Source: Pachysolen tannophilus NRRL Y-2460
Taxonomy: Eukaryota
Direction of reading: 5' to 3'
Assembly: GCA_001661245.1 (NCBI GenBank)
Contig: KV454012.1
Coordinates: 402,147 to 466,146 of the forward strand
Length of the DNA: 64,000 nt
A program made the translations under genes and the position numbers. This document shows positions 1-64,000 of the stretch, in pieces. Positions within the stretch are counted from its first letter, which is position 1; every line of letters begins with the position of its first letter. The notes beneath the pieces are model-generated. The model worked only from the letters and a program-made list of their open reading frames with translations, made no database searches and was not told where the DNA came from.

Positions 1-636
1 TCACCTCAGTTGAACAGGCCATTGTTCCAACAACCGCAAGTTAATCAACAATTCCAAGTTCCTCTCCAACAACAGCCACAGCGGCCAGGACAGTTTCCTC
101 CAGGTCCAGGTCCAGGTCAGGTTCCAGTTCATATTCAGCAACAGGCAGATCAGCGTCAAGGAGGTCCTCTTCAACAATTACCACCACATATACAGCTGCA
201 GCAACTTAATCAAAGCAAAGGCGTTAACTTTCAACAGTTTGCACCAAATGGCCAAAACCCGCTGGGTCCGTTTAATCAACAAATGCCTCCTTGGTTAATG
301 CAAGGTGCCCCAATACCACCTCTGTTCATGAATGGTGGTAGAGGCTTACCAATTCCACAACAGCAAGGTGTTCCTCCACCTGGTTTACAACTGCAAAATC
401 CACAGCAACCAGCTCTGGGTCAACAACCACAATTTTCGTCGAATGGAATGCCATCGTTCATCAATGGTCCACCTCCACCTGGTTTCAATGGAGGCCCAGG
501 TTTTGGATTCCCACCACCACCACCGATGTTGTTCCCACAACAACCACAACAACCACATCAGCCTCAACAGCAACAACAGCAACAACAGTTTACCAGGATG
601 AGTGGTCCACTTCCACAGTTTCAACAACGTAAATAA
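1..636 (+). CDS. 3' end of a gene entering the window; Q/P/G/F-rich low-complexity C-terminus, product unknown
   Basis: Frame is open from base 1 (SPQLNRPL...) to TAA at 634-636; no start codon in the window; prion-like composition. Confidence 0.8.
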   Translation, partial: SPQLNRPLFQQPQVNQQFQVPLQQQPQRPGQFPPGPGPGQVPVHIQQQADQRQGGPLQQLPPHIQLQQLNQSKGVNFQQFAPNGQNPLGPFNQQMPPWLMQGAPIPPLFMNGGRGLPIPQQQGVPPPGLQLQNPQQPALGQQPQFSSNGMPSFINGPPPPGFNGGPGFGFPPPPPMLFPQQPQQPHQPQQQQQQQQFTRMSGPLPQFQQRK

Positions 637-1155
637 AGTGCAGCTAAAGTATAGGGTTTTTCACGTACATTATGGGGTTTAAATTTTTTTTTTTTCTTTA
701 TTTTTTTTTTTTTTTTTTTTTTATACCATTTAATACGTCAATACGAAGTATAGTCTCTTTTATTTGATTTAGTTAGCGGATCAGTTGTGTTGTAACTATT
801 AAGAGTTAATTTATTCCCTAAAGCTTGTAGTTCAACATTTAGTACTTCCTAGAAAATATAAAATTCTATTGAAACTGCGTCCAATTGTGTCTGCGGCTCT
901 TTTCTTCAGATCCAAATAGGCGAAAATGAAAAACTAAAGCGATTGAAACGTTAACGGAAAATACTTATTATTACTCGATATTGAGATAAGAGACCCCCTA
1001 TTTTTCATATAAAAACTAGGATTTAAGAGTAGTTATTTCATTCATCTTAATTGTAATAGTTTTGTTCTTTCTTTTTTCTTTTTTCTTTTTTCTTTTTTTT
1101 TTTTTTTTTTTAGCTGGAAAAAAAAAACAAAGTTTATTGAGCTTCTTGAAGGAAA

Positions 1156-2226
1156 ATGTCGAAAGTTGTTGTAGTCGGTGCCGGTGTTACTGGTTTAACA
1201 ACTGCTTACTTCTTATCAGAAAAAGGTTATGATGTTACAATAGTATTTAAGAAGGCCTTTTTTGATGGATATGATGATCTGTGCTATGCTTCCAATTTTG
1301 CAGGTGCCAATTGGCATAGTTTTGCCAGTCATGATGAAATTGAATTACAAGAATATGATAAACCGGCATATAGGAAATTTTTACATTTGGCCAAGACTGA
1401 TCCAAAAGCTGGTATAATATTGAAAAAAAACGTTTCTTATATAGAGAAAGAGACTTTTGCTAAAAAGTATAACAATGACCCTTCCAAAGTTTCACATCCT
1501 TGGTTTAAAGATTTTGTTGAAGACTACAAAATTATTCCTCAGCACGAATTACCAAGTAATATTGGGTTCGGAACTTCTTATCTTGGTGTTGTTATTACCA
1601 CGCCTATTTATCTTAACTACTTGTTACTGAAATGTGTTGAAAACGGAGCTACCTATAAAAGAGCTACTCTTGAACATATTAGAGACGCTGAAAAATATCA
1701 CCATTCGGGTATTAAACCTGATGTTATTGTCAATTGTACAGGACTTTTAGCAGCTAAATTAGGTGGAGTGGAAGATAAGGAAGTGTATCCGATTAGAGGT
1801 CAAATTATTGTAGTTGAAAATGACTGCAAAGATGTCATGAGTGTAAAATTTGAAGATCCCCAAAATCCAGATGATTTGTTATATATTATGCCTAGAAAAG
1901 AAGGTGGTGCTATTATTGGTGGTTGTTTCTTAGCCGATATTTGGAATAATACTCCTGATTACGAAATGGCAAATAGAACTTTGCAAAGAGCTAAAAAATA
2001 TTGCCCAGAATTTGTTGATCCATGTAGTGGAAACCCATCTGAGTTTAAAGTTGTTAGATATCAAGTTGGATTTAGACCTGGTAGAAAAGGAGGACCAAAA
2101 GTTGAAATCGAAGGAAACATCGTTCATAATTACGGAGCTGGTGGTACTGGTTATCAATCCTCATACGGCACATGCTCCAAAGCTGTTTCTTTGGTAGAAC
2201 TGTTTTTAAGCAAACCTAAATTATAA
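1156..2226 (+). CDS. DAO1: D-amino acid oxidase / D-aspartate oxidase family flavoenzyme
   Basis: VVVGAGVTG FAD-binding motif, YASNFAGANW, PIRGQ, GFRPGR, HNYGAGGTGYQSSYG; C-terminal PKL resembles a PTS1. Confidence 0.92.
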   Translation: MSKVVVVGAGVTGLTTAYFLSEKGYDVTIVFKKAFFDGYDDLCYASNFAGANWHSFASHDEIELQEYDKPAYRKFLHLAKTDPKAGIILKKNVSYIEKETFAKKYNNDPSKVSHPWFKDFVEDYKIIPQHELPSNIGFGTSYLGVVITTPIYLNYLLLKCVENGATYKRATLEHIRDAEKYHHSGIKPDVIVNCTGLLAAKLGGVEDKEVYPIRGQIIVVENDCKDVMSVKFEDPQNPDDLLYIMPRKEGGAIIGGCFLADIWNNTPDYEMANRTLQRAKKYCPEFVDPCSGNPSEFKVVRYQVGFRPGRKGGPKVEIEGNIVHNYGAGGTGYQSSYGTCSKAVSLVELFLSKPKL

Positions 2227-2703
2227 TTTGGTAATGTTAGCCGGTTGTCGCTTAGTATCGTCCGTCGCCTATGACCAGTAATTGTGATGTAGTCAAGAGA
2301 TTGAGCCGCATGCGCGTATATATTTCCGCTTAAGTTTAGATATGCAAGTATCCGTTTGAATTTCTATTATTTAATTAGGACTGGTATTAAACCTGTTAAT
2401 CTATCTTATCTACCCTATCTATCTATTGATGTATATATGTGATATATGGAATTTGAAATTGCATGCGATGATCTAAATTCTATGTTTCAGGTAAAAGGTT
2501 TCTGTACTATGTCAAACTCGAGGAAAAGTATTAAATTCCAGTACCACTGCGAGTGTTTAAATGGAGTAGAAGACTAACTTGTTTAAAGACAAGTTATTTA
2601 TTTTATTGGGAAGAAAGATTTAATATTCGATTATTCTCAAGCCGTAAAATTTTATTCATTGGAATGATAGTCTAGATTATAGATTAAAGTATATAGGAGT
2701 GTG

Positions 2704-3073
2704 CTGCGTCTAATTTGCATCTCTTTTTCAGATGCAAATGAGAGAAATCTGATAAATTGGGGTTTATCGAAGTTATGCATGAGGCAAAAACTGAATTAGA
2801 AGTGAGCATCTCCAACAATAAGTTCAAAAGATTAAAGCGTTTTATTTTTTTCACTACAAATGTTGAGAATATTGTGCCTTAGTATATGTGCCTCTGGCAT
2901 AAAGGTTTGGTGTAATTTTTTTGAAAATGATCACCACTGGAAAATTTAAGGTTTCTGTTCTGTTTATCACAGCATATATTTATGTTGGTATTATAATTTC
3001 CACAACAGTTTACCTAAGTTACTTATTCAAAAGAATTGAGTCAATTGAGTCAAATGCAAGCATATATAAGTAA
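2704..3073 (+). pseudogene. Decayed tandem copy of DAO (promoter block plus coding fragments)
   Basis: 2981-3073 reads YVGIIISTTVYLSYLFKRIESIESNASIYK*, versus DAO YLGVVITTPIYLNYLLxKCVENGATYK. About 2870-2912 reads IVP*Y..SGIK(frameshift)FG, versus IIPQHELPSNIGFG. 2704-2746 matches the DAO upstream sequence at 875-925. Confidence 0.7.
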
Positions 3074-3129
3074 AACAAAAAAGGAATTTACAATTTAGAA
3101 ATAATATAATTATACAATTTCAAACAAAA

Positions 3130-3538
3130 CTATCGACATATTAAATTCCATCTACTTAAAAGTTAATAAATTTGAATTAATTTTTTTTTTTTCATCTTTT
3201 CCATTGAATTTATAATTAAGATAACTTACATAAAAGAGAAACTTTTTTTCCCATATTCTTGAACATGTTTCTCATCTGTATGAGTATTAAAAATTTTACG
3301 AGTATAATTACCAACTCTTGCTTTCCCACCTGGATGTAACAATTGTTCATTCCAATATGGATTTGGTTTCCCTGAATATTTATGTTTCTTAACATTTATA
3401 TGTGTATATCCTTCTTGAATATTTTTAACTGAGGTATTGATTGGTACTGCTGGTGGTATATACTATCTTACTGTTAGTAAGACAATTAACTAAGATCAGA
3501 ATGATAATTCAATACATTGTAATTTAAAATCTTACCAT
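3130..3538 (-). CDS. Unannotated 3-exon 85-aa microprotein, paralogue A of an unrecognised family
   Basis: Exons 3538-3536 (ATG only), 3462-3230, 3151-3130. Introns GTAAGA..TACTAAC..TAG and GTAAGT..TATTAAC..AAGTAG. Protein MYIPPAVPINTSVKNIQEGYTHINVKKHKYSGKPNPYWNEQLLHPGGKARVGNYTRKIFNTHTDEKHVQEYGKKSFSFIWNLICR, homologous to 8630-9081. Confidence 0.8.
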
Positions 3539-4021
3539 TATCAATAAACAAGAAACTTTGAGATTAAAACTAACCAATTAACAAAATAAATAAAAGAAAA
3601 ATTAAAAAGAAAAACTAAAAGTAAAAAAAAAAGCTAACCAACTTACTATCCTTAATTAATTAGTTTTAAATTACTAAAGTTTCAATTGGGGGTTAAAACT
3701 GTTCTGTTCATGCATAAAACATCATTTTTAAAAATACAGTATAAAATATTTATTTTTCATTTAATTCAACTTGATGGATTTTCAACATTCTGATAAATTA
3801 AACATTTGTCTCTCTATATTTTCTAAGATTTATCAGCTACTTCTATATATGATTAATCTCATAATATTTATGAAGAAAAATCAAAATTAAAATCAAAAGG
3901 AAAAGGAAAAGAAAAAAAAAAACAATATTAATAGAATGAGAATCTAAGATTAAAAATACAAACAAATTTTTCCAAAACTTTTATTCTATTTTTATTCTTT
4001 TTTCTTATTTTAATGTAACTC

Positions 4022-4526
4022 CTAAAAGCCTGGACCACCTGGACCACCTGGACCACCACCACCACCGCATAACTCTTCTAACAAACAACAGAAACATAAC
4101 GCAGAAAGACTATATATAATCCCCCAATTGTTAGTAGAATAAAATATAATAATCTTAATTTTACTCAAAAAAAAAGCAAAAAGCAAAATAAACTGTTTAA
4201 TTACTTACCATCCACCATAACAGCCACAACAATTATCATTTTGCCGAGGAGGCTGCTGTTGAACATACATTGGTTGTTGTTGTTGGTAATAACCTTGTGG
4301 AGGTTGCTGATAATAACCTTGGGGTGGAGGTTGTTGATAATATCCCTGCGGTTGTTGATGATAATACTATAAGTGTTAGTTCCCTTAATTTAATTTTCAA
4401 ACTCATATAATGAGACCATTCAATTTATTTATAAAACTGTTCAGTAACAATTTTCAAATTATCTAATCAGTTTTAAAAACTAAAAAAAGAAAAGAAAAAG
4501 TTAAACCAATTTTTACTCACACTCAT
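4022..4526 (-). CDS. Unannotated 3-exon 83-aa CYSTM (cysteine-rich tail) protein, YBR016W/YDL012C-like
   Basis: Exons 4526-4521, 4366-4209, 4109-4022. Introns GTGAGT..AACTAAC..TAG and GTAAGT..TACTAAC..TAG. Protein [83 protein letters not shown]. Confidence 0.9.
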
Positions 4527-4646
4527 AATCTATAAGCAATCAATAATTACAATTTTCTTTTATGAAAATAATATAACTTCTCCTAATCCAATCCAATCCC
4601 TAACAATTCTAAAAAAATAATTTAAGAATATTCCAATTATTTCAAT

Positions 4647-4681
<35 letters not shown>

Positions 4682-5370
4682 AAAACGGCTTGGCTACTTT
4701 TATCTGTTTCTTTCTTTATTTTTCTTTTTTTTCTTTATTATGCTGTCAACTACTCGATGAAAGTTGTGTTGCGCGAGCACGACTACAGTTTTTAGTAATA
4801 ATAATGAATCAAAAAGCTACATTTCTGAGTTGATGTTAGCGGTCAGAAAGAAAAAAAAAAAAAAGATGGGTTGGGCCAGTATCTTTTTATCTTTTCTTTG
4901 GTTTTATTCTATTCTTTCCACATGCTATAACTTATAAATTTATATTTTATAAATTATAAGTTTTAGCTATATATATTAAAAGTATTAGAGATTTTTCAAT
5001 TAGTAGTTAATTTATTGATTGAATAGCGTAACTACCGCATTAGGAAGGAAAAATGCGAAAACAAAAAAACCAAATTGCTAAAAAGGGAAATAAACCAAAA
5101 AAAGAAAGCGCAAAAATATTGCTAGCCACAAGGTTTTACAATATTACTTTATTGGGAAGATTTATTTAGCCACTTCCATAATAGGAATTTTTTTGAAAGA
5201 AAAAAAATTCATAACTGTGGCTGGTGTGATGGTATACAATTTTCAACTTTCATTTTTTTTACCGAATTTTTCAACAACCTTTCATATATGGTATGAATTA
5301 ATTTTATATAAATTTATTGGTATTGGTATCAAAAGACTAGAAGAAGACTTTATCATTATCTTTCAGAGCA

Positions 5371-5805
5371 ATGAAAGCTTCAACAGTGACACAGTTTCAG
5401 CAGACTTTTGGTTGTGCTTTGAAAAGACCATGGAAAACTTATAAAGATGGTACTTTATTTTATGGTACTACAAAATCGGGAACAAAGAGAACTCCATTAA
5501 CAACAAAAGGCGGTAACAAAAATTTTTATAAAGGTACTAGGTCCTCTGGTGTTGGGCAACATACAAAGCATGGTGGATATGTAATTGACTGGGCAAAAGT
5601 TAGAACGTTTGTGGTACCTGAAGGATTAAAAGAATGTTCTTTGAACCCTTATGTTAGTTCTAATATGCCTTCAATTAAACATGAATTTAAAGGTTATAAA
5701 AAAGGTCCTGAAGATCCAGATTTGTATTTTGAAAAAATTAAGGAATTCATAGAGAACGGTAAGGTTGATTATCCAGTAAGTAAGAACTTTCTTGAAAGAG
5801 GTTAA
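5371..5805 (+). CDS. MRPL27: Mitochondrial ribosomal protein mL41
   Basis: [49 protein letters not shown]. Confidence 0.93.
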
Positions 5806-5852
5806 TTGAATTTTATCTATCTACTTTTTATTTTATTTTTATATCTTTTTGG

Positions 5853-5862
5853 CATGTAAATA
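5853..5862 (+). promoter_or_regulatory. Puf3-type 3'UTR element
   Basis: CATGTAAATA matches CNUGUAHAUA, about 50 nt after the stop of a mitoribosomal gene. Confidence 0.65.
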
Positions 5863-5975
5863 AATATATATATATATATATTACCCTTGGGTTTTTTTTT
5901 CTTTTTTTTTTCAGTTTTTTAAAGAAATTTTTAAATATTCTTTTTTCTTTCTTTGTTTCTGATTAAAGGATTATA

Positions 5976-6698
5976 TCAAGCATCAACCATTTCTTGGTCT
6001 TCATCGTTAGTCTCTTCAATATCGTTATCTTCAATTTCCTCTGTAGCATCACGATCATCTGCTTCTGCGAAACTTCTATTTGCAATGAAACTTGCTTCTT
6101 GAATAACTGGTTCATCGTCTTGTTTCGTGAGAGTGCTGATATCAATTTTGCTATCATTAACTGTACTAATTTTCTTATTTACCTTCTTTTCATCGTTGTC
6201 ATCATTGTTATCATCATCATTAATTACTATTACTCCCTTATTATCATTTCCAACAATGCTGTTTTTCTTATTGGTAAAAGCCAATATTCCTTGGAAATCT
6301 CTTGCACCATTCCTAGATTTTACAACTTCATCTACTTCTTTCTTATCATCATCTATTGTCACTGAATCATGATTTTCAAGAGGTTCTTTTAAAGTTATCT
6401 TATTCTTTGCATATAATTCACCAACTTTATATCTCTTAGGAACAACATCAGCTAAAAACATTAATGATGGATTTTGCTTAACAACTTGATAAAAATCTTC
6501 ATAATTTATCTTCTTACGACCCATTCTTCTAGTTTCTATAGAAGCTTTTGAAGTTAAATCTTGAACAAATAATTCCGTAGCTTTTGTTATTAATTGTATA
6601 CTGGCAGATGATACACCTGAATAGTCTGGGTCAAGCTTAACGATTTTTCTAATTCTTGCCTGAGGCAACGTTGTTGATTCATTACTAGATGATGACAT
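5976..6698 (-). CDS. DPB3: Histone-fold protein, DNA polymerase epsilon subunit Dpb3/Dls1-like
   Basis: LPQARIRKIVKLDPDY...KATELFVQDL...RKKINYEDF...LMFLADVVP NF-YC-type histone fold; acidic tail. Confidence 0.75.
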   Translation of the reverse strand: MSSSSNESTTLPQARIRKIVKLDPDYSGVSSASIQLITKATELFVQDLTSKASIETRRMGRKKINYEDFYQVVKQNPSLMFLADVVPKRYKVGELYAKNKITLKEPLENHDSVTIDDDKKEVDEVVKSRNGARDFQGILAFTNKKNSIVGNDNKGVIVINDDDNNDDNDEKKVNKKISTVNDSKIDISTLTKQDDEPVIQEASFIANRSFAEADDRDATEEIEDNDIEETNDEDQEMVDA

Positions 6699-7165
6699 GA
6701 TGATTAATAAGCTCTTTGCTTTAACGAAACGCGATCAAAAATAAATCACAGAAAAATGAACCTCGTCAAACTTTTCAATACTATTGATCCAGTCTTATGA
6801 AAATTACCTCTGAGCAAACTAACTCAGTTAGTCCTCTCTTTGAATTAAATCAGCAATAGCAAAGAAGAAGAAATAAAGAAACAGAAAAATGAAAAATGAA
6901 ATAAAAAGGAGATAAAAGTGAAAAGAATAATTAATTATACTGTAAACTCTCTCATGCACTATTGGATTTAATTTTTCACGTCTTTGAAAAGATCTATTTC
7001 TTTGAAGAATTACACCAAAAGAAATAAAAAAAAATTAACATTTTAGATATTTACAACTAATAGAGATTCCAAAGAGTTTCTTGCTTGGCGAAAGATTTTT
7101 TTGCAAGCTCAAATTGATTAATGAATTGTTATAATTTTAAAAATTAGTTAGCCAACTTTATTATA

Positions 7166-7171
7166 ACGCGT
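7166..7171. promoter_or_regulatory. MCB element in the divergent DPB3/RFC2 promoter
   Basis: ACGCGT about 60 nt upstream of the RFC2 ATG; an ACGCG core also lies at about 6729 near DPB3. Confidence 0.55.
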
Positions 7172-7230
7172 TTTCTATTCTATTGAAGAAATAATAGTTA
7201 ATACTTAAAATACTAAGATCGGACTGGAAA

Positions 7231-8501
7231 ATGTCAGTGGTAACCTCATTTACAGCATCAGATGGCAAACTGACTTCTTCTGATATTGCAGATAGATTGG
7301 AGAGAATGCCATGGGTGGAAAAATAGTATGTGTTTATATATATATATATATTTTAATTTTTGCAATCTTTTTTTTCCATGAAACTTAACTAACTAAACTA
7401 CATAAATCTAGTCGTCCAAAGAAATTAGATGAAGTTTCTTCACAAGATCATGCTATCCAAATTTTGAAGAGAAATTTACAGACTGCAAATTTACAACATA
7501 TGCTTTTTTATGGACCTCCGGGTACTGGTAAGACTTCAACAATTTTAGCTTTGGCGAAACAATTATACGGTCCAAATTTATTCAAGTCTAGAGTTTTAGA
7601 ATTGAATGCTTCAGATGAAAGAGGTATTTCTATCGTAAGGGAGAAGGTGAAAAATTTTGCAAGATTATCTGTGTCAAATCCATCAAAGGAAGATTTAGAG
7701 AATTATCCATGTCCTCCTTATAAGTTAATCATATTAGATGAAGCAGATTCTATGACAACTGATGCTCAATCTGCATTAAGAAGAACTATGGAAACTTTTT
7801 CAAATGTTACTAGATTTTGTCTCATTTGTAATTATATAACAAGAATCATTGATCCATTAGCATCTCGTTGTTCGAAATTTAGATTTAAATTATTGGAAAG
7901 TGAACAAAGTTTAAACAGATTAAAATTTATTGCTGAAAGGGAAAATGTTAAATTGGAAAATAATAGTGAAGATGAAGTATTACAGGAAATTTTGAAAATA
8001 GCAAATGGTGATTTGAGAAAAGCTATAACTTTTTTACAAAGTGCTAGTAGATTATATTCTCTCAATATTAAAAACGTTGAAGATCAAGATGAAGATGGGG
8101 ATGTCAAACTTAATGATGTAGATATTAATGGTGGATCATCAGAATTTATTACCATATCAGAAGTTAGAGAAATTGCAGGTTTGCTTCCAGAGACAAAAAT
8201 CAAACTGTTATTGTCTACAATTCAATCTAAGAATTTGGATCTGATTTTCCAATTTCTTAAAGATGATATTTTCTTGGATGGATATAATGGTGCTATTATA
8301 ATTGAGACAATTCACGATAGATTGCTATTGGGTAATGAATATGAGGAAAATGAAGAAAATATTTCATTGAGATTAAGCACTAAGCAAAAAATTGAGATTT
8401 CCGAAATCATTTTTGATACGGATTTGAAATTGATCAATGGTGGTGATGAATCATTACAAGTTTTGAATATGGTTTTGAAAATCTCCCAAATTTTGAAATA
8501 A
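7231..8501 (+). CDS. RFC2: Replication factor C subunit 2, two exons (7231-7325, 7412-8501)
   Basis: Removing intron 7326-7411 (GTATGT..AACTAAC..TAG) restores PWVEKYRPK; GPPGTGKTS, ELNASDERGI, YPCPPYKLIILDEAD, SRC motifs. Confidence 0.95.
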
Positions 8502-8629
8502 ATAATTTGATTAGTTAAAAAAAAAAAAAAATACAAAAAAATGGATTGAAACAAACACTTTATACCCATTTCACATTGTAAAAAATTTTTTTGAAAAAAG
8601 TCTCATAAAAACATCATATATTATATTGT

Positions 8630-9081
8630 TCATTCCTTTTTGTTAAGAAAATTTTGGACCCTATAATAGCAAAAGCAATTTTTTTTTTTGCCGTTAGTAA
8701 ATAAATTAAGAAATAGATTTTGATAAAATTTCAAAATATATATAATTATACTTACAACCATTTACCACCTTTCATAGCATACTGTTTAAGATGATCTTGA
8801 TCAGTATGGCCATCTATAAAAGCTTGTACTTTTGCTTTTACATCATTATTTGGATTTGCAATTTGTTGATTATAGTAAGGAACCGGAGCACCCCAAAACT
8901 TGTGAATTTTATCACCATCTGCAGTAACAGAATAACCGTATTGTAAAGTCTTGATAGAAGTATCACTTGGTTGCGATGGTGGAATGTACTTGTGTAAAAA
9001 AAAAAAAATTATGTTAGTCTAGTGAGATATTCATGACTATAAATTCTATAGCATATATAATATTTCACTTACAGATCCCAT
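8630..9081 (-). CDS. Unannotated 3-exon 90-aa microprotein, paralogue B of an unrecognised family
   Basis: Exons 9081-9073, 8988-8756, 8660-8630. Introns GTAAGT..GACTAAC..AAG and GTAAGT..TACTAAC..TAG. Protein MGSYIPPSQPSDTSIKTLQYGYSVTADGDKIHKFWGAPVPYYNQQIANPNNDVKAKVQAFIDGHTDQDHLKQYAMKGGKWLVQNFLNKKE. Confidence 0.85.
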
Positions 9082-10200
9082 TATTGCTTAAAAGTAAGTA
9101 TCAACTAGAAATTTTCTTTTTTTTTCTTTTCTTTTCTTTTCTTTGACAAAAATCTGATTTACTTTATATCTTCTTAAACCCAATTAAAGTCAAAGAAAAC
9201 AACAAACAGAAAAACTTGAACAATAACTTTTCTTGATATTAATTGAATTAACTTGACTTGCGATCTCCACCACCACTAAAGAAAAAAAAGAAAAAAAAGA
9301 AAAAAATTTCACCCTGGAAAACTAATGGAAAACCCTTACAATGCTGCAAGATGCGCTAAAAGTTAAGACTTTTAACTAGATAAGAAGTAAAGATTAGAAG
9401 ACTAACACACGACCAACCTAAATATCAATTTCTTTTATTATTTCTAAGTTCTAAACTCATCATCAAACATTCATCTTTGAGTTGCTAATTTATAAAGCAA
9501 TAGAGGATAGAAGATTAGTTATTTTCAAAAATTCTTCGGGAGCTTAAAAAGAAAAATTGAAAATTCAATGCTTGGAGGAACCCACCAAAAAGAAAATCTT
9601 TTAAAAGAAAAATAATTTCAATATTGAGAAATCTCACCCATCGATTTTTCCAACTATAGAGCAAAAGATCCATGAAACCACATAAACTCAAAATCACCTT
9701 TGCACCACTATAACTTGTCTTGCGAAACTTCTCTAGAAAAACTAAAGAACCTTCTTCTTCTACTTTATGCCAAATGCACTTTATCTGATTTCATTTAAAA
9801 ACGAATTTTTGGCAAAACATGCATAAATATGCAGAATTTCAGCCGCCGCTTTTTTTTTTTTTCAAATTTTCAAATTTTCAAATTTTCTTTTTTACCAGAA
9901 AACACAAAACCGCCCCAAAGCAAACAAAAAGCGCCCCAGAAAATGTAAAAAACCCCAGTATTTAAAGAGTAGTGCACATAAATTCCAAAAATCCCTTTTT
10001 AGATAACGTTTCGATTTGTGACGGAATTATTCTGGTTGGAAAGCTTTGTGTTTGAAAAGAGATTTGGGTATTTTGACGGTATTAAACATTAATGTTTAAG
10101 CCATTTGTTAAATTAATCAATTGCTTGAATGTGAAAGTTTTCTTTTCCTTTTTCTTTGTCTTTTCTTTGGGTATAATAATAATTCATTTTTTGGAGTAAA

Positions 10201-12429
10201 ATGTATACTTTAAGTGGTACTGGTTGGAAATCCAAGCTTGCTGGGGATGGGAAATATTTTAAGAAAATTCAAAAATTTAATGATTTTAAAACGGTTGATT
10301 GGGTAGATGATGTAATAACAGAAAATAAGAAACAATTGACAATTGATGATAAACATAAAAATATTAATGGTAAAAATGTTGTATTATTAAAATATCCAAT
10401 TTTGGGAAGATTTTTATTTTCATGTCAAAGTTGGTTATTATTGACATTAATAGGAATTGTTGTTGGTTTAATTGCAGCATCTTTAAATATAATAACTCAA
10501 TTTTTAGCCGATATTAAAACGGGACATTGTAAAGAACATTTTTATTTGAATAAATCATTTTGTTGTTGGGGTGAAGATTTAGAGAAATGTCAGGCTTGGA
10601 CTTCTTGGTCAAATCTTTCAATTTTAAATTATTTTTATTTTGTACTGATTTCAATTTTATTTGGTTTATTAGCCGCTGTATTGGTGAAAAATTTTGCACC
10701 AACAGCAGCTGGATCTGGTATATCTGAAATTAAAGTTATAGTATCAGGTTTTACAATGGATGGATTTTTAAGTTGGTGGACATTATTAATTAAAAGTCTT
10801 GGGTTACCTTTAGCAATTGCATCAGGGTTAAGTGTTGGGAAAGAAGGACCCAGTGTTCATTATGCCGCTTGCGTAGGAAATTGTTTCCCTGAATTATTCG
10901 ATAGATTTAAAAGCTCTTATTCTAATACTAGACATTTCTTAACAGCTGCTTCTGCTGCAGGTGTTGCTGTGGCTTTTGGTAGCCCCATGGGTGGAGTTTT
11001 ATTTTCAATTGAAGAAATCTCAAGTGTTTTCCTGTTATCTACAATGTGGAGATCTTATTTTTGTTGTCTTGTATCAACAGGGGTATTAAGAGCTGTCAAT
11101 TCTTTTAGAACAGGTCAATTAGTTATGTTTGAAGTAAGATATGATCAAAATTGGTATTTTTTTGAAATACCATTTTTCATAATATTGGGGATATTTGGTG
11201 GTATATATGGTATAACTATTAGTAAATTCAATATTCAATGGGTTTCATTTCGACAAAGATTTTTAAAAAATTATGCTATAAGAGAAGTTGTACTTTTAAC
11301 ATTTTTTTCATCTTTGATTTGTTATTTTAACGAATTTTTAAGATTAGATATGACTGAAGGTATGGAGATTCTTTTCCATGAATGTGGTAGTAGTGGTGAA
11401 GAATGGAGCCATCATATTTGTAATTACGATAAGGGACAACTAAAACTATTTATATCATTACTTTATGCAACAATATTGAGAATGTTTTTAGTTGTTATCT
11501 CATACGGTTGTAAAGTTCCATGTGGAATATTCGTTCCATCGATGGCTGCTGGTGCTACGTTTGGTAGAGCCATTGGAATCATTGTCCTTAAATTATATGA
11601 AAAATACCCCGATTCTTTTTTCTTCAAAAGTTGTGAAGGTAATGAACATTGTATTATACCGGGAACATTTGCATTTTTAGGTGCCGGAGCTACTCTTAGT
11701 GGAATTACTCATCTAACCGTTACCGTTGTTGTTATTATGTTTGAACTTACAGGAGCACTTCGTTATATTATCCCAACAATGATAGTTGTTGCAGTGACGA
11801 AAATCATAAATGATAATTTTGGAAGTGGTGGTGGTATTGCAGATAAGATGATCAAATTCAATGGTCTTCCCTTTATCGATAATAAAGAAGATCATATTTT
11901 TAATTTACCTGCTGTCAGAGCAATGTGTGATAAGATTGTTGTGTTACCTGTTAATGAATTATCATACTCCGATTTGGAAGCAATATTAATGGAAACTGAT
12001 TTTAGCACTTTCCCAATAGTTGAAAGTATAAATAAACCAATATTAATAGGATCTATTGGTAGAACAGAGTTGCTCTATTGTATTGAAAATACAAGAGAAC
12101 AAGCAGTTGGGGATTTATCTAGAGAATCAAAATGTGTCTTTGCTGGAAAGGAAAAATTGCATCAATTAAGCGTAAACAATAGTATTATAGTATCTGAAAA
12201 TGATTCAATTGAACCATTGATAAGTTTTGAACAGTTTGTTAACTTTGCACCTATAACCATCAACGTCAATATTTCATTAGAAACAACAATGGACATGTTT
12301 CATAAAATTGGACCTAAAATTATATTTGTTGAAGATGATGGGTTATTAGCAGGTCTAATAACTAGAAAAGATATTATCCAATTTGAAATTTATTTGGAAT
12401 TTTTAAAAAATGAAGACAGAAATGATATC

Positions 12430-12463
<34 letters not shown>

Positions 12464-12624
12464 GTACAACAACATTTGATATTGAAAATATGCCTATAAG
12501 AGATGTGGAACAACAAATTTGGAATTTTTTTTGTGTTACAGGTGATTTCATCAAGAAAAATTTAAGAAAGATAACTGGTGAAAGAATTGGAAGACGTTAT
12601 TTGAGATTAGAAAATGATGAATAA
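10201..12624 (+). CDS. GEF1: CLC-family chloride/proton exchanger with CBS domains
   Basis: GSGISE, GKEGP and GIFVPS CLC signatures; many TM helices; C-terminal CBS region. Confidence 0.92.
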
Positions 12625-13042
12625 TATTACTTAGATTTAATTGTATATTTTAAAAGTACTTTTAGTTAGTTTGTCTTTATAAAAAAAAAAAGTAATAATA
12701 ATAATGATAATAATAGAGGGTTTCTTTACGTTTTTAAAATCAGTATTAACGATTTTTAAATAAATAATATATGAATATATATTTTTGTCTTTTTTTTTTT
12801 TTCTTCCATTTAATATTCTAATGTTTTTTTTTTTTTTTTTTTTTTTTTTCATATTGAGACAAAATGCTAAGAAAAAAAAAACAAAAAAAGAAAAAAGTAA
12901 TTATATAAATAGATCCATATGATCCATATGTAGACACCTTTTCTTCTTTTGTAAAATCTTTATATATGTACAACAAAAGAAGAATCAACCTAGTTTTTTT
13001 AAGACTAGGAAAACACAATAAACCAAGCAAGAACACATACAC

Positions 13043-13073
<31 letters not shown>

Positions 13074-13122
13074 ATAAAATTCTCTTTTTTATTTATTTTT
13101 TTCTAACTTTTTGTGAAAATTT

Positions 13123-13994
13123 CTAACCTACAAGTAAAGTTTGTGGGTCAGTGAATTGATATTCTGGGATTTCCAAGTTCAATGGAGCTGGACCTCTTCT
13201 GATTCTACCAGAGATATCGTAGTGGGAACCGTGACATGGACAGAACCAACCACCGAAATCACCAGACTCACCAATTGGAACACAACCTAAATGAGTACAG
13301 ATACCCAACATGATTAACCATTCTGGGTTTTTAACTCTATCTGAATCTTGTTGTGGGTCTCTTAAAGAGGAGACATCAACCTCATTGGCTTCTTCAATTT
13401 CTGCAGTTGTTCTATGTCTAATGAAAACTGGTTTACCTTGCCATTTAACAATAACATTTTTTCCCTCAGGTATAGCACCCAATTTAACTTCTACTTTGGC
13501 CATAGCCAAGACATCTGCAGAAGCAGACATGGTTTCCAAAAAAGCTTCAACTGTAGATTTGGCACCAGCAGCAGATAATAAACCAAAACTTCCCACTGTG
13601 AAATATGTAAAGACTCTTGACTTATCATCTGAACCTGTCTTGTTCAAATAATGAGAAAAATCTGGTGAATCATAGTTGGACTTTAATTGAGTTGAACTAG
13701 ATGATAACAATCTTGCTTGAGCGCCTATATCAAAATAAATTAAAAAATGTTAGTTACAACTTCTTCTTTCTTTTTCTTTTTTCTTTTTTCTTTTTTTTTT
13801 CTCGTAAAAATAAATGTATACTTGATGGAAAATCCATGAAAATATATATATATTTAATTTAAGCGCCAATATTTATTATTAACAAACATATTAATTAATT
13901 AATCAATCAATCAATACTAAACATTATACATACCAAAAGCTTTAAGGCCTAATCCGCCTTTAGTAACCGATCTTATAGCTGAACGTGCCAACAT
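13123..13994 (-). CDS. RIP1: Rieske Fe-S protein of cytochrome bc1, two exons (13994-13934, 13724-13123), 220 aa
   Basis: CTHLGC and CPCHGS motifs; intron 13933-13725 (GTATGT..AACTAAC..TAG) joins the presequence [21 protein letters not shown]. Confidence 0.96.
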
Positions 13995-14444
13995 TCTTTC
14001 TTATTATTAATGATATTTACTTAAATATTATTATCGATAATTTGTTAATTGAAAATATAAAAGAAATATATAAAATAACTTAACTCGTCTACCAAAAAAG
14101 AAAATTTACTATTTAGTATTTCCAGGTTTTTCCTCTACTAAGAAAAATCGCTAACAATTTTTTTTTTTTTTTCTTTTGCGTAAAATCATAATTTAGAAGA
14201 ATTTCATTGGCTCCGAACCTGCGGAATTCGCTCATAACCGCCCGCGCACAAAACTGTCTCGAGCAAAGCGTTTGTTTCTTATTTACACTACCTAAAAAAT
14301 ATACATACATATAAATATATGTAAATATATGTAAATATATGTATATATATGTATCAATATGGAAAAAACCCAACAACCAGGGCTTTTTTCAATTTGTTTG
14401 ACTACGGTGGTTAACAGCCCTATTTCGGTTATTTGATTATTTGA

Positions 14445-17330
14445 TTATTTGATTCCAAAACCTTCACTCTCATTAACTGCAAAATCTAGCTTATTATAAA
14501 AATCTTGTTTTAAATCATAATTGTATATACACAATTCATTAAAACATGTATGTGCTACTGGGAATCTTGATTTACTACCATTTAATAATGTTATCTTAAA
14601 ATTTAAAGATTGAATTCCTGTAGCAGGTAATCTATCACTTCCAGTGATAAATAATAATAATTTTTTTTGTTGCTTATAATTTAAAGTTTCAACATATTCC
14701 CAAAACCATAAAACTAATTTTGAATTTTCTGTTAAACCTCCTTGATATTTAGATACAACTTTTAAAATATCAACATTAAGAAATTTATCTCCAAATTTAC
14801 TATCATCACCTATAAGTATTAATTCAATTTCTTCTGCAGTAAATAATGAAAGTGCATTACCTCCAATAACTTGATCAAAACCTCTTTTAAAAGCATCCAG
14901 TTGAGTTTTAATTATTTCATCTAAATAAAATAAAAGATATTTATTTATATATTCAATTTTATTTTCAAATGTCACTTGAATTTTGGAACCATTAGGTATA
15001 AGTTCTCTTGTATGTATCAGTCCAAATATATCTCTAAAAGTAACTTCAAAATAAAGTTCTAAACTTTTTAAATCATCATTTTTATGATAATGTAATATTT
15101 TTTTCAAATTTTTACCTGCTTCAGGATATAATTCAATAAAATCATCTAATCCAACATTAGTATTCCCCAATAATTTTTTATAAAAAGCACGAGGAAATTG
15201 TAAATCTAAAATTGTAGAATTATAAATTGCTAAACCTAATACAACTCCAACCAAATAATACATTTCATCATTTTCAATTGGAGATATACTAAACCAACCT
15301 AAACATGAAGTTTCATTATATGTAAATAATCCTTTATCGGGATTAAATAATTCTTTACTCAATAATAAAAACCATTCTTTTTTTAAACCACCAGCATCAA
15401 TCCCTGGTTCATTTATAAATTCTACCCTTAATGATTTCCTTAAATCATTTGGATGTTGTTGTATACATCTTAATGAATCATTTGAAATATGTTCCCTTCT
15501 TACTCTAATTTTAAAATTAACATCAATTGGAACTTTTCTACTTATAGAACTAATAAAAGCTTCTTCTGCTTTTCTTTCCATTTGTCTCTTTGCTTCATAT
15601 TCTAAAACTGATATCTTTGCTCCTAAAGAAATTAAACAAGGATATTGACAAAATGTAAAAGTTGGTTTCATTCTTGTAGATGTAGGAGATAATGGTGATC
15701 CTATACCATATATAGATGTTGTGGAAGCACTATGAAGATAATTTATTACAGATTGTACTGAAGCATCTCCATTTTCATTGGTCTCTAAACCTTTATTATA
15801 AGCACCACAATTGAACTGCCATGCATCAAAATCTTGTTTAATACTGACATAATCAACTAATGTATTATAAAAAGTTGAACAAGGAATTTTTTGTTTACCA
15901 GTATTATAATATATGTTTGATGAAAATAAAATTGCCATAAATCTTCCTGCTGTACGAAGATGCCAATCATTACCATACCGATATAATTTTATCTTGATTT
16001 CATTATTCTGCTTTTGTTTACCATTAATAGTTGAAAAATTCCAAAGTCTATATGATGAATTTCCAGACTGTGAAGATGATGGTCTATCATCTTTAAAACC
16101 TGGATTATCATCTGCATCTGTTAAATGAGCTGAAGAGTTATAATTATTCAGTGGATTGTTTTTCAATTCTAAACTAATACATCTGTTCAATTGGAAATTT
16201 ATATACAAGTTAATTAAATTCACTTTTTCTGTAAACTCATCTGGTGTTAATCTTGAAAACCAATGACACAAATATTGTTTAGTTTTTTTATCAGAATATC
16301 CTAAAAAACCTATAACCCTTTTCAAAATTTCATAACTAACAGATTTTATTTCTTGAGAATAAGAATTATCTTTTAAAAGTAAAGATGTACGTAATGTGGG
16401 TATTTCTAATAATATTAATAACCAATATGTCTCAGCTGGTTCAGAAAATTTTGTTGGACGAAGTAATAAATCATTTGATGCACATAAAAGAGCGTAAAAT
16501 GGTCTCTTTGATGGTAATGATAATAATAACTTATAAAATTTTTTCAATTGAACTTGATCCAAACCTGATGAAGAGTATGATAATTTTGTCTCTGATTTTT
16601 GATTTCTAAATGAATAATTTAAACAATCATATGAGCTAAAAGATCTATATAAATATTCTTCTAATGGTTTAAAAATTGAATGTGATGTTGCTTGAGGGTT
16701 AAGAGATTTTTTACACTCTTCTATAGCATATTTTAACAGTGAGTATGATAAAGGAGAAGGTGATAATTCTTCAATGTTTTTAGATGATGATATTGATGAA
16801 TCATTGCTAGATTTTTTGAAAATGAAAACTGTACTGCACATTGAACATTTGACCTTGCTAATATCCAGAGGATATGTTATTAGTGTTCCACAGCAACGAC
16901 ATGCATAAACTACAGAACCTTTTCTAGAAGATGACGATGATGATTCAGAAACTGATGCAGATCTAACTATATGGTTGCCATCCTTTTCATGATTATGATT
17001 ATGATTATGACTATGACTATGGTGATGATGATGATGATGATGACTTGAAGTTGAAGTTGAAGTTGAAGTTGACGCTGATGCTGATGCTGACGCCGATGCT
17101 GTATTTGGACTTGAGCCCACATTTTCTGAAATATCCACACTCGCTCGAGAAGAACCTATAGATGGCGGCAATGCTGGTAAACTTCTTGGCTCTTCTTCAT
17201 CGGCGGTATCTTCATTCATTTTAGATTGTTTCTTGGTTAATTTTTTAAACCAACTACCTTTTCTCACAGGGAGTTGATGTTGATTAACAGGTTGAAGCAA
17301 AGAGGAGGAGTTATCTAAATGAGATGTCAT
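14445..17330 (-). CDS. HUL4: HECT E3 ubiquitin ligase
   Basis: EPGIDAGGLKKEWF, FITGSDRLP, PVAHTCFNEL with catalytic Cys; N-terminal CRCC..CSMC zinc ribbon. Confidence 0.88.
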   Translation of the reverse strand: MTSHLDNSSSLLQPVNQHQLPVRKGSWFKKLTKKQSKMNEDTADEEEPRSLPALPPSIGSSRASVDISENVGSSPNTASASASASASTSTSTSTSSHHHHHHHHSHSHNHNHNHEKDGNHIVRSASVSESSSSSSRKGSVVYACRCCGTLITYPLDISKVKCSMCSTVFIFKKSSNDSSISSSKNIEELSPSPLSYSLLKYAIEECKKSLNPQATSHSIFKPLEEYLYRSFSSYDCLNYSFRNQKSETKLSYSSSGLDQVQLKKFYKLLLSLPSKRPFYALLCASNDLLLRPTKFSEPAETYWLLILLEIPTLRTSLLLKDNSYSQEIKSVSYEILKRVIGFLGYSDKKTKQYLCHWFSRLTPDEFTEKVNLINLYINFQLNRCISLELKNNPLNNYNSSAHLTDADDNPGFKDDRPSSSQSGNSSYRLWNFSTINGKQKQNNEIKIKLYRYGNDWHLRTAGRFMAILFSSNIYYNTGKQKIPCSTFYNTLVDYVSIKQDFDAWQFNCGAYNKGLETNENGDASVQSVINYLHSASTTSIYGIGSPLSPTSTRMKPTFTFCQYPCLISLGAKISVLEYEAKRQMERKAEEAFISSISRKVPIDVNFKIRVRREHISNDSLRCIQQHPNDLRKSLRVEFINEPGIDAGGLKKEWFLLLSKELFNPDKGLFTYNETSCLGWFSISPIENDEMYYLVGVVLGLAIYNSTILDLQFPRAFYKKLLGNTNVGLDDFIELYPEAGKNLKKILHYHKNDDLKSLELYFEVTFRDIFGLIHTRELIPNGSKIQVTFENKIEYINKYLLFYLDEIIKTQLDAFKRGFDQVIGGNALSLFTAEEIELILIGDDSKFGDKFLNVDILKVVSKYQGGLTENSKLVLWFWEYVETLNYKQQKKLLLFITGSDRLPATGIQSLNFKITLLNGSKSRFPVAHTCFNELCIYNYDLKQDFYNKLDFAVNESEGFGIK

Positions 17331-18112
17331 TTTTGAAAGAATACTTCTCCTATATAAATCACCTCAATTTTTAGGCTATTAAGCATATGAGGTTTATTCA
17401 ATCCAATTAAGATTAAAAAATGGATGGGACAAAAATAGTCTCTGAGATTGCAAACAAATACAGACTAAACTCAATAATGATAAAATGCAATAAAATGAAT
17501 TAAAATGAATTGGTAAAAAAAAAAAAAAAAAATAAAAATAAAATAATTCTAATTTGAAATAGAGTTAAAATAAAACAACAAATATTCAATTAACTAACAG
17601 CGCTAAATCAGCTCTATTCCAAAAAGAAAAATAAAAAACTAATCCACTAGCGCTAAGTAAGTCCTTGATGATTTACCTAGCACAACATTCAATTCGGATT
17701 AGAGCAGGGATGAAGGTTAAAAAAAAAATGAAAAAGCCTTTTTAGTTTAACTCATAAAGAAATTACACAAATACGAAAAGGTTAAAAATAGATAATAATA
17801 ATAATAATAAGAATAATGAGAATAATATTTTAAAAAAAAGGGGGATATTGGCTAACTACGCACTACTGTGAGTGAAGGTCATTTTTATTATTTCATTTAT
17901 CTAAGCAGTTCACCAACACTGCCAATATTTAAGTACACAATATTCCAGATTATTAAAATTCATTTAAGTAAAATCCTTATTCCTTGTTAAAAAATAGACC
18001 AAAGAAATGACTAGGAAGAAAAAAATAAAAAAAAAAAAAAGAAAATTTAGTTAAGAATAATTAATTGCTATGCCATTTTTAAATGAAAAAAAAAAAAAAA
18101 AAAAAAAAAAAA

Positions 18113-20457
18113 TTAAATACACCAATTAACAGAATTGTTAGGCTCTATAAGATCTGTTTTACCTATCAAATTTAGTAATCGTTCCGGGAAAGAAGAAGGC
18201 TCAAGTTTTGTTTTTCCTTTATTGTCTACTACTTGATGATTATAGCAATTTTCAATTGTTTCACGATTATTTCCGATGTAGTTAGTGTCGTCATCACTGT
18301 AATGATGATATTCATTAAAATTATCACTTTCCTCGTCATAAAATATAGTAAAAGGATCTCTATGATGTCGAGGAATCCATGAGTTCTGATAGTCATCTAT
18401 AGTCAGACTATCAGCTTCATCTTCAATCTCGACTTCACTGCTATTATTTTCTACTAAATTTTTTTCTAAATTTTTTTCTAAATTTTTATTTAAACCATTA
18501 TTATTATTCGTGCTATTTTCAGTTTTTTCACGATAAAAATGATTTAAATCATTAAATGCAGTGGTTATTGATGTTTTTTCATGATGATGATTTTTTGATA
18601 AGTAACCAAATCCATTATCTTTTTTACACCTACTTTGTTTGCGAACTTTAGCATTTATCATAAGAAATTTTGAATAAATTATTATAGGTGTAGTTAAATC
18701 ATCAATATCGTTTTTAATTATATCATTAAATTCTATATCTTCTTTTGCAAGCCAATATAATATGGAATTGATTTTCACAAAAAAAGAATAAAGCTTGATA
18801 TTTCCATCAATTGGCTCATAATTAACATAATCATGAAGTAAATAAAAATGGTTTCTATAATAATCTCCAATATTATTTTTAATTTCCATTCTTTTAATTT
18901 TAATATCTGTACTTCCAAGAATTGTTGATAAAACTTTCCTATCTAAACTTGAATTTCTTAAAAAATCATGTGTCACAATAAACTTATCAATATCATTATC
19001 AAATTTTAGTTTAAGATATTTATGAATTTCAACCAATAAATTCACTATCATATAATCATCCTCTCTAAAAATATCAATTATTTTTAAAATTTCATCTAAA
19101 TGATCTACATTATCCAAGTTAATAATAAATCCAGCTATAATAGATGTAAACCTTATAGTTTTCATACCAAATTGAGTACTCTCTTCTTCAATTGTTGAAT
19201 GAATCGAATCTTGTAAATCATCTTTCCATAAAGTTATTATTTTTTTAAAATTCCTATTTTTTGCAAAACATTTAGAAAGTCTTTGCATACTATTATAATT
19301 AGCAGATCCATCAATTAATAAATGTTCCAATAGAAGTAATGAATTTAACATCAACCATTCTTTTTCTGGGTGGTTTGTCATTAAGGGAAATAATTTAGCA
19401 AAATCAGAAAAAGAATATTTGAAAAAATTACTCACACTAGAGAATGATAACAATAAAAACAAACATTCAATTATATGAATCTGTAACTTTGTGATTTTAC
19501 CATCTTTCTTACCTATAAGTTTAGTAATATAATTCAAAATCAAAGATATTGTAGAACTACTATCATAAATTAATCCACTTGAAACAAAACTAACATCTTT
19601 TGCAGAAGTTCTAACTAAATATTTTAAAATTTCTTCAACAATCACTTTATTATCCTCAATTTCATTAATATTAATGTTTATCAATGTTGCAAGCCCAATT
19701 CTATGAATATTATCTGTAGATGTAAATAAAAAAGTATTTAAAAATCCAAATATAATCAGTTTTTTTTGTAATTCTTGAACTGTTGATGGACTCATTCTAT
19801 CAATTAAATTTTCAACATAACAAATAAGATATTTTTTAAAATATTCCAGAGTAACAGATTCAAATGTTTTAGTTGACTGTATGAATTTTCTCTTTATTGA
19901 ATAATTTTTATAGGCTCTGCAAACAATATTAATCAGCAAATAAATTGGTACCTTTTCAACTTTCTCCAGTTCGTTTAAATTTTTAAATTTTATAAAAGTA
20001 GGAAATAAACCTTGAAAATTATCTATAATTCCAGCATAAACTTCTAATTCATATTGAGCATTCTTATCCTTGTTAAGAATAGTTTGAATTTTTTTCAAAA
20101 CTTTTGTTATTTCAAAAATTATATCATCATATACTACTTGTGCTTGTTGTAATACACTAGAATCAATTAAACATTTTTTCTTCAAATGTTGCTTAAGCTT
20201 ATCAGCATCATCTAATGTATCTTTTGTTAAATGCTTTAATGTTTTCAATAAAACGGGTAACGAATTATTTGAAGAAGTACTTTCAACAAACTCCCATCCC
20301 CCATAAGATATTGAACCTTTATCTGTAGAATATAGAACACTATGAGGAGGAATACTATCTATCAACAGCTTTTCTTGTTCGCTTGACTGATTAAGATTCA
20401 TTATGTTAGTATCAGCAACCCTGTGGATTAAAGTAAAAAACCAAAGAAACTTACCAT
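18113..20457 (-). CDS. Uncharacterised ~758-aa mostly helical protein, two exons (ATG 20457-20455; 20386-18113)
   Basis: Long ORF; ATG|GTAAGT, TACTAAC at 20411-20405 and CAG acceptor at 20387 give MSSEQEK...; no family recognised. Confidence 0.75.
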
Positions 20458-21186
20458 TGCACAAACAAGAAGGAAAAAAGCAAAAAAGCAAAAGCAAAAA
20501 AAAAAAAATAAAAAAAAGAAAATAGAAAAGGAAACACAACTAATGCTTTATTGATCCTAATTTATATATGAAAGAAACTATTGTGTGCTTGCTCTTGTTC
20601 TACTTTTTGGTCTTGATTTAATGATATGCTTGACTTTAATCTGTACTGTTTTTATTACGGGCTGCCTTGAAGTGAGGCTCCAAATAAAACAAAAACTCTC
20701 CTGCATATTTTCATGCAAGTAATCTTTATAATATAAATAAATTCATGAGACATTTCAATTCCAGGCAAACTCCAACTACAATTCCAATCTATAACCATGA
20801 GGGGGAAGGCAATTTGGTAAGAGTCAGTAATTAAAAATTAAGTATTAGTTTAAATACTAATGGCTACAGCTGCAAAGTTTTATGGAACAAAGAATCAAGT
20901 AAATTATCCTTATATATATATATATATATATATATACCAAAAACGTCATAAACGAGTGATATATAAACTACAAACTAAACATTTCATAACCCAGCTAAAT
21001 AAATAAAAAAAAAAAAAAAAAAATGAAACAACGCAGCCAAAAGAACCAATATAAATAATAGGAGTAACAATATTAATAAGAATAATTTGTTCAGTATTCA
21101 AAAGACACTTAAAAATTAAAACTGTGGGAAAAAGGACGAAAATGAACGAAATAAAAAAAAAAAAAAAAAAAGTTTTTTTATTCCAT

Positions 21187-22263
21187 TCATTTTCTTTCAT
21201 CATTTGGTTTAAAGAGCCACCATGCAATACTTGTACCAAACAATCCTCCTAATACATATTTATCCCTTGCTTCAACGTCTGTTTTGCTGGGTGTGAACTT
21301 TTCTTGAGTATTTGAAGTATCTTCGGTACTTTTCTTTTCATGTTTAAAATAATTGAAAAAATTATAAGAATTTGAAACTTCACCTACTTTAGCATCAGCA
21401 ACAGAAACAGCACCAGTCAAGTCAGCTATATCAACTTCACCATCCTTAAGTTTTCTTGGTTCTCCTTTTTCCAAGACTGGGTTTTTCTTTAATAAAATAG
21501 GAGCACTAACTGGAGGCTCTACTTCTGGTTCATACGCTTGAGGAAATTTATAAAAATCAATAGTGGATGAATCACCTTTTGTATTTGTTACAGAAGAAGT
21601 TGAAAAAGATGTTTTTTGAGCCTTAGTGATAATTCTTTTGGAAATATCGGTATCCTTTTCATTAATTGAAGTTTTTTCTTTTTTTTCTAACAATAATTTA
21701 GATTTAACATTATTAGTACTATCTCTTAAAGTAGATAGTTTTTTAGAATCATTTTGTTTAACAACTTCCATTTTAGTTGATTTCGGTTTCAATTTTGGTA
21801 AAACACTTTTAATAGATGTTGTATTATGAGTTGTTGACATATTTCTTGAGTTCAATGAATCACCAACTAAATTTGCATCATTGTTAATTAATCTTTGAAC
21901 TAATTCTGATTTTTTACCACTTACTTTAACTCCTCTTCTTTTACATTCAGTTTTTAACAGTTGTAAACTCATCAACCCATATTTATTATTATTATTATTC
22001 AACAACGTGTTTTGATTCTTGGAAGTTTGATGAACACTTCTTGTAAAATTCAAATTTGCAGATTTAATGTTAGCATTTTCATATGAATTATTAGCAACAT
22101 AAGAAGAATAAACATTTGTTTGCAGATGAGTTTTATTAAAAGTAGAGTAATGGCTAATATTGTTGGCAGCTGATTTCGGTAAAGCCGGGGCCATTTCTTT
22201 CTTGAAAGAATGCTGGAAAGCTGTTCTCAAAGATGGCAATGATTTAACTGTTCTCAATGACAT
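21187..22263 (-). CDS. AIM34: Mitochondrial SAP-domain protein with C-terminal TM segment
   Basis: SAP motif MSLQxLKTECKRRGVKVSGKKSELVQRL; RDKYVLGGLFGTSIAWW tail; adjacent to MIX17 as in S. cerevisiae. Confidence 0.8.
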   Translation of the reverse strand: MSLRTVKSLPSLRTAFQHSFKKEMAPALPKSAANNISHYSTFNKTHLQTNVYSSYVANNSYENANIKSANLNFTRSVHQTSKNQNTLLNNNNNKYGLMSLQLLKTECKRRGVKVSGKKSELVQRLINNDANLVGDSLNSRNMSTTHNTTSIKSVLPKLKPKSTKMEVVKQNDSKKLSTLRDSTNNVKSKLLLEKKEKTSINEKDTDISKRIITKAQKTSFSTSSVTNTKGDSSTIDFYKFPQAYEPEVEPPVSAPILLKKNPVLEKGEPRKLKDGEVDIADLTGAVSVADAKVGEVSNSYNFFNYFKHEKKSTEDTSNTQEKFTPSKTDVEARDKYVLGGLFGTSIAWWLFKPNDERK

Positions 22264-23119
22264 GACTTGATTACTAAATTATTGAGTTCAAAGAAAAAAA
22301 GAAGAAAAAAAAAAAAAAAAGATAAAAAAGAAAAAAACAGCAATGACAATCAAATAAGCAAAAGATAAATTTGAAATTAAATATAAAGCAAATGAAATGG
22401 GTTGGTAGTTTTTATTTGTTGTTGTAGATAGACGATAATATAGTTTATAGAAATAAAAATTAAAAATACCCCAATTCTCATTAGAGACTTGTTTATAATT
22501 ATACTAATTCGGATCTCTCAGGAATATTTTTCCGGTACAAAAGCCCAAAACGGAAATAGTGGTTTTTGTTTTTTTCTTTTTTGGCAATTGTTTCTTGTTT
22601 TGGTTAATTTGGTTAATTTGAAGTTTTGAAATGCCTAAACAGGCAATTACCGGATTTGCGCTTGATGGATGGTTAACCAAAAACAGCAGAACAAGTCTAA
22701 TAGTTATTTAGTATGCGATGAGTTATACAATATATATACTATATATATTTACAATATCCAACTTAGTAGGGAATAAAAATTTAGAAAACTTATATTGAAA
22801 TCAAATTTATATATAAACCTTGGTCTTCTTTATGTTATGTTTTTTTTTTTTCTTCTTCTATGTACCCAAATAAAAAAAATAAAAATAAAAAAAAATTAAT
22901 AAATAAATATAAATTTCTTTCATTTAGAATATTCGCACTGAAACTTCAGTATATGACCCGAATTAACATTTAACATAATCACAGAAGTGACATAATAATG
23001 CGGACAAAGAGGTATTATGATATTTTGTAGTAAAAAAATTAACATAACCCCCGTATCATTGTAAAAAATTTTTTTTTNTTTTTTTTTTTTAAAAAATCTT
23101 TTTCTTAAACTATGATAAT

Positions 23120-23596
23120 CTAGTATTGTCTTGCAGCCTCTTGACAGGCTTTTAACTGTTGCAAGTAGTATTCACAAACTTGGAAGTTACCATCGTTATC
23201 ATCCAAGCATCTTGTGAAATTTCTAGCATCAACATCACAAGCTTTAACTTGTTCTGATTGAGTAGCTTGGTTGGCACCTGATTGATAATTAACTGGCAGA
23301 GCATCTTGTTGTTCAACTGGAGCTGCTGACGAACCACCAAACATTGAAGTAATTCCTGCACCAAGAGTATGACCAATTGTGGAACCAACAGCAACACCAG
23401 CAGCTGTTGAGGCCATTTGGGCAAACATTCCTGGTTGTCTTTGTTGACCAGCTACTGGAGGAGCTGGTGCATGTTGTGCTGGTTGTTGAGGATGCAGTTG
23501 AACAGGAGCAGCTGAAGTATGTGCTGATCTTGTTTGAGCTGGAGCTCTTGCTGGCGCTCTGGCTGGAGCTGGACGACGACCTGATGAACGTGGCAT
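23120..23596 (-). CDS. MIX17: Mitochondrial intermembrane space twin-CX9C protein (CHCHD2/10 family)
   Basis: PGMFAQMASTAAGVAVGSTIGH; CX9C-CX9C C-terminus. Confidence 0.95.
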   Translation of the reverse strand: MPRSSGRRPAPARAPARAPAQTRSAHTSAAPVQLHPQQPAQHAPAPPVAGQQRQPGMFAQMASTAAGVAVGSTIGHTLGAGITSMFGGSSAAPVEQQDALPVNYQSGANQATQSEQVKACDVDARNFTRCLDDNDGNFQVCEYYLQQLKACQEAARQY

Positions 23597-24219
23597 TATT
23601 TCTTATTTATTTATTTTCTTTTAATAATGTAACTTAATTCTAATTAATTAATACTATAATATATTAAAAGAGTTTTTAAAAAAAAAATTAAAGTTCTTAT
23701 ATATAGAAAATTTGTTAGTGGCAAAAAAAAATGTTCGAGAAAATGAGAAAATGAGAAGTTGAGAAGTTGAGAAAAAAATTCTTTTTTCTTTAGTGTTTAA
23801 ATTCCGGCACATTTTACATTTTATATTTTAGTATGGGGAAACGTGATAAAATTACTGACTCGGATTTTCGGAAAACAATTTAGTTAAAAATATAAGGTAG
23901 TGCAAATCTCTCAACAAAACAAATACGTTTTTTTTTTCTTTAATTTGGGGTAGTGGTAGTGTAATCGCGTATTAAAAATTCACATTCTCGGTGATCTGTC
24001 ATTTTGTTTTAATATAAGGACAGACAAAAGAATGTGAGTGTGTTTGTAGCGTGTAAATAGTAAATTGTAGTGTGTGTTTTGTCAGGTACTTTTGTTTAAC
24101 AAAACCTCTTTGGCTATCTATTAAAGTGGGTCTTAATAAATTATATATATATATAATAATAATAATTGTATAGGCGGGATAGATTTAAATAAATTTTATT
24201 AAATTTATTTGGTTGCAGT

Positions 24220-25695
24220 ATGTTTGTTAGGCGCCAATTTGCTAAATCAGCTTTATTGAAAAGTTATAAATTTCCATTAAATTCTTTGAAAAATAAACGA
24301 TTATTTTCGTCTTGTCTTTTAAAATTAAACGTTCACAATACAGCTAATAATAATGAATTTTATGCTATTGAAGGAGAAAAAAAGCCTATAGAGTTTTTCG
24401 ATGTTAGGGGTCCTGAATTGGTTGAGAGTCCAGTTGGATCTTATGATGATTTTGCTAAAGAAGCATATCAATGGGAAACTTGGAATTTACAAAGTGAAGA
24501 TCATCCTGATTACCCTGTTAGAAAGACAAAAATTAGACATTTTACTTTAAATTTTGGACCTCAACATCCTGCAGCTCATGGTGTTTTAAGATTAATTTTA
24601 GAATTAAATGGTGAAGAAATAGTGAGGGCTGATCCTCATGTTGGATTGCTTCATAGAGGTACTGAAAAATTAATTGAAAGTAAAAATTATATGCAAGCAT
24701 TACCTTATTTTGATCGTTTAGATTATGTTTCAATGATGACCAATGAATCTGTATTTTCCTTAGCTGTTGAAAAATTATTAAATATTGAAGTACCAATTAG
24801 AGGTAAATATATTAGAACTTTATTTGGTGAAATTACAAGAGTTTTAAATCATTTAATGTCTGTTTTATCACATTCAATGGATGTTGGTGCTTTAACACCT
24901 TTTCTTTGGGGTTTTGAAGAAAGAGAAAAATTAATGGAATTTTATGAAAGAGTCTCTGGTGCCAGATTACATGCTGCATATGTAAGACCAGGTGGTGTTG
25001 CTCAAGATTTACCAGCTGGTTTATTAGATGATATTTATATGTGGGCTACTCAATTTGGTGATAGAATTGATGAAACTGAAGAATTATTAACAGACAATAG
25101 AATTTGGAAACAAAGAACTGTTGATGTTGGAATTGTCACAGCAGAAGATGCTTTGAATTATTCAATGTCTGGCCCAATGTTGAGAAGTACTGGAATTCCA
25201 TTTGATATAAGAAAATCTCAACCATACGATGCATATGATCAAGTTGAATTCGATGTTCCAGTAGGTACAAAAGGTGATTGTTATGATCGTTATTTAATTA
25301 GAATGGCAGAATTTAGACAGTCTTTGAGAATTATAGAACAATGCATAAATAAAATGCCTCCAGGACCTGTTAAAGTTGAAGATTTTAAAATCTCACCTCC
25401 TTCAAGAGCACTGATGAAAGAAGATATGGAAGCATTGATCCATCATTTCTTATTGTTTGCAAAAGGTTATGCTGTTCCTAAAGGTGAAACTTACACTGCA
25501 ATTGAAGCACCAAAGGGTGAAATGGGTGTCTATGTTGTTTCTGATGGTTCAGAACGGCCTTACAGATGCAAAATCAGAACTCCAGGATTTTATCACTTGG
25601 GTGCTTTTGACCACTTATCAAGAGGTTACTTATTGCCTGATGCTGTTGCAATTATTGGTACTATGGATTTGGTCTTTGGCGAAGTTGACCGTTAA
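24220..25695 (+). CDS. NDUFS2: NADH:ubiquinone oxidoreductase (complex I) 49-kDa subunit
   Basis: [42 protein letters not shown]. Confidence 0.97.
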
Positions 25696-25740
25696 CGATA
25701 ATTGATAACATGCCACTTGAGTTGAAATCTTGAACTTTTC

Positions 25741-25820
25741 TATTTATTTATTTATTTATTTATTCAATTATTTATTTATTTATTTACTTATTTATTCATT
25801 TATTTATTTATTTATTTATT
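25741..25820. repeat. Imperfect (TTTA)n microsatellite in the NDUFS2 3' region
   Basis: About 20 TTTA/TTCA units. Confidence 0.85.
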
Positions 25821-25995
25821 CATTATCTATTTACGTTAATGTCCATCACATTAAATTTTAATTTCGTAGCATTGAAGTCTTCAAATGTAACTGTAGAAAA
25901 TGATAGTGTATTTTGTATTAAAATTGTATATCTTCATATTTCCTCAATTGTTTAGCACATACGTCTTAATTGAAGTAAAGACAAGAATAATAAAA

Positions 25996-26706
25996 ATGTC
26001 CCTCACTGAGAAAGAAACTCAGGAAGGATCTGATGCAAAAGACTTGGTGCCTGATGAAGATAATCATGTTGATGGAAATCAATCATCGACACTACGTGCT
26101 TCGTCGCCATTATTACCACTTTCCATTTCAACATCATCTTTAACATCATTTATTCCTTTTTACAAATTAGGTACCAATAGATCACTCCCATCATTATCCA
26201 GAAGATCACCAACACCTCCAGGGGATGCAAACGGTAGTAATAATAATGTTTCAGATTTGTTAGCTAGAGAGAGTGATGTTACTGTTTCAACAAATATTAC
26301 GTCTCAAGCAGAATATAAAGGCTTTGCATCATATGTTATAAGTGGGCTATTCTTAATTATTTGGTTGATATGGTCAATTTTACCTGACAGTTATTTGAAT
26401 AGATTAGGTGTTTTTTACTATCCTTCAAGATGGTGGTCTGTGGCAATACCTAGTTATATCATAATGTTGATGTGTTACATATATATCGCATTGGGCTTAT
26501 ATAACGTTGAAGTTAAAACTGTGAAATTAGATGATTTAAGAACAATAGTAGATGAAAGTGGAGTTATAGTTACTCAATTAAATTCTCCTGATCTTGATAA
26601 TATAGATTTTGATGATGTAAGTCGGTATTATTCGAAATCTACTAGTGGGATATGGGATTTACCCATAGTAAGCGTGAACAGAGTGTTGTACAGTAATGAG
26701 GATTAA
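25996..26706 (+). CDS. GPI19: GPI-GlcNAc transferase subunit PIG-P
   Basis: AEYKGF, WSILP, YYPSRWWSVAIP, GIWDLPIVSVNRVLY; start set at the AAAAATG (MSLTEK), although an in-frame ATG exists at 25900. Confidence 0.88.
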   Translation: MSLTEKETQEGSDAKDLVPDEDNHVDGNQSSTLRASSPLLPLSISTSSLTSFIPFYKLGTNRSLPSLSRRSPTPPGDANGSNNNVSDLLARESDVTVSTNITSQAEYKGFASYVISGLFLIIWLIWSILPDSYLNRLGVFYYPSRWWSVAIPSYIIMLMCYIYIALGLYNVEVKTVKLDDLRTIVDESGVIVTQLNSPDLDNIDFDDVSRYYSKSTSGIWDLPIVSVNRVLYSNED

Positions 26707-27036
26707 ATTCTATAGATATATAATGAAAGGAAATAATGGACATCAATAAATTTTTTAGTTAATATCAATCAAATAATCTCTAGTATTTCTATAGCTGGTA
26801 CTCTTTGAAATCGTTTCTTTACGAGAACGAAGTGAAAATTAAAATTAAGATTAAAATTAAAATTTATGCATATTATTCACCAGCTCTCGATTATAATTCC
26901 GAATCACATCTCAAAGATAAACGGCGAACAGAGAGTTTAACGACCGAACATCTAAATCATGAATTATTTAAGATGGACATGTCGGTGAAGTTATTCTTAT
27001 AAAACGTTATGTTTACAAATTTAGATATTAGGGAAG

Positions 27037-30000
27037 ATGATCTCGGATAACTACCTAATTGGTATTGATGTTGGTGGAACAAATACCGATAGCGTATTGA
27101 TAAACCCAAATAGTACAGAAAATGTTGAAGTTTTAGCCTGGAATAAAAGTGTTACTACTCCAGATGTATCAGACGGAATAGAAAGAGCATTGAGCAAGTT
27201 ATTTGATGCCGAGGAGCACAAACATACTGCTAGGAAGGAAAATGTAATCTCAGTTACAATTGGTACCACACATTTTATCAATGCAATTATTGAGCAAGAT
27301 AGATCTAGGTTAGATAGAGTTGCAGTTATAAGATTGTGTGGTCCTTATAGTGTTAATATTCCACCCTTTAGCGATTTTGCTGAAGGACTAAGTTTGATAA
27401 TTAGAGGATATGAAGGATATGTTGATGGTGGCCACAGGGTCGATGGAAGTGAGATCAGAAAGCTTAATGAAGACCAAATAATTGAACATTGTCAAAAAAT
27501 TAAAAAATTAGGAATCACCTCTGTATCAGTTGTTGGAATTTTTGCAAACATAGTTCCAGACCATGAAGAAAGAGCAAAAAAAATAATTATTAGAGAACTA
27601 GGTGAAAACGTTAATGTAGTGATGTCACATCAAGTCTCAGGAATTGGATACATAGAAAGAGAGAATGCTAGTATTTTGAATGCTTCAATTATGAATTTTT
27701 CTAAAAAAATTATTCATTCTTTTCTATCTGGTATCAAAAATTTTGGTTTAATTTGTCCAGTTTTTTTAACTCAAAACAATGGTACAATATTAACAGTTGA
27801 AGATGTTTTACAAACACCCATTCGAACTTTTTGCTCCGGTGCTACTAATTCTATGAGAGGAGCTTCTTTCTTATGTTCTTCTGTTAGCCAAAAAGAACAA
27901 CTGACTTCAGTTTTAGTTGCTGATATTGGAGGTACAACATTGGATATGGGAATGTTATTGCCTTCTGGATTTCCTAGACTTTCATCAAGTTATTCGACTG
28001 TTGGTGGTGTTAGAATGAATTTTTCAATGCCTTTTGTGGAAAGTATAGGATTGGGAGGAGGTTCCATAATAAGAACTGATCTGAAAACTGGAGAATTAAC
28101 AATTGGCCCAGACTCGGTTGGTGCAGAAATTGTAACCAAATCGATTGTGTTTGGTGGAAATATTACTACTGCAACGGATATTTCAGTTTCAGTTTCTCGT
28201 GATAAATCTGTTTTAGCCATTGGAGATAATAAACTAGTACAAAATAAATTTGGAACTGAAACTATTAATGAATACAAAAAACTTTTAGTCTCCAAAATTG
28301 AAAGAGTCATTGATAGAATTAGAACATCCCCAGAACCGTTACCGCTTATATTGGTTGGTGGTGGCTCGTTTATTGTCCCTTCCGAAGATTTAAAAATTGA
28401 AGGAGCCTCAACGGTTGTGAGACCTCCATTTTATCAGGTGGCAAATGCAATTGGTGCAGCAATGGGAAAATTATCTGCTGATGTTCAACATGTTCAAATT
28501 GCAAGAAACTCTACTGAAAGGGAATCCATTTTAGAAGAATTAAAGGCTAAATGTATTGAAAAAGTAATTGAAAAAGGTGCCTTAAGAGAAAGTATTGATA
28601 TTATTGATGTTCATTATGATCCAGTTCCTTATATTGAAAATACTTATACTTTTGAGGCTAAAGTTGTGGGAGATGTAGATTACGAAAAGATTGCATCAGT
28701 TTTCCATAAACAACAAGTTATGAATCAAACTTATAAAATGACAGGAACCCCCAATGAAATTCATAAAGATTCAGCTTTTCAAAAAAACACCAATGTTTCA
28801 TACAAAGATGAGGAAATATTTGACCATGTTAATTATAAACCTTTTATTAATTCGAATAGAGAATGGATAGTTTCAGAGACAGATCTTGATTACTTAAATG
28901 TTGGTTGTTATATATTAGGGTGTGGTGGTGGTGGTAATCCGTATCCTTCGTATATGGAGGTTAAACTTAAAGTGAGAAATGGAGAAAAAATTCGAATCAT
29001 TCACTTAGAAGATGCTTTTAAAAATTCTTCTTTGGGAGAAGGTTCTTTTGTTAATGTAGGATTTGCAGGATCACCTACAGTTGCTAATGAGCAACTTTCT
29101 GGTACTGAAATGGTTGAATCTATTTCTATCTTGTCCAAGTATATGAAACAGAAAATTGATGGTGTATTTAATTGGGAAATAGGAGGTGGTAATGGATTTC
29201 AAAGTTTATGGTGTGGTTTAGATTCGAATTGCGGACTCCCAGTTATTGATTGTGATTTAATGGGGAGAGCTTATCCTTTATTATGTCAGACTTCTCCAGT
29301 TATATTCAATGACAATACGTATTTGACTCCTTGTGGAATTTCTGACGGTAATGGTAACAAATTAATAATCTCTGATTCTGGAAGTGATTTGCTCATGGAG
29401 AAAGTACTTCGTGCTGCATTAAGCGAAATTGGAGCACACGTTGGACATGCACAAAAACCCATGCCTCATAAGGATTTACTTTCAATGAGTGTTCGTCATA
29501 GCTTATCGTTAGCCTGGAGAATCGGTAAAGCAGTTTTCACTGCAAGACTGAAATCTGAAATTGACTTATTACCAAAGAGAATTTTAGATGCTATTGGTGG
29601 TGACGGTAAAGTAGGAAGAGTAATTTTTCAAGGTAAAATTATTGAACTTGAAAAAAAATTATTTAAAGGACATATTTATGGAGAAGTAACAATTGAAAAT
29701 GAAAACAATGATAAATTGAAAATTCCATTTAAAAATGAAAATATCTCTGCAGAACTACAAACTAATGGGAACTCAAATTGCGAAGTAATATGTTGTGTAC
29801 CTGATCTAATTTCTGTCTGTGACAAAGACACAGGTGAAGCTGTCGGAACACCCGATTACAGATATGGTCTACACGTATTTGTCATCGCATTTGCACCAAA
29901 CAGCATATGGAATACAACCCCAAAGGCAATCGAAATAGGTGGCCCAAAATCATTCGGACCCATTTTTGAAAAAATGTCATACACCCCCATCGGCGAATAT

Positions 30001-30042
30001 GTACCCCCAATATCCGTTATCGATGAATACAGTAGTGTATAA
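27037..30042 (+). CDS. Hydantoinase/oxoprolinase-A domain fused to DUF917
   Basis: IGIDVGGTNTD, IGTTHFINA, DIGGTT, SIGLGGGS, VANAIGAA (actin-like ATPase HyuA); then ILGCGGGGNPY, EIGGGNG, DCDLMGRAYP, PFKNEN, VPDLI, YRYG (DUF917). Confidence 0.88.
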   Translation: MISDNYLIGIDVGGTNTDSVLINPNSTENVEVLAWNKSVTTPDVSDGIERALSKLFDAEEHKHTARKENVISVTIGTTHFINAIIEQDRSRLDRVAVIRLCGPYSVNIPPFSDFAEGLSLIIRGYEGYVDGGHRVDGSEIRKLNEDQIIEHCQKIKKLGITSVSVVGIFANIVPDHEERAKKIIIRELGENVNVVMSHQVSGIGYIERENASILNASIMNFSKKIIHSFLSGIKNFGLICPVFLTQNNGTILTVEDVLQTPIRTFCSGATNSMRGASFLCSSVSQKEQLTSVLVADIGGTTLDMGMLLPSGFPRLSSSYSTVGGVRMNFSMPFVESIGLGGGSIIRTDLKTGELTIGPDSVGAEIVTKSIVFGGNITTATDISVSVSRDKSVLAIGDNKLVQNKFGTETINEYKKLLVSKIERVIDRIRTSPEPLPLILVGGGSFIVPSEDLKIEGASTVVRPPFYQVANAIGAAMGKLSADVQHVQIARNSTERESILEELKAKCIEKVIEKGALRESIDIIDVHYDPVPYIENTYTFEAKVVGDVDYEKIASVFHKQQVMNQTYKMTGTPNEIHKDSAFQKNTNVSYKDEEIFDHVNYKPFINSNREWIVSETDLDYLNVGCYILGCGGGGNPYPSYMEVKLKVRNGEKIRIIHLEDAFKNSSLGEGSFVNVGFAGSPTVANEQLSGTEMVESISILSKYMKQKIDGVFNWEIGGGNGFQSLWCGLDSNCGLPVIDCDLMGRAYPLLCQTSPVIFNDNTYLTPCGISDGNGNKLIISDSGSDLLMEKVLRAALSEIGAHVGHAQKPMPHKDLLSMSVRHSLSLAWRIGKAVFTARLKSEIDLLPKRILDAIGGDGKVGRVIFQGKIIELEKKLFKGHIYGEVTIENENNDKLKIPFKNENISAELQTNGNSNCEVICCVPDLISVCDKDTGEAVGTPDYRYGLHVFVIAFAPNSIWNTTPKAIEIGGPKSFGPIFEKMSYTPIGEYVPPISVIDEYSSV

Positions 30043-30125
30043 CTAACTAACTCACACATTTCATTTTTCCCTTTTGCGGGAGCGCGATTCGAACTCTTCC
30101 AAAATTACCCGATTCAGCTGATAGG

Positions 30126-30134
30126 ATGAGTCAG
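30126..30134. promoter_or_regulatory. Gcn4 site upstream of CPA2
   Basis: ATGAGTCAG (TGASTCA core) about 285 nt before an arginine-biosynthesis gene. Confidence 0.65.
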
Positions 30135-30415
30135 TGGTGCGTAACCTGAATTTTTCATGGTATTAAACATTTTTTTTTCACGAGGTTCGACGAAGTAGTA
30201 GTAGTAGTAATCTTTAATACCCGTCCTTTTTCTTATATACAACCCACGGAAAAAAATTTTTCATTTTTTTTTTTTTTCTTTTAAATTTTTTTTTTTTTCA
30301 CTTTTTGATCGTAAGTTGGTCAAGTTAGTCATAATAGTACTATAAAATAAAATCAAATCTGAATTGTCAACAGTTTTTATAATTGGAATTAGGTCTGACT
30401 GAAGGTTGTACTAAA

Positions 30416-33400
30416 ATGATTTTCAAGGCTACGATTTCAATTTCAAAGTTGATAGGTAGATCTGCCTTGAACAGTAGTAGAGTGAGTCTACCTAAATTAC
30501 ACTTGAATTCAGGTTCTTTGAATTCTAGTATTAGACATTTGGCTACTCAAGTTGATAAGGTTGATAAGGTTGATAAAGCTGCAGCGTATGCGGGCTCTGG
30601 AATATTATCAACTTTTACTGATGAAAATGCTCATAAATTGGTTGACGTTTCAAAAGTTTTAGTTATTGGTTCTGGTGGTTTATCAATTGGTCAAGCTGGT
30701 GAATTTGATTATTCTGGATCCCAGGCAATTAAGGCTTTAAAAGAAGCTTCCAAAAAAACAATTTTGATTAATCCAAACATTGCAACAAATCAAACTTCCC
30801 ATGCACTTGCTGATGAAATATACTATTTGCCTGTTACTCCTGAATATATCACCTACATTATTGAAAGAGAAAAACCTGATGGAATATTGTTGACTTTTGG
30901 TGGTCAAACTGGTTTGAACGTTGGTGTTAAATTGGATAAGATGGGTGTTTTCGAAAGATACAACATTAAAGTATTGGGTACCCCAATTAAGACTTTAGAA
31001 ACTTCTGAAGATAGAGATTTATTTGCAAAAGCTTTAAATGAAATAGAAATTCCAATTGCTGAATCAATTGCAGTGGAAACTGTTGATGATGCTTTACTGG
31101 CTGCCACCAAAGTTGGTTATCCAATTATCGTTCGTTCTGCGTATGCATTGGGTGGTTTAGGTTCTGGTTTTGCCAATAACGAAGAAGAATTAAGAAACTT
31201 ATCATCACAGTCTTTATCTTTATCACCACAAATCTTGGTTGAAAAATCTTTGAAAGGTTGGAAAGAAGTTGAATACGAAGTTGTTCGTGATCGTGTTGGT
31301 AATTGTATAACAGTCTGTAACATGGAAAATTTTGATCCATTGGGTATCCATACAGGTGATTCAATTGTTGTTGCTCCTTCTCAAACTTTAAGTGATGAAG
31401 AATATCATATGTTGAGATCTGCTGCTATAAAGATTATTCGTCACTTGGGTGTTGTAGGTGAATGTAATGTTCAATACGCTTTACAACCAGATGGTTTGGA
31501 TTATAGAGTGATAGAAGTTAATGCTCGTCTTTCCCGTTCTTCTGCTTTAGCTTCAAAAGCAACAGGTTACCCATTAGCTTATACTGCTGCAAAGATTGCT
31601 TTAGGTTATACTTTACCTGAATTGCCAAACCCAGTTACTAAGACTACATCAGCAAATTTCGAACCATCTTTAGATTATATGGTTACCAAGATTCCAAGAT
31701 GGGATTTATCCAAATTTCAACATGTTAATAGAAATATTGGGTCTTCGATGAAATCAGTTGGTGAAGTTATGGCTATTGGCCGTAATTTTGAAGAATCATT
31801 CCAAAAAGCCATTAGACAAATTGATCCTTCATATGTTGGTTTCCAAGGTGCTCATTTTGAAAATCTTGATGATGCCTTGGCAAACCCAACTGATCGTAGA
31901 TGGCTCGCTGTTGGTCAAGCTTTGTTACATGAAGGTTATACAGTTGATAGAGTTCATGAATTAAGTAAGATTGATAAATGGTTCTTGTATAAATTATCAA
32001 ATATTGTTGAAATGCAAAAAGAATTAGAGAATATTGGTTCGTTGTTTGGATTAACCCAGGATGTCTTAACTAGAGCTAAAAAATTAGGTTTTTCAGATAA
32101 ACAAATTGCAAATAGTACAGGCTCTTCAGAGTTGGAAGTTAGAGCTAGAAGAAAGAGTTTTGGTATTGTTCCTTTTGTCAAAAAGATTGATACTTTAGCT
32201 GCTGAGTTCCCTGCAGAAACCAATTATTTGTATACTACATATAATGCTACAGAGAATGATGTTACCTTTGATGAATATGGTACTATGGTTTTAGGTTCCG
32301 GTGTTTACAGAATCGGTTCTTCGGTCGAGTTTGACTGGTGTGCTGTATCTACAGCTAGGGCCTTAAGAAAGAACGGTAAGAAAACTATTATGATTAACTA
32401 TAATCCAGAGACTGTTTCCACAGATTTTGATGAAGTTGACAGATTATATTTCGAAGAACTTTCTTTTGAAAGAGTTATGGATATTTACGAATTAGAAAAT
32501 TCAAAAGGTGTTGTTGTTTCAGTTGGTGGTCAATTACCTCAAAACATTGCTTTAACTTTACAGCAGCAAGGTGCCAAGATCTTGGGTACAAATCCAGAAG
32601 ATATCGACAAAGCTGAAGATAGACATAAATTTTCATCTATCTTGGACTCTATTGGTGTTGATCAACCAAGTTGGAGAGAATTGACATCAGTTGCTGCTGC
32701 TAAAGAGTTTGCTAATGCTGTTGGTTACCCAGTTTTGGTTCGTCCTTCTTACGTTTTATCTGGTGCTGCTATGTCTGTTATTCATAATGAATCAGAGTTA
32801 GCTACCAAGTTGGAACATGCTGCAAATGTCTCTTTAGAGCATCCTGTTGTTATTTCTAAATTCATTGAAGGTGCACAGGAAATTGATATCGATGCAGTAG
32901 CAGCCAACGGTAAAGTCTTGGTTCACGCTATTTCAGAACACGTTGAAAATGCTGGGATCCATTCAGGAGATGCAACATTAGTCCTACCACCACAAAAATT
33001 ATCTCTGGAAGTTATGGAAAAATTGAAAGTTATTGCTGATAAGGTTGCTGCAGCTTGGCACATTACCGGACCTTTTAATATGCAAATTATTAAAAGTGAT
33101 AATCTGGAGAACCCATCTGATTTCACTTTAAAAGTTATTGAATGTAATATCAGAGCTTCAAGATCGTTCCCATTTGTTTCTAAAGTTTTGGGTGTTAACT
33201 TCATTGAAGTTGTTGTTGCTGCTTTATTAGGTGAAGGTATTCCTGAACCAGTTGATTTAATGGCCAAAAAATACTCTTACGTTGCCACTAAAGTTCCACA
33301 ATTTTCATTTACTCGTCTTGCTGGAGCAGATCCATTCTTAGGTGTAGAGATGGCATCCACTGGTGAAGTTGCTTGTTTCGGTAAAGACGTTGTTGAAGCT

Positions 33401-33907
33401 TACTTTACTGCAATCCAATCAACAATGAACTTCCATCTTCCAAAACCACCATCCGGTATCTTATTTGGTGGTGATTTAACAAATAGCAATTTAGGTAATA
33501 TTGGAAAGACAGTTGCTCCATTGGGCTATAAGATCTATACTGCTTCAGACGAAGTTGCCAAATACTTGAAAAATTACTTTGGAGAAGATGTTAGTGTTGA
33601 AACTATCGAGTTCCCAAAAACTGATAAACGTAAATTAAGAGAAGTTTTCCAAAAATACGATATTAAATGTGTTTTCAACTTGGCGAAAGCTAGAGCTGAA
33701 TCGTTAGTCGATCAAGACTATGTCATGAGACGTAACGCAATTGATTTTGGTATTCCTCTATTCAATGAACCAAATACTTCATTATTGTTTGCCCAAGCAT
33801 TAAAAGAGAAACTCCCAGCTAAATTGGCTGCAGAGAAAAGTGATAAAGTTGTCATTCCAGAAGAGGTTAAGAGATGGAGCGAATTTATTGGCGGAAAACC
33901 AGTTTGA
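30416..33907 (+). CDS. CPA2: Arginine-specific carbamoyl-phosphate synthetase large subunit, with an N-terminal extension resembling a mitochondrial presequence
   Basis: IGSGGLSIGQAGEFDYSGSQA, GIHTGDS, IEVNARLSRSSALASKATGYPLA, GSGVYRIGSSVEFDW; first ATG at 30416. Confidence 0.96.
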   Translation: MIFKATISISKLIGRSALNSSRVSLPKLHLNSGSLNSSIRHLATQVDKVDKVDKAAAYAGSGILSTFTDENAHKLVDVSKVLVIGSGGLSIGQAGEFDYSGSQAIKALKEASKKTILINPNIATNQTSHALADEIYYLPVTPEYITYIIEREKPDGILLTFGGQTGLNVGVKLDKMGVFERYNIKVLGTPIKTLETSEDRDLFAKALNEIEIPIAESIAVETVDDALLAATKVGYPIIVRSAYALGGLGSGFANNEEELRNLSSQSLSLSPQILVEKSLKGWKEVEYEVVRDRVGNCITVCNMENFDPLGIHTGDSIVVAPSQTLSDEEYHMLRSAAIKIIRHLGVVGECNVQYALQPDGLDYRVIEVNARLSRSSALASKATGYPLAYTAAKIALGYTLPELPNPVTKTTSANFEPSLDYMVTKIPRWDLSKFQHVNRNIGSSMKSVGEVMAIGRNFEESFQKAIRQIDPSYVGFQGAHFENLDDALANPTDRRWLAVGQALLHEGYTVDRVHELSKIDKWFLYKLSNIVEMQKELENIGSLFGLTQDVLTRAKKLGFSDKQIANSTGSSELEVRARRKSFGIVPFVKKIDTLAAEFPAETNYLYTTYNATENDVTFDEYGTMVLGSGVYRIGSSVEFDWCAVSTARALRKNGKKTIMINYNPETVSTDFDEVDRLYFEELSFERVMDIYELENSKGVVVSVGGQLPQNIALTLQQQGAKILGTNPEDIDKAEDRHKFSSILDSIGVDQPSWRELTSVAAAKEFANAVGYPVLVRPSYVLSGAAMSVIHNESELATKLEHAANVSLEHPVVISKFIEGAQEIDIDAVAANGKVLVHAISEHVENAGIHSGDATLVLPPQKLSLEVMEKLKVIADKVAAAWHITGPFNMQIIKSDNLENPSDFTLKVIECNIRASRSFPFVSKVLGVNFIEVVVAALLGEGIPEPVDLMAKKYSYVATKVPQFSFTRLAGADPFLGVEMASTGEVACFGKDVVEAYFTAIQSTMNFHLPKPPSGILFGGDLTNSNLGNIGKTVAPLGYKIYTASDEVAKYLKNYFGEDVSVETIEFPKTDKRKLREVFQKYDIKCVFNLAKARAESLVDQDYVMRRNAIDFGIPLFNEPNTSLLFAQALKEKLPAKLAAEKSDKVVIPEEVKRWSEFIGGKPV

Positions 33908-34326
33908 GCTTTGACAGCATAGAAATGAAAACTGATAATGTCTTATATATATGGTATCAAAAAAAAAACATGAAAAAAAATACAATTTAATAGTAATAGT
34001 ATAAAAGTCAATTTAAAAATTTTAAAGTAATGATAGACCTCTTAGGTAGACGTTGCATTGCAATTCATATCTTTGTAGCCAATATTGATATCTTTGACAT
34101 GGATCATCCATGTATCAATCATCATCATCTTCTTCTTCTTCTTCTTCTTCTTCTGTCCGTGTTTGGTCGTGGATGAAATATCAGCGTCATTGGGTTTATC
34201 TTTCAGTTGACCAATGCCTGTTGAAGTTAGTAGCAAATGATTAATATATTTAAATCATTTGTTTCTTTTTGAAATAAGTTGTTTGGTTTTTTGGAAGGTT
34301 ATTGAAACTAGAAGTTTCTTGTCAAT

Positions 34327-35658
34327 ATGGGTTGTGGTACATCAAAGGAAGAAATTCCTAGCAATCAAACGGTAAAACCCCAGGTAACGAAACGCACACC
34401 TTCAACTTCAGCAAACAGATCCGGGCAACAACAGTATCAACAGCAGCAGCACCAGCAGCACCAGCAGCATCATGATCTTATAGATCAAAATAAATATCCA
34501 GATGTGCATTCAACAGATATGTCAGGGAGCACGAATTCAAATGAGGCGATACTGGAAATAAATAATAATCAAACGCTGGAAACAAGCGCAAATCACTCTA
34601 TTGTGGGGAAACAAAACCTTGCTAATGGCTTAACCAAAGACTCTAATATTGGTGGCAGTTCAGATTTAGCAGCTGCGGCAGAAGGTGAAATAAAGATATT
34701 GTTGTTGGGTTCTGGTGAAAGTGGGAAATCAACTATATTGAAGCAAATGAAAATTTTACATCAAAATGGATTTTCACAGCAAGAACTACGTGATCATAGA
34801 CCATTTGTTTATAAAAATATATTGGATTGTGCAGTGACTTTACTGAAGGCCTTGAAGGAATTTGATATGGTTGAACAGTTAGAAGAGTTAAAAGACGAAG
34901 ATTTGGAATATATCATTGGTTCAAATGTTCCTTTGCTACCAAGTGAATGTATTGATCAACAGTTGGCCGAAAAGATTCTCAAATTGGTAAAAGACCCAGT
35001 AATAGATGAATTAATACAAAAACATGGAAATAGTTTTTATTTAATGGATTCTGCCAATTATTTTTTTGAAAATTTGGAAAGAATTTTTGATCCTGAATAT
35101 ATTCCATCCTCAACAGATGTGTTACGAACAAGAAAACAAACTTCAGGTATATTTGATACCGTTTTCGATATGGGGAATTTAAAAATTCATATGTATGATG
35201 TTGGGGGACAAAGATCAGAACGTAAAAAATGGATCCATTGTTTTTATAATGTTACATTAATCATTTTTTGCGTTGCGTTATCAGAATACGATCAAGTATT
35301 GTTGGAAGAATCTACACAAAATAGATTAGAAGAGTCGTTTAGACTTTTTGACTCTGTTGTTAATTCTAGATGGTTCAGTCGTACTTCTGTAGTTTTATTT
35401 TTAAACAAGATAGATATATTTGCCGAAAAATTGGCATCTTCACCATTGGAAAACTATTTCCCAGATTACACAGGAGGCAACGATGTTAACAAAGCTGCAA
35501 AATATATTTTATGGAGATTAACACAATTAAACAGAGGTCGCTTAAATATTTATCCACATGTTACGCAGGCCATTGACACATCTAATATTAAACTAGTCTT
35601 TGCAGCTGTCAAAGAAACAATTTTAGAAAATTCATTACGTGAGACAGGAATCTTATAG
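34327..35658 (+). CDS. GPA2: Heterotrimeric G-protein alpha subunit (Gpa2 class)
   Basis: MGCGTS lipidation site, [41 protein letters not shown]. Confidence 0.9.
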
Positions 35659-36026
35659 TAATATGATATGAAAAATAAAAGTAAATACAAACATTATAAT
35701 ATAAATAAATTCATTTGTAACAATCTTGTAGTAAAAAGATCACTTTTCTTCAACTTCTATTGTCTACTAATCTTTATTCAGGGTCTAAAAGTAACTTAAA
35801 GGGTTTCGCTGTTAAAACAGTTATTTTCTTCGGTTCGGGATTTGACGCATATCTTTTTAGGAAATTTTTATACCCGATGAGATCCTACCACCGATACATA
35901 CATAAAAACAAGCTCATTACTTATTTTTTAACCTATAATTCGGTTTTTATAACAATTTATCTTTTTTATAAAATAGATGGAATAGATGGATGGAATCGCT
36001 GGGCCAGAATTTAGAATAATATTGAA

Positions 36027-39000
36027 ATGATTGTACGATTTTTGCACTTGTTGGTGTATTTGAAATGGTATATTTTTTCATTGCTGTTGATATTAATAGT
36101 GTTCCATTCATACATAATCAATAAGTTTATAAAACCATTTCGGATAGGGTCTATTTTCATTATCGGATGGCTTGTATTAGTAATTACTAATGTTGGTTAC
36201 AATAATGATCGGAAAGGTCGAAAGGTATCAATAGGCTCGATCAAAGTCCTGTTGTTTTCTAAAAGCGAGATATTGTTTACTTTTAAAGACTTTAATTATG
36301 ACGACAATAATCATGTTCATGTAAATATAAGTTCGATAACATTTGGATTAAGTTTATCGATATTCAATAATATTACAAAGTTGAGAAATATTAGGAAACC
36401 GGAAAATCTATTGAGTGTTATTTTGCAATTGTCAAATTCATCTATAATATCAGCAACTAATACTAAAATTATCAATAATGAAACCTCCTTGTGTTACTCG
36501 GTGAAAAATTTTAAAATTTTATTCAAGAATTCAGAAGGCAATTTTAAATCAAAAGAATTTATGTTATCTTTGACAGCGTTTAAAATTGAAGATCTACAAA
36601 CAGCATGTAATATAATTTATTTTCCTTTTGCAAATCATACAAACTATATAAAAGTTGAAGAAATATTCCAACTACTTACTAAGAAAGAAAAGCAGTTTAA
36701 AAACTTATCAAGTTGTTTAAGTCAAACTCTTATTACAATCAATAGTCCTTTGATCCAATTGTCGTCAAAAAATATTGAAGCATTGAGTAAAAAGCAACTG
36801 AACAATTCTAGTAGCGTATCTTCCTTGAAAAATGATGATAATAATAGTGATAAGCTCAAAAATATCTTGACATATTTAGGCTTATTAAAATTAAAATTAT
36901 TTGTTCTCGACACGCAGTTGGAAATAAACACAAAAGAAGATGTGAAGTTCAAGTTTCGTTTGAATGAAATGTTACTAGATATAACGAATTCAGACTCGCT
37001 TAATATCATATTAAGCTCCTTTTTGAGATTCAAATTATTAGAAGGTTATTTGATGCTTCCTGATGAAAAATCGATTAAATGCTTTTCTTTGAACAAAAGT
37101 CATTCAACATTTTCAGTGTCAGATCTCAATCAAGTCAACCATGAGATTTATGTAGATAATTGCTCGATTCAATTGAATGACTACGTAATATTGAAAAATA
37201 TAAGGAAAGTTATGGAGTTAATTTCCTTACTGAAGCAAAAAACAGCAAAAACGACAAATGGTAACATGCATATTGATAACAAAATTTTCATTTTAAACAA
37301 GATACCTGAATATTTTGAAACTTTTGATATCAACATTACAAATTTCAAAATTATAAGTTGCTTTAAAAATATCTTTCCACCTTTGGAGGGTATTGATGGC
37401 ATTGATTTGTCATCAGTAAACCGTGGAATTGAATTTAAATTGTCCAGTTTTAGGCTGAAGTACAACAAAACTTCAAAGAGATTATTGAAATTTTTATTTG
37501 AAAATCTGAGTCTTTTACTTATCAACGAATCCAAAAAACCATTTATCTCTATTGATTTGTTTAAAGGATATTTAGATGATTCACAAAAAATCTTGGAAAC
37601 AAAATTATATCAATTAGATGGATTTATCTCTTTAGAAGTTGTTTGGAATTTATTATTCATTTTCAAATTAATGGAAACTGCTATTCCAAGACCCAAGTAT
37701 GACAATACAAAAATAGTCTATAATGGCAACGATGCAATTGACTCAAACCCTGATAATAATTTAAAATGGCTTTTCCTACTTGATTCCGCAACAATCAAAT
37801 TATTTTTGCCTAATAATTATCGATTGCTATTGGAGTTAGATAAGTTAATGTTATCTAATGTTAAGGATAGCGGTTTGAACAATTTTAGAATATTTGTTGT
37901 TCATCCTTTTGTTGAGGGTGCGTGGGTAAGACTTATTACAGTCAAATCAACAAAAATTATAAACAAGCCTAAGGACACTGACGATGAGTTTACTCCCTTG
38001 TATTTAATAGATACAGATGGTTTAAGATTGACTATTCCATTTGAATTTATGTTCTACAAGATTGTTGATAATCTTGTGAGTTTCATCAAAGCAACAAAGC
38101 AGATAAGATCGAATTTTTCGAATCTCTCAGAGCTGTTGGTGAAAAATGCAAATATAGATTGGAAAATTAACAAAATATTTCCTCACAAAATAATACACCC
38201 GCTTGCTATGCCAAAACTTAAAATTAATTCGAAATGTTTTATTTTTGAAATGGATGATGATCCTTTTGAAGCAGAATTAAGCTTGATATTTCAAACCGGG
38301 CAACTTGAACAAAAAGAACGAATTTTGAAACTAGAAAATTTCATGGAAAAAGAAGAAAAAATGTTAGAAGATTTGAATAGCAAATATCCGTCATTAGATG
38401 CAAAATATAAAAAAAGTTATGATGATTACGTGGGGTTCTCTGATGAGATAGCTCGAAATCCTGCAAGAAAAAATTTTGATGATGATAATTTTCGTAGAGG
38501 TCCAATCAGAGGAGTTAAGACCAGTCCGACTTTTAATGTCTCCAGATCACGTTCGAGATCATCATCACCATTAAGTCATGACATTATACCTCCAAACAGA
38601 AGCTCGACGGGTTTTCCATTTCAGCACATTCACCATCATCAGCCCAGCTCTTTAAATATAGTTGGCGATTACAAAGATGAAACGGCCGAAGAACAAGAAA
38701 TCAGAAGTTATAATGAGGATTTGACTAAACTAAGATTTAAGTTATTGGTTGCTAGAAAAAGACTTTACCGGAATTTCAGTGAATCCTGGATCAATAGATA
38801 TAATGCTTTTAAAGCTAGTAGAGTAAATTCGGTTATATCCAAAAATGAAGTATTCTTTGGAGAAACTGATGAAATCCCTAAAAGAGTTTTGGATAAATAT
38901 GATATTGTGGAAAGGCCAAACAATCCGGCGTTGTTTTCGGTAATTTTCAAAGATCTAAATGTCATATTAGATAAACCACACACTTTTGAATTGGAGAACT

Positions 39001-42000
39001 ACCATGACTTTCTTTACGAAATAGGGAAGAAACAACCAAAGAATTTGAGCTATTCAACTCTTATACCTCTAAACTTACACTTGAACTGTAGTAGAATATT
39101 GCTACAGTTAAGAGATTATCCGCTTGCGTTATTACATCTTCCGAATGATGACACTAATTCTTCGAAATCCATTGATATAAATGGAGATATAATAATAGGT
39201 GAACTCTTCTATGCTCCAGAAGAACTAAGATTAGTTTATGTTCCTTTTGTGAAAAAAATAAAGCTTCCAGTTGATTCTGTTTTTTCTTTGAACGTTCCAA
39301 GAACTTTGACATCAATCAAGTTTTATACAAATTTAAGAATCACCGTCAGTTCTTCAAATTCTAGTCAAATAGCATGGTGTAAATCTTTCCAACCTGGTAT
39401 ATCTTATGCTATGTCACGTTTTGACGTATTAACAAAACCTCCAATTGATAGATCCCCAAAAATCGGATTTTGGGACAAATTCAGACTTAATTTTCATGGA
39501 AAATTCGATTTCAACTTCAAAAAAGATTTAGTATTGTTTATCAAAGGTTCATCAAGTCCATATAACCTTATTGAAAAGGGAGCTGGATTTGCTTTTTGTT
39601 GGGACAATGAAGTCAATTTAAGAATTAATCACTATGATAGTCCTGATAAATTTATGGTTATCACCTCGAAGAGATTCAAAATTGCAATTCCAAATTTTTC
39701 TTCAGTTCAAAAGCAAAATTGGAAAGCTTATAGAGACCGAATTTACAATTTGAAGGAGGATGATGGCAATATGGGTAACACCAATATAGATTATCTAAAA
39801 GTTTTGATGAAACTAAGGGATGAAAAAATTGTTTGGAAATTAGGTATGCTTTTTGAGCGCGATGCGAACAATGACAGGTATGCCACACCTGGTAGAAGTG
39901 CTAGAACTAGTAGCTTTAAACCTCACTATGAAGTTCTGTTGAGAAATCCTGTTTATGTTAAAGATGGAGAATATTATGATTCATATAAAGGTTTTAGATC
40001 AGATTATGTCCACATGGCTGTTAGTGTTGATTCATCAGGTCCTTCAAGCTATAACTCTGTTCATTTGTCACCAATGTCATTTGCGCATTTTTTTCCTTGG
40101 TGGTCGTTATTCGGTAATAGTATTTCTGTACCAGCTAAAACAGGAAAGCTTTTTGAGAATAAATTATTAGACTCAAGACGCTCTATAAAGTTTGGTGCTC
40201 ATTTATTCAGTATGAAATATCAATTGAAACTAAAACATTTATTTATTGGTCATTTATACAGTCATTCAAGTTCAGAAGAATTGAAAAAGCATAATAAGTT
40301 GGCATTTACTGGCTTAAAGGCACAGTTCAGTAATTTCAGTATGGATTTGCATCAGCGAAAACAACAAACTAGATACGTTAATACCGAACTTAATGTTTGT
40401 AAAAGTATTTGGAAAATGAAGATGAATCAAGGAGAGCTTGACTTCGAAAATGCAGATATCAGATTAATATCCGCTTTATTTAATGATAATTCGATTGAAA
40501 GTTATTTAGCTGAAAACTTAGGAATTGATACTTCCGCTTCGTCTTCAGAAAATGTATCAACTGCTGCTGCATCAAGTAATTTTCAAAATATGTCGTCTTG
40601 CCCTACTATGGAGTCAGGGTCATGGATTGATTTTGATGATTATGTGGAACTAGAATCGCCTCCAATAAAATCGAGATTTCCAAAAGTAAAATTGTTGGAA
40701 CTAGTGTCCTCGCCAAGGTTTTCCTACTTTAAGCAGCTGGATGCTGATAACGCACATGATGATAATCCTCTACCCTACCCTTTTGGTGATGAACCTTCTC
40801 ATGAGTGTTTGATTGGTGAAAATCATCCAGAGAGAACGCAAGAAGTTTTACTTGAGAATAGGGCAAAAATCATCGAAGACCAAATTACCACGAATGAAGT
40901 ATCTATACATGCTTTACTGAGTGATCCAACGATGGCTCAAGAGCCTTTGGCTGAAGGTAAAGCTAAACAGTTGGAGAACGAAATCCATATTTTGAAACAC
41001 AAGTTGCACATTGTACGTAGGGTTTTAACTGATATTTCAATATCAGGTAAAGCTGATGAGCAAAGCATTTATGAAGAAGATACTGCGGAATCTGAAATTT
41101 TTAGGTCTCGCTCCAATTTCTCGATGGATTCACGTAGTTATTCAATTGCTCCATCAATGAGCAATAGTAACATGCCTGTAATCAAAACCTTAACGAGCCG
41201 TGCTTCCTTCAGAGAAATGAAAGAGGCATCTTCACCTAATGCAATTTCAACTTTCAACAATAGGTTCGTTATTCATAACATGAAATTGAAATGGAATAAT
41301 AGTATTAGAAATATACTATTTCAGTACATTCAAAAAGTTAGTGATAGAAGATCACTAGTTTTTTTCATGGGAAGAAAAGCTGTTAATTTTGCAGAAAATT
41401 TGATTAGTCAAACACTTTCCAAAGGTAATGATGAAAAGCTACAGTTCGATGAATTTAAATATGAGTTTGAATCTCCATCTGATACAATAAGTAACTTCGA
41501 TCATGACTTGAGATTTCTTCAGTCAGAGAATGAAGAGACCGTAGATCATTATTTGTTCAAACTAGTTGCTCCGCAAATTCAGTTAGTTAGTGATGAAGCT
41601 CCAGATTCTTGCTTGCTAATAACTTGCCGTGATGTTACAATGAAGGTTATCTCTGTAAGTTCGAATAGAGAAAGCGAAGCTTTTATAACTGAAAGTGAGG
41701 AGGTTTCAAGGCTATTAGAAACAAGACATGGGGTTTTATTGAATAACGCACAATTTTATGTTTTGGATAAAGAAAAGATTCTGAATAATAGTTACGGGAT
41801 TTTTAGCACTGACTCCGAGCAGTGGCCACCATGGCTAGCCGTTGAGGTATGTTATGACCCTCTTTCTCTTGAAAATGCATTAGTTATTGAAAGAACCACT
41901 CTTGGATTCATTTACACAAAGCCCAATTCATTATATATGTCTAATGAGATACTGAAATCTGGGAAAAAAGATGAAGTTTTGAATTTTAAGACTTTGCATA

Positions 42001-43799
42001 GGTTTAGCCAAATCAAAGTTTTCTTTCCAAAAATTGCAATATCTTCTACTTCCCATCAATATGATGTCATATACAATATTGCTACCGACTTATTGATATA
42101 TAGCGATATAGAGAAAAAGAATGTTACTGACAGACTAGAAAATTTGGTTGCAGTTTCTGATATTCGTGATTACGAAGGTTTTGATAAAAAAATTGAGGAT
42201 ATTCAGAAGAAAATTATTTTACTTAGAAAGACGAAATTGTTATTAAAATTATATGAGAATGATTTGACAAAGGAAGAAAAAGAGAATGTTCTTTCCATTG
42301 ATATCGAAATAAGAAGGCTATCTTTGGAGTTAACATTAATTATGAAGGTTTTACAAAAAACTGCATCATTTAGAAAAACAGATCTTCTTGACACGATACA
42401 ATGGATATTAGCTGCAGATCAGATTATATGGCATTTTCTCGATGACAACAGAAATCAATTCGTGGATTTTGCTATAGCTGAATCGTATTTTACAAGAGTA
42501 CAGTCTCCAGTTGGTGCAAATTCTAATAAGATTGTTATTTCAAGAATTCAAGGATTTGATCTTCAACCGCGTTCAAGATATCCTGATATTTTGGTTCCAT
42601 TCATTGATGGTAATAAAACCAAGAAAAAATTCAATGAGTCTTACCCAATGATAGAAATTGAATGGACGTTACTTAAACCTGTCGGGGGAATTAAAGTCAT
42701 TGATCACGCTGAGCTTAAGATTCAACCATTGAAGATTCAAATTGATCACTCTACAGCTACTAAAATTTTCAATTTTCTTTATCCCTCTGATGGTAACAAT
42801 AAACACGAGGATATGAATGACAGTCCAGTAGAGATTTTATTTGACAGTGATAGCGAACCTGACCAAGTTGAAAATTCATCATACCAAATTTATGATCATT
42901 CCTCAGAGAGCAGTAGAAAATCAAGTATTGATGAAGTTGTTAGGCCACTGGGCATTGTGAGCTCTATTCCTTCGCATCAGTCGAAAAATACACATAGGGC
43001 AAAGCATTTATCTGCAATTTTTTCAAAAAGATCTTCAAATCTGTCTTTGAGAAGAGAAGTTTTAACATCAAGTATTAAGAAAAATGATGCTAATAGATCT
43101 GATAACGAAAAGGAAATGATGCAACGTGCTTCAAAATATAGCTGTATCAATAGAATTTCAATTCCTAGTATTCTTTTGTGCGTTAGTTTCAAAGGAACTG
43201 GATATTTGAGCATAGTCGACGTTGAAGAGTTGATTGTTAATCTTCCTGATCTCAATTACGTTAATAAGCTATGGACTTCCGAAGAATTTGCATTGAAGTT
43301 GAAAAAGGATATTTTAAAATCAATTCTTCGTAACACTGGACAAATTCTTGGAAATAAATTTAAGTCTCATAAAAAGAAGAACAGGTTTTCGGATCCTATG
43401 AAACAAATTACAAACTACAAATCATTTCTTAGTATCGAAGATTTGAAACTTAATGGTCGCGAGTCCGGTAATGATCAACAAACTGGAAACCAAGATAATA
43501 GTGATGAGAACAACCAAAAAAATCATGAATCTCACATCCATCATCACCATCACAATCACGCTCACGGACACCAACATGTAGTGGATCCAGAATTGGCTGA
43601 ACCAACTAGAAGCATTAGGAACAACTACAATTTCAAGAAAGCTGTCGGACCACCTAGTGAAAAAGAAGCTCCTCAGGTGGAACCTTACTTTCTGGATTTA
43701 CAGGCAGAAGCAGATAATGGTTTCCACAGCATATCAAATCCCCCACTGGACGTACTTTCTTCTATCAAAGAATCTAATGAAAGTATGTCAAGTTCCTAA
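36027..43799 (+). CDS. FMP27: Bridge-like lipid transfer protein (Fmp27/Hobbit, BLTP2)
   Basis: N-terminal TM segment; DDPFEAEL, FSESWI, LRDYPL, KIGFWDK, WPPW and EMMQRASKY motifs; 2590 aa. Confidence 0.92.
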   Translation: MIVRFLHLLVYLKWYIFSLLLILIVFHSYIINKFIKPFRIGSIFIIGWLVLVITNVGYNNDRKGRKVSIGSIKVLLFSKSEILFTFKDFNYDDNNHVHVNISSITFGLSLSIFNNITKLRNIRKPENLLSVILQLSNSSIISATNTKIINNETSLCYSVKNFKILFKNSEGNFKSKEFMLSLTAFKIEDLQTACNIIYFPFANHTNYIKVEEIFQLLTKKEKQFKNLSSCLSQTLITINSPLIQLSSKNIEALSKKQLNNSSSVSSLKNDDNNSDKLKNILTYLGLLKLKLFVLDTQLEINTKEDVKFKFRLNEMLLDITNSDSLNIILSSFLRFKLLEGYLMLPDEKSIKCFSLNKSHSTFSVSDLNQVNHEIYVDNCSIQLNDYVILKNIRKVMELISLLKQKTAKTTNGNMHIDNKIFILNKIPEYFETFDINITNFKIISCFKNIFPPLEGIDGIDLSSVNRGIEFKLSSFRLKYNKTSKRLLKFLFENLSLLLINESKKPFISIDLFKGYLDDSQKILETKLYQLDGFISLEVVWNLLFIFKLMETAIPRPKYDNTKIVYNGNDAIDSNPDNNLKWLFLLDSATIKLFLPNNYRLLLELDKLMLSNVKDSGLNNFRIFVVHPFVEGAWVRLITVKSTKIINKPKDTDDEFTPLYLIDTDGLRLTIPFEFMFYKIVDNLVSFIKATKQIRSNFSNLSELLVKNANIDWKINKIFPHKIIHPLAMPKLKINSKCFIFEMDDDPFEAELSLIFQTGQLEQKERILKLENFMEKEEKMLEDLNSKYPSLDAKYKKSYDDYVGFSDEIARNPARKNFDDDNFRRGPIRGVKTSPTFNVSRSRSRSSSPLSHDIIPPNRSSTGFPFQHIHHHQPSSLNIVGDYKDETAEEQEIRSYNEDLTKLRFKLLVARKRLYRNFSESWINRYNAFKASRVNSVISKNEVFFGETDEIPKRVLDKYDIVERPNNPALFSVIFKDLNVILDKPHTFELENYHDFLYEIGKKQPKNLSYSTLIPLNLHLNCSRILLQLRDYPLALLHLPNDDTNSSKSIDINGDIIIGELFYAPEELRLVYVPFVKKIKLPVDSVFSLNVPRTLTSIKFYTNLRITVSSSNSSQIAWCKSFQPGISYAMSRFDVLTKPPIDRSPKIGFWDKFRLNFHGKFDFNFKKDLVLFIKGSSSPYNLIEKGAGFAFCWDNEVNLRINHYDSPDKFMVITSKRFKIAIPNFSSVQKQNWKAYRDRIYNLKEDDGNMGNTNIDYLKVLMKLRDEKIVWKLGMLFERDANNDRYATPGRSARTSSFKPHYEVLLRNPVYVKDGEYYDSYKGFRSDYVHMAVSVDSSGPSSYNSVHLSPMSFAHFFPWWSLFGNSISVPAKTGKLFENKLLDSRRSIKFGAHLFSMKYQLKLKHLFIGHLYSHSSSEELKKHNKLAFTGLKAQFSNFSMDLHQRKQQTRYVNTELNVCKSIWKMKMNQGELDFENADIRLISALFNDNSIESYLAENLGIDTSASSSENVSTAAASSNFQNMSSCPTMESGSWIDFDDYVELESPPIKSRFPKVKLLELVSSPRFSYFKQLDADNAHDDNPLPYPFGDEPSHECLIGENHPERTQEVLLENRAKIIEDQITTNEVSIHALLSDPTMAQEPLAEGKAKQLENEIHILKHKLHIVRRVLTDISISGKADEQSIYEEDTAESEIFRSRSNFSMDSRSYSIAPSMSNSNMPVIKTLTSRASFREMKEASSPNAISTFNNRFVIHNMKLKWNNSIRNILFQYIQKVSDRRSLVFFMGRKAVNFAENLISQTLSKGNDEKLQFDEFKYEFESPSDTISNFDHDLRFLQSENEETVDHYLFKLVAPQIQLVSDEAPDSCLLITCRDVTMKVISVSSNRESEAFITESEEVSRLLETRHGVLLNNAQFYVLDKEKILNNSYGIFSTDSEQWPPWLAVEVCYDPLSLENALVIERTTLGFIYTKPNSLYMSNEILKSGKKDEVLNFKTLHRFSQIKVFFPKIAISSTSHQYDVIYNIATDLLIYSDIEKKNVTDRLENLVAVSDIRDYEGFDKKIEDIQKKIILLRKTKLLLKLYENDLTKEEKENVLSIDIEIRRLSLELTLIMKVLQKTASFRKTDLLDTIQWILAADQIIWHFLDDNRNQFVDFAIAESYFTRVQSPVGANSNKIVISRIQGFDLQPRSRYPDILVPFIDGNKTKKKFNESYPMIEIEWTLLKPVGGIKVIDHAELKIQPLKIQIDHSTATKIFNFLYPSDGNNKHEDMNDSPVEILFDSDSEPDQVENSSYQIYDHSSESSRKSSIDEVVRPLGIVSSIPSHQSKNTHRAKHLSAIFSKRSSNLSLRREVLTSSIKKNDANRSDNEKEMMQRASKYSCINRISIPSILLCVSFKGTGYLSIVDVEELIVNLPDLNYVNKLWTSEEFALKLKKDILKSILRNTGQILGNKFKSHKKKNRFSDPMKQITNYKSFLSIEDLKLNGRESGNDQQTGNQDNSDENNQKNHESHIHHHHHNHAHGHQHVVDPELAEPTRSIRNNYNFKKAVGPPSEKEAPQVEPYFLDLQAEADNGFHSISNPPLDVLSSIKESNESMSSS

Positions 43800-44738
43800 T
43801 TTGTTTTTCTTTATTTTATTTTTTTTTTTTTTTTTTTTTAGTTTTTTTTCATTTGGCGAAGGGCTGTTTTATGTATTTGTATATATATATATTTATGTAT
43901 TTTAGGTTTTTTATAAATTGTTTCTTAATATTTCATCTGTCTGTAAAAGTTAATGAAAAGATGTAATTTAGTAAGCTATCGTGTTTTTTTTATTAGTCGG
44001 CCCTCTTCTATCTAGACGAGCTCTAACTAGTTAGTCAACTCAAAAAGCCGAACCGAACCTGTTATCTATAGTTTGCATATGCTTATGCACGGCGATGAGA
44101 AATATAGTTAAAAAAAGATCTACACCGATGACTTACGTAATATTTTCTTTGTTTAAAAACCTTTTGCATACGAAATATTATCTAACAAATAAGGTTAGAA
44201 AAGGTAATGAATCTAAAAACCTTTGCTATCAGAACTTTTTATTTTTCTTGAATTAAGTTGCACAAACACGAGAATAACAAAGGGGAAAATATCATTAGTT
44301 GAAAATGAAAAAACTATATATATGTATTAGTGTAAAGTTCTATCTTTTTCTGTCTAGTTTATAACAAAACCACAATTATTTGAAGTAAATATTTTGAAAA
44401 AAAGGTAAAAAAAAAAAAAAAAAAAAAGAAAAAGAGGCAACTTCATCACTCTAGCTCTATTCACTGCAGTATTTTTTAATTGGAATTAAATATATATCCC
44501 TTTTCAGATCTAAAAGTTTTAGTTTGTTCTTTTTGTTTGATTCCATAAACAACTGAACAAAACAAAAATACTTATATTTCTAAATAAAAATACTCTTTTA
44601 TTAAATATCAGAAAAGTCTAGGTTTAGTTCATAAAAGGTTGCTGCACCGTTATAAGTTTGATATAAAGTCAATTCACTATTAGATTAAATCTTGTTTGTA
44701 AAAGATAAGTTTTAATCAAGTTTTTTCCATCGGCGCTT

Positions 44739-44783
<45 letters not shown>

Positions 44784-44801
44784 CTTTATTTGTCTTCAAC
44801 T

Positions 44802-46925
44802 ATGAGTGTAAAAAATAATACTCTTTCTCCGGTAATTGAAACTGTTGGAGATGAATCAGAAATTACTAATATAGACGAATTGGTGTTTAATCCTAGATCA
44901 AAAGTTAAACAATTCACTGAAACTATGAGTTCAAGAATTCCAGATCCAATGTTATCTTCAGATGAAGAATCGGAAGATGATGATGAAAATGATGCTTATG
45001 ATAATAATATAATGAATCTTTCAGATGATTCCAATGATTACTATGTTTATGGTAAGGCCGATCTTGATTATAGCTCTGGTGATAATTCATTTGATACTAC
45101 CAATTTTAGAGGTCGTCCTTCCTCATGCGTTTTCGTCGCTAGTCTTGCAGCTGCTATGTCAGATGACCACTTATGCATTTCTGTTACAAAACATTTTAAA
45201 AAATGGGGGAAATTGGCAATGGTTAAAGTTCTTCGTGATCCATCAAATAGGCCATACGCTTTTGTTCAATACACTAATGACGAAGATGCCAAACGAGCAT
45301 TGAAAGGTGCACAACACTCAATTCTTGATGGTAGAGCTATACGTTGTGAACCAGCAAGAGTCAATCGTACCTTGTACGTAGCGACAACAAGTGATGCTGC
45401 ATTAAAAGAAGTTGATATTAGGAAAAATTTAGAGATTTTTGGAGAAATTGAACAACTTGTAGGTATTGGAAGCCTAGATAAGACAATGTTTTCTGCAACC
45501 AAGAGAAACGGCTATAACAACTATAACAACAACAATAACAGTAATAATAATAATAATAATAATATTAATAATAATAATAATCCAAATTCAGGTCATAGAG
45601 CTTGGTTTTGTAAATTTGTTTATCGTGATGATGCAATAAGAGCTTATGCGGACTTGAGAGTAAAACCATTTTGGATTGTGGAGTGGGCCCAAAATTTAGA
45701 TGCTGTTGACAAACCTAGTGGTGATGAAATTGCTGAAGTTACTATTGATAAATTTTCTATTTTTGTAGGCCAATTGAGTGCCAAAGTAACAAAAGAAAAA
45801 TTATTGCAAAGGTTTAAACGTCATGGTAAAATTGCTGAATCCAATTTAATCTCTCGTCAACAAAATACTTTTGCATTTATCAAATATGAAACTGAAGTTG
45901 CTGCTGCTGCTGCTGTTGAAAGAGAAAATCATGCTATGCTTTTGGATAAAACTATGCATGTGCAATATCGTGAAATGCATCACCATGTGAAGAAGCGTTC
46001 TCAGGCTTCAAAAGCACCATCTTTATTAAACTTGGCTCCACCACCAGTTAACTTACCAGTTAGAAGAGCTAGTACTGGTTCAATTTTAAAACCTTCTGCT
46101 GCCCCATCTGTTCCACAAATTTCCACCATTCCATTGAGAAATCAAATGGGAAATTTTGGCTTTCAAGATCAAGCAGTTTCTGGACCAAATAATAACTCTA
46201 AAACTTATTCTTTTAATAACTACAATAATTCGAATAATAAAGCAATGTCAGCAAGTCACAACTGCGGTAATCAGAGTTCAAGCACTTTTAGTGAAAAATA
46301 CGCATCTACAAATTTCAACGATGATGAATCTCTACATGGAATTTGTTCCAACCAGTTCATATCAGAACCTACAGCTTATAGCTTCAGAAGTTCAAATTTT
46401 AGCAGTATGAGAGAGAGTGATCAATTAAGAACACCAACGGAAATGCGTACAGCCAATGGCACTATCTCAGAACCAAAATCACCAACACCATCGCCAACAG
46501 TTCGTACAGCTAACTCAACTTCAGTTGCAAAAACATTATATTCACCTACAACTGTATCAGGTGAACACCTGGAAGAAGGAAAGAATGAGTCTGAATCAAC
46601 AAATAACCTCACCAGGCAAACCACAATTAATGCGAATAATAATTTTATGCCAAATGCAGCTTCAGTTCCTTACTATTATTACTTGCCTAGTAGCCAAGTA
46701 GATATGTATGGTAATTATGCAGATGTAACGAAATTACCACCAAATAGTTATTACTATTATAATCCTCCAAATTATCAGTACTATTATGCAGATGCTACCA
46801 TTCCTGGTGCTGCCGACACTTATTCGCCATACAACTTTATGTATTATTCTACTGCAATTGCTAATCCTCCAAAAGTTAATCATGGAGTTAACAAGCCACC
46901 ATCAAAATCAAAGAATCGTGTTTAG
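44802..46925 (+). CDS. RIM4: Meiotic RRM RNA-binding protein
   Basis: FRGRPSSCVFVASLAA, KVLRDPSNRPYAFVQY, GRAIRCEPARVNRTL, IDKFSIFVGQL; N/Y-rich C-terminus; first ATG at 44802. Confidence 0.9.
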   Translation: MSVKNNTLSPVIETVGDESEITNIDELVFNPRSKVKQFTETMSSRIPDPMLSSDEESEDDDENDAYDNNIMNLSDDSNDYYVYGKADLDYSSGDNSFDTTNFRGRPSSCVFVASLAAAMSDDHLCISVTKHFKKWGKLAMVKVLRDPSNRPYAFVQYTNDEDAKRALKGAQHSILDGRAIRCEPARVNRTLYVATTSDAALKEVDIRKNLEIFGEIEQLVGIGSLDKTMFSATKRNGYNNYNNNNNSNNNNNNNINNNNNPNSGHRAWFCKFVYRDDAIRAYADLRVKPFWIVEWAQNLDAVDKPSGDEIAEVTIDKFSIFVGQLSAKVTKEKLLQRFKRHGKIAESNLISRQQNTFAFIKYETEVAAAAAVERENHAMLLDKTMHVQYREMHHHVKKRSQASKAPSLLNLAPPPVNLPVRRASTGSILKPSAAPSVPQISTIPLRNQMGNFGFQDQAVSGPNNNSKTYSFNNYNNSNNKAMSASHNCGNQSSSTFSEKYASTNFNDDESLHGICSNQFISEPTAYSFRSSNFSSMRESDQLRTPTEMRTANGTISEPKSPTPSPTVRTANSTSVAKTLYSPTTVSGEHLEEGKNESESTNNLTRQTTINANNNFMPNAASVPYYYYLPSSQVDMYGNYADVTKLPPNSYYYYNPPNYQYYYADATIPGAADTYSPYNFMYYSTAIANPPKVNHGVNKPPSKSKNRV

Positions 46926-47561
46926 ATATTTGAGTTTCGAAAACAATATTATCGCATTAATTTTAAAGGGTATAAACAAACTCATTTTGCAAGATTTTTA
47001 CAAGAAAGATTAGTTACAAATTTGTATTGATCAACTTAATTTATTTTTTGGTGAATTTTACGTATCACAAGAATATTATCTTGTTTCCTATATATTTTTT
47101 TTTTCTCTTCTTTTTTCTTTTTTGTCTTATTTTTGGTTGCTTCATCAAGTTTTGTAATTTTTTTTTGGTTTTTTTATTTTTTTAGTTCTTTTTTTTGGGG
47201 GGATATTTTTATAATTTGAGTGTTATTCGGTCCTTATACATATACTTACTTATATTAATACTTATTTTTGGGTTTCGTTTTTCCTACTTAATTTTTTTGT
47301 TATATCTTTATTATTATGATTAAAAGGTTTAATTAAGTAAATGATATATATACATATATATAAATATAAAATATTAATATAATTTAGTTGAATATAGTAA
47401 TTAGACCTTGAATTGAAAAAATATAACAATTTTTTTTTGCAATTCTAGAAAAGTAACTTGTATTTAACGACCCAAATAAAACTAAACAAAATTTAATTAT
47501 TAGAGAAGTCATCACAATTATCATTTGTCTATTTTGATTAAAATATCAAGTGGCAACAAAT

Positions 47562-49238
47562 ATGTCTGATGATGAATCGCTTTATCGAACATCACTTGAA
47601 TTAGCCAATGTAATTTCCAAGACTTACTTCAAACAAAGTAAAGATAATAATTCAAAGGTGAAAACAAAGAAATCTTCACAGAAATTATCGGAATCAGAGT
47701 TATCTAAATTATTTTATTCATCACTTTCTTCAAAGAAACTAGTTAGTAACCAACCATGGAAAGAAGACGTTAATTATTTTGAGACAGCATACATTTCCTC
47801 CTTGGCGTTGTTGAAAATGACAATGCATGCAAGGTCTGGTGGATCTATTGAAATCATGGGGATGATGACTGGTAAAATTTTTGAAAACTCGATAGTAGTG
47901 ATGGATTGCTATCCATTACCTGTAGAAGGAACAGAAACTAGAGTTAATGCACAATCGGAAGGTTATGAATTTATGGTTCAATACCTTGATAATTTGAAAA
48001 AATTGAATAGATTTGAAAATATTGTCGGATGGTATCATTCTCACCCTGGGTATGGGTGCTGGTTGAGTGGAATTGATGTCGCTACACAATCTTTGAATCA
48101 ACAGTTTCAGGATCCATATTTAGCAGTGGTCATAGATCCGGAAAGAACTATGCTGAATAAAAGAGTTGAGATTGGTGCTTTTAGAACATATCCTGAAAAT
48201 AGCAATAACAACGCTAATAATGATAATGATAAAAATAATAATCGTAGTGGTGATAATGGTGGCATCAATCCAAAAGTAGCGAGACGTGGGAGTGTTCCTT
48301 TATCAAAATTGAATGATTTCGGTGTACATCACGATAGGTATTACTCCTTAGATGTTAAGTTTTTCAAATCTGATATTGATTCTAAATTTATGAGTAACTT
48401 ATACGATAATAAATATTGGTCATCCGAATTATTGAACAAAGAAACTAATGAAATGTACGAGAAAGAAGTGGAAGCAATTTTAGATATCTCGCTGAAATTG
48501 GATAATTATAAGATTCCAAAAATGAATAATGGCAACAACAATACTAATGAAAATATAGATGATAAAACTGTCTTGAACAGTAATCGTGATATTTTAGCTG
48601 TTTCTGAAAGAAATTCATATTCATTAGGAAGTCCAAGCTCTACTGGGAGAAAATTAATAACTGGTTCTCATGGAGAGACAACTCCCGAGATGACTCAAAA
48701 TCAGATTTCAGTAGAGCATAAAGGAAAACACAAAAATGTTAAAAAAATTTCAAACATACTGTGGTCACTATTATCTTCCAACAACGCCCGTAATACTGAA
48801 TCTTTAGGTTTAAACTCTGCTGAAATAACGGAAAGTGATAATGATAGTGATCAGATTATGATTGATGAAAACTCCGATGAAAAAGAAGATATAGACAGCA
48901 GTGACATTGAAATTGCAGAGGAAGGTCATAAATCCAAATCACCAGCTTCTCGACATGAAATTGTTGGGAAAAGCAATTTAGAAACTCCAGGGGATATTGT
49001 GAGTGGGGATAAAAGTGCTGCTATGAGAAAGAAAATATTGAAACAAGATCCAATAAAGAAAAAAATCAGTAATAACAGTAAACTTAGAAATGAAGTACTG
49101 TCACTTCAAGAATTATTTGATACTGTCAAACCACCAACAGTTGAAAATATAGTTAAGGAATCTTGTAAATTACTTTCCGAGAATTTGAATAAGTTGATGC
49201 TTTTACAAATGCAACAAGATCTATTTTCAGATGACTAA
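47562..49238 (+). CDS. RRI1: COP9 signalosome catalytic subunit 5 (JAMM)
   Basis: ALLKMTMHARSGGSIEIMG, LPVEGTETRVNA, GWYHSHPGYGCWLSGID. Confidence 0.93.
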   Translation: MSDDESLYRTSLELANVISKTYFKQSKDNNSKVKTKKSSQKLSESELSKLFYSSLSSKKLVSNQPWKEDVNYFETAYISSLALLKMTMHARSGGSIEIMGMMTGKIFENSIVVMDCYPLPVEGTETRVNAQSEGYEFMVQYLDNLKKLNRFENIVGWYHSHPGYGCWLSGIDVATQSLNQQFQDPYLAVVIDPERTMLNKRVEIGAFRTYPENSNNNANNDNDKNNNRSGDNGGINPKVARRGSVPLSKLNDFGVHHDRYYSLDVKFFKSDIDSKFMSNLYDNKYWSSELLNKETNEMYEKEVEAILDISLKLDNYKIPKMNNGNNNTNENIDDKTVLNSNRDILAVSERNSYSLGSPSSTGRKLITGSHGETTPEMTQNQISVEHKGKHKNVKKISNILWSLLSSNNARNTESLGLNSAEITESDNDSDQIMIDENSDEKEDIDSSDIEIAEEGHKSKSPASRHEIVGKSNLETPGDIVSGDKSAAMRKKILKQDPIKKKISNNSKLRNEVLSLQELFDTVKPPTVENIVKESCKLLSENLNKLMLLQMQQDLFSDD

Positions 49239-49271
49239 TTGATATATACATATATATATATATAAGGAGGT

Positions 49272-50591
49272 CTATAAAGTTTTTTTGTATTTTGTTTCCC
49301 AGAGGCTAATTCCAGATAATCCAACTTCAGTAATAGTTGAGTCTATTGAGTCTAATGGGTCTATTGGGTCTCTTTCCCCATTAGTGATGCCTATGATATT
49401 AACATCAGTTAAAGGGTTGACTTTAACGCAAGAAATATTTGGATCAAATTTCAAATTTTTATTATTATCATTGATTTTAAATAAAACTTCACAATCACAA
49501 TCGATACCTAATTCAGAATTTTCCCAAATTTTAACTTCTCCATTATTTGAACCTGCTATTATTCCTTGAGAATTTGGTAAAATATCAACAAATTTTTTCT
49601 GATTTTTATTTTCTAGACAACTTTGTTTCCAATTTGTGAGAGTTCCTACTTTCATTAAATTCATTCTTAAATCCAAAATATCGATATCATCTTTTGATCT
49701 TGCTATTGAATATAAGAATCTACCATTATTTGATTCTATTATTTGTTGAATTCCATTACCTTGTTTAAATAAATTAGATTTCATCACCGTCTCACGTGAT
49801 CTGGTATCTAATATATTAATTTGATTTTTTATATATGAACCAAAAAAAATACAATCTCCAATTAAAGAATTTGATTTACTTTTTTCTAAACAACTAATTA
49901 TACCAGTTTTTTTAAAAATCTTATGCCAAATAGGAATTGAGCGATTGATATCAAATAAAGCTATATTATTTGTACTTCCTGCTAAAAATTTCCCATTTTT
50001 TAAAAAATTTAACGCTGTTGTATCTAAAAATTTGTCATGCATTATATCTTTAAAATAATATTGAGATATTAAAGAAGATTTTTCTTCTTTTTCTTCTTCT
50101 TCCTTTGGAGATAAATCTACCAACCTCAAAGGAACACCTCTTAAAGAAACCAAAATGTTATTATTTTCCCTTACTTCATTTTCCAGACCATATAATGAAA
50201 ATAAAGAATTAGGTGAATAACTTAATATAGGCATATTTTGATAAATTCTAAGAAACGGTACTAATTGATTATTTTTTTCAATTTTGTCTTGTCTATCCAA
50301 TATATCAGGTGGAAGCAAAAACAACCTGATCCCAAAATCCTCATGAACAGAAATAAATGAAGTCCCATCATAAGACCAATGCATGGATCTAGCCAAATTA
50401 ATAACATTTGCTTTAAAATTTGAATTTTTAAAACATTCTTCATTTTTATAAATAGGCGCTGATAACAGCGGATACCTATAACCTCCACTATCGCCCAATA
50501 TTAAACCATGCCAGTATTCCTCCCTCAGCCAAGAATCTATAAAATTAGTTTGACCATATATATCTCCACTACAGGACAATATTCGGGACAT
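49272..50591 (-). CDS. SWT21: WD40 protein Swt21 (WDR79/TCAB1-like)
   Basis: WSYDGTSFISVHEDFGIRLFLLP; WD-like repeats; next to UBP10 as in S. cerevisiae. Confidence 0.8.
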   Translation of the reverse strand: MSRILSCSGDIYGQTNFIDSWLREEYWHGLILGDSGGYRYPLLSAPIYKNEECFKNSNFKANVINLARSMHWSYDGTSFISVHEDFGIRLFLLPPDILDRQDKIEKNNQLVPFLRIYQNMPILSYSPNSLFSLYGLENEVRENNNILVSLRGVPLRLVDLSPKEEEEKEEKSSLISQYYFKDIMHDKFLDTTALNFLKNGKFLAGSTNNIALFDINRSIPIWHKIFKKTGIISCLEKSKSNSLIGDCIFFGSYIKNQINILDTRSRETVMKSNLFKQGNGIQQIIESNNGRFLYSIARSKDDIDILDLRMNLMKVGTLTNWKQSCLENKNQKKFVDILPNSQGIIAGSNNGEVKIWENSELGIDCDCEVLFKINDNNKNLKFDPNISCVKVNPLTDVNIIGITNGERDPIDPLDSIDSTITEVGLSGISLWETKYKKTL

Positions 50592-51447
50592 CAACTCATA
50601 TCAATCTCTTTAATTTCTTTGTCTTTCTCTAACTTAAACTAATATTTTCCTACGCAAAAAAATAAAAAAAAAATTAATCATACAAATAGAGAGTAGTGTC
50701 ACAAACACACAATTGGCCTAAATCAGGCAAAAAAAAACAAAAAAAAACAAAAGAAAAAAAAAAAAAAAAAAAAAAAAATTTTTTTTTTTTTTTTTTTTTT
50801 GAACTGACAAAAGACCAAAGAAGAAGAAGAAACGCTTAAAAACTAAAAATTTACCCTTTTAAATATATATATAATTTATTCTAATTATTATCTTGTAAAA
50901 ATTCATATAATTACAAGATTTAATATTTTTTTAAATTTAAAACTGAGGTTTTCTTAAAGGTAGTAGTTACCGCTGAAGGATAAGAATATTTTTATAACAG
51001 ATAAGCAACTTGTTTTGAAGTTTTTAGTTATAATTCTATTTTGTTGCTCTTTTGTTACTTCCATCGCATCTCAGGGCTTACTTTTTTTTTCTTTTTTTCT
51101 TAGCGCTTACAAAACAGCTGCTGGAGATCATATTTAATACAAGACGAAATTGAACTTTCATACACTACTTGTGAGGTGGTTTTGGGTTTTTCTTTTTTCT
51201 TTTTTTTTTTTTTTCGTTTGTAACATCTTATATCAGGTTGAGCAAATTGTGTTTCAAAATATCATAGGTGTTGTTGTATTCTTTGGATTAGAATTAGAAG
51301 ATAATTAAAGATTAGATTGGTTTTTTCTTTGTTGTTTTTGTTGTTGTTATTATTATTATTCTTATTATTGTTGAGGAATTATTAAGCCTTAACTGTATCC
51401 AAAGTTTTTTTTTTTTTTTTTTACTTTTTCGTTTTGTCTTGTTTTAA

Positions 51448-53901
51448 ATGTCTAATTTTAACGGCAATAGTGGAAGCAGTTTTATTGATAATAGCAACAT
51501 TAACGCCCCTATAATAGATAGAATTCTATCTGATCCAATTACTTTTGTGAAGGCGAAACATCCGGATTTAATAAAGAATAAGCCTTCGAGTTATATAACA
51601 TTTAGTAATAAGGACAAGAAGAAAGAACAAAAGGATAAATTGGTTTCGGATAAAGGAAAAGAGGATTTTAATTCTAAGTTGAATGATATTTCAATAAATA
51701 ATAATAATAATAATATGAAACCAAAGCCAAAGTCAATGGCAGAAGCAGTTGCTGCATATACTGGGAAGAAATTTTTAACAAAATCCGAAAGAAGAAGGTT
51801 GAAATTAGAGGCTAGTAGAAATTTGAAATCTTTAGAAAATGAGGGAATTCAACAAAATTTAAAAGAAAATGGAGTTGGTGAATCTGATTTGAAGAAAATT
51901 TCAAGTGATATTCCTTTTGAAGAAGAAGAAGAAGGAGATGACGCGTCTTCTATTTTAGATATAGATATCGATGAAAAAGAAATTGATGGGGAATTGCCAT
52001 CTAGTGATGATGCCGACTATCAGACAGCTGATGAGCAAGATTCAGTGGAAGAAGAAGAAGATGATGAAGATGAAGAAGACGAAGTAGAGGAAGAAAATGA
52101 GGAAGATGAAGAAGACGAGGAAGATGAGGATATAAATGGGCCAACCGAAAGTGATCCTGATGACGAATTGGTTAGACCACAAATCCCGGATAAAGAAGAA
52201 CTAAATGATTCGGATTATAATTCACATGCAATCAAAGATGTTTCACATCCTCCATCTACAGTGGTGAAACAATTAAAACCTTCACAGAAAGAAGATGAAG
52301 AAGATGAAGATGAAGACGAAAAGGACAAAGATGAAGATGAAGATAACAAGGAAGGTGCACAACAACAGACTAGTACACCGCCCACTTCACCAGAAGAAGA
52401 AGAAGAAGACCAACAAAAAGATGGAAAAGATGGAAAAGATGAAAATAAACTTTTGTATTTCTCTAATGATGATTTTTTACAAATAGATGAAAACCCAAAT
52501 GATAGAGGTTCAAATGGTTCAAAAAGAATTTATAAAAACTGGAGGGAATTGCGGAATTTAAAACCTTTGGGGCTAATAAATCAAGGCGTGACTTGTTATA
52601 TGAATGCTGCAATCCAGGCTCTTTTACATATTCCAGCAGTTCAGCATTATTTGGTTGATGTTGCAAAAGGTGAATATGATATTGTTCTCCCACCAAGGTC
52701 TGTATCAAAGACATTTGCTGAAACTTCAGTAAAAATTTGGCAATTAAACAACAATGGAGATCGGAAAATAACAATGATTAATCCAAAAAGACTAATTAAA
52801 AGATTACCAGATATTAATTGTATGATGTCAGAATGGCAACAAGAAGATTCTCATGAATATTTTATGTCATTAATGGGTAGATTACAAGAAGATTCAACTC
52901 CAAAGGGACATAAGTTAAACGAAAGTATCATATATGACATATTCGGAGGATTATTACATCAATCAGTAACTTGTAAGAGTTGTGGTCATGTTTCTAATAC
53001 TAGACAGGAATTTTATGATTTGAGTTTAAATTTGGATAGCAAGAAAAGAAAAGAGCAATCGAATAATAATGAAAGTGGCACCACCGGTAATAATAATAAT
53101 CATAATAATAATAATAATAATAATAATAACGATAATAATAATAATAATAACAATAGCAATGGCATTAATGAAAATAGTAATCATGATAATAAGAATAACA
53201 TCAGTACAGATAATGTCGTACAGAATGGTAATGGAAATATTAACGAAAATGAGAACGGTAACAACTATAATAATAATTTCAGCTCAAGTTCTGAAGAAGA
53301 AACAAAGCAGCGTTATTCTGTTGAAAGGTCCATAAGTGAATTTTTCTCTCCTGAGTTAATTAAGACAGATAAAAAGGATAAATCGGGATATGTTTGTGAG
53401 AAATGTTCCAAGAGAACTAATGCTATCAAACAAAATCAAATTTTTAGATCACCTGAAACTCTTACCGTTCATTTAAAGAAATTTAGATTTAATGGTATAT
53501 CGTCTTCAAAATTAAAAGTTGGCGTTTCATTTCCTTCGATGTTAGATTTGACTGATTTTACTCAAAATAAAGATCCAACAAGGTATCAATTAATTGCAGT
53601 GGTGGTGCATGAGGGTAGATCTGTATCTTCAGGACATTATATTATTCAATGCAGACAACCTGATGGTAGTTGGGCAGAATATGATGATGAATACATTAAC
53701 AAATTGAATGAAAAAGAAGTACTAAAGAACAGTTCTGCATACTTTTTAATTTATACAAGATTGACTCATAAATCAAAAGTCACAGATTGGGATGCTAATG
53801 CTGTTTATAACCCAAAAAGAAAAAACGAAAACTTCAGTAATGATAACAATAATAGATCGTCCAAACGTCTCAAAAAAAGTCATAACAACGCTACTAACTA
53901 A
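51448..53901 (+). CDS. UBP10: USP-family deubiquitinase
   Basis: GLINQGVTCYMNA, WQQEDSHEYF, HEGRSVSSGHY; PKSMAEA and acidic N-terminus. Confidence 0.92.
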   Translation: MSNFNGNSGSSFIDNSNINAPIIDRILSDPITFVKAKHPDLIKNKPSSYITFSNKDKKKEQKDKLVSDKGKEDFNSKLNDISINNNNNNMKPKPKSMAEAVAAYTGKKFLTKSERRRLKLEASRNLKSLENEGIQQNLKENGVGESDLKKISSDIPFEEEEEGDDASSILDIDIDEKEIDGELPSSDDADYQTADEQDSVEEEEDDEDEEDEVEEENEEDEEDEEDEDINGPTESDPDDELVRPQIPDKEELNDSDYNSHAIKDVSHPPSTVVKQLKPSQKEDEEDEDEDEKDKDEDEDNKEGAQQQTSTPPTSPEEEEEDQQKDGKDGKDENKLLYFSNDDFLQIDENPNDRGSNGSKRIYKNWRELRNLKPLGLINQGVTCYMNAAIQALLHIPAVQHYLVDVAKGEYDIVLPPRSVSKTFAETSVKIWQLNNNGDRKITMINPKRLIKRLPDINCMMSEWQQEDSHEYFMSLMGRLQEDSTPKGHKLNESIIYDIFGGLLHQSVTCKSCGHVSNTRQEFYDLSLNLDSKKRKEQSNNNESGTTGNNNNHNNNNNNNNNDNNNNNNNSNGINENSNHDNKNNISTDNVVQNGNGNINENENGNNYNNNFSSSSEEETKQRYSVERSISEFFSPELIKTDKKDKSGYVCEKCSKRTNAIKQNQIFRSPETLTVHLKKFRFNGISSSKLKVGVSFPSMLDLTDFTQNKDPTRYQLIAVVVHEGRSVSSGHYIIQCRQPDGSWAEYDDEYINKLNEKEVLKNSSAYFLIYTRLTHKSKVTDWDANAVYNPKRKNENFSNDNNNRSSKRLKKSHNNATN

Positions 53902-54203
53902 TTAGTTGTTGCAATCTTTAAACAAGAAATTTCTGCATGGTATATATATAGTAATATATAATATTCTTAATTGTTTGCATTCAAGTTTTTTTTTTTTTTT
54001 TTTCTTTTCAATTCATTTTCTTTTCCTTCAAAAAGAATAGTCATTCAATTAGTTGTTTACTTTTCTTTTTTTTTATTTTTTATTTTTTTTTTTGCTTGGT
54101 TTCATTTTTGAAGTTCTGTCTATGTAATACTAGGATTTTATTTAGTTTTCTAAAAGAAAAAAACGAACAAAATCGTTATGAAAAGTCTAAAAATTTAAAT
54201 CAA

Positions 54204-55166
54204 TTAATTTCCTTTCTTTCCTATAGCCATCACAAGTTCATTTTCAACTAGATATGTCTTTGTCCTTGTGCCATCCAGTTCTAAAATCTGAAACATTTTC
54301 AATTCATTTTTTTCCAATTTTTCAACATTTTCCTTAGAACAATGATTTTTAATAAACTTCAGAGCTCTATACATTTTCAACTTTGCTACTGGTTCAACTC
54401 TGATATCTACAAGTCCAGCTTTTCCAAAAGTATCTAATAGTTTTTTTCTCGATATTCCATGTAATTGTCTCACTGCTTCGTTATTATTTATATGGTGGTC
54501 ATGATGATTTTGAAGTTCGATATCAGAATTATAAAAATCCAATATGATCAAAGTTCCATTAGGCAGTAAATATCCTGATAGTCTAGCAGTTATTTGATCA
54601 ATGTCTTCTAGGTGGTGATATGATATCGTACAATAAACTATATCGAATTTTGCTTGATTTAATTCTTTCGGCTCTTCTAAGCTATTTCTAACGTTGAAAG
54701 TATTATCTAAGATATCATACCTATAACTTACAACTTCGATCCCATTTTTGTAAAAAAAATTTTCAAAAGAATTACAAAACTTGAATCTATCATTGAAATT
54801 ATTTAAAACTGGTTGTGAAATGTCAATTCCAACTATTTTTGAATTTGGTAATAAATGAGAAGCAATATCATATGTGACTAAACCAGTTCCACATGCAAAA
54901 TCCAATATTTTTAAACCTTCTTTCGACCTAAAAATACCACCATCACTAATACCTCGGAGAAATAAACTTCTATCAATACGAACAGTTAAATCCACATCCG
55001 ATAAATCAATTTTAGGTAACTCATCAATATAACTAGTTCCTACCGATAAGAGAATCTTGGATAGTACTAAACTTTGATTCAGTATCTCCATCCTCTTATC
55101 GTAATCGTCCGCCTTTTCCTGGGAAAAATGTTTAATATTAAGACTCCTTGCCTCAGAATGTGACAT
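54204..55166 (-). CDS. Class I SAM-dependent methyltransferase, substrate unknown
   Basis: ILDFACGTG, VGIDIS, FDIVYCTISYHH, LLPNGTLIILDF. Confidence 0.85.
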   Translation of the reverse strand: MSHSEARSLNIKHFSQEKADDYDKRMEILNQSLVLSKILLSVGTSYIDELPKIDLSDVDLTVRIDRSLFLRGISDGGIFRSKEGLKILDFACGTGLVTYDIASHLLPNSKIVGIDISQPVLNNFNDRFKFCNSFENFFYKNGIEVVSYRYDILDNTFNVRNSLEEPKELNQAKFDIVYCTISYHHLEDIDQITARLSGYLLPNGTLIILDFYNSDIELQNHHDHHINNNEAVRQLHGISRKKLLDTFGKAGLVDIRVEPVAKLKMYRALKFIKNHCSKENVEKLEKNELKMFQILELDGTRTKTYLVENELVMAIGKKGN

Positions 55167-55434
55167 CGCCAACCGTTATACGTTCTCTTCTCTTCTCTTC
55201 CTTTCTATGGAATTCTGCTATTTTGAAATCAACTCATCTTTCATCATCTTCTTTAGTATTGAGGCTAAAAAGGTAGTGAGTAGATTCTGAATACAAAAAC
55301 ATAGTTGAAAAAAAAAATGAAAGAAATGAAAAAATGAAAAAAATATTTGAAAACTTCAATTTTTCAACAAGTTTTTTATATTAATTGATCAATATATATA
55401 GAGATATTGTCTTTGTGTTGTCTTTCTGAGTAAT

Positions 55435-55872
55435 ATGTCAGCTAAGAACGTGATTATAAAGCTTATAGTTGGAGCCGGACAGGCTGCTCCATCGCCGCCT
55501 GTTGGTCCTGCTCTTGGTTCTAAAGGTGTCAAGGCTATAGATTTTTGCAAAGAGTTTAATGCTAGAACTGCAACATATGAACCAGGTGTTCCAATACCAG
55601 CTTTAGTGGTAGTTAAGCCGGATAGGTCTTTTACATTTGAATTAAAATCCCCTCAGACGTCGTTTTTGCTATTGAAGGCAGCTAAGTTGGAAAAAGGTGC
55701 AGCCAAGGTGGGAAAAAACTATAAGCCTATTGCTGAAATAAGTTTAAAGCATGTTTATGAAATTGCCAAGATTAAGAAAACTGATCAAAGACATGCAAAA
55801 TTAGAGATGGAAAATATTTGCAAGAGTATTATTAATACTGCTAAAAGTATGGGTATTGAAGTAGTTGAGTAA
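55435..55872 (+). CDS. MRPL19: Mitochondrial ribosomal protein uL11m
   Basis: [34 protein letters not shown]. Confidence 0.95.
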
Positions 55873-55898
55873 GTTTGAAGTGTTTGAAAACGCAATTC

Positions 55899-55906
55899 TG
55901 TATATA
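55899..55906 (+). promoter_or_regulatory. Puf3-type 3'UTR element
   Basis: TGTATATA about 27 nt after the MRPL19 stop. Confidence 0.5.
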
Positions 55907-56308
55907 AAATATTATCATATAGTTCTTGGAAGTTACTTAAATATATATTGCACAAGCTATTTATAATAAAAACGAAAAGCAATTTTTATAGATGTACTAA
56001 ATTTTAAAAAAAAAAATATAAAAAGAACGAAATTTTTGGTGAAACGCAAGAGTCATAAGAATCAAATAATAAAAAAAAAAAGAATGAATAAAATAAAAAA
56101 AAAAAATAATATAATTTAGATATAAATGAGTAAAGAGAATTAAAAAAAAAAAAAAAAAGTGAATCAAAATGAATAAATAAAAAATAAAAAACATCTAAGA
56201 GAGAATAAAAAAACAACAAACTGACCAACAAAAGTTTTAGTTCAAAGATGAAACCAAAAAGAAAGCAAATATCTTGAGTTTTTTTCTTCTTTCTTTCTTT
56301 TTTTTTTT

Positions 56309-56682
56309 NNNNNNNNNNNNNNNNNNNNNNNNNNNNNNNNNNNNNNNNNNNNNNNNNNNNNNNNNNNNNNNNNNNNNNNNNNNNNNNNNNNNNNNNNNNN
56401 NNNNNNNNNNNNNNNNNNNNNNNNNNNNNNNNNNNNNNNNNNNNNNNNNNNNNNNNNNNNNNNNNNNNNNNNNNNNNNNNNNNNNNNNNNNNNNNNNNNN
56501 NNNNNNNNNNNNNNNNNNNNNNNNNNNNNNNNNNNNNNNNNNNNNNNNNNNNNNNNNNNNNNNNNNNNNNNNNNNNNNNNNNNNNNNNNNNNNNNNNNNN
56601 NNNNNNNNNNNNNNNNNNNNNNNNNNNNNNNNNNNNNNNNNNNNNNNNNNNNNNNNNNNNNNNNNNNNNNNNNNNNNNNNNN
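56309..56682. other. Assembly gap (N run) flanked by poly-T
   Basis: 374 N bases. Confidence 0.99.
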
Positions 56683-56707
56683 TTTTTTTTTTTTTTTTGA
56701 TTTTTCA

Positions 56708-59692
56708 TTATCTTTGTTTATACTTGTTTTTCTCTAACATGGCAATATGAGCGACAGATTGATCCACTTGAGTATGCTCATGATCATCACATTTCACAAC
56801 ATTACCATCAACGACATCACACATAGAAACTGTTTTTAACCAAGGGTCATTTAAACATTCTTCTATCGTAATACGACAAGCTGGAGCCAACTCTACCATT
56901 TTTCCAATAACTGGTCTGCAAAATTCAGGTAATGCATTCAACAATCTCTTGGCTCCCCTTAATTGAGATGTATGTGATTTCCCTTCTTTATCTACTACAG
57001 TTGATGATTCTTTAGGTTCAGATTGTTTCCCATCATCTCCACCTTCAGGTTTTGGTAGGTCTGCAGACAAATCTTGCGTTATTGTATTCAAAGGAGTAGG
57101 ATAAGATTCACCTTCATTAATAACCTCGCTATAACCCGGAGGAGAAGGAGTTCTTTTCAATAATTCGTGTAAAGTAACATGTTCACCTCGACTGGCAAAC
57201 AGTTTAAAATTTTGATCTGCTAATTTTGGGACTTTCCAAGGAAATTTCTTCAACATCATACAACAATACATCAATGCAACCGACCATACATCAACAGGAC
57301 GAGGGTCATACTTGTTGAATACACAAACTTCAGGTGCCAAGTAAGGATCTGAACCAACAATGCCTTGAGCTTCAATTAAAGTATTGGTAAATGGATAATT
57401 AAAAACCACTGCAGAACCAAAATCTATAATTTTAACAATCCCATCTTTGTTGACAACACAGTTGTCTAATTTCAAATCTCTATGAGCTAAACCCATTGAG
57501 TGAAGATAGTTAACACCAGTTAATATCTGTTTAAAACAACAGTCAATTTCGTTTTGACTCATTTTATTAGACATCACAATTGCAAATAAATCATAATCAC
57601 AATATTCCATTACTTGTAATACTCTATCATTTTCATATGAAATTTCAATTGTTTCTATAATATTAGGATGCTTCAAAGTGGAACCAATACAATATTCCCC
57701 AGTAATTTTTTTGGTGTATTCTCTCTTTGTTTCATGATTATATTTTGGTCTAAATTCTTTAACAGCAAATATCTTTTTATCACTTAATCTCTTGACCAAT
57801 TTCACAGAACCTCCAGCACCAGCTCCCAAATTTTCACCAAATTTACTGTATCTTTTAGAGAAAGGAATTTGTGGAGTAGTGTTACCTCCAATTGACATGC
57901 TGAATGTCTGACTTGTAACAGACCCATAACTTGTTGAAACAGTTGGATTGCTTGTATAGGTGTTTCTTCTTGAAGAATTAGCAGACGAAGGTGGTACTAC
58001 ACCATTAATATTCAAATTTGAATTTAAAGTTGCTCCACTTTGAATTGGTGAAATACTTTTCATTCTTTGTGAAAGCTGACTTGTTCTAGCAGGAGATGAA
58101 GAATAATTTGTGCTTCTTTTAAAAAATCTTTTCAAATCTGCCATTGATGAATGTCTTGTGTTCGAAGCATATATGGAATGACCAGATTCCACCGATGAAG
58201 ATGATGAAGGGCTATGTGGGGAATCATAACTGCTTCCACCAACAATTCCAGGTATATTATTCAGCGGCGAAAAAGAATGTGTATAAGCCGCTGTTGGTGA
58301 TGTTAATTCAGGGTTTACAATCACTGAAGATTTCCGTGATCTACTGAAAAATCCAGAAACACTAGAATGAGACAGTGATCTGTTTAATGATCCGTGACTT
58401 CCAGTACTACCAGAACCATTGTTTAATAAATTTTTTTCTTTTTCCTTTTCCAGTGCATTTGCAGCATATACTTGTGCAATTTTTTGCTTTGATATGACAA
58501 ATCTTGGATCAATTGACGAAGAATTTGTTATAGTTGGTGAGGATATATGGATACTCTGGATTGGTGCACCATTTGCCAAGTTTGGTAAATAAGCGCTACT
58601 ATTTGAATTATTCAAATTTGCAAGATTACCAGTACTACTGCTATTGTTGTTCCCATTTGCATTAAGAGTTGATCCCGAGCTGCTAATATTGCTGTTATTG
58701 CTAATGCTATGGTGATGACTGTGATGGCTGCCAGTACCAGTTCCAGGTCCAGCACCAGCACCAGGTCCAGCACCAGCACCAGGTCCAGCACCAGCACCAG
58801 GTCCGCTGCCAGTACCAGTGCTAGAACCACCACCATTGGTGCCCGCGTTGGCTAATGCAAAAGAAGATCCATTTGAAGAATATGCATTTCTTCCCCCAGG
58901 AGCAGAATAGGGAATTGAAGAAGACAACGACCTGCTATAATTGAAATCATGCACTGATGTTGATGACTGTTGGCGAGCAAACCTCGGCGATACTGGCGGC
59001 CTAACCAGAGGAACCATCTCTGCACTGTTACCGTTACTGTTAACATTACCATTACTATTACTGTTATGGTTATCGTTATCGTTAATGTTGAGGTTAAGGT
59101 TAAGGTTAAGGTTATCGTTATCGCTATCGTTATTGATAATATTATTTTTCGAATTTGCAATCGGAATAACACGGGTATGTTGGGGTATTGATCGATCATT
59201 AGTAGTAATACGAGTATGTTCATGATCATTACCAACCACCAATGGTAACGGTGATGGAGTATTGCGGACAATAACAGTTGAAGGATGTTCATTAGTTGCT
59301 GTTGTAGAATTGCTTATATTGCTTTCATCAGAAGGAGATACACCTTCAATTGAAACCGTTGTAGCTATCACTCCATGAGAATCTGTACCTCTACCAGCAC
59401 CACTACTTCCACTACTACCAGTAGTACCAGTATTACCTATATTGGCCATATTTAAAGTAAGATTAGATGGCTTAACATTTGTATTATTCAGATCAGTATT
59501 TTTCATCAATCTCGTCAATGACGATATTGGTGATTTTGAAGTTTCCCGCTGAACAATTTGAGCAGTTTCGTTCCGCTCATGTTCTTCTTGTCTTAACTGC
59601 AGCTGCAGCTGCAGTTGTTGTTGTTGTTGTTGTTGTTGTAACCAATCCCCAGTACCATCATCATTTGTGTTTCCTCTCGTTTCTTTACTCAT
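56708..59692 (-). CDS. NPR1: Nitrogen permease reactivator Ser/Thr kinase
   Basis: LGAGAGGSVKL, FAVKEFR, HRDLKLDN, DFG, GSDPYLAPE; SIPYS and PRFVISKQK N-terminal motifs; neighbours MRPL19 and IPI3. Confidence 0.9.
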   Translation of the reverse strand: MSKETRGNTNDDGTGDWLQQQQQQQQLQLQLQLRQEEHERNETAQIVQRETSKSPISSLTRLMKNTDLNNTNVKPSNLTLNMANIGNTGTTGSSGSSGAGRGTDSHGVIATTVSIEGVSPSDESNISNSTTATNEHPSTVIVRNTPSPLPLVVGNDHEHTRITTNDRSIPQHTRVIPIANSKNNIINNDSDNDNLNLNLNLNINDNDNHNSNSNGNVNSNGNSAEMVPLVRPPVSPRFARQQSSTSVHDFNYSRSLSSSIPYSAPGGRNAYSSNGSSFALANAGTNGGGSSTGTGSGPGAGAGPGAGAGPGAGAGPGTGTGSHHSHHHSISNNSNISSSGSTLNANGNNNSSSTGNLANLNNSNSSAYLPNLANGAPIQSIHISSPTITNSSSIDPRFVISKQKIAQVYAANALEKEKEKNLLNNGSGSTGSHGSLNRSLSHSSVSGFFSRSRKSSVIVNPELTSPTAAYTHSFSPLNNIPGIVGGSSYDSPHSPSSSSSVESGHSIYASNTRHSSMADLKRFFKRSTNYSSSPARTSQLSQRMKSISPIQSGATLNSNLNINGVVPPSSANSSRRNTYTSNPTVSTSYGSVTSQTFSMSIGGNTTPQIPFSKRYSKFGENLGAGAGGSVKLVKRLSDKKIFAVKEFRPKYNHETKREYTKKITGEYCIGSTLKHPNIIETIEISYENDRVLQVMEYCDYDLFAIVMSNKMSQNEIDCCFKQILTGVNYLHSMGLAHRDLKLDNCVVNKDGIVKIIDFGSAVVFNYPFTNTLIEAQGIVGSDPYLAPEVCVFNKYDPRPVDVWSVALMYCCMMLKKFPWKVPKLADQNFKLFASRGEHVTLHELLKRTPSPPGYSEVINEGESYPTPLNTITQDLSADLPKPEGGDDGKQSEPKESSTVVDKEGKSHTSQLRGAKRLLNALPEFCRPVIGKMVELAPACRITIEECLNDPWLKTVSMCDVVDGNVVKCDDHEHTQVDQSVAHIAMLEKNKYKQR
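58744..58805. repeat. 18-bp coding minisatellite encoding (GPGAGA)x3 in NPR1
   Basis: CCAGGTCCAGCACCAGCA x3 plus a partial unit. Confidence 0.9.
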
Positions 59693-60185
59693 CCTCTTAT
59701 ATTCTTCTATTAATCAACGATCAGAATGTATCCAAATTTACTCATATACCACATATAATTAATATTATATGTACATAAGTTTAAAATCAAGGCTGCTATT
59801 ATTGGCCGGAAAAAAAAAATAAACGTCCTATTAATCAATCAATATTACCTTTAATATCTCATACAAAATTAAATAAAACCTTTCAATTTTTTTTTTTACA
59901 ATAAAACAATATATATATTATTAACACAAAACTCTTCTCACAATTTAATTTAATTTATTAATAAATATATATATATATTATTATTATTATTATTATTAAA
60001 GTATATACTTCTTGCTCTTTCTTTATCTTTTTTAAAAGAAAAAAAACCGCTTGATTTTTGGCGATCAATTTTTTTTTGTTTTCCAGAAAAATGGCAAGAA
60101 AAATTGGGTCACAACACGACCCAATTTGGTCACTTTATAAAATGAAAAGGTATTCATTCAGTTGATGATTGATTGATTTCAATTT

Positions 60186-61484
60186 TTATTTCTTTGAATT
60201 TCTCTTTCTTGTAGAGCCAGAGGATGGTTTAGTTGAAGTAGTTGAAGTGTTTGTGGTGGCCGTTGAGTCAGGTTTCTTTTCAGGTTTCTTTTCAGGGAAT
60301 AATGGCATTTTATCTTTTTTATTGTTTTTCGATGAAATTGATTCCTTTTCTTTCTTTGTAGATAATTTTTTACGTTCAATTGCTGATTTTTTTTCCAATT
60401 CATCAATCATCTTATTTGTCTTATCATATAGCTGCTTACACATTTCTTCATCATTTGGTTCATTTCTTGCTGTATTATAAATTTTACAATCACTAATTAA
60501 ATTTCCTCCTTTTAATTCTTGAAATTTTGGATTTTGTAAAACATGTAAATATGATTGAGCACCTTGAGTACAACTTTTTAAGAAAATAAACCAAATTGGA
60601 TATAATATTAAATAAAGAAAGAGCCCCCACACAGCACCAAAACTTATAATTCTTCTAGTTGAAGGAGATCTCATTATACCAGGATTAATTATATTTATTC
60701 TAACATTATGAGGTAAATTATCCTTTCTTGGTTGTTGTTCAATTTTTTTTTGAAATTCTTTTGCAAACATTAATAACATTAATTTAGAACTACCAAAAAT
60801 TCTCCATGGATTTTTCGATGGATATCTTTTATTTAACCATAAAGGATCATTTAAATCAATATCACCCATTGCTTGAGTAAAACATGTTGTCATTAAAATT
60901 TGAACATCTCTATCCGGTGGTTGTACTCTAAGAGCTGGAGAAAGTAAAGTTAATAAATGGAAATGTCCTAAATAATTTATAGCAATTTGTCTTTCAACTC
61001 CATCTATACTAACTTGCCTTGGGAAACCAATTGGAATACTTTCACCTGCAAGACAAATCACTCCATCTAATCTTCTTGGAGGAGTATTATCTAACCAACT
61101 AGTTGCAAATTTTCTGATGGAATATAAAGAACTAAGATCACATTTCTCAGTATAAATTAAAATATTTTCAGTATCATTTCTTAAATCATCAATATAATCA
61201 ACAAGCCATGGATTCTCCTCAGGTGTAGTTGAAGTCAACAATATTAACTGCGCACCTCTTTTTGCTAATTCTTCAACAACACTTCGGCCAAGACCAGCTG
61301 TGCCTCCAGTAACCAAATACACTTTCCCATGTAAATCTCTTTCCCAAGTATTCTTGACGCCTCCAAAATAATATTTCAAAGATATAGTAGTAATAACTAA
61401 TGGACCAAATGAACGAATATATTCCCATCCAGGTATACCATCAGTTCCCTTCACCAACAAAGTCCCCAAGATATTCAATGGCAT
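60186..61484 (-). CDS. PBR1: Short-chain dehydrogenase/reductase, YNL181W-like
   Basis: NTWERDLHGKVYLVTGGTAGLG, CDLSSLYSIRKFATSWLDNTPPRRLDGVI, RVQPPDRDV; divergent from IPI3. Confidence 0.85.
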   Translation of the reverse strand: MPLNILGTLLVKGTDGIPGWEYIRSFGPLVITTISLKYYFGGVKNTWERDLHGKVYLVTGGTAGLGRSVVEELAKRGAQLILLTSTTPEENPWLVDYIDDLRNDTENILIYTEKCDLSSLYSIRKFATSWLDNTPPRRLDGVICLAGESIPIGFPRQVSIDGVERQIAINYLGHFHLLTLLSPALRVQPPDRDVQILMTTCFTQAMGDIDLNDPLWLNKRYPSKNPWRIFGSSKLMLLMFAKEFQKKIEQQPRKDNLPHNVRINIINPGIMRSPSTRRIISFGAVWGLFLYLILYPIWFIFLKSCTQGAQSYLHVLQNPKFQELKGGNLISDCKIYNTARNEPNDEEMCKQLYDKTNKMIDELEKKSAIERKKLSTKKEKESISSKNNKKDKMPLFPEKKPEKKPDSTATTNTSTTSTKPSSGSTRKRNSKK

Positions 61485-61659
61485 TTCTATCTCTTTCTCT
61501 CTTTTTCTATCTCTATGATCTCAAGCTTTTGGCCTTTAATTACAACTACTTTTCTCTTTTTTAATCTCTTTTTCGTCTTTTCAATTTAAAAGTATTTTAA
61601 AACTTTTCTAATTCCTCTTTTGGACCAGCAGTGCAGTGTTTTTTTTTTTTTTTTAAAAA

Positions 61660-61669
61660 AAAATTTTCA
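61660..61669 (-). promoter_or_regulatory. RRPE-like element upstream of IPI3
   Basis: AAAATTTTCA (TGAAAATTTT on the minus strand) about 90 nt before a ribosome-biogenesis gene; the AT-rich background weakens it. Confidence 0.45.
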
Positions 61670-61760
61670 TTTTATATTAGTTGAACAAGTCATTGGTCTT
61701 ATTTCATTCAAGTTTGAATCGATATTGGTGTTATAGTTTGGTGCTATAGTTTGAGCTATA

Positions 61761-63233
61761 ATGGATGAAGGTGTTTTTTATATATCTAGAGGTGATCCAG
61801 CTGATAAAAATTTGAATAGTTGTTTTGCTCTTTCATCTTCTATTCACAATTCGAAAAGTTTTCAAAGTTTTAGACAATGTTGTTGTAATAGAAATTGCTT
61901 TGTATTTATTAATGGGTTTCAAAAAAAGGATTCTAAGTTGATAGTTGCATGTAGTCAGAGAGCGTTGTTACATGTATATTCATTTGGTAAAGAGAGTCCT
62001 GATCAGAAATTCCCAATACCGGAGGAATTAACATGTTTAACATCGACTAATGATTCTAGTGGGAAACCTTGGTTATTAGCAGGAGGTTCAAAATCAGGGA
62101 AAGTTTATATATGGGAGCTTTCATCAGGTTATTTATTACAAGTTAAAGCTATACATTATCAAGCGGTTTCATGTATTAATTTTACCGATAATTGTGATTT
62201 TTTGATTTCTGGTGGATTAGATTCAAGAATAGCTATTTATAAGACTTTTGATTTGATAAATATTATATCCAATAGTATCAGTAATGGTGGAAGTAATAAT
62301 GATGAAGAAGAAAAATCTATAAAACCTTATGCAATTTTCACAGATCATACTTTACCAGTGACGGATATAGTATTGACAAAAGGTTTAACTAATGATATCA
62401 AAATTTATTCAATTTCAAAAGATTGTACTATAAGATGTTACCATTTAATAACGAAAAAAATTTTGACCACATTTGTTGCTACATCACCTGTAGAAAGTAT
62501 AACATTGGATTCATCTGAAAGATCATTATATCTAGGTTTTGAATCAGGTTTAATTAGACAAGTACCATTATATCAGGTAAATAAAATCAATAGTACATTA
62601 GAAAAAATTGGTGGGAATAATAAGATTATAAATATAAATGATGACCCAGATTTGCAATATACTTTTTTAAATCATAAAGGTTATGAAGTCACATCATTAG
62701 CATTAAGTTTAGATGGAACATATTTAATTTCTGGTGATAGTAAAGGTAGGATATTTATAAGCGATGTAATTACAAAACAAGTTTTAAAAAATTTAAAAGA
62801 ATTATCATCTGGAATTAGTGGAATTTTCCAATTTACTCTTGATGAATCAGAAAATTCTGTATTTGCAGAAATTTCTCTTAAAGATAAACAGAAAAATCAA
62901 TTACCAGTTTTGAAAAGAGTCTTGGTTGGTGAAAAAGATTTACAAAAACATGATGTCTACATAAAATTAAATCAAAATTATTTCGAAACGGAAATTGAAT
63001 TTGAATTGAAAAATTTTATTAACACCACGGCAAATGAAGAATTGGTTTTCTCTAATTTTACAAATATAGATTCAATGACAAAAATTACCACTTCTGATAC
63101 TGATGATTCCTCTAAAGTTAAAGATTTGGAAGAACAATTACAACTGATGAAAAAGGGTTATACAGAATTAAGATCTATTCATGAAGATTTATTTTCTGAA
63201 TATTCAAAATTATTATCAGAAACTAAAAAATAG
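61761..63233 (+). CDS. IPI3: WD40 subunit of the Rix1 complex
   Basis: MDEGVFY, KESPDQKFPIPEEL, GKVYIWELSSG, DHTLPVTD; C-terminal coiled coil. Confidence 0.9.
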   Translation: MDEGVFYISRGDPADKNLNSCFALSSSIHNSKSFQSFRQCCCNRNCFVFINGFQKKDSKLIVACSQRALLHVYSFGKESPDQKFPIPEELTCLTSTNDSSGKPWLLAGGSKSGKVYIWELSSGYLLQVKAIHYQAVSCINFTDNCDFLISGGLDSRIAIYKTFDLINIISNSISNGGSNNDEEEKSIKPYAIFTDHTLPVTDIVLTKGLTNDIKIYSISKDCTIRCYHLITKKILTTFVATSPVESITLDSSERSLYLGFESGLIRQVPLYQVNKINSTLEKIGGNNKIININDDPDLQYTFLNHKGYEVTSLALSLDGTYLISGDSKGRIFISDVITKQVLKNLKELSSGISGIFQFTLDESENSVFAEISLKDKQKNQLPVLKRVLVGEKDLQKHDVYIKLNQNYFETEIEFELKNFINTTANEELVFSNFTNIDSMTKITTSDTDDSSKVKDLEEQLQLMKKGYTELRSIHEDLFSEYSKLLSETKK

Positions 63234-63323
63234 GCGGTGCAAAAAAATAAATACATTCATTCATTTTAAAAAATTGTGTAAAATCTTAATTCTTCTATTG
63301 TACATTATAGTTTTCTCACTTGT

Positions 63324-63806
63324 CTATACACTTTTCTTTCTCTTAGAAGGAGGTGACAATGGTCTATTAAACCCATTTTTCCTGTTCATGTATTGTCTAT
63401 ATTCAGCTTTTTTATTCTTAACAGAACCATAAACGTTTGTACCTTCAACTTTCTTATTTTTTGTAGTTCCAAACCCATTAAACCCCATTAAACTCAGCAT
63501 ATCATGTATCGATGGATCTTCCTGTATTGAAATATCATCTCCATCACTATCATTATACTCCTGTCTTTTTGATGTTCTTCCTCTAGACTCTTCTTCCACC
63601 TCTTGTTTCCCCTCAATAATTTCTTGTTCGTGCTTGTCATCTACCCCATCATCATCATCATTTTCTTCTTCATCTGCTTCTTTCTTTCTATCCAGCAACA
63701 GCGGTGACCTTTCTCTAAAACTACTTCTTCCCTTGTCACCTTCTCCATCCACACTCCTCTCTCTCTTCCTGTCTTTCAAGTTAATCTGTATCTTCTTCGG
63801 ACCCAT
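63324..63806 (-). CDS. SNRNP27: U4/U6.U5 tri-snRNP 27-kDa protein (DUF1777)
   Basis: MGFNGFGTTKNKKV...YRQYMNRKNGFNRPLSP; short RS/RE-like N-terminus. Confidence 0.9.
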   Translation of the reverse strand: MGPKKIQINLKDRKRERSVDGEGDKGRSSFRERSPLLLDRKKEADEEENDDDDGVDDKHEQEIIEGKQEVEEESRGRTSKRQEYNDSDGDDISIQEDPSIHDMLSLMGFNGFGTTKNKKVEGTNVYGSVKNKKAEYRQYMNRKNGFNRPLSPPSKRKKSV

Positions 63807-64000
63807 TTCTGTTTAATTGTAATCATTTCTAAAAAATGTTAAAATCTTTAAAATAAATATTTTTAATTATGTGTTTAAAAATTTCTTTATCTTTTTACAT
63901 TAAAAAAAATTTTTTTTAAAAAATTTTCATTTTATCAAATTATAAAGAAATAAATTATAATTATCATTGTTTAGATCAAAGGTGATAACGTACTAGTGAA

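What the first reader, a model, noticed from the sequence alone, without database searches (positions are those of the whole stretch)
1..64000. Non-standard genetic code: CTG appears to encode alanine
Seen: in-frame CTG falls where Ala fits and Leu fits poorly. Examples: AIM34 SAP MSLQ[CTG]LKTEC (21958-60, minus); CPA2 DDAL[CTG]AATKVGYP (31097-99); MIX17 QQDA[CTG]PV (23297-99, minus); NDUFS2 PSRA[CTG]MKE (25411-13); RRI1 RTM[CTG]NKRVEIG (48153-55, a small-residue column in CSN5); NPR1 polyQ-[CTG]Q[CTG]Q[CTG]Q (59600-14, giving a QA repeat). Established: CUG=Ala (table 26) is used by Pachysolen tannophilus and relatives. Counter-examples where Leu looks as good or better: HUL4 TQ[CTG]DAF (14898-900) and GPA2 TL[CTG]KAL. 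The homologue columns are from memory.
Basis: partly seen in the sequence, partly recalled or inferred. Interest (0 to 1): 0.7.

Follow-up and report, generated by a model that had tools for sequence, protein, structure and literature searches.

The report
Known yeast code: CTG means alanine

Summary
Right conclusion, already published. All cited CTG codons are in frame (76 CTG in 20 of 27 ORFs). The window's FMP27 protein is 100% identical over 98% of its length to a protein NCBI names as Pachysolen tannophilus. This is the species in which CUG=Ala was shown by mass spectrometry (PMC4937558). The genome holds a tRNA with anticodon CAG on an alanine body: G3:U70, A73, no long variable arm, closest to tRNA-Ala(UGC). 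No second CAG tRNA was found. Alignments reject Leu (Ala beats Leu at 36 of 46 Pfam sites, p 7e-5) but do not separate Ala from Ser (19:18). CTG sits in variable columns: Ala is the commonest homologue residue at 6 of 39 CTG sites against 203 of 347 GCN sites. The NDUFS2 example has Leu in its nearest homologues. So Ala rests on the tRNA and the published proteomics, not on the columns. The scan had already reported this code on at least eight other pieces of the same genome.

The parts
1..64000 (.). Nuclear yeast DNA (30% G+C) with 27 accepted ORFs, 15,389 codons, 76 in-frame CTG in 20 ORFs. The decoding tRNA(CAG) gene lies outside the window, at G000:C6:217831-217902 minus (L031 1489-1560).
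   Evidence: tRNA; no tRNA gene in the window
21958..21960 (-).
   Evidence: Pfam SAP 44.4 Ala, 42.9 Ser, 39.8 Leu
31097..31099 (+). CTG at CPA2 residue 228, variable column with Ala commonest
   Evidence: Ala 24, Lys 18, Glu 18, Leu 6 of 112; Lys in mammalian CPS1, Ala in E. coli CarB chains; Pfam 120.6 Ala, 119.9 Ser, 118.4 Leu
25411..25413 (+). CTG at NDUFS2 residue 398; nearest homologues have Leu
   Evidence: 5 of 5 alignments shown; Pfam 213.9 Ala, 214.1 Ser, 212.7 Leu
48153..48155 (+). CTG at RRI1/CSN5 residue 198; Ser in the CSN5 chains shown
   Evidence: 5 of 5 alignments shown, near-identical chains
23297..23299 (-). CTG in a low-complexity linker of the CHCH protein (MIX17 label); not tested by homology
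59600..59614 (-). Three CTG alternating with CAG after a Gln run in the kinase ORF (NPR1 label); reads as a Gln-Ala repeat under table 26; not tested by homology
14898..14900 (-). CTG in the HECT domain (HUL4 label); Leu scores better
   Evidence: Pfam 100.4 Leu, 98.9 Ala, 98.5 Ser
34843..34845 (+). CTG in the G-alpha protein (GPA2 label); Leu scores better
   Evidence: Pfam 100.5 Leu, 99.0 Ala, 98.3 Ser
36027..43799 (+). FMP27/Hobbit ORF with 16 CTG; its table-26 translation identifies the species
   Evidence: 100% identity over 98% to P0001, named P. tannophilus PACTADRAFT_15236; P0001 has Ala at all 15 of these sites that it covers (circular, the record was translated with this code)

Best explanation
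The window is nuclear DNA of Pachysolen tannophilus, which reads CUG as alanine (table 26). Shown here: the genome has a 72-nt tRNA gene with anticodon CAG built on an alanine-tRNA body (5' G1-G2-G3-C4, G3:U70 pair, discriminator A73, short variable loop, G37). From established knowledge: alanyl-tRNA synthetase recognises the G3:U70 acceptor stem and ignores the anticodon, so it charges this tRNA with Ala, while leucyl- and seryl-tRNA synthetases need the long variable arm that it lacks. Published: LC-MS/MS shows Ala at CUG. Inferred: because CTG is two or more base changes from every GCN codon, CTG codons arise from Leu, Gln, Pro, Val, Met or Arg codons and survive mainly where the site is tolerant, which is why they do not mark conserved Ala columns and why some still sit in Leu columns.
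For: Species: FMP27 100%, dynein 100%, midasin 99% when read with table 1 to proteins named P. tannophilus. tRNA: one match genome-wide, none for the reversed control pattern; cloverleaf with g+t third pair; best global alignment among the other 26 distinct nuclear tRNA predictions held is tRNA-Ala(UGC), 51 of 72 bases identical; Leu and Ser tRNAs here are 82-86 nt; the gene stands without a differing letter in contigs of 3 of 4 runs laid, from two studies (one may be the source). These features are those described for the Pachysolen tRNA. Not Leu: 36 of 46 Pfam sites; mean Leu share of homologue columns 0.08 at 43 CTG sites against 0.44-0.62 for the five other Leu codons; Ala ranks first of 20 residues, Leu 15th. 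PMC4937558: 97.2% of 907 fully supported CUG positions are Ala.
Against: My alignments do not single out Ala: Ala vs Ser 19:18 in Pfam; summed column score Ala -5.9, Ser -8.7, Gln -13.0 bits; Ala is top in only 868 of 2000 bootstraps (Ser 394, Gln 359, Leu 1); mean Ala share 0.10 against 0.43-0.47 for GCN codons. A neighbour-context classifier ranked Gln first and Ala 12th for 829 CTG, while it ranked Ala first for all four GCN codons (44 of 58 control codons correct). NDUFS2, HUL4 and GPA2 sites favour Leu. No proteomics or charging assay was run here.
Confidence: 0.97

Rival explanations
1. CUG is read as serine (table 12), as in the Candida clade.
For: Ser beats Leu at 35 of 46 Pfam sites and ties with Ala; Ser is second in the column score; PMC4986446 assigned the Ser code to Pachysolen from alignments alone in 2014.
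Against: The only CAG tRNA found has Ala identity elements and no long variable arm; Ser is the commonest residue at only 4 of 39 CTG columns against 341 of 715 for Ser codons; differences of 1 bit or more favour Ala 6:1; the 2016 proteomics overturned the Ser assignment.
Confidence: 0.01
2. Mixed decoding: mostly Ala, with some Leu from wobble reading by a Leu tRNA or mischarging, which would let CTG persist at Leu columns.
For: Leu is the commonest residue at 5 of 39 CTG columns; NDUFS2 398 is Leu in nearest homologues; the tRNA has the Leu-type anticodon and G37; my tRNA searches were partial and did not find the tRNA-Leu(UAG) that PMC4937558 describes.
Against: PMC4937558 found CUG as unambiguous as AUG (8 positions with mixed and 18 with other residues); 5 of 39 (13%) is near the 11% background share of Leu.
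Confidence: 0.015
3. Standard code; CTG is a rare Leu codon used at poorly conserved sites.
For: Nine of 46 Pfam sites score better as Leu.
Against: The equally rare CTC (43 sites) and CTA (89 sites) rank Leu first with Leu shares of 0.44 and 0.58, CTG 0.08; no Leu-type tRNA(CAG) found; published proteomics.
Confidence: 0.005

Closest known systems
CUG-Ala nuclear code of Pachysolen tannophilus (NCBI table 26; PMC4937558)
   Same: Same species by protein identity; same tRNA features (G1GGC4, G3:U70, A73, G37, no extended variable loop); CTG at about 5-6 per 1000 codons.
   Different: No difference found. The paper says the CUG codons lie mainly at conserved alanine positions; in my sample only 1 of 43 CTG columns has an Ala majority. 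The tRNA could not be compared letter by letter because figures are not held.
Order Alaninales / CUG-Ala clade: Nakazawaea, Peterozyma (PMC11182611, PMC5951914, PMC6041473)
   Same: CUG read as Ala through a tRNA-Ala(CAG) with G3:U70 and A73.
   Different: In N. peltata CUG is 27.5% of Ala codons and lies at highly conserved Ala positions, and its tRNA(CAG) is described as probably of separate origin; here CTG is about 11% of Ala codons (350 against 2803 GCN) and lies in variable columns.
CUG-Ser1 (Candida, table 12) and CUG-Ser2 (Ascoidea, Saccharomycopsis) clades
   Same: Same codon captured by a tRNA whose synthetase ignores the anticodon.
   Different: Captured by tRNA-Ser with a long variable arm; Ser2 species keep a tRNA-Leu(CAG) and A. 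asiatica decodes both ways; neither seen here.

Membership tests
CUG-Ala code (table 26, Alaninales) | CUG translated as alanine in the proteome | not testable with these tools
   Published for this species: 97.2% of 907 supported positions (PMC4937558)
CUG-Ala code (table 26, Alaninales) | Organism belongs to Pachysolen, Nakazawaea or Peterozyma | tested here: met
   Three proteins 99-100% identical to records named P. tannophilus
CUG-Ala code (table 26, Alaninales) | tRNA(CAG) with Ala identity elements G1GGC4, G3:U70, A73 | tested here: met
CUG-Ala code (table 26, Alaninales) | tRNA(CAG) lacks the extended variable arm of Leu/Ser tRNAs and resembles tRNA-Ala | tested here: met
   72 nt against 82-86 nt; best alignment to tRNA-Ala(UGC), 51 of 72 identical
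CUG-Ala code (table 26, Alaninales) | No competing tRNA-Leu(CAG) or tRNA-Ser(CAG) | tested here: inconclusive
   Three patterns gave 0, 4 and 2 matches; only the Ala-type gene has a CAG anticodon. Not a full scan: the Rfam search scored 63 of 1003 candidates and only 30 of those loci were typed
CUG-Ala code (table 26, Alaninales) | CTG not at Leu columns while CTT, CTC, CTA stay Leu | tested here: met
CUG-Ala code (table 26, Alaninales) | CTG at conserved Ala columns | tested here: inconclusive
   Ala ranks first but narrowly; 1 of 43 columns with Ala majority; Ala commonest at 6 of 39
CUG-Ala code (table 26, Alaninales) | Order-specific protein family OG0016373 (PMC11182611) | not tested
   Named; no sequence in hand
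CUG-Ser code (table 12) | tRNA-Ser(CAG) with long variable arm | tested here: not met
   None found; the CAG tRNA is Ala-type
CUG-Ser code (table 12) | CTG at conserved Ser columns | tested here: not met
   Ser commonest at 4 of 39 CTG columns against 341 of 715 Ser-codon columns

The most novel reading that the evidence does not exclude
In P. tannophilus CTG is not an ordinary fifth alanine codon but a mutational island: it cannot be reached from GCN in one step, so it feeds alanine into former Gln, Pro, Leu, Val and Met sites and into CAG-derived repeats, giving this yeast a class of amino-acid substitutions that standard-code organisms rarely make. Support: Ala commonest at 6 of 39 CTG columns against 203 of 347 GCN columns (p 2e-7); share of one-step residues (P, Q, R, M, V, L) in non-Ala columns 0.34 for CTG against 0.25 for GCN (p 0.009), though 0.34 is near the overall background of 0.32 and the count-based version is only borderline (6 of 10 against 17 of 60, p 0.07); CTG is enriched beside CTG (9x), Gln (2.1x) and Pro (1.6x). 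This goes against the statement in PMC4937558 that the codons lie mainly at conserved alanine positions; four proteins only.
Probability: 0.5. Interest if true: 0.3.

Novelty: already known. Interest (0 to 1): 0.08.

Why it matters
Practical only: 76 residues in 20 of the 27 ORFs of this window are mistranslated by the standard code, and foreign genes with CTG would be misread in this xylose-fermenting yeast. As a discovery it adds nothing: the code is published, has a translation table and defines an order. A side lesson for code-detection screens: in this species alignments alone reject Leu but cannot tell Ala from Ser, which is how it was first misassigned in 2014.

Tried and rejected
1) Whole-protein Pfam scores under three codes: Leu mostly worst, Ala and Ser level; the Hobbit score moved by 25-30 bits with a shift of the alignment and was set aside. 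2) FMP27 columns: only 6 of 16 CTG sites had five or more well-aligned homologues; Ala share 0.01, Ser 0.16, Thr 0.18, Leu 0.08; uninformative and no support for Ala. 3) Neighbour-context classifier on 256 ORFs: Gln first, Ala 12th; restricted to complex sequence Ala 18th, but there only 1 of 10 control codons came out right; rejected as a decoder because it reports where CTG arises (CAG/CCG repeats), and reported as a result against the reading. 4) Internal repeats of a proline-rich ORF (L033:577-3030): CTG keeps its own slot and does not swap with GCN; no information. 5) Ala at CTG sites in NCBI record P0001 is circular. 6) G-alpha searches of solved structures returned nothing at the strict thresholds set, so the GPA2 site rests on Pfam only. 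7) Sequencing runs for the tRNA locus: no RNA holder listed; run X4 gave no contig. 8) One paper search for a mitochondrial tRNA-Leu(AAG) in Pachysolen listed only animal mitogenome papers; not a test of novelty.

Full report
Verdict. The window is nuclear DNA of Pachysolen tannophilus, the species in which CUG=Ala was found. My own alignments exclude Leu but do not prove Ala; Ala rests on the tRNA found here and on published proteomics.

Observation. All seven cited positions are in-frame CTG codons. In 27 accepted ORFs (15,389 codons) there are 76 CTG in 20 ORFs. The window is G000:C2:402147-466146 of a 12.6 Mb genome and holds no tRNA gene.

Species. The FMP27 ORF read with table 26 is 100% identical over 98% of its length to P0001, which NCBI names as a P. 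tannophilus protein; the next hit is 38%. Dynein and midasin from other contigs match P. tannophilus records at 100% and 99%. That P0001 carries Ala at all 18 CTG sites it covers only shows which code its annotators used.

The decoding tRNA. A pattern for an alanine-type 5' end with a CAG anticodon gave one match in the genome and none for the reversed control: G000:C6:217831-217902, minus strand. ARAGORN folds it as a 72-nt cloverleaf and labels it Leu from the anticodon alone. It begins G1-G2-G3-C4, has the G3:U70 pair, discriminator A73, G37 and a short variable loop. Among the other 26 distinct nuclear tRNA predictions in my loci its best global alignment is to tRNA-Ala(UGC) (score 24, 51 of 72 identical; tRNA-Gln 22; tRNA-Leu(CAA) 16), and the Leu and Ser tRNAs are 82-86 nt. 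These are the features that PMC4937558 describes. Three further patterns for any CAG tRNA gave 0, 4 and 2 matches, of which only this gene has a CAG anticodon. This is not a complete scan: the Rfam search scored 63 of 1003 candidates, 30 loci were typed, and I did not find the tRNA-Leu(UAG) that the paper reports. Contigs of 3 of 4 runs laid cover the gene without a differing letter; one may be the source of the assembly.

Column tests. (a) Pfam, site by site. Of 64 CTG sites inside domains in the window and 200 kb of flanks, 14 were left out before scoring (segments too short, or in inserts and at domain edges), 50 were scored under tables 1, 26 and 12 and 4 gave no score under at least one code. 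On 46 sites Ala beat Leu 36:9 (p 7e-5, +45.5 bits), Ser beat Leu 35:11, and Ala against Ser was 19:18 with 9 ties (+8.9 bits, Wilcoxon p 0.19; 6:1 among differences of 1 bit or more). (b) Homologue columns. Dynein (32 of 119 homologues kept after thinning), midasin (94 of 119), CPA2 (150) and FMP27 (30) hold 64 CTG sites, 43 with ten or more well-aligned homologues. Ala ranks first of 20 residues (-5.9 bits), Ser second (-8.7), Leu 15th (-44.0); Ala is top in 868 of 2000 bootstraps, Leu in 1. All 19 control codons ranked their own residue first, including the rare CTC and CTA as Leu. Mean Leu share is 0.08 at CTG against 0.44-0.62 at the other Leu codons; mean Ala share is 0.10 against 0.43-0.47 at GCN. 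Unnamed homologues from yeasts with altered codes may be mistranslated, which would tilt columns slightly towards Leu. (c) A neighbour-context classifier on 829 CTG in 256 ORFs ranked Gln first and Ala 12th; this is against the reading at face value, and I take it to reflect where CTG arises.

SAP site: good support for Ala. CPA2 228: variable, Ala commonest (24 of 112). NDUFS2 398: Leu in the five best solved homologues shown, so not an example for Ala. RRI1 198: Ser in the CSN5 chains shown. MIX17 and the NPR1 repeat: untested.

How it works. Shown: tRNA anatomy, species, non-Leu behaviour of CTG, Leu behaviour of CTT, CTC and CTA. Established knowledge, as stated in PMC4937558: G3:U70 and A73 are the alanine identity elements and the anticodon is not, so an anticodon-mutated tRNA-Ala is charged with Ala; lack of the long variable arm should prevent charging with Leu. 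Published: Ala at 97.2% of 907 fully supported CUG positions. Inferred: CTG is at least two changes from any GCN codon, so CTG codons come from CTN, TTG, CAG, CCG, GTG, ATG or CGG and persist at tolerant sites. This fits Ala being commonest at only 6 of 39 CTG columns against 203 of 347 GCN columns, 25% of CTG in low-complexity context against 11% overall, and conserved Pro, Gln, Met and Val columns under CTG in dynein and midasin. The enrichment for one-step residues is significant against GCN sites (p 0.009) but close to overall background, and borderline by counts (p 0.05-0.19).

Comparison with what is known. It is the type example of NCBI table 26 (table name recalled) and of the order Alaninales, whose diagnosis includes CUG=Ala. 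The clade also holds Nakazawaea and Peterozyma. PMC4986446 had assigned Ser to Pachysolen from alignments alone, the same ambiguity that I met. Papers seen: PMC4937558 parts 1-3 of 6 (abstract, results, part of discussion); PMC5951914 parts 1-2 of 5; passages only of PMC6041473, PMC4986446, PMC9154068, PMC11182611 and PMC8629427 (one passage, not used); Riley et al. 2016 not seen, only cited in these. No figures or supplements were seen. I make no claim that the mutational-island point is absent from print: the searches were not aimed at it closely. Earlier notes of this scan report the same code on other pieces of this genome (8 shown of 110 that fit); they are not independent support.

Scores. 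Already known; interest 0.08; confidence in CUG=Ala 0.97.

Noticed in passing
G000:C10 (28,450 bases; L052-L054); tRNA at L054 5987-6059 = L010 1791-1863: Mitochondrial contig. The only CUN-reading tRNA among 24 found has anticodon AAG, 73 nt and no long variable arm. CUN codons are rare and nearly all CTT; all 6 CTT in cox1 exon 1 align with Leu in the 3 homologues shown. PMC9154068 lists P. tannophilus under mitochondrial table 3, where CUN is Thr; these columns fit table 4 instead. Three tRNAs have anticodon CAT.
   Followed up: partly
L054 6349-8276 and L052 9146-9890: The nad5-like and cox2-like frames (labels from my reading of the translations) are each split into two ORFs in this assembly; possibly base errors, not checked against reads.
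   Followed up: no
window 34327-43799: NCBI model P0001 (2976 aa) joins the first 437 residues of the G-alpha ORF to the last 2538 of FMP27; in the window each ORF has its own stop or start, 368 bases apart. Probably a fused gene model.
   Followed up: partly
L050 4907-7297 minus; L033 577-3030 plus: A TPR protein with 24 CTG, including a run of eight after a GCT codon, and a proline-rich repeat protein with 29 CTG; CTG behaves as a slippage-prone repeat codon.
   Followed up: partly
window 56309-56682 and 23078: A 374-base run of N and a single N; the apparent ORF 56004-56708 across the gap was not counted.
   Followed up: no
window 27037-30042: Hydantoinase/oxoprolinase protein fused to S-Me-THD-like domains, 1001 aa.
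   Followed up: no
window 18113-20401 minus: 762-aa ORF with 6 CTG and no Pfam match at E 0.001.
   Followed up: no
G000:C4:217031-217759: A strong PI3/PI4-kinase-family match lies in an open frame of only 524 aa, shorter than the other seven (835-3923 aa); intron, frameshift or assembly break not examined.
   Followed up: no

Follow-up and report, generated by a model that had tools for sequence, protein, structure and literature searches.

Two predicted spliced microprotein genes of Pachysolen tannophilus as members of an unstudied budding-yeast protein family

A 64,000-nt stretch of the genome of Pachysolen tannophilus NRRL Y-2460 (GenBank assembly GCA_001661245.1, contig KV454012.1, positions 402,147 to 466,146; hereafter the window) carries two minus-strand loci, absent from the list of ATG-started open reading frames (ORFs) of at least 50 aa, that a first-pass annotation described as a pair of hidden, paralogous three-exon genes of an unrecognised family. 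Are these genuine genes, to what are they related, and what might their products do?

Two three-exon gene models

Gene A (3130-3538, minus strand) comprises three exons with a 258-nt coding sequence (CDS) for 85 aa. Exon 1 (3538-3536) is 3 nt long, the ATG alone with an A at −3, and is separated by a 73-nt phase-0 intron (3463..3535; GTAAGA...TACTAAC...AG) from the 233-nt exon 2 (3462-3230), which supplies 77 codons plus 2 nt (translation P0001). A 78-nt phase-2 intron (3152..3229; GTAAGT...TATTAAC...AG), whose branch site is TATTAAC and not TACTAAC, leads into exon 3 (3151-3130), which ends the protein with LICR and has its stop codon at 3130-3132. Exon 2 contains no Met, and an in-frame TAG directly before it includes the acceptor AG of intron 1; the start codon must therefore be joined to exon 2 by splicing, and no upstream extension of exon 2 is possible. 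Removal of intron 2 restores the C terminus typical of the relatives described below, with its penultimate Cys, and raises the hidden Markov model (HMM) score of gene A from 41.1 to 51.1 bits; the spliced product aligns with its relatives from end to end, the Cys-x end included. With a second acceptor, located 3 nt upstream, the protein would gain one residue.

Gene B (8630-9081, minus strand) lies 5 kb from gene A, between RFC on one side and a ClC-type ORF on the other, and likewise has three exons, with a 273-nt CDS for 90 aa. Its exon 1 (9081-9073, 9 nt) encodes M-G-S and is followed by an 84-nt phase-0 intron (8989..9072; GTAAGT...GACTAAC...AG), a 233-nt exon 2 (8988-8756; translation P0002), a 95-nt phase-2 intron (8661..8755; GTAAGT...TACTAAC...AG) and exon 3 (8660-8630; stop codon 8630-8632), which encodes a tail without Cys. 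The 90-aa product, identical to P0003, equals the annotated hypothetical protein PACTADRAFT_48523 letter for letter. The product of gene A turned up in none of the protein searches run, and public protein sets apparently lack it. The description of both genes as hidden thus holds for gene A and fails for gene B.

All four introns have a GTAAG donor and an AG acceptor, with a branch-like TACTAAC, TATTAAC or GACTAAC 11–33 nt from the acceptor, and reading either gene unspliced meets stop codons in every intron. Neither gene contains CTG codons, so the Pachysolen code, in which CUG is Ala, is irrelevant here. The four sequencing runs found for Pachysolen consist of genomic contigs only and show no splice joints. 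The two minus-strand models of 85 and 90 aa were recovered with the coordinates first proposed for them, as was their common architecture: a first exon of 3 or 9 nt, a second of 233 nt and a phase-2 last intron. A third example of a spliced microprotein gene, Cys-rich, is located between genes A and B.

Kinship of the two genes

The translations of the middle exons are identical at 28 of 75 positions (BLASTP, E = 7e-17), in agreement with the approximately 27 of 77 counted by eye in the first-pass annotation. The equal exon lengths of 233 nt partly reflect two 2-codon indels that offset each other when the pair is aligned. Between the two genes no DNA similarity is left outside low-complexity runs, which supports the earlier proposal of an old duplicate conserved at the protein level. 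Identity by codon position 1, 2 and 3 was 54, 61 and 41%, respectively; dN/dS is uninformative for this pair because synonymous sites are saturated (pS 0.738).

The position of intron 1 is the same in both genes, directly before the Tyr of YIPP. The intron 2 positions coincide in the pairwise alignment and are offset by 4 codons, through a 4-residue indel, in the family-guided alignment, such that homology of intron 2 between A and B is not certain. Because intron positions are common to both genes, the split structure probably predates the duplication. Judged from splice signals and protein-level conservation, genes A and B are genuine spliced protein-coding paralogues of P. tannophilus.

A family of small basic yeast proteins

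Profile searches returned 45 proteins at E ≤ 0.01 among 406 candidates and, in a second search, 50 proteins at E ≤ 0.1 among 425 candidates, all of them unnamed or labelled hypothetical or uncharacterized; HMMER against 1.84 billion representatives gave six matches at E ≤ 1e-3. Family members of 71–99 aa were found in Kuraishia and many Candida-clade yeasts, mostly 73–79 aa long and reaching 85–91 aa in Pachysolen and Kuraishia, and cluster look-ups placed them in C. albicans, C. parapsilosis, C. orthopsilosis, Lodderomyces, Meyerozyma and [C.] zeylanoides. Beyond the Candida clade, Kuraishia and Pachysolen, the profile searches recovered no members of the family.

An independent HMM, built from 78 relatives and excluding Pachysolen, Kuraishia and the protein P0005, was used to search both spliced products together with all six-frame ORFs of the window (n = 1705). 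Spliced A (E = 9.7e-15, 51.1 bits) and spliced B (E = 9.7e-12, 41.5 bits) were recovered, and after the unspliced middle exons of A and B the next-best target had E = 0.61; these scores exclude chance similarity. Both products are collinear with the family over its whole length at 70–100 aa and share its motifs QxGY, K-x-H/Q-K-Y/F, P-x-P and T-D-x-x-H-x-K-x-Y. The invariant residues G21, P38 and H69 are present in both, and more than ten alignment columns are conserved at 90% or above. By profile score and collinearity, genes A and B are members of a family, conserved in budding yeasts, whose proteins are small, basic and hydrophilic (pI 7.9–9.4; GRAVY −0.8 to −1.2).

Pfam assigned no family to P0001 or P0002 and gave only scattered sub-threshold matches with further members (9 and 36). 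The family profile found nothing significant among PDB chain sequences (best E 0.34–0.68), Foldseek found no fold match in the PDB (best E 1.2) and the ESM Atlas returned nothing at 0.9 or above. No transmembrane segment was found in the family protein, and searches with gene identifiers found no paper on the family. The family is thus unrecognised as far as Pfam and PDB matches go, but it is not new, since members annotated as uncharacterized occur in more than 20 named yeast species: it is already present in annotations, without a characterised member, and is simply unstudied.

The C. albicans member is C1_03660W/orf19.3064.1 (79 aa). In data tables for this species, the column of gene descriptions, presumably taken from the Candida Genome Database, lists as its orthologues CPAR2_108915, CANTEDRAFT_102387, DEHA2B06776g, psti_CGOB_00149 and B9J08_004667; these tables list no S. 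cerevisiae orthologue. Like gene A, it has QxGY, K-T-H-K-Y, P-T-P, TDxxHxKxY and the Cys-x end, and it resembles A and B in profile and in whole-length collinearity at approximately 35% identity. It lacks the insert of approximately 11 residues that follows P-x-P in Pachysolen, Kuraishia and P0005. In contrast to the split Pachysolen genes, the Candida-clade gene is an uninterrupted ORF, a structure seen directly, without an intron, in the single contig L001. In the tables available from two studies (PMC11878023, PMC10580883), C1_03660W is transcribed (28–33 TPM) and occupied by ribosomes (footprints of 12.7–50 TPM). Supplementary data of a third study record its increase in a cyr1 deletion relative to wild type (log2FC +1.43, padj 8e-41; PMC8389844), and among the supplement matches listed for that study (12 files) the identifiers occur only in one variant table and one RNA table; they are absent from six supplement files of PMC8645108.

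Synteny and phylogeny

Gene A is convergent with a gene for a D-amino-acid-oxidase (DAO)-type FAD oxidoreductase (1156..2226, plus strand; Pfam DAO, 7.6e-36). On its other side lies MRP-L27, encoding mitochondrial ribosomal protein L27 (5371..5805, plus strand; Pfam MRP-L27, 7.6e-39), followed by a gene for a histone-fold protein of the CBF/NF-Y type (5976..6698, minus strand; Pfam). The same order is found on L001, where MRP-L27 and DAO flank a single-ORF, 73-aa family gene and the histone-fold gene lies on the far side of MRP-L27; the DAO and MRP-L27 proteins of the window are 43% and 47% identical to their L001 counterparts. Gene order at this one outside locus identifies gene A as the positional orthologue of its Candida-clade counterpart.

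A tree of 40 rows and 77 columns separated gene B and Kuraishia from gene A, P0005 and 36 Candida-clade rows (support 100/94), with long Kuraishia and P0005 branches and a deviant composition of gene A. The closest named relative of gene B is Kuraishia capsulata KUCA_T00002584001 (P0004; 91 aa, 'uncharacterized'), which likewise starts with S-Y-[IV]-P-P, carries the same insert and has no C-terminal Cys, but is only 35% identical to gene B and sits on a very long branch (1.95). As placed by the tree, gene B is an old duplicate in which the Cys-containing tail has been swapped for a Lys-rich one.

C terminus and possible function

The hallmark of the family is a hydrophobic or amphipathic C-terminal stretch followed by Cys and one polar or basic residue. 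In a redundant set of 99 stored family proteins that includes cluster members and truncated models, the penultimate Cys occurs in 87 and is the sole Cys in 82, and the chain ends in R (26), K (23), H (19), N (16) or Q (3). This Cys is kept in gene A once intron 2 is spliced out and is missing in gene B and the Kuraishia protein; over the final 18 residues, five relatives have a hydrophobic moment of 0.49–0.58, versus 0.30 in gene B. An AF2 model of gene B, weak overall (pLDDT 65, pTM 0.23), leaves residues 1–43 without secondary structure and places helices at 49–64 and 67–88. A prenylated protein of the CaaX or Rab-type CC or CXC kind was rejected: such a protein would carry Cys at −4 ahead of aliphatic residues or end in CC or CXC, whereas here a single Cys stands at −2 and the residue after it is R, K, H, N or Q.

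Anchoring through a C-terminal amphipathic helix plus an S-acylated Cys defines a general class of small peripheral membrane proteins, not a sequence family. The present family resembles this class in its one conserved near-terminal Cys, placed after a hydrophobic or amphipathic stretch with basic flanks, a likeness of sequence context with no sequence relationship. The context of the Cys suggests membership of the class, and we tentatively propose a disordered basic protein tethered by its C-terminal amphipathic helix and an acylated Cys. The N-terminal half would be proline-rich and unstructured, with the short motifs PxxP, QxGY and K-T-H-K-Y-x-D-x-P-T-P, and the C-terminal half would be a helical hairpin. 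The final amphipathic helix of A-type members, together with the S-acylated penultimate Cys, would tether the protein to a membrane or partner; proteins of the B type would be soluble or serve as competitors. De-repression of the C. albicans member on deletion of adenylyl cyclase points to a role at low cAMP/PKA, that is, in starvation or stress. That the gene B and Kuraishia proteins exist without the Cys counts against the acyl anchor. A broader version of this proposal is doubtful as a whole; it would make the family a lineage-specific class of lipid-anchored microproteins of Candida/Pichia/Pachysolen yeasts, with S-acylated A-type members whose proline motifs recruit partners at low PKA and an anchor-less B-type competitor or regulator in Pachysolen and Kuraishia.

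Other functions can be weighed against the same features. The protein might be a soluble, disordered, hydrophilin-like factor of stress or quiescence that protects or buffers molecules, its Cys being a redox-sensitive thiol and not a lipid anchor. The strongly hydrophilic and basic composition, the half predicted without secondary structure, the response to loss of adenylyl cyclase and the lack of a transmembrane segment or fold match would all fit, but typical hydrophilins are driven by composition and conservation here is position-specific, and the conserved hydrophobic C-terminal helix would be left unexplained; we regard this reading as rather unlikely. A small accessory subunit that needs the context of a large assembly to fold, such as a mitochondrial respiratory or ribosomal complex of respiratory yeasts, is unlikely. 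An extended N terminus and helical hairpin with low pTM and moderate local confidence are typical of such subunits, the family has the restricted distribution described above with no listed S. cerevisiae orthologue, and gene A adjoins MRP-L27 in two lineages. However, neither the profile nor the Foldseek search matched a solved structure, the N terminus opens directly with a conserved motif so that a presequence is not obvious, and the adjacency to MRP-L27 may be mere synteny.

The first-pass annotation had further suggested that shared His and Asp residues (HK, HTDxxH) bind a metal, and a metal-binding microprotein, possibly using the C-terminal Cys as well, would gain from the invariance of H69, from conservation of D66 and the Cys at 90% or above, and from the possibility that His, Asp and Cys together make a site, perhaps across a dimer. 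Against it, the 99 stored proteins contain 96 matches to the motif, in which the first His of HTD is His in 69, Lys in 17, Gln in 8 and Asn in 2; the His of 'HK' is frequently Gln or Glu in this set, and the Cys is missing in gene B and Kuraishia, so that a single chain does not offer enough invariant ligands. By the capping-box rule, T-D-x-E/D corresponds to a helix N-cap, and T-D-x-E/D-H also fits such a cap where the modelled helix 67-88 starts. With a single invariant His across 42 aligned members, the metal-site idea is weak and in our view improbable. It is more improbable still that gene A is silent or decaying, hence missed by annotators, with gene B the sole functional copy. The absence of its product from all protein searches, its bare-ATG exon and its TATTAAC branch site could be read in this way, but the frame is open across three exons with all splice signals intact, gene A outscores gene B on the HMM of relatives, it has retained both the penultimate Cys and its ancestral place in the gene order, and codon-position identity follows the pattern expected of coding sequence.

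Discussion

The explanation given here, with spliced paralogues, gene A as positional orthologue and gene B as an old duplicate, seems to us probable. Nothing in the analysis suggests a surprising mechanism for the family. The consequence for annotation is that the true positional orthologue in P. tannophilus of this family, present in many Candida-clade yeasts, is the apparently unannotated three-exon gene A, and that the copy already annotated, gene B, is the diverged paralogue. Bare-ATG first exons and phase-2 terminal introns conceal microprotein genes of this kind from ORF-based callers. The family is present in clinically important Candida-clade yeasts and, being conserved, translated in C. 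albicans and without a Pfam model or structure, offers a clean target for functional work.

Two spliced paralogues on the minus strand

Rebuilding the models by coordinates from the minus strand (stretches 3000-3700 and 8500-9250) yielded two small three-exon genes, which we call gene A and gene B. Gene A (3130-3538, -) consists of exon 1 at 3538-3536, which is the ATG alone, exon 2 at 3462-3230 (233 nt) and exon 3 at 3151-3130, a 258-nt coding sequence for a protein of 85 aa; gene B (8630-9081, -) has its exons at 9081-9073 (9 nt), 8988-8756 (233 nt) and 8660-8630, a 273-nt coding sequence for 90 aa. All four introns (73, 78, 84 and 95 nt across the two genes) begin with GTAAG and end with AG, and 11-33 nt from each acceptor stands a TACTAAC, TATTAAC or GACTAAC site; in both genes the last intron has phase 2. 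When the genes are read without splicing, stops are met in every intron. In gene A, exon 2 contains no Met and the acceptor AG of intron 1 lies inside an in-frame TAG, so the start codon must be spliced on. Neither gene contains a CTG codon, and the unusual CUG reading of Pachysolen is therefore irrelevant here. The anatomy that the first-pass annotation had drawn for both genes was borne out, with the minus-strand reading and the coordinate rebuild in agreement: genes A and B are real, and the observation is correct.

Contigs from four public DNA runs (one study, one sample) are genomic and carry no splice joints. Compared with the window, they have one additional base at each of three homopolymer runs (3180, 8678 and 8995), all inside introns of gene A or B, and show no difference in the exons; the extra bases are probably homopolymer-length assembly noise.

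The middle-exon translations of genes A and B are identical at 28 of 75 residues (E 7e-17). An HMM was built from 78 relatives, with Pachysolen, Kuraishia and a further long-branched relative, P0005, left out, and searched against 1,705 targets made up of the two spliced products and every stop-to-stop ORF in the six frames of the window. It recovered spliced gene A (E 9.7e-15, 51.1 bits), spliced gene B (E 9.7e-12, 41.5 bits) and the unspliced middle exons of A (E 1.3e-11, 41.1 bits) and B (E 1.3e-10, 37.9 bits), the next best target reaching E 0.61 and 6.9 bits. Splicing intron 2 of gene A added 10 bits to its score, and the C-terminus so obtained aligned residue for residue with the relatives, ending in Cys plus one residue; this gain and the restored C-terminus are the best evidence at hand that intron 2 of gene A is real. 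A tblastn match at 39497-39616 was judged to be chance, as it was weak (best E 0.019), covered the N-terminal motif only and lay inside another reading frame.

Neighbouring genes

Between genes A and B lies a third small three-exon gene (4022-4526, -; 83 aa), with exons at 4526-4521 (6 nt), 4366-4209 (158 nt) and 4109-4022. It has the same splice signals as genes A and B and, as they do, a tiny first exon and a phase-2 last intron. In its protein, Q/P/Y-rich repeats give way to a tail rich in Cys, with Gly/Pro at the end; we take it to resemble the CYSTM class of small proteins with a Cys-rich tail, and its exon translations, queried separately, gave no match in Pfam. An ORF for a replication factor C small subunit (7500-8501, +) has its first residues, M-L-F-Y-G-P-P-G-T-G-K, already in the Walker A region; the genuine N-terminus probably lies on an exon further upstream, which would make this another intron-split gene. 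The open-ended ORF 1-636 (+) codes for the C-terminus, extremely Q/P-rich and of low complexity, of a protein that starts to the left of the window.

A conserved, uncharacterized yeast family

Both genes had been proposed to be hidden, which proved right for only one of them. The middle exon of gene B matched the 90-aa hypothetical protein PACTADRAFT_48523 of Pachysolen tannophilus NRRL Y-2460 with 100% identity, and because the sequence of that protein is the three-exon translation of gene B, gene B is not hidden. The product of gene A was not found in protein-set searches able to detect it, one of which covered all representatives of a collection of 15 billion proteins and used a profile to which the middle exon of gene A itself contributed; gene A thus appears to be absent from public protein sets, an annotation gap.

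HMMER over 1.84 billion representatives returned 6 proteins at E<=1e-3, and iterated profile searches returned 45 at E<=0.01 (406 candidates) and 50 at E<=0.1 (425 candidates). The profile searches found the family in Kuraishia capsulata, Suhomyces tanzawaensis, Yamadazyma tenuis, several Scheffersomyces, Sungouiella intermedia, Candida viswanathii, C. metapsilosis, Priceomyces carsonii, Metschnikowia species, Candidozyma auris and [Candida] anglica, and cluster look-up added C. albicans, C. parapsilosis, C. orthopsilosis, Lodderomyces elongisporus, Meyerozyma and [C.] zeylanoides. We take these species to represent the CUG-Ser1 (Candida) clade, one Pichiaceae genus and Pachysolen. No Saccharomyces-type yeast was among the matches of these word-seeded, non-exhaustive searches, which does not imply absence.

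Members that carry a name are all 'hypothetical' or 'uncharacterized', and lengths are 67-102 aa, bar one model of 154 aa in which a 73-aa protein has been extended upstream. Several database models (P0040, P0084-P0086, 154 aa; P0044, 93 aa; P0082, 94 aa), Meyerozyma-like ones among them, reach further upstream than the conserved M-x-I-P-E start; they look like ORFs that were called too long and not like fusions. No Pfam model matched the family, sequence-profile searches of the PDB gave no significant match, and the ESM Atlas, queried with gene B and the C. albicans member, gave no usable lead. Full-text literature searches by the identifiers C1_03660W, CPAR2_108915, orf19.3064.1 and DEHA2B06776g found no paper, and the supplements of PMC8645108 did not contain the C. 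albicans identifiers of the family. The earlier description of an unrecognised family thus holds in that no Pfam or structure match was found, but the family is conserved and uncharacterized, not unseen.

Orthology and age of the duplication

A metagenome scan led by gene B gave 238 pattern matches, none confirmed; one led by a Candida-clade sequence gave two loci, and synteny was taken from one of these, L001, a 147.6-kb contig of a Candida-clade yeast. Here the family gene is a single uninterrupted ORF (73 aa) flanked by MRP-L27 and a DAO-type oxidase; a histone-fold gene follows on the far side of MRP-L27. These neighbours are 47% (MRP-L27, window ORF 5371-5805), 43% (DAO, 1156-2226) and 43% (histone-fold, 5976-6698) identical to their counterparts in the window. 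Gene A is convergent with DAO, as is the L001 gene, and these shared neighbours and orientation make gene A the positional orthologue. The order DAO, family gene, MRP-L27, histone-fold is conserved between window 1156-6698 and L001 932-4553; relative to MRP-L27, the histone-fold gene has opposite orientations in Pachysolen and L001, and the Cys-rich small gene is in the Pachysolen stretch only.

A maximum-likelihood tree was computed from 40 rows: the 36 of alignment A4, the two Pachysolen genes, P0005 and the Kuraishia capsulata protein P0004, with the other stored proteins, redundant or truncated, left out. It paired gene B with the Kuraishia protein and set this pair apart, at support 100/94, from gene A, P0005 and every Candida-clade row. 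The tree, which is unrooted, has 77 columns, two long branches and a deviant composition for gene A, suggests that the duplication predates the Pachysolen-Kuraishia split. The DNA of the two loci has nothing in common beyond A/T runs, and codon positions 1, 2 and 3 are 54, 61 and 41% identical. With pS 0.738 and pN 0.415, synonymous sites are saturated, so the ratio of the pairwise estimates (dN 0.61, dS about 3.1) is not meaningful. In both copies intron 1 lies directly 5' of the YIPP Tyr codon. The pairwise alignment puts intron 2 inside codons that align with each other, and its positions are four codons apart when a four-residue indel is set as in the family alignment; as this position hinges on indel placement, a common origin of the introns is likely but unproven. 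The equal 233-nt exons are owed partly to two compensating two-codon indels.

Expression in Candida albicans

Supplementary-table rows give the C. albicans member 28-33 TPM of RNA and 12.7-50 TPM of ribosome footprints, with a gene description that lists orthologues only and an empty S. cerevisiae orthologue field (PMC11878023, PMC10580883), and one supplementary row reports log2 +1.43 in an adenylyl-cyclase deletion (padj 8e-41; PMC8389844). One member of the family is thus transcribed and occupied by ribosomes, and its level rises without cAMP signalling. The upstream regions of gene A, gene B and the L001 gene, scanned for STRE, TATA, CCAAT, Yap, HSE, Mig1 and other sites, had only AT-rich noise in common.

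Conserved residues and possible function

Three residues, G21, P38 and H69 (gene B numbering), do not vary among the 42 aligned members, and P7, P10, Q19, Y22, T31, Y34, T39, P40, F60, T65, D66, K71, Y73 and the C-terminal Cys are conserved in at least 90%. A penultimate Cys, followed by R, K, H, N or Q, occurs in 87 of 99 stored family proteins and is the sole Cys in 82, in a set that is redundant through near-identical cluster members and includes some truncated or mis-extended models. The 12 exceptions comprise gene B, P0004 of Kuraishia, P0005, in which the Cys is at -3, and nine models that look truncated or frame-shifted. A PCNA-box-like Q-x-x-A-x-x-F-F seen by eye in Candida-clade members was dropped, being absent from both Pachysolen copies.

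AlphaFold2 gave a weak model of gene B from the 42-row alignment (pLDDT 65, pTM 0.23), with residues 1-43 devoid of secondary structure and helices at 49-64 and 67-88; with this model, Foldseek found no match in the PDB (best E 1.2). We tentatively propose, as a possible mechanism, a tethered adaptor whose N-terminal half would be unstructured and proline-rich with conserved short motifs, and whose C-terminal half would form a helical hairpin, the last helix being amphipathic and basic with a lone, S-acylated Cys at its end. Gene B and the Kuraishia protein, having lost the Cys, would act differently.

The family proteins are basic and hydrophilic, and a soluble, stress-type disordered protein is a somewhat unlikely reading. 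That the protein is a subunit of a larger complex we consider unlikely. A homodimer prediction with two copies of P0019 returned no verdict (score 0.00) and speaks neither for nor against binding. The first-pass annotation had seen a possible metal site in the shared His and Asp residues. H69 is indeed invariant, but of the three histidines the other two are variable, and T-D-x-E/D-H resembles a helix cap; we hold this site to be very unlikely. That gene A, with its family-like C-terminus, is silent seems hardly credible. The identity and evolutionary history of genes A and B are well supported, and the two join a known but unstudied kind of gene.
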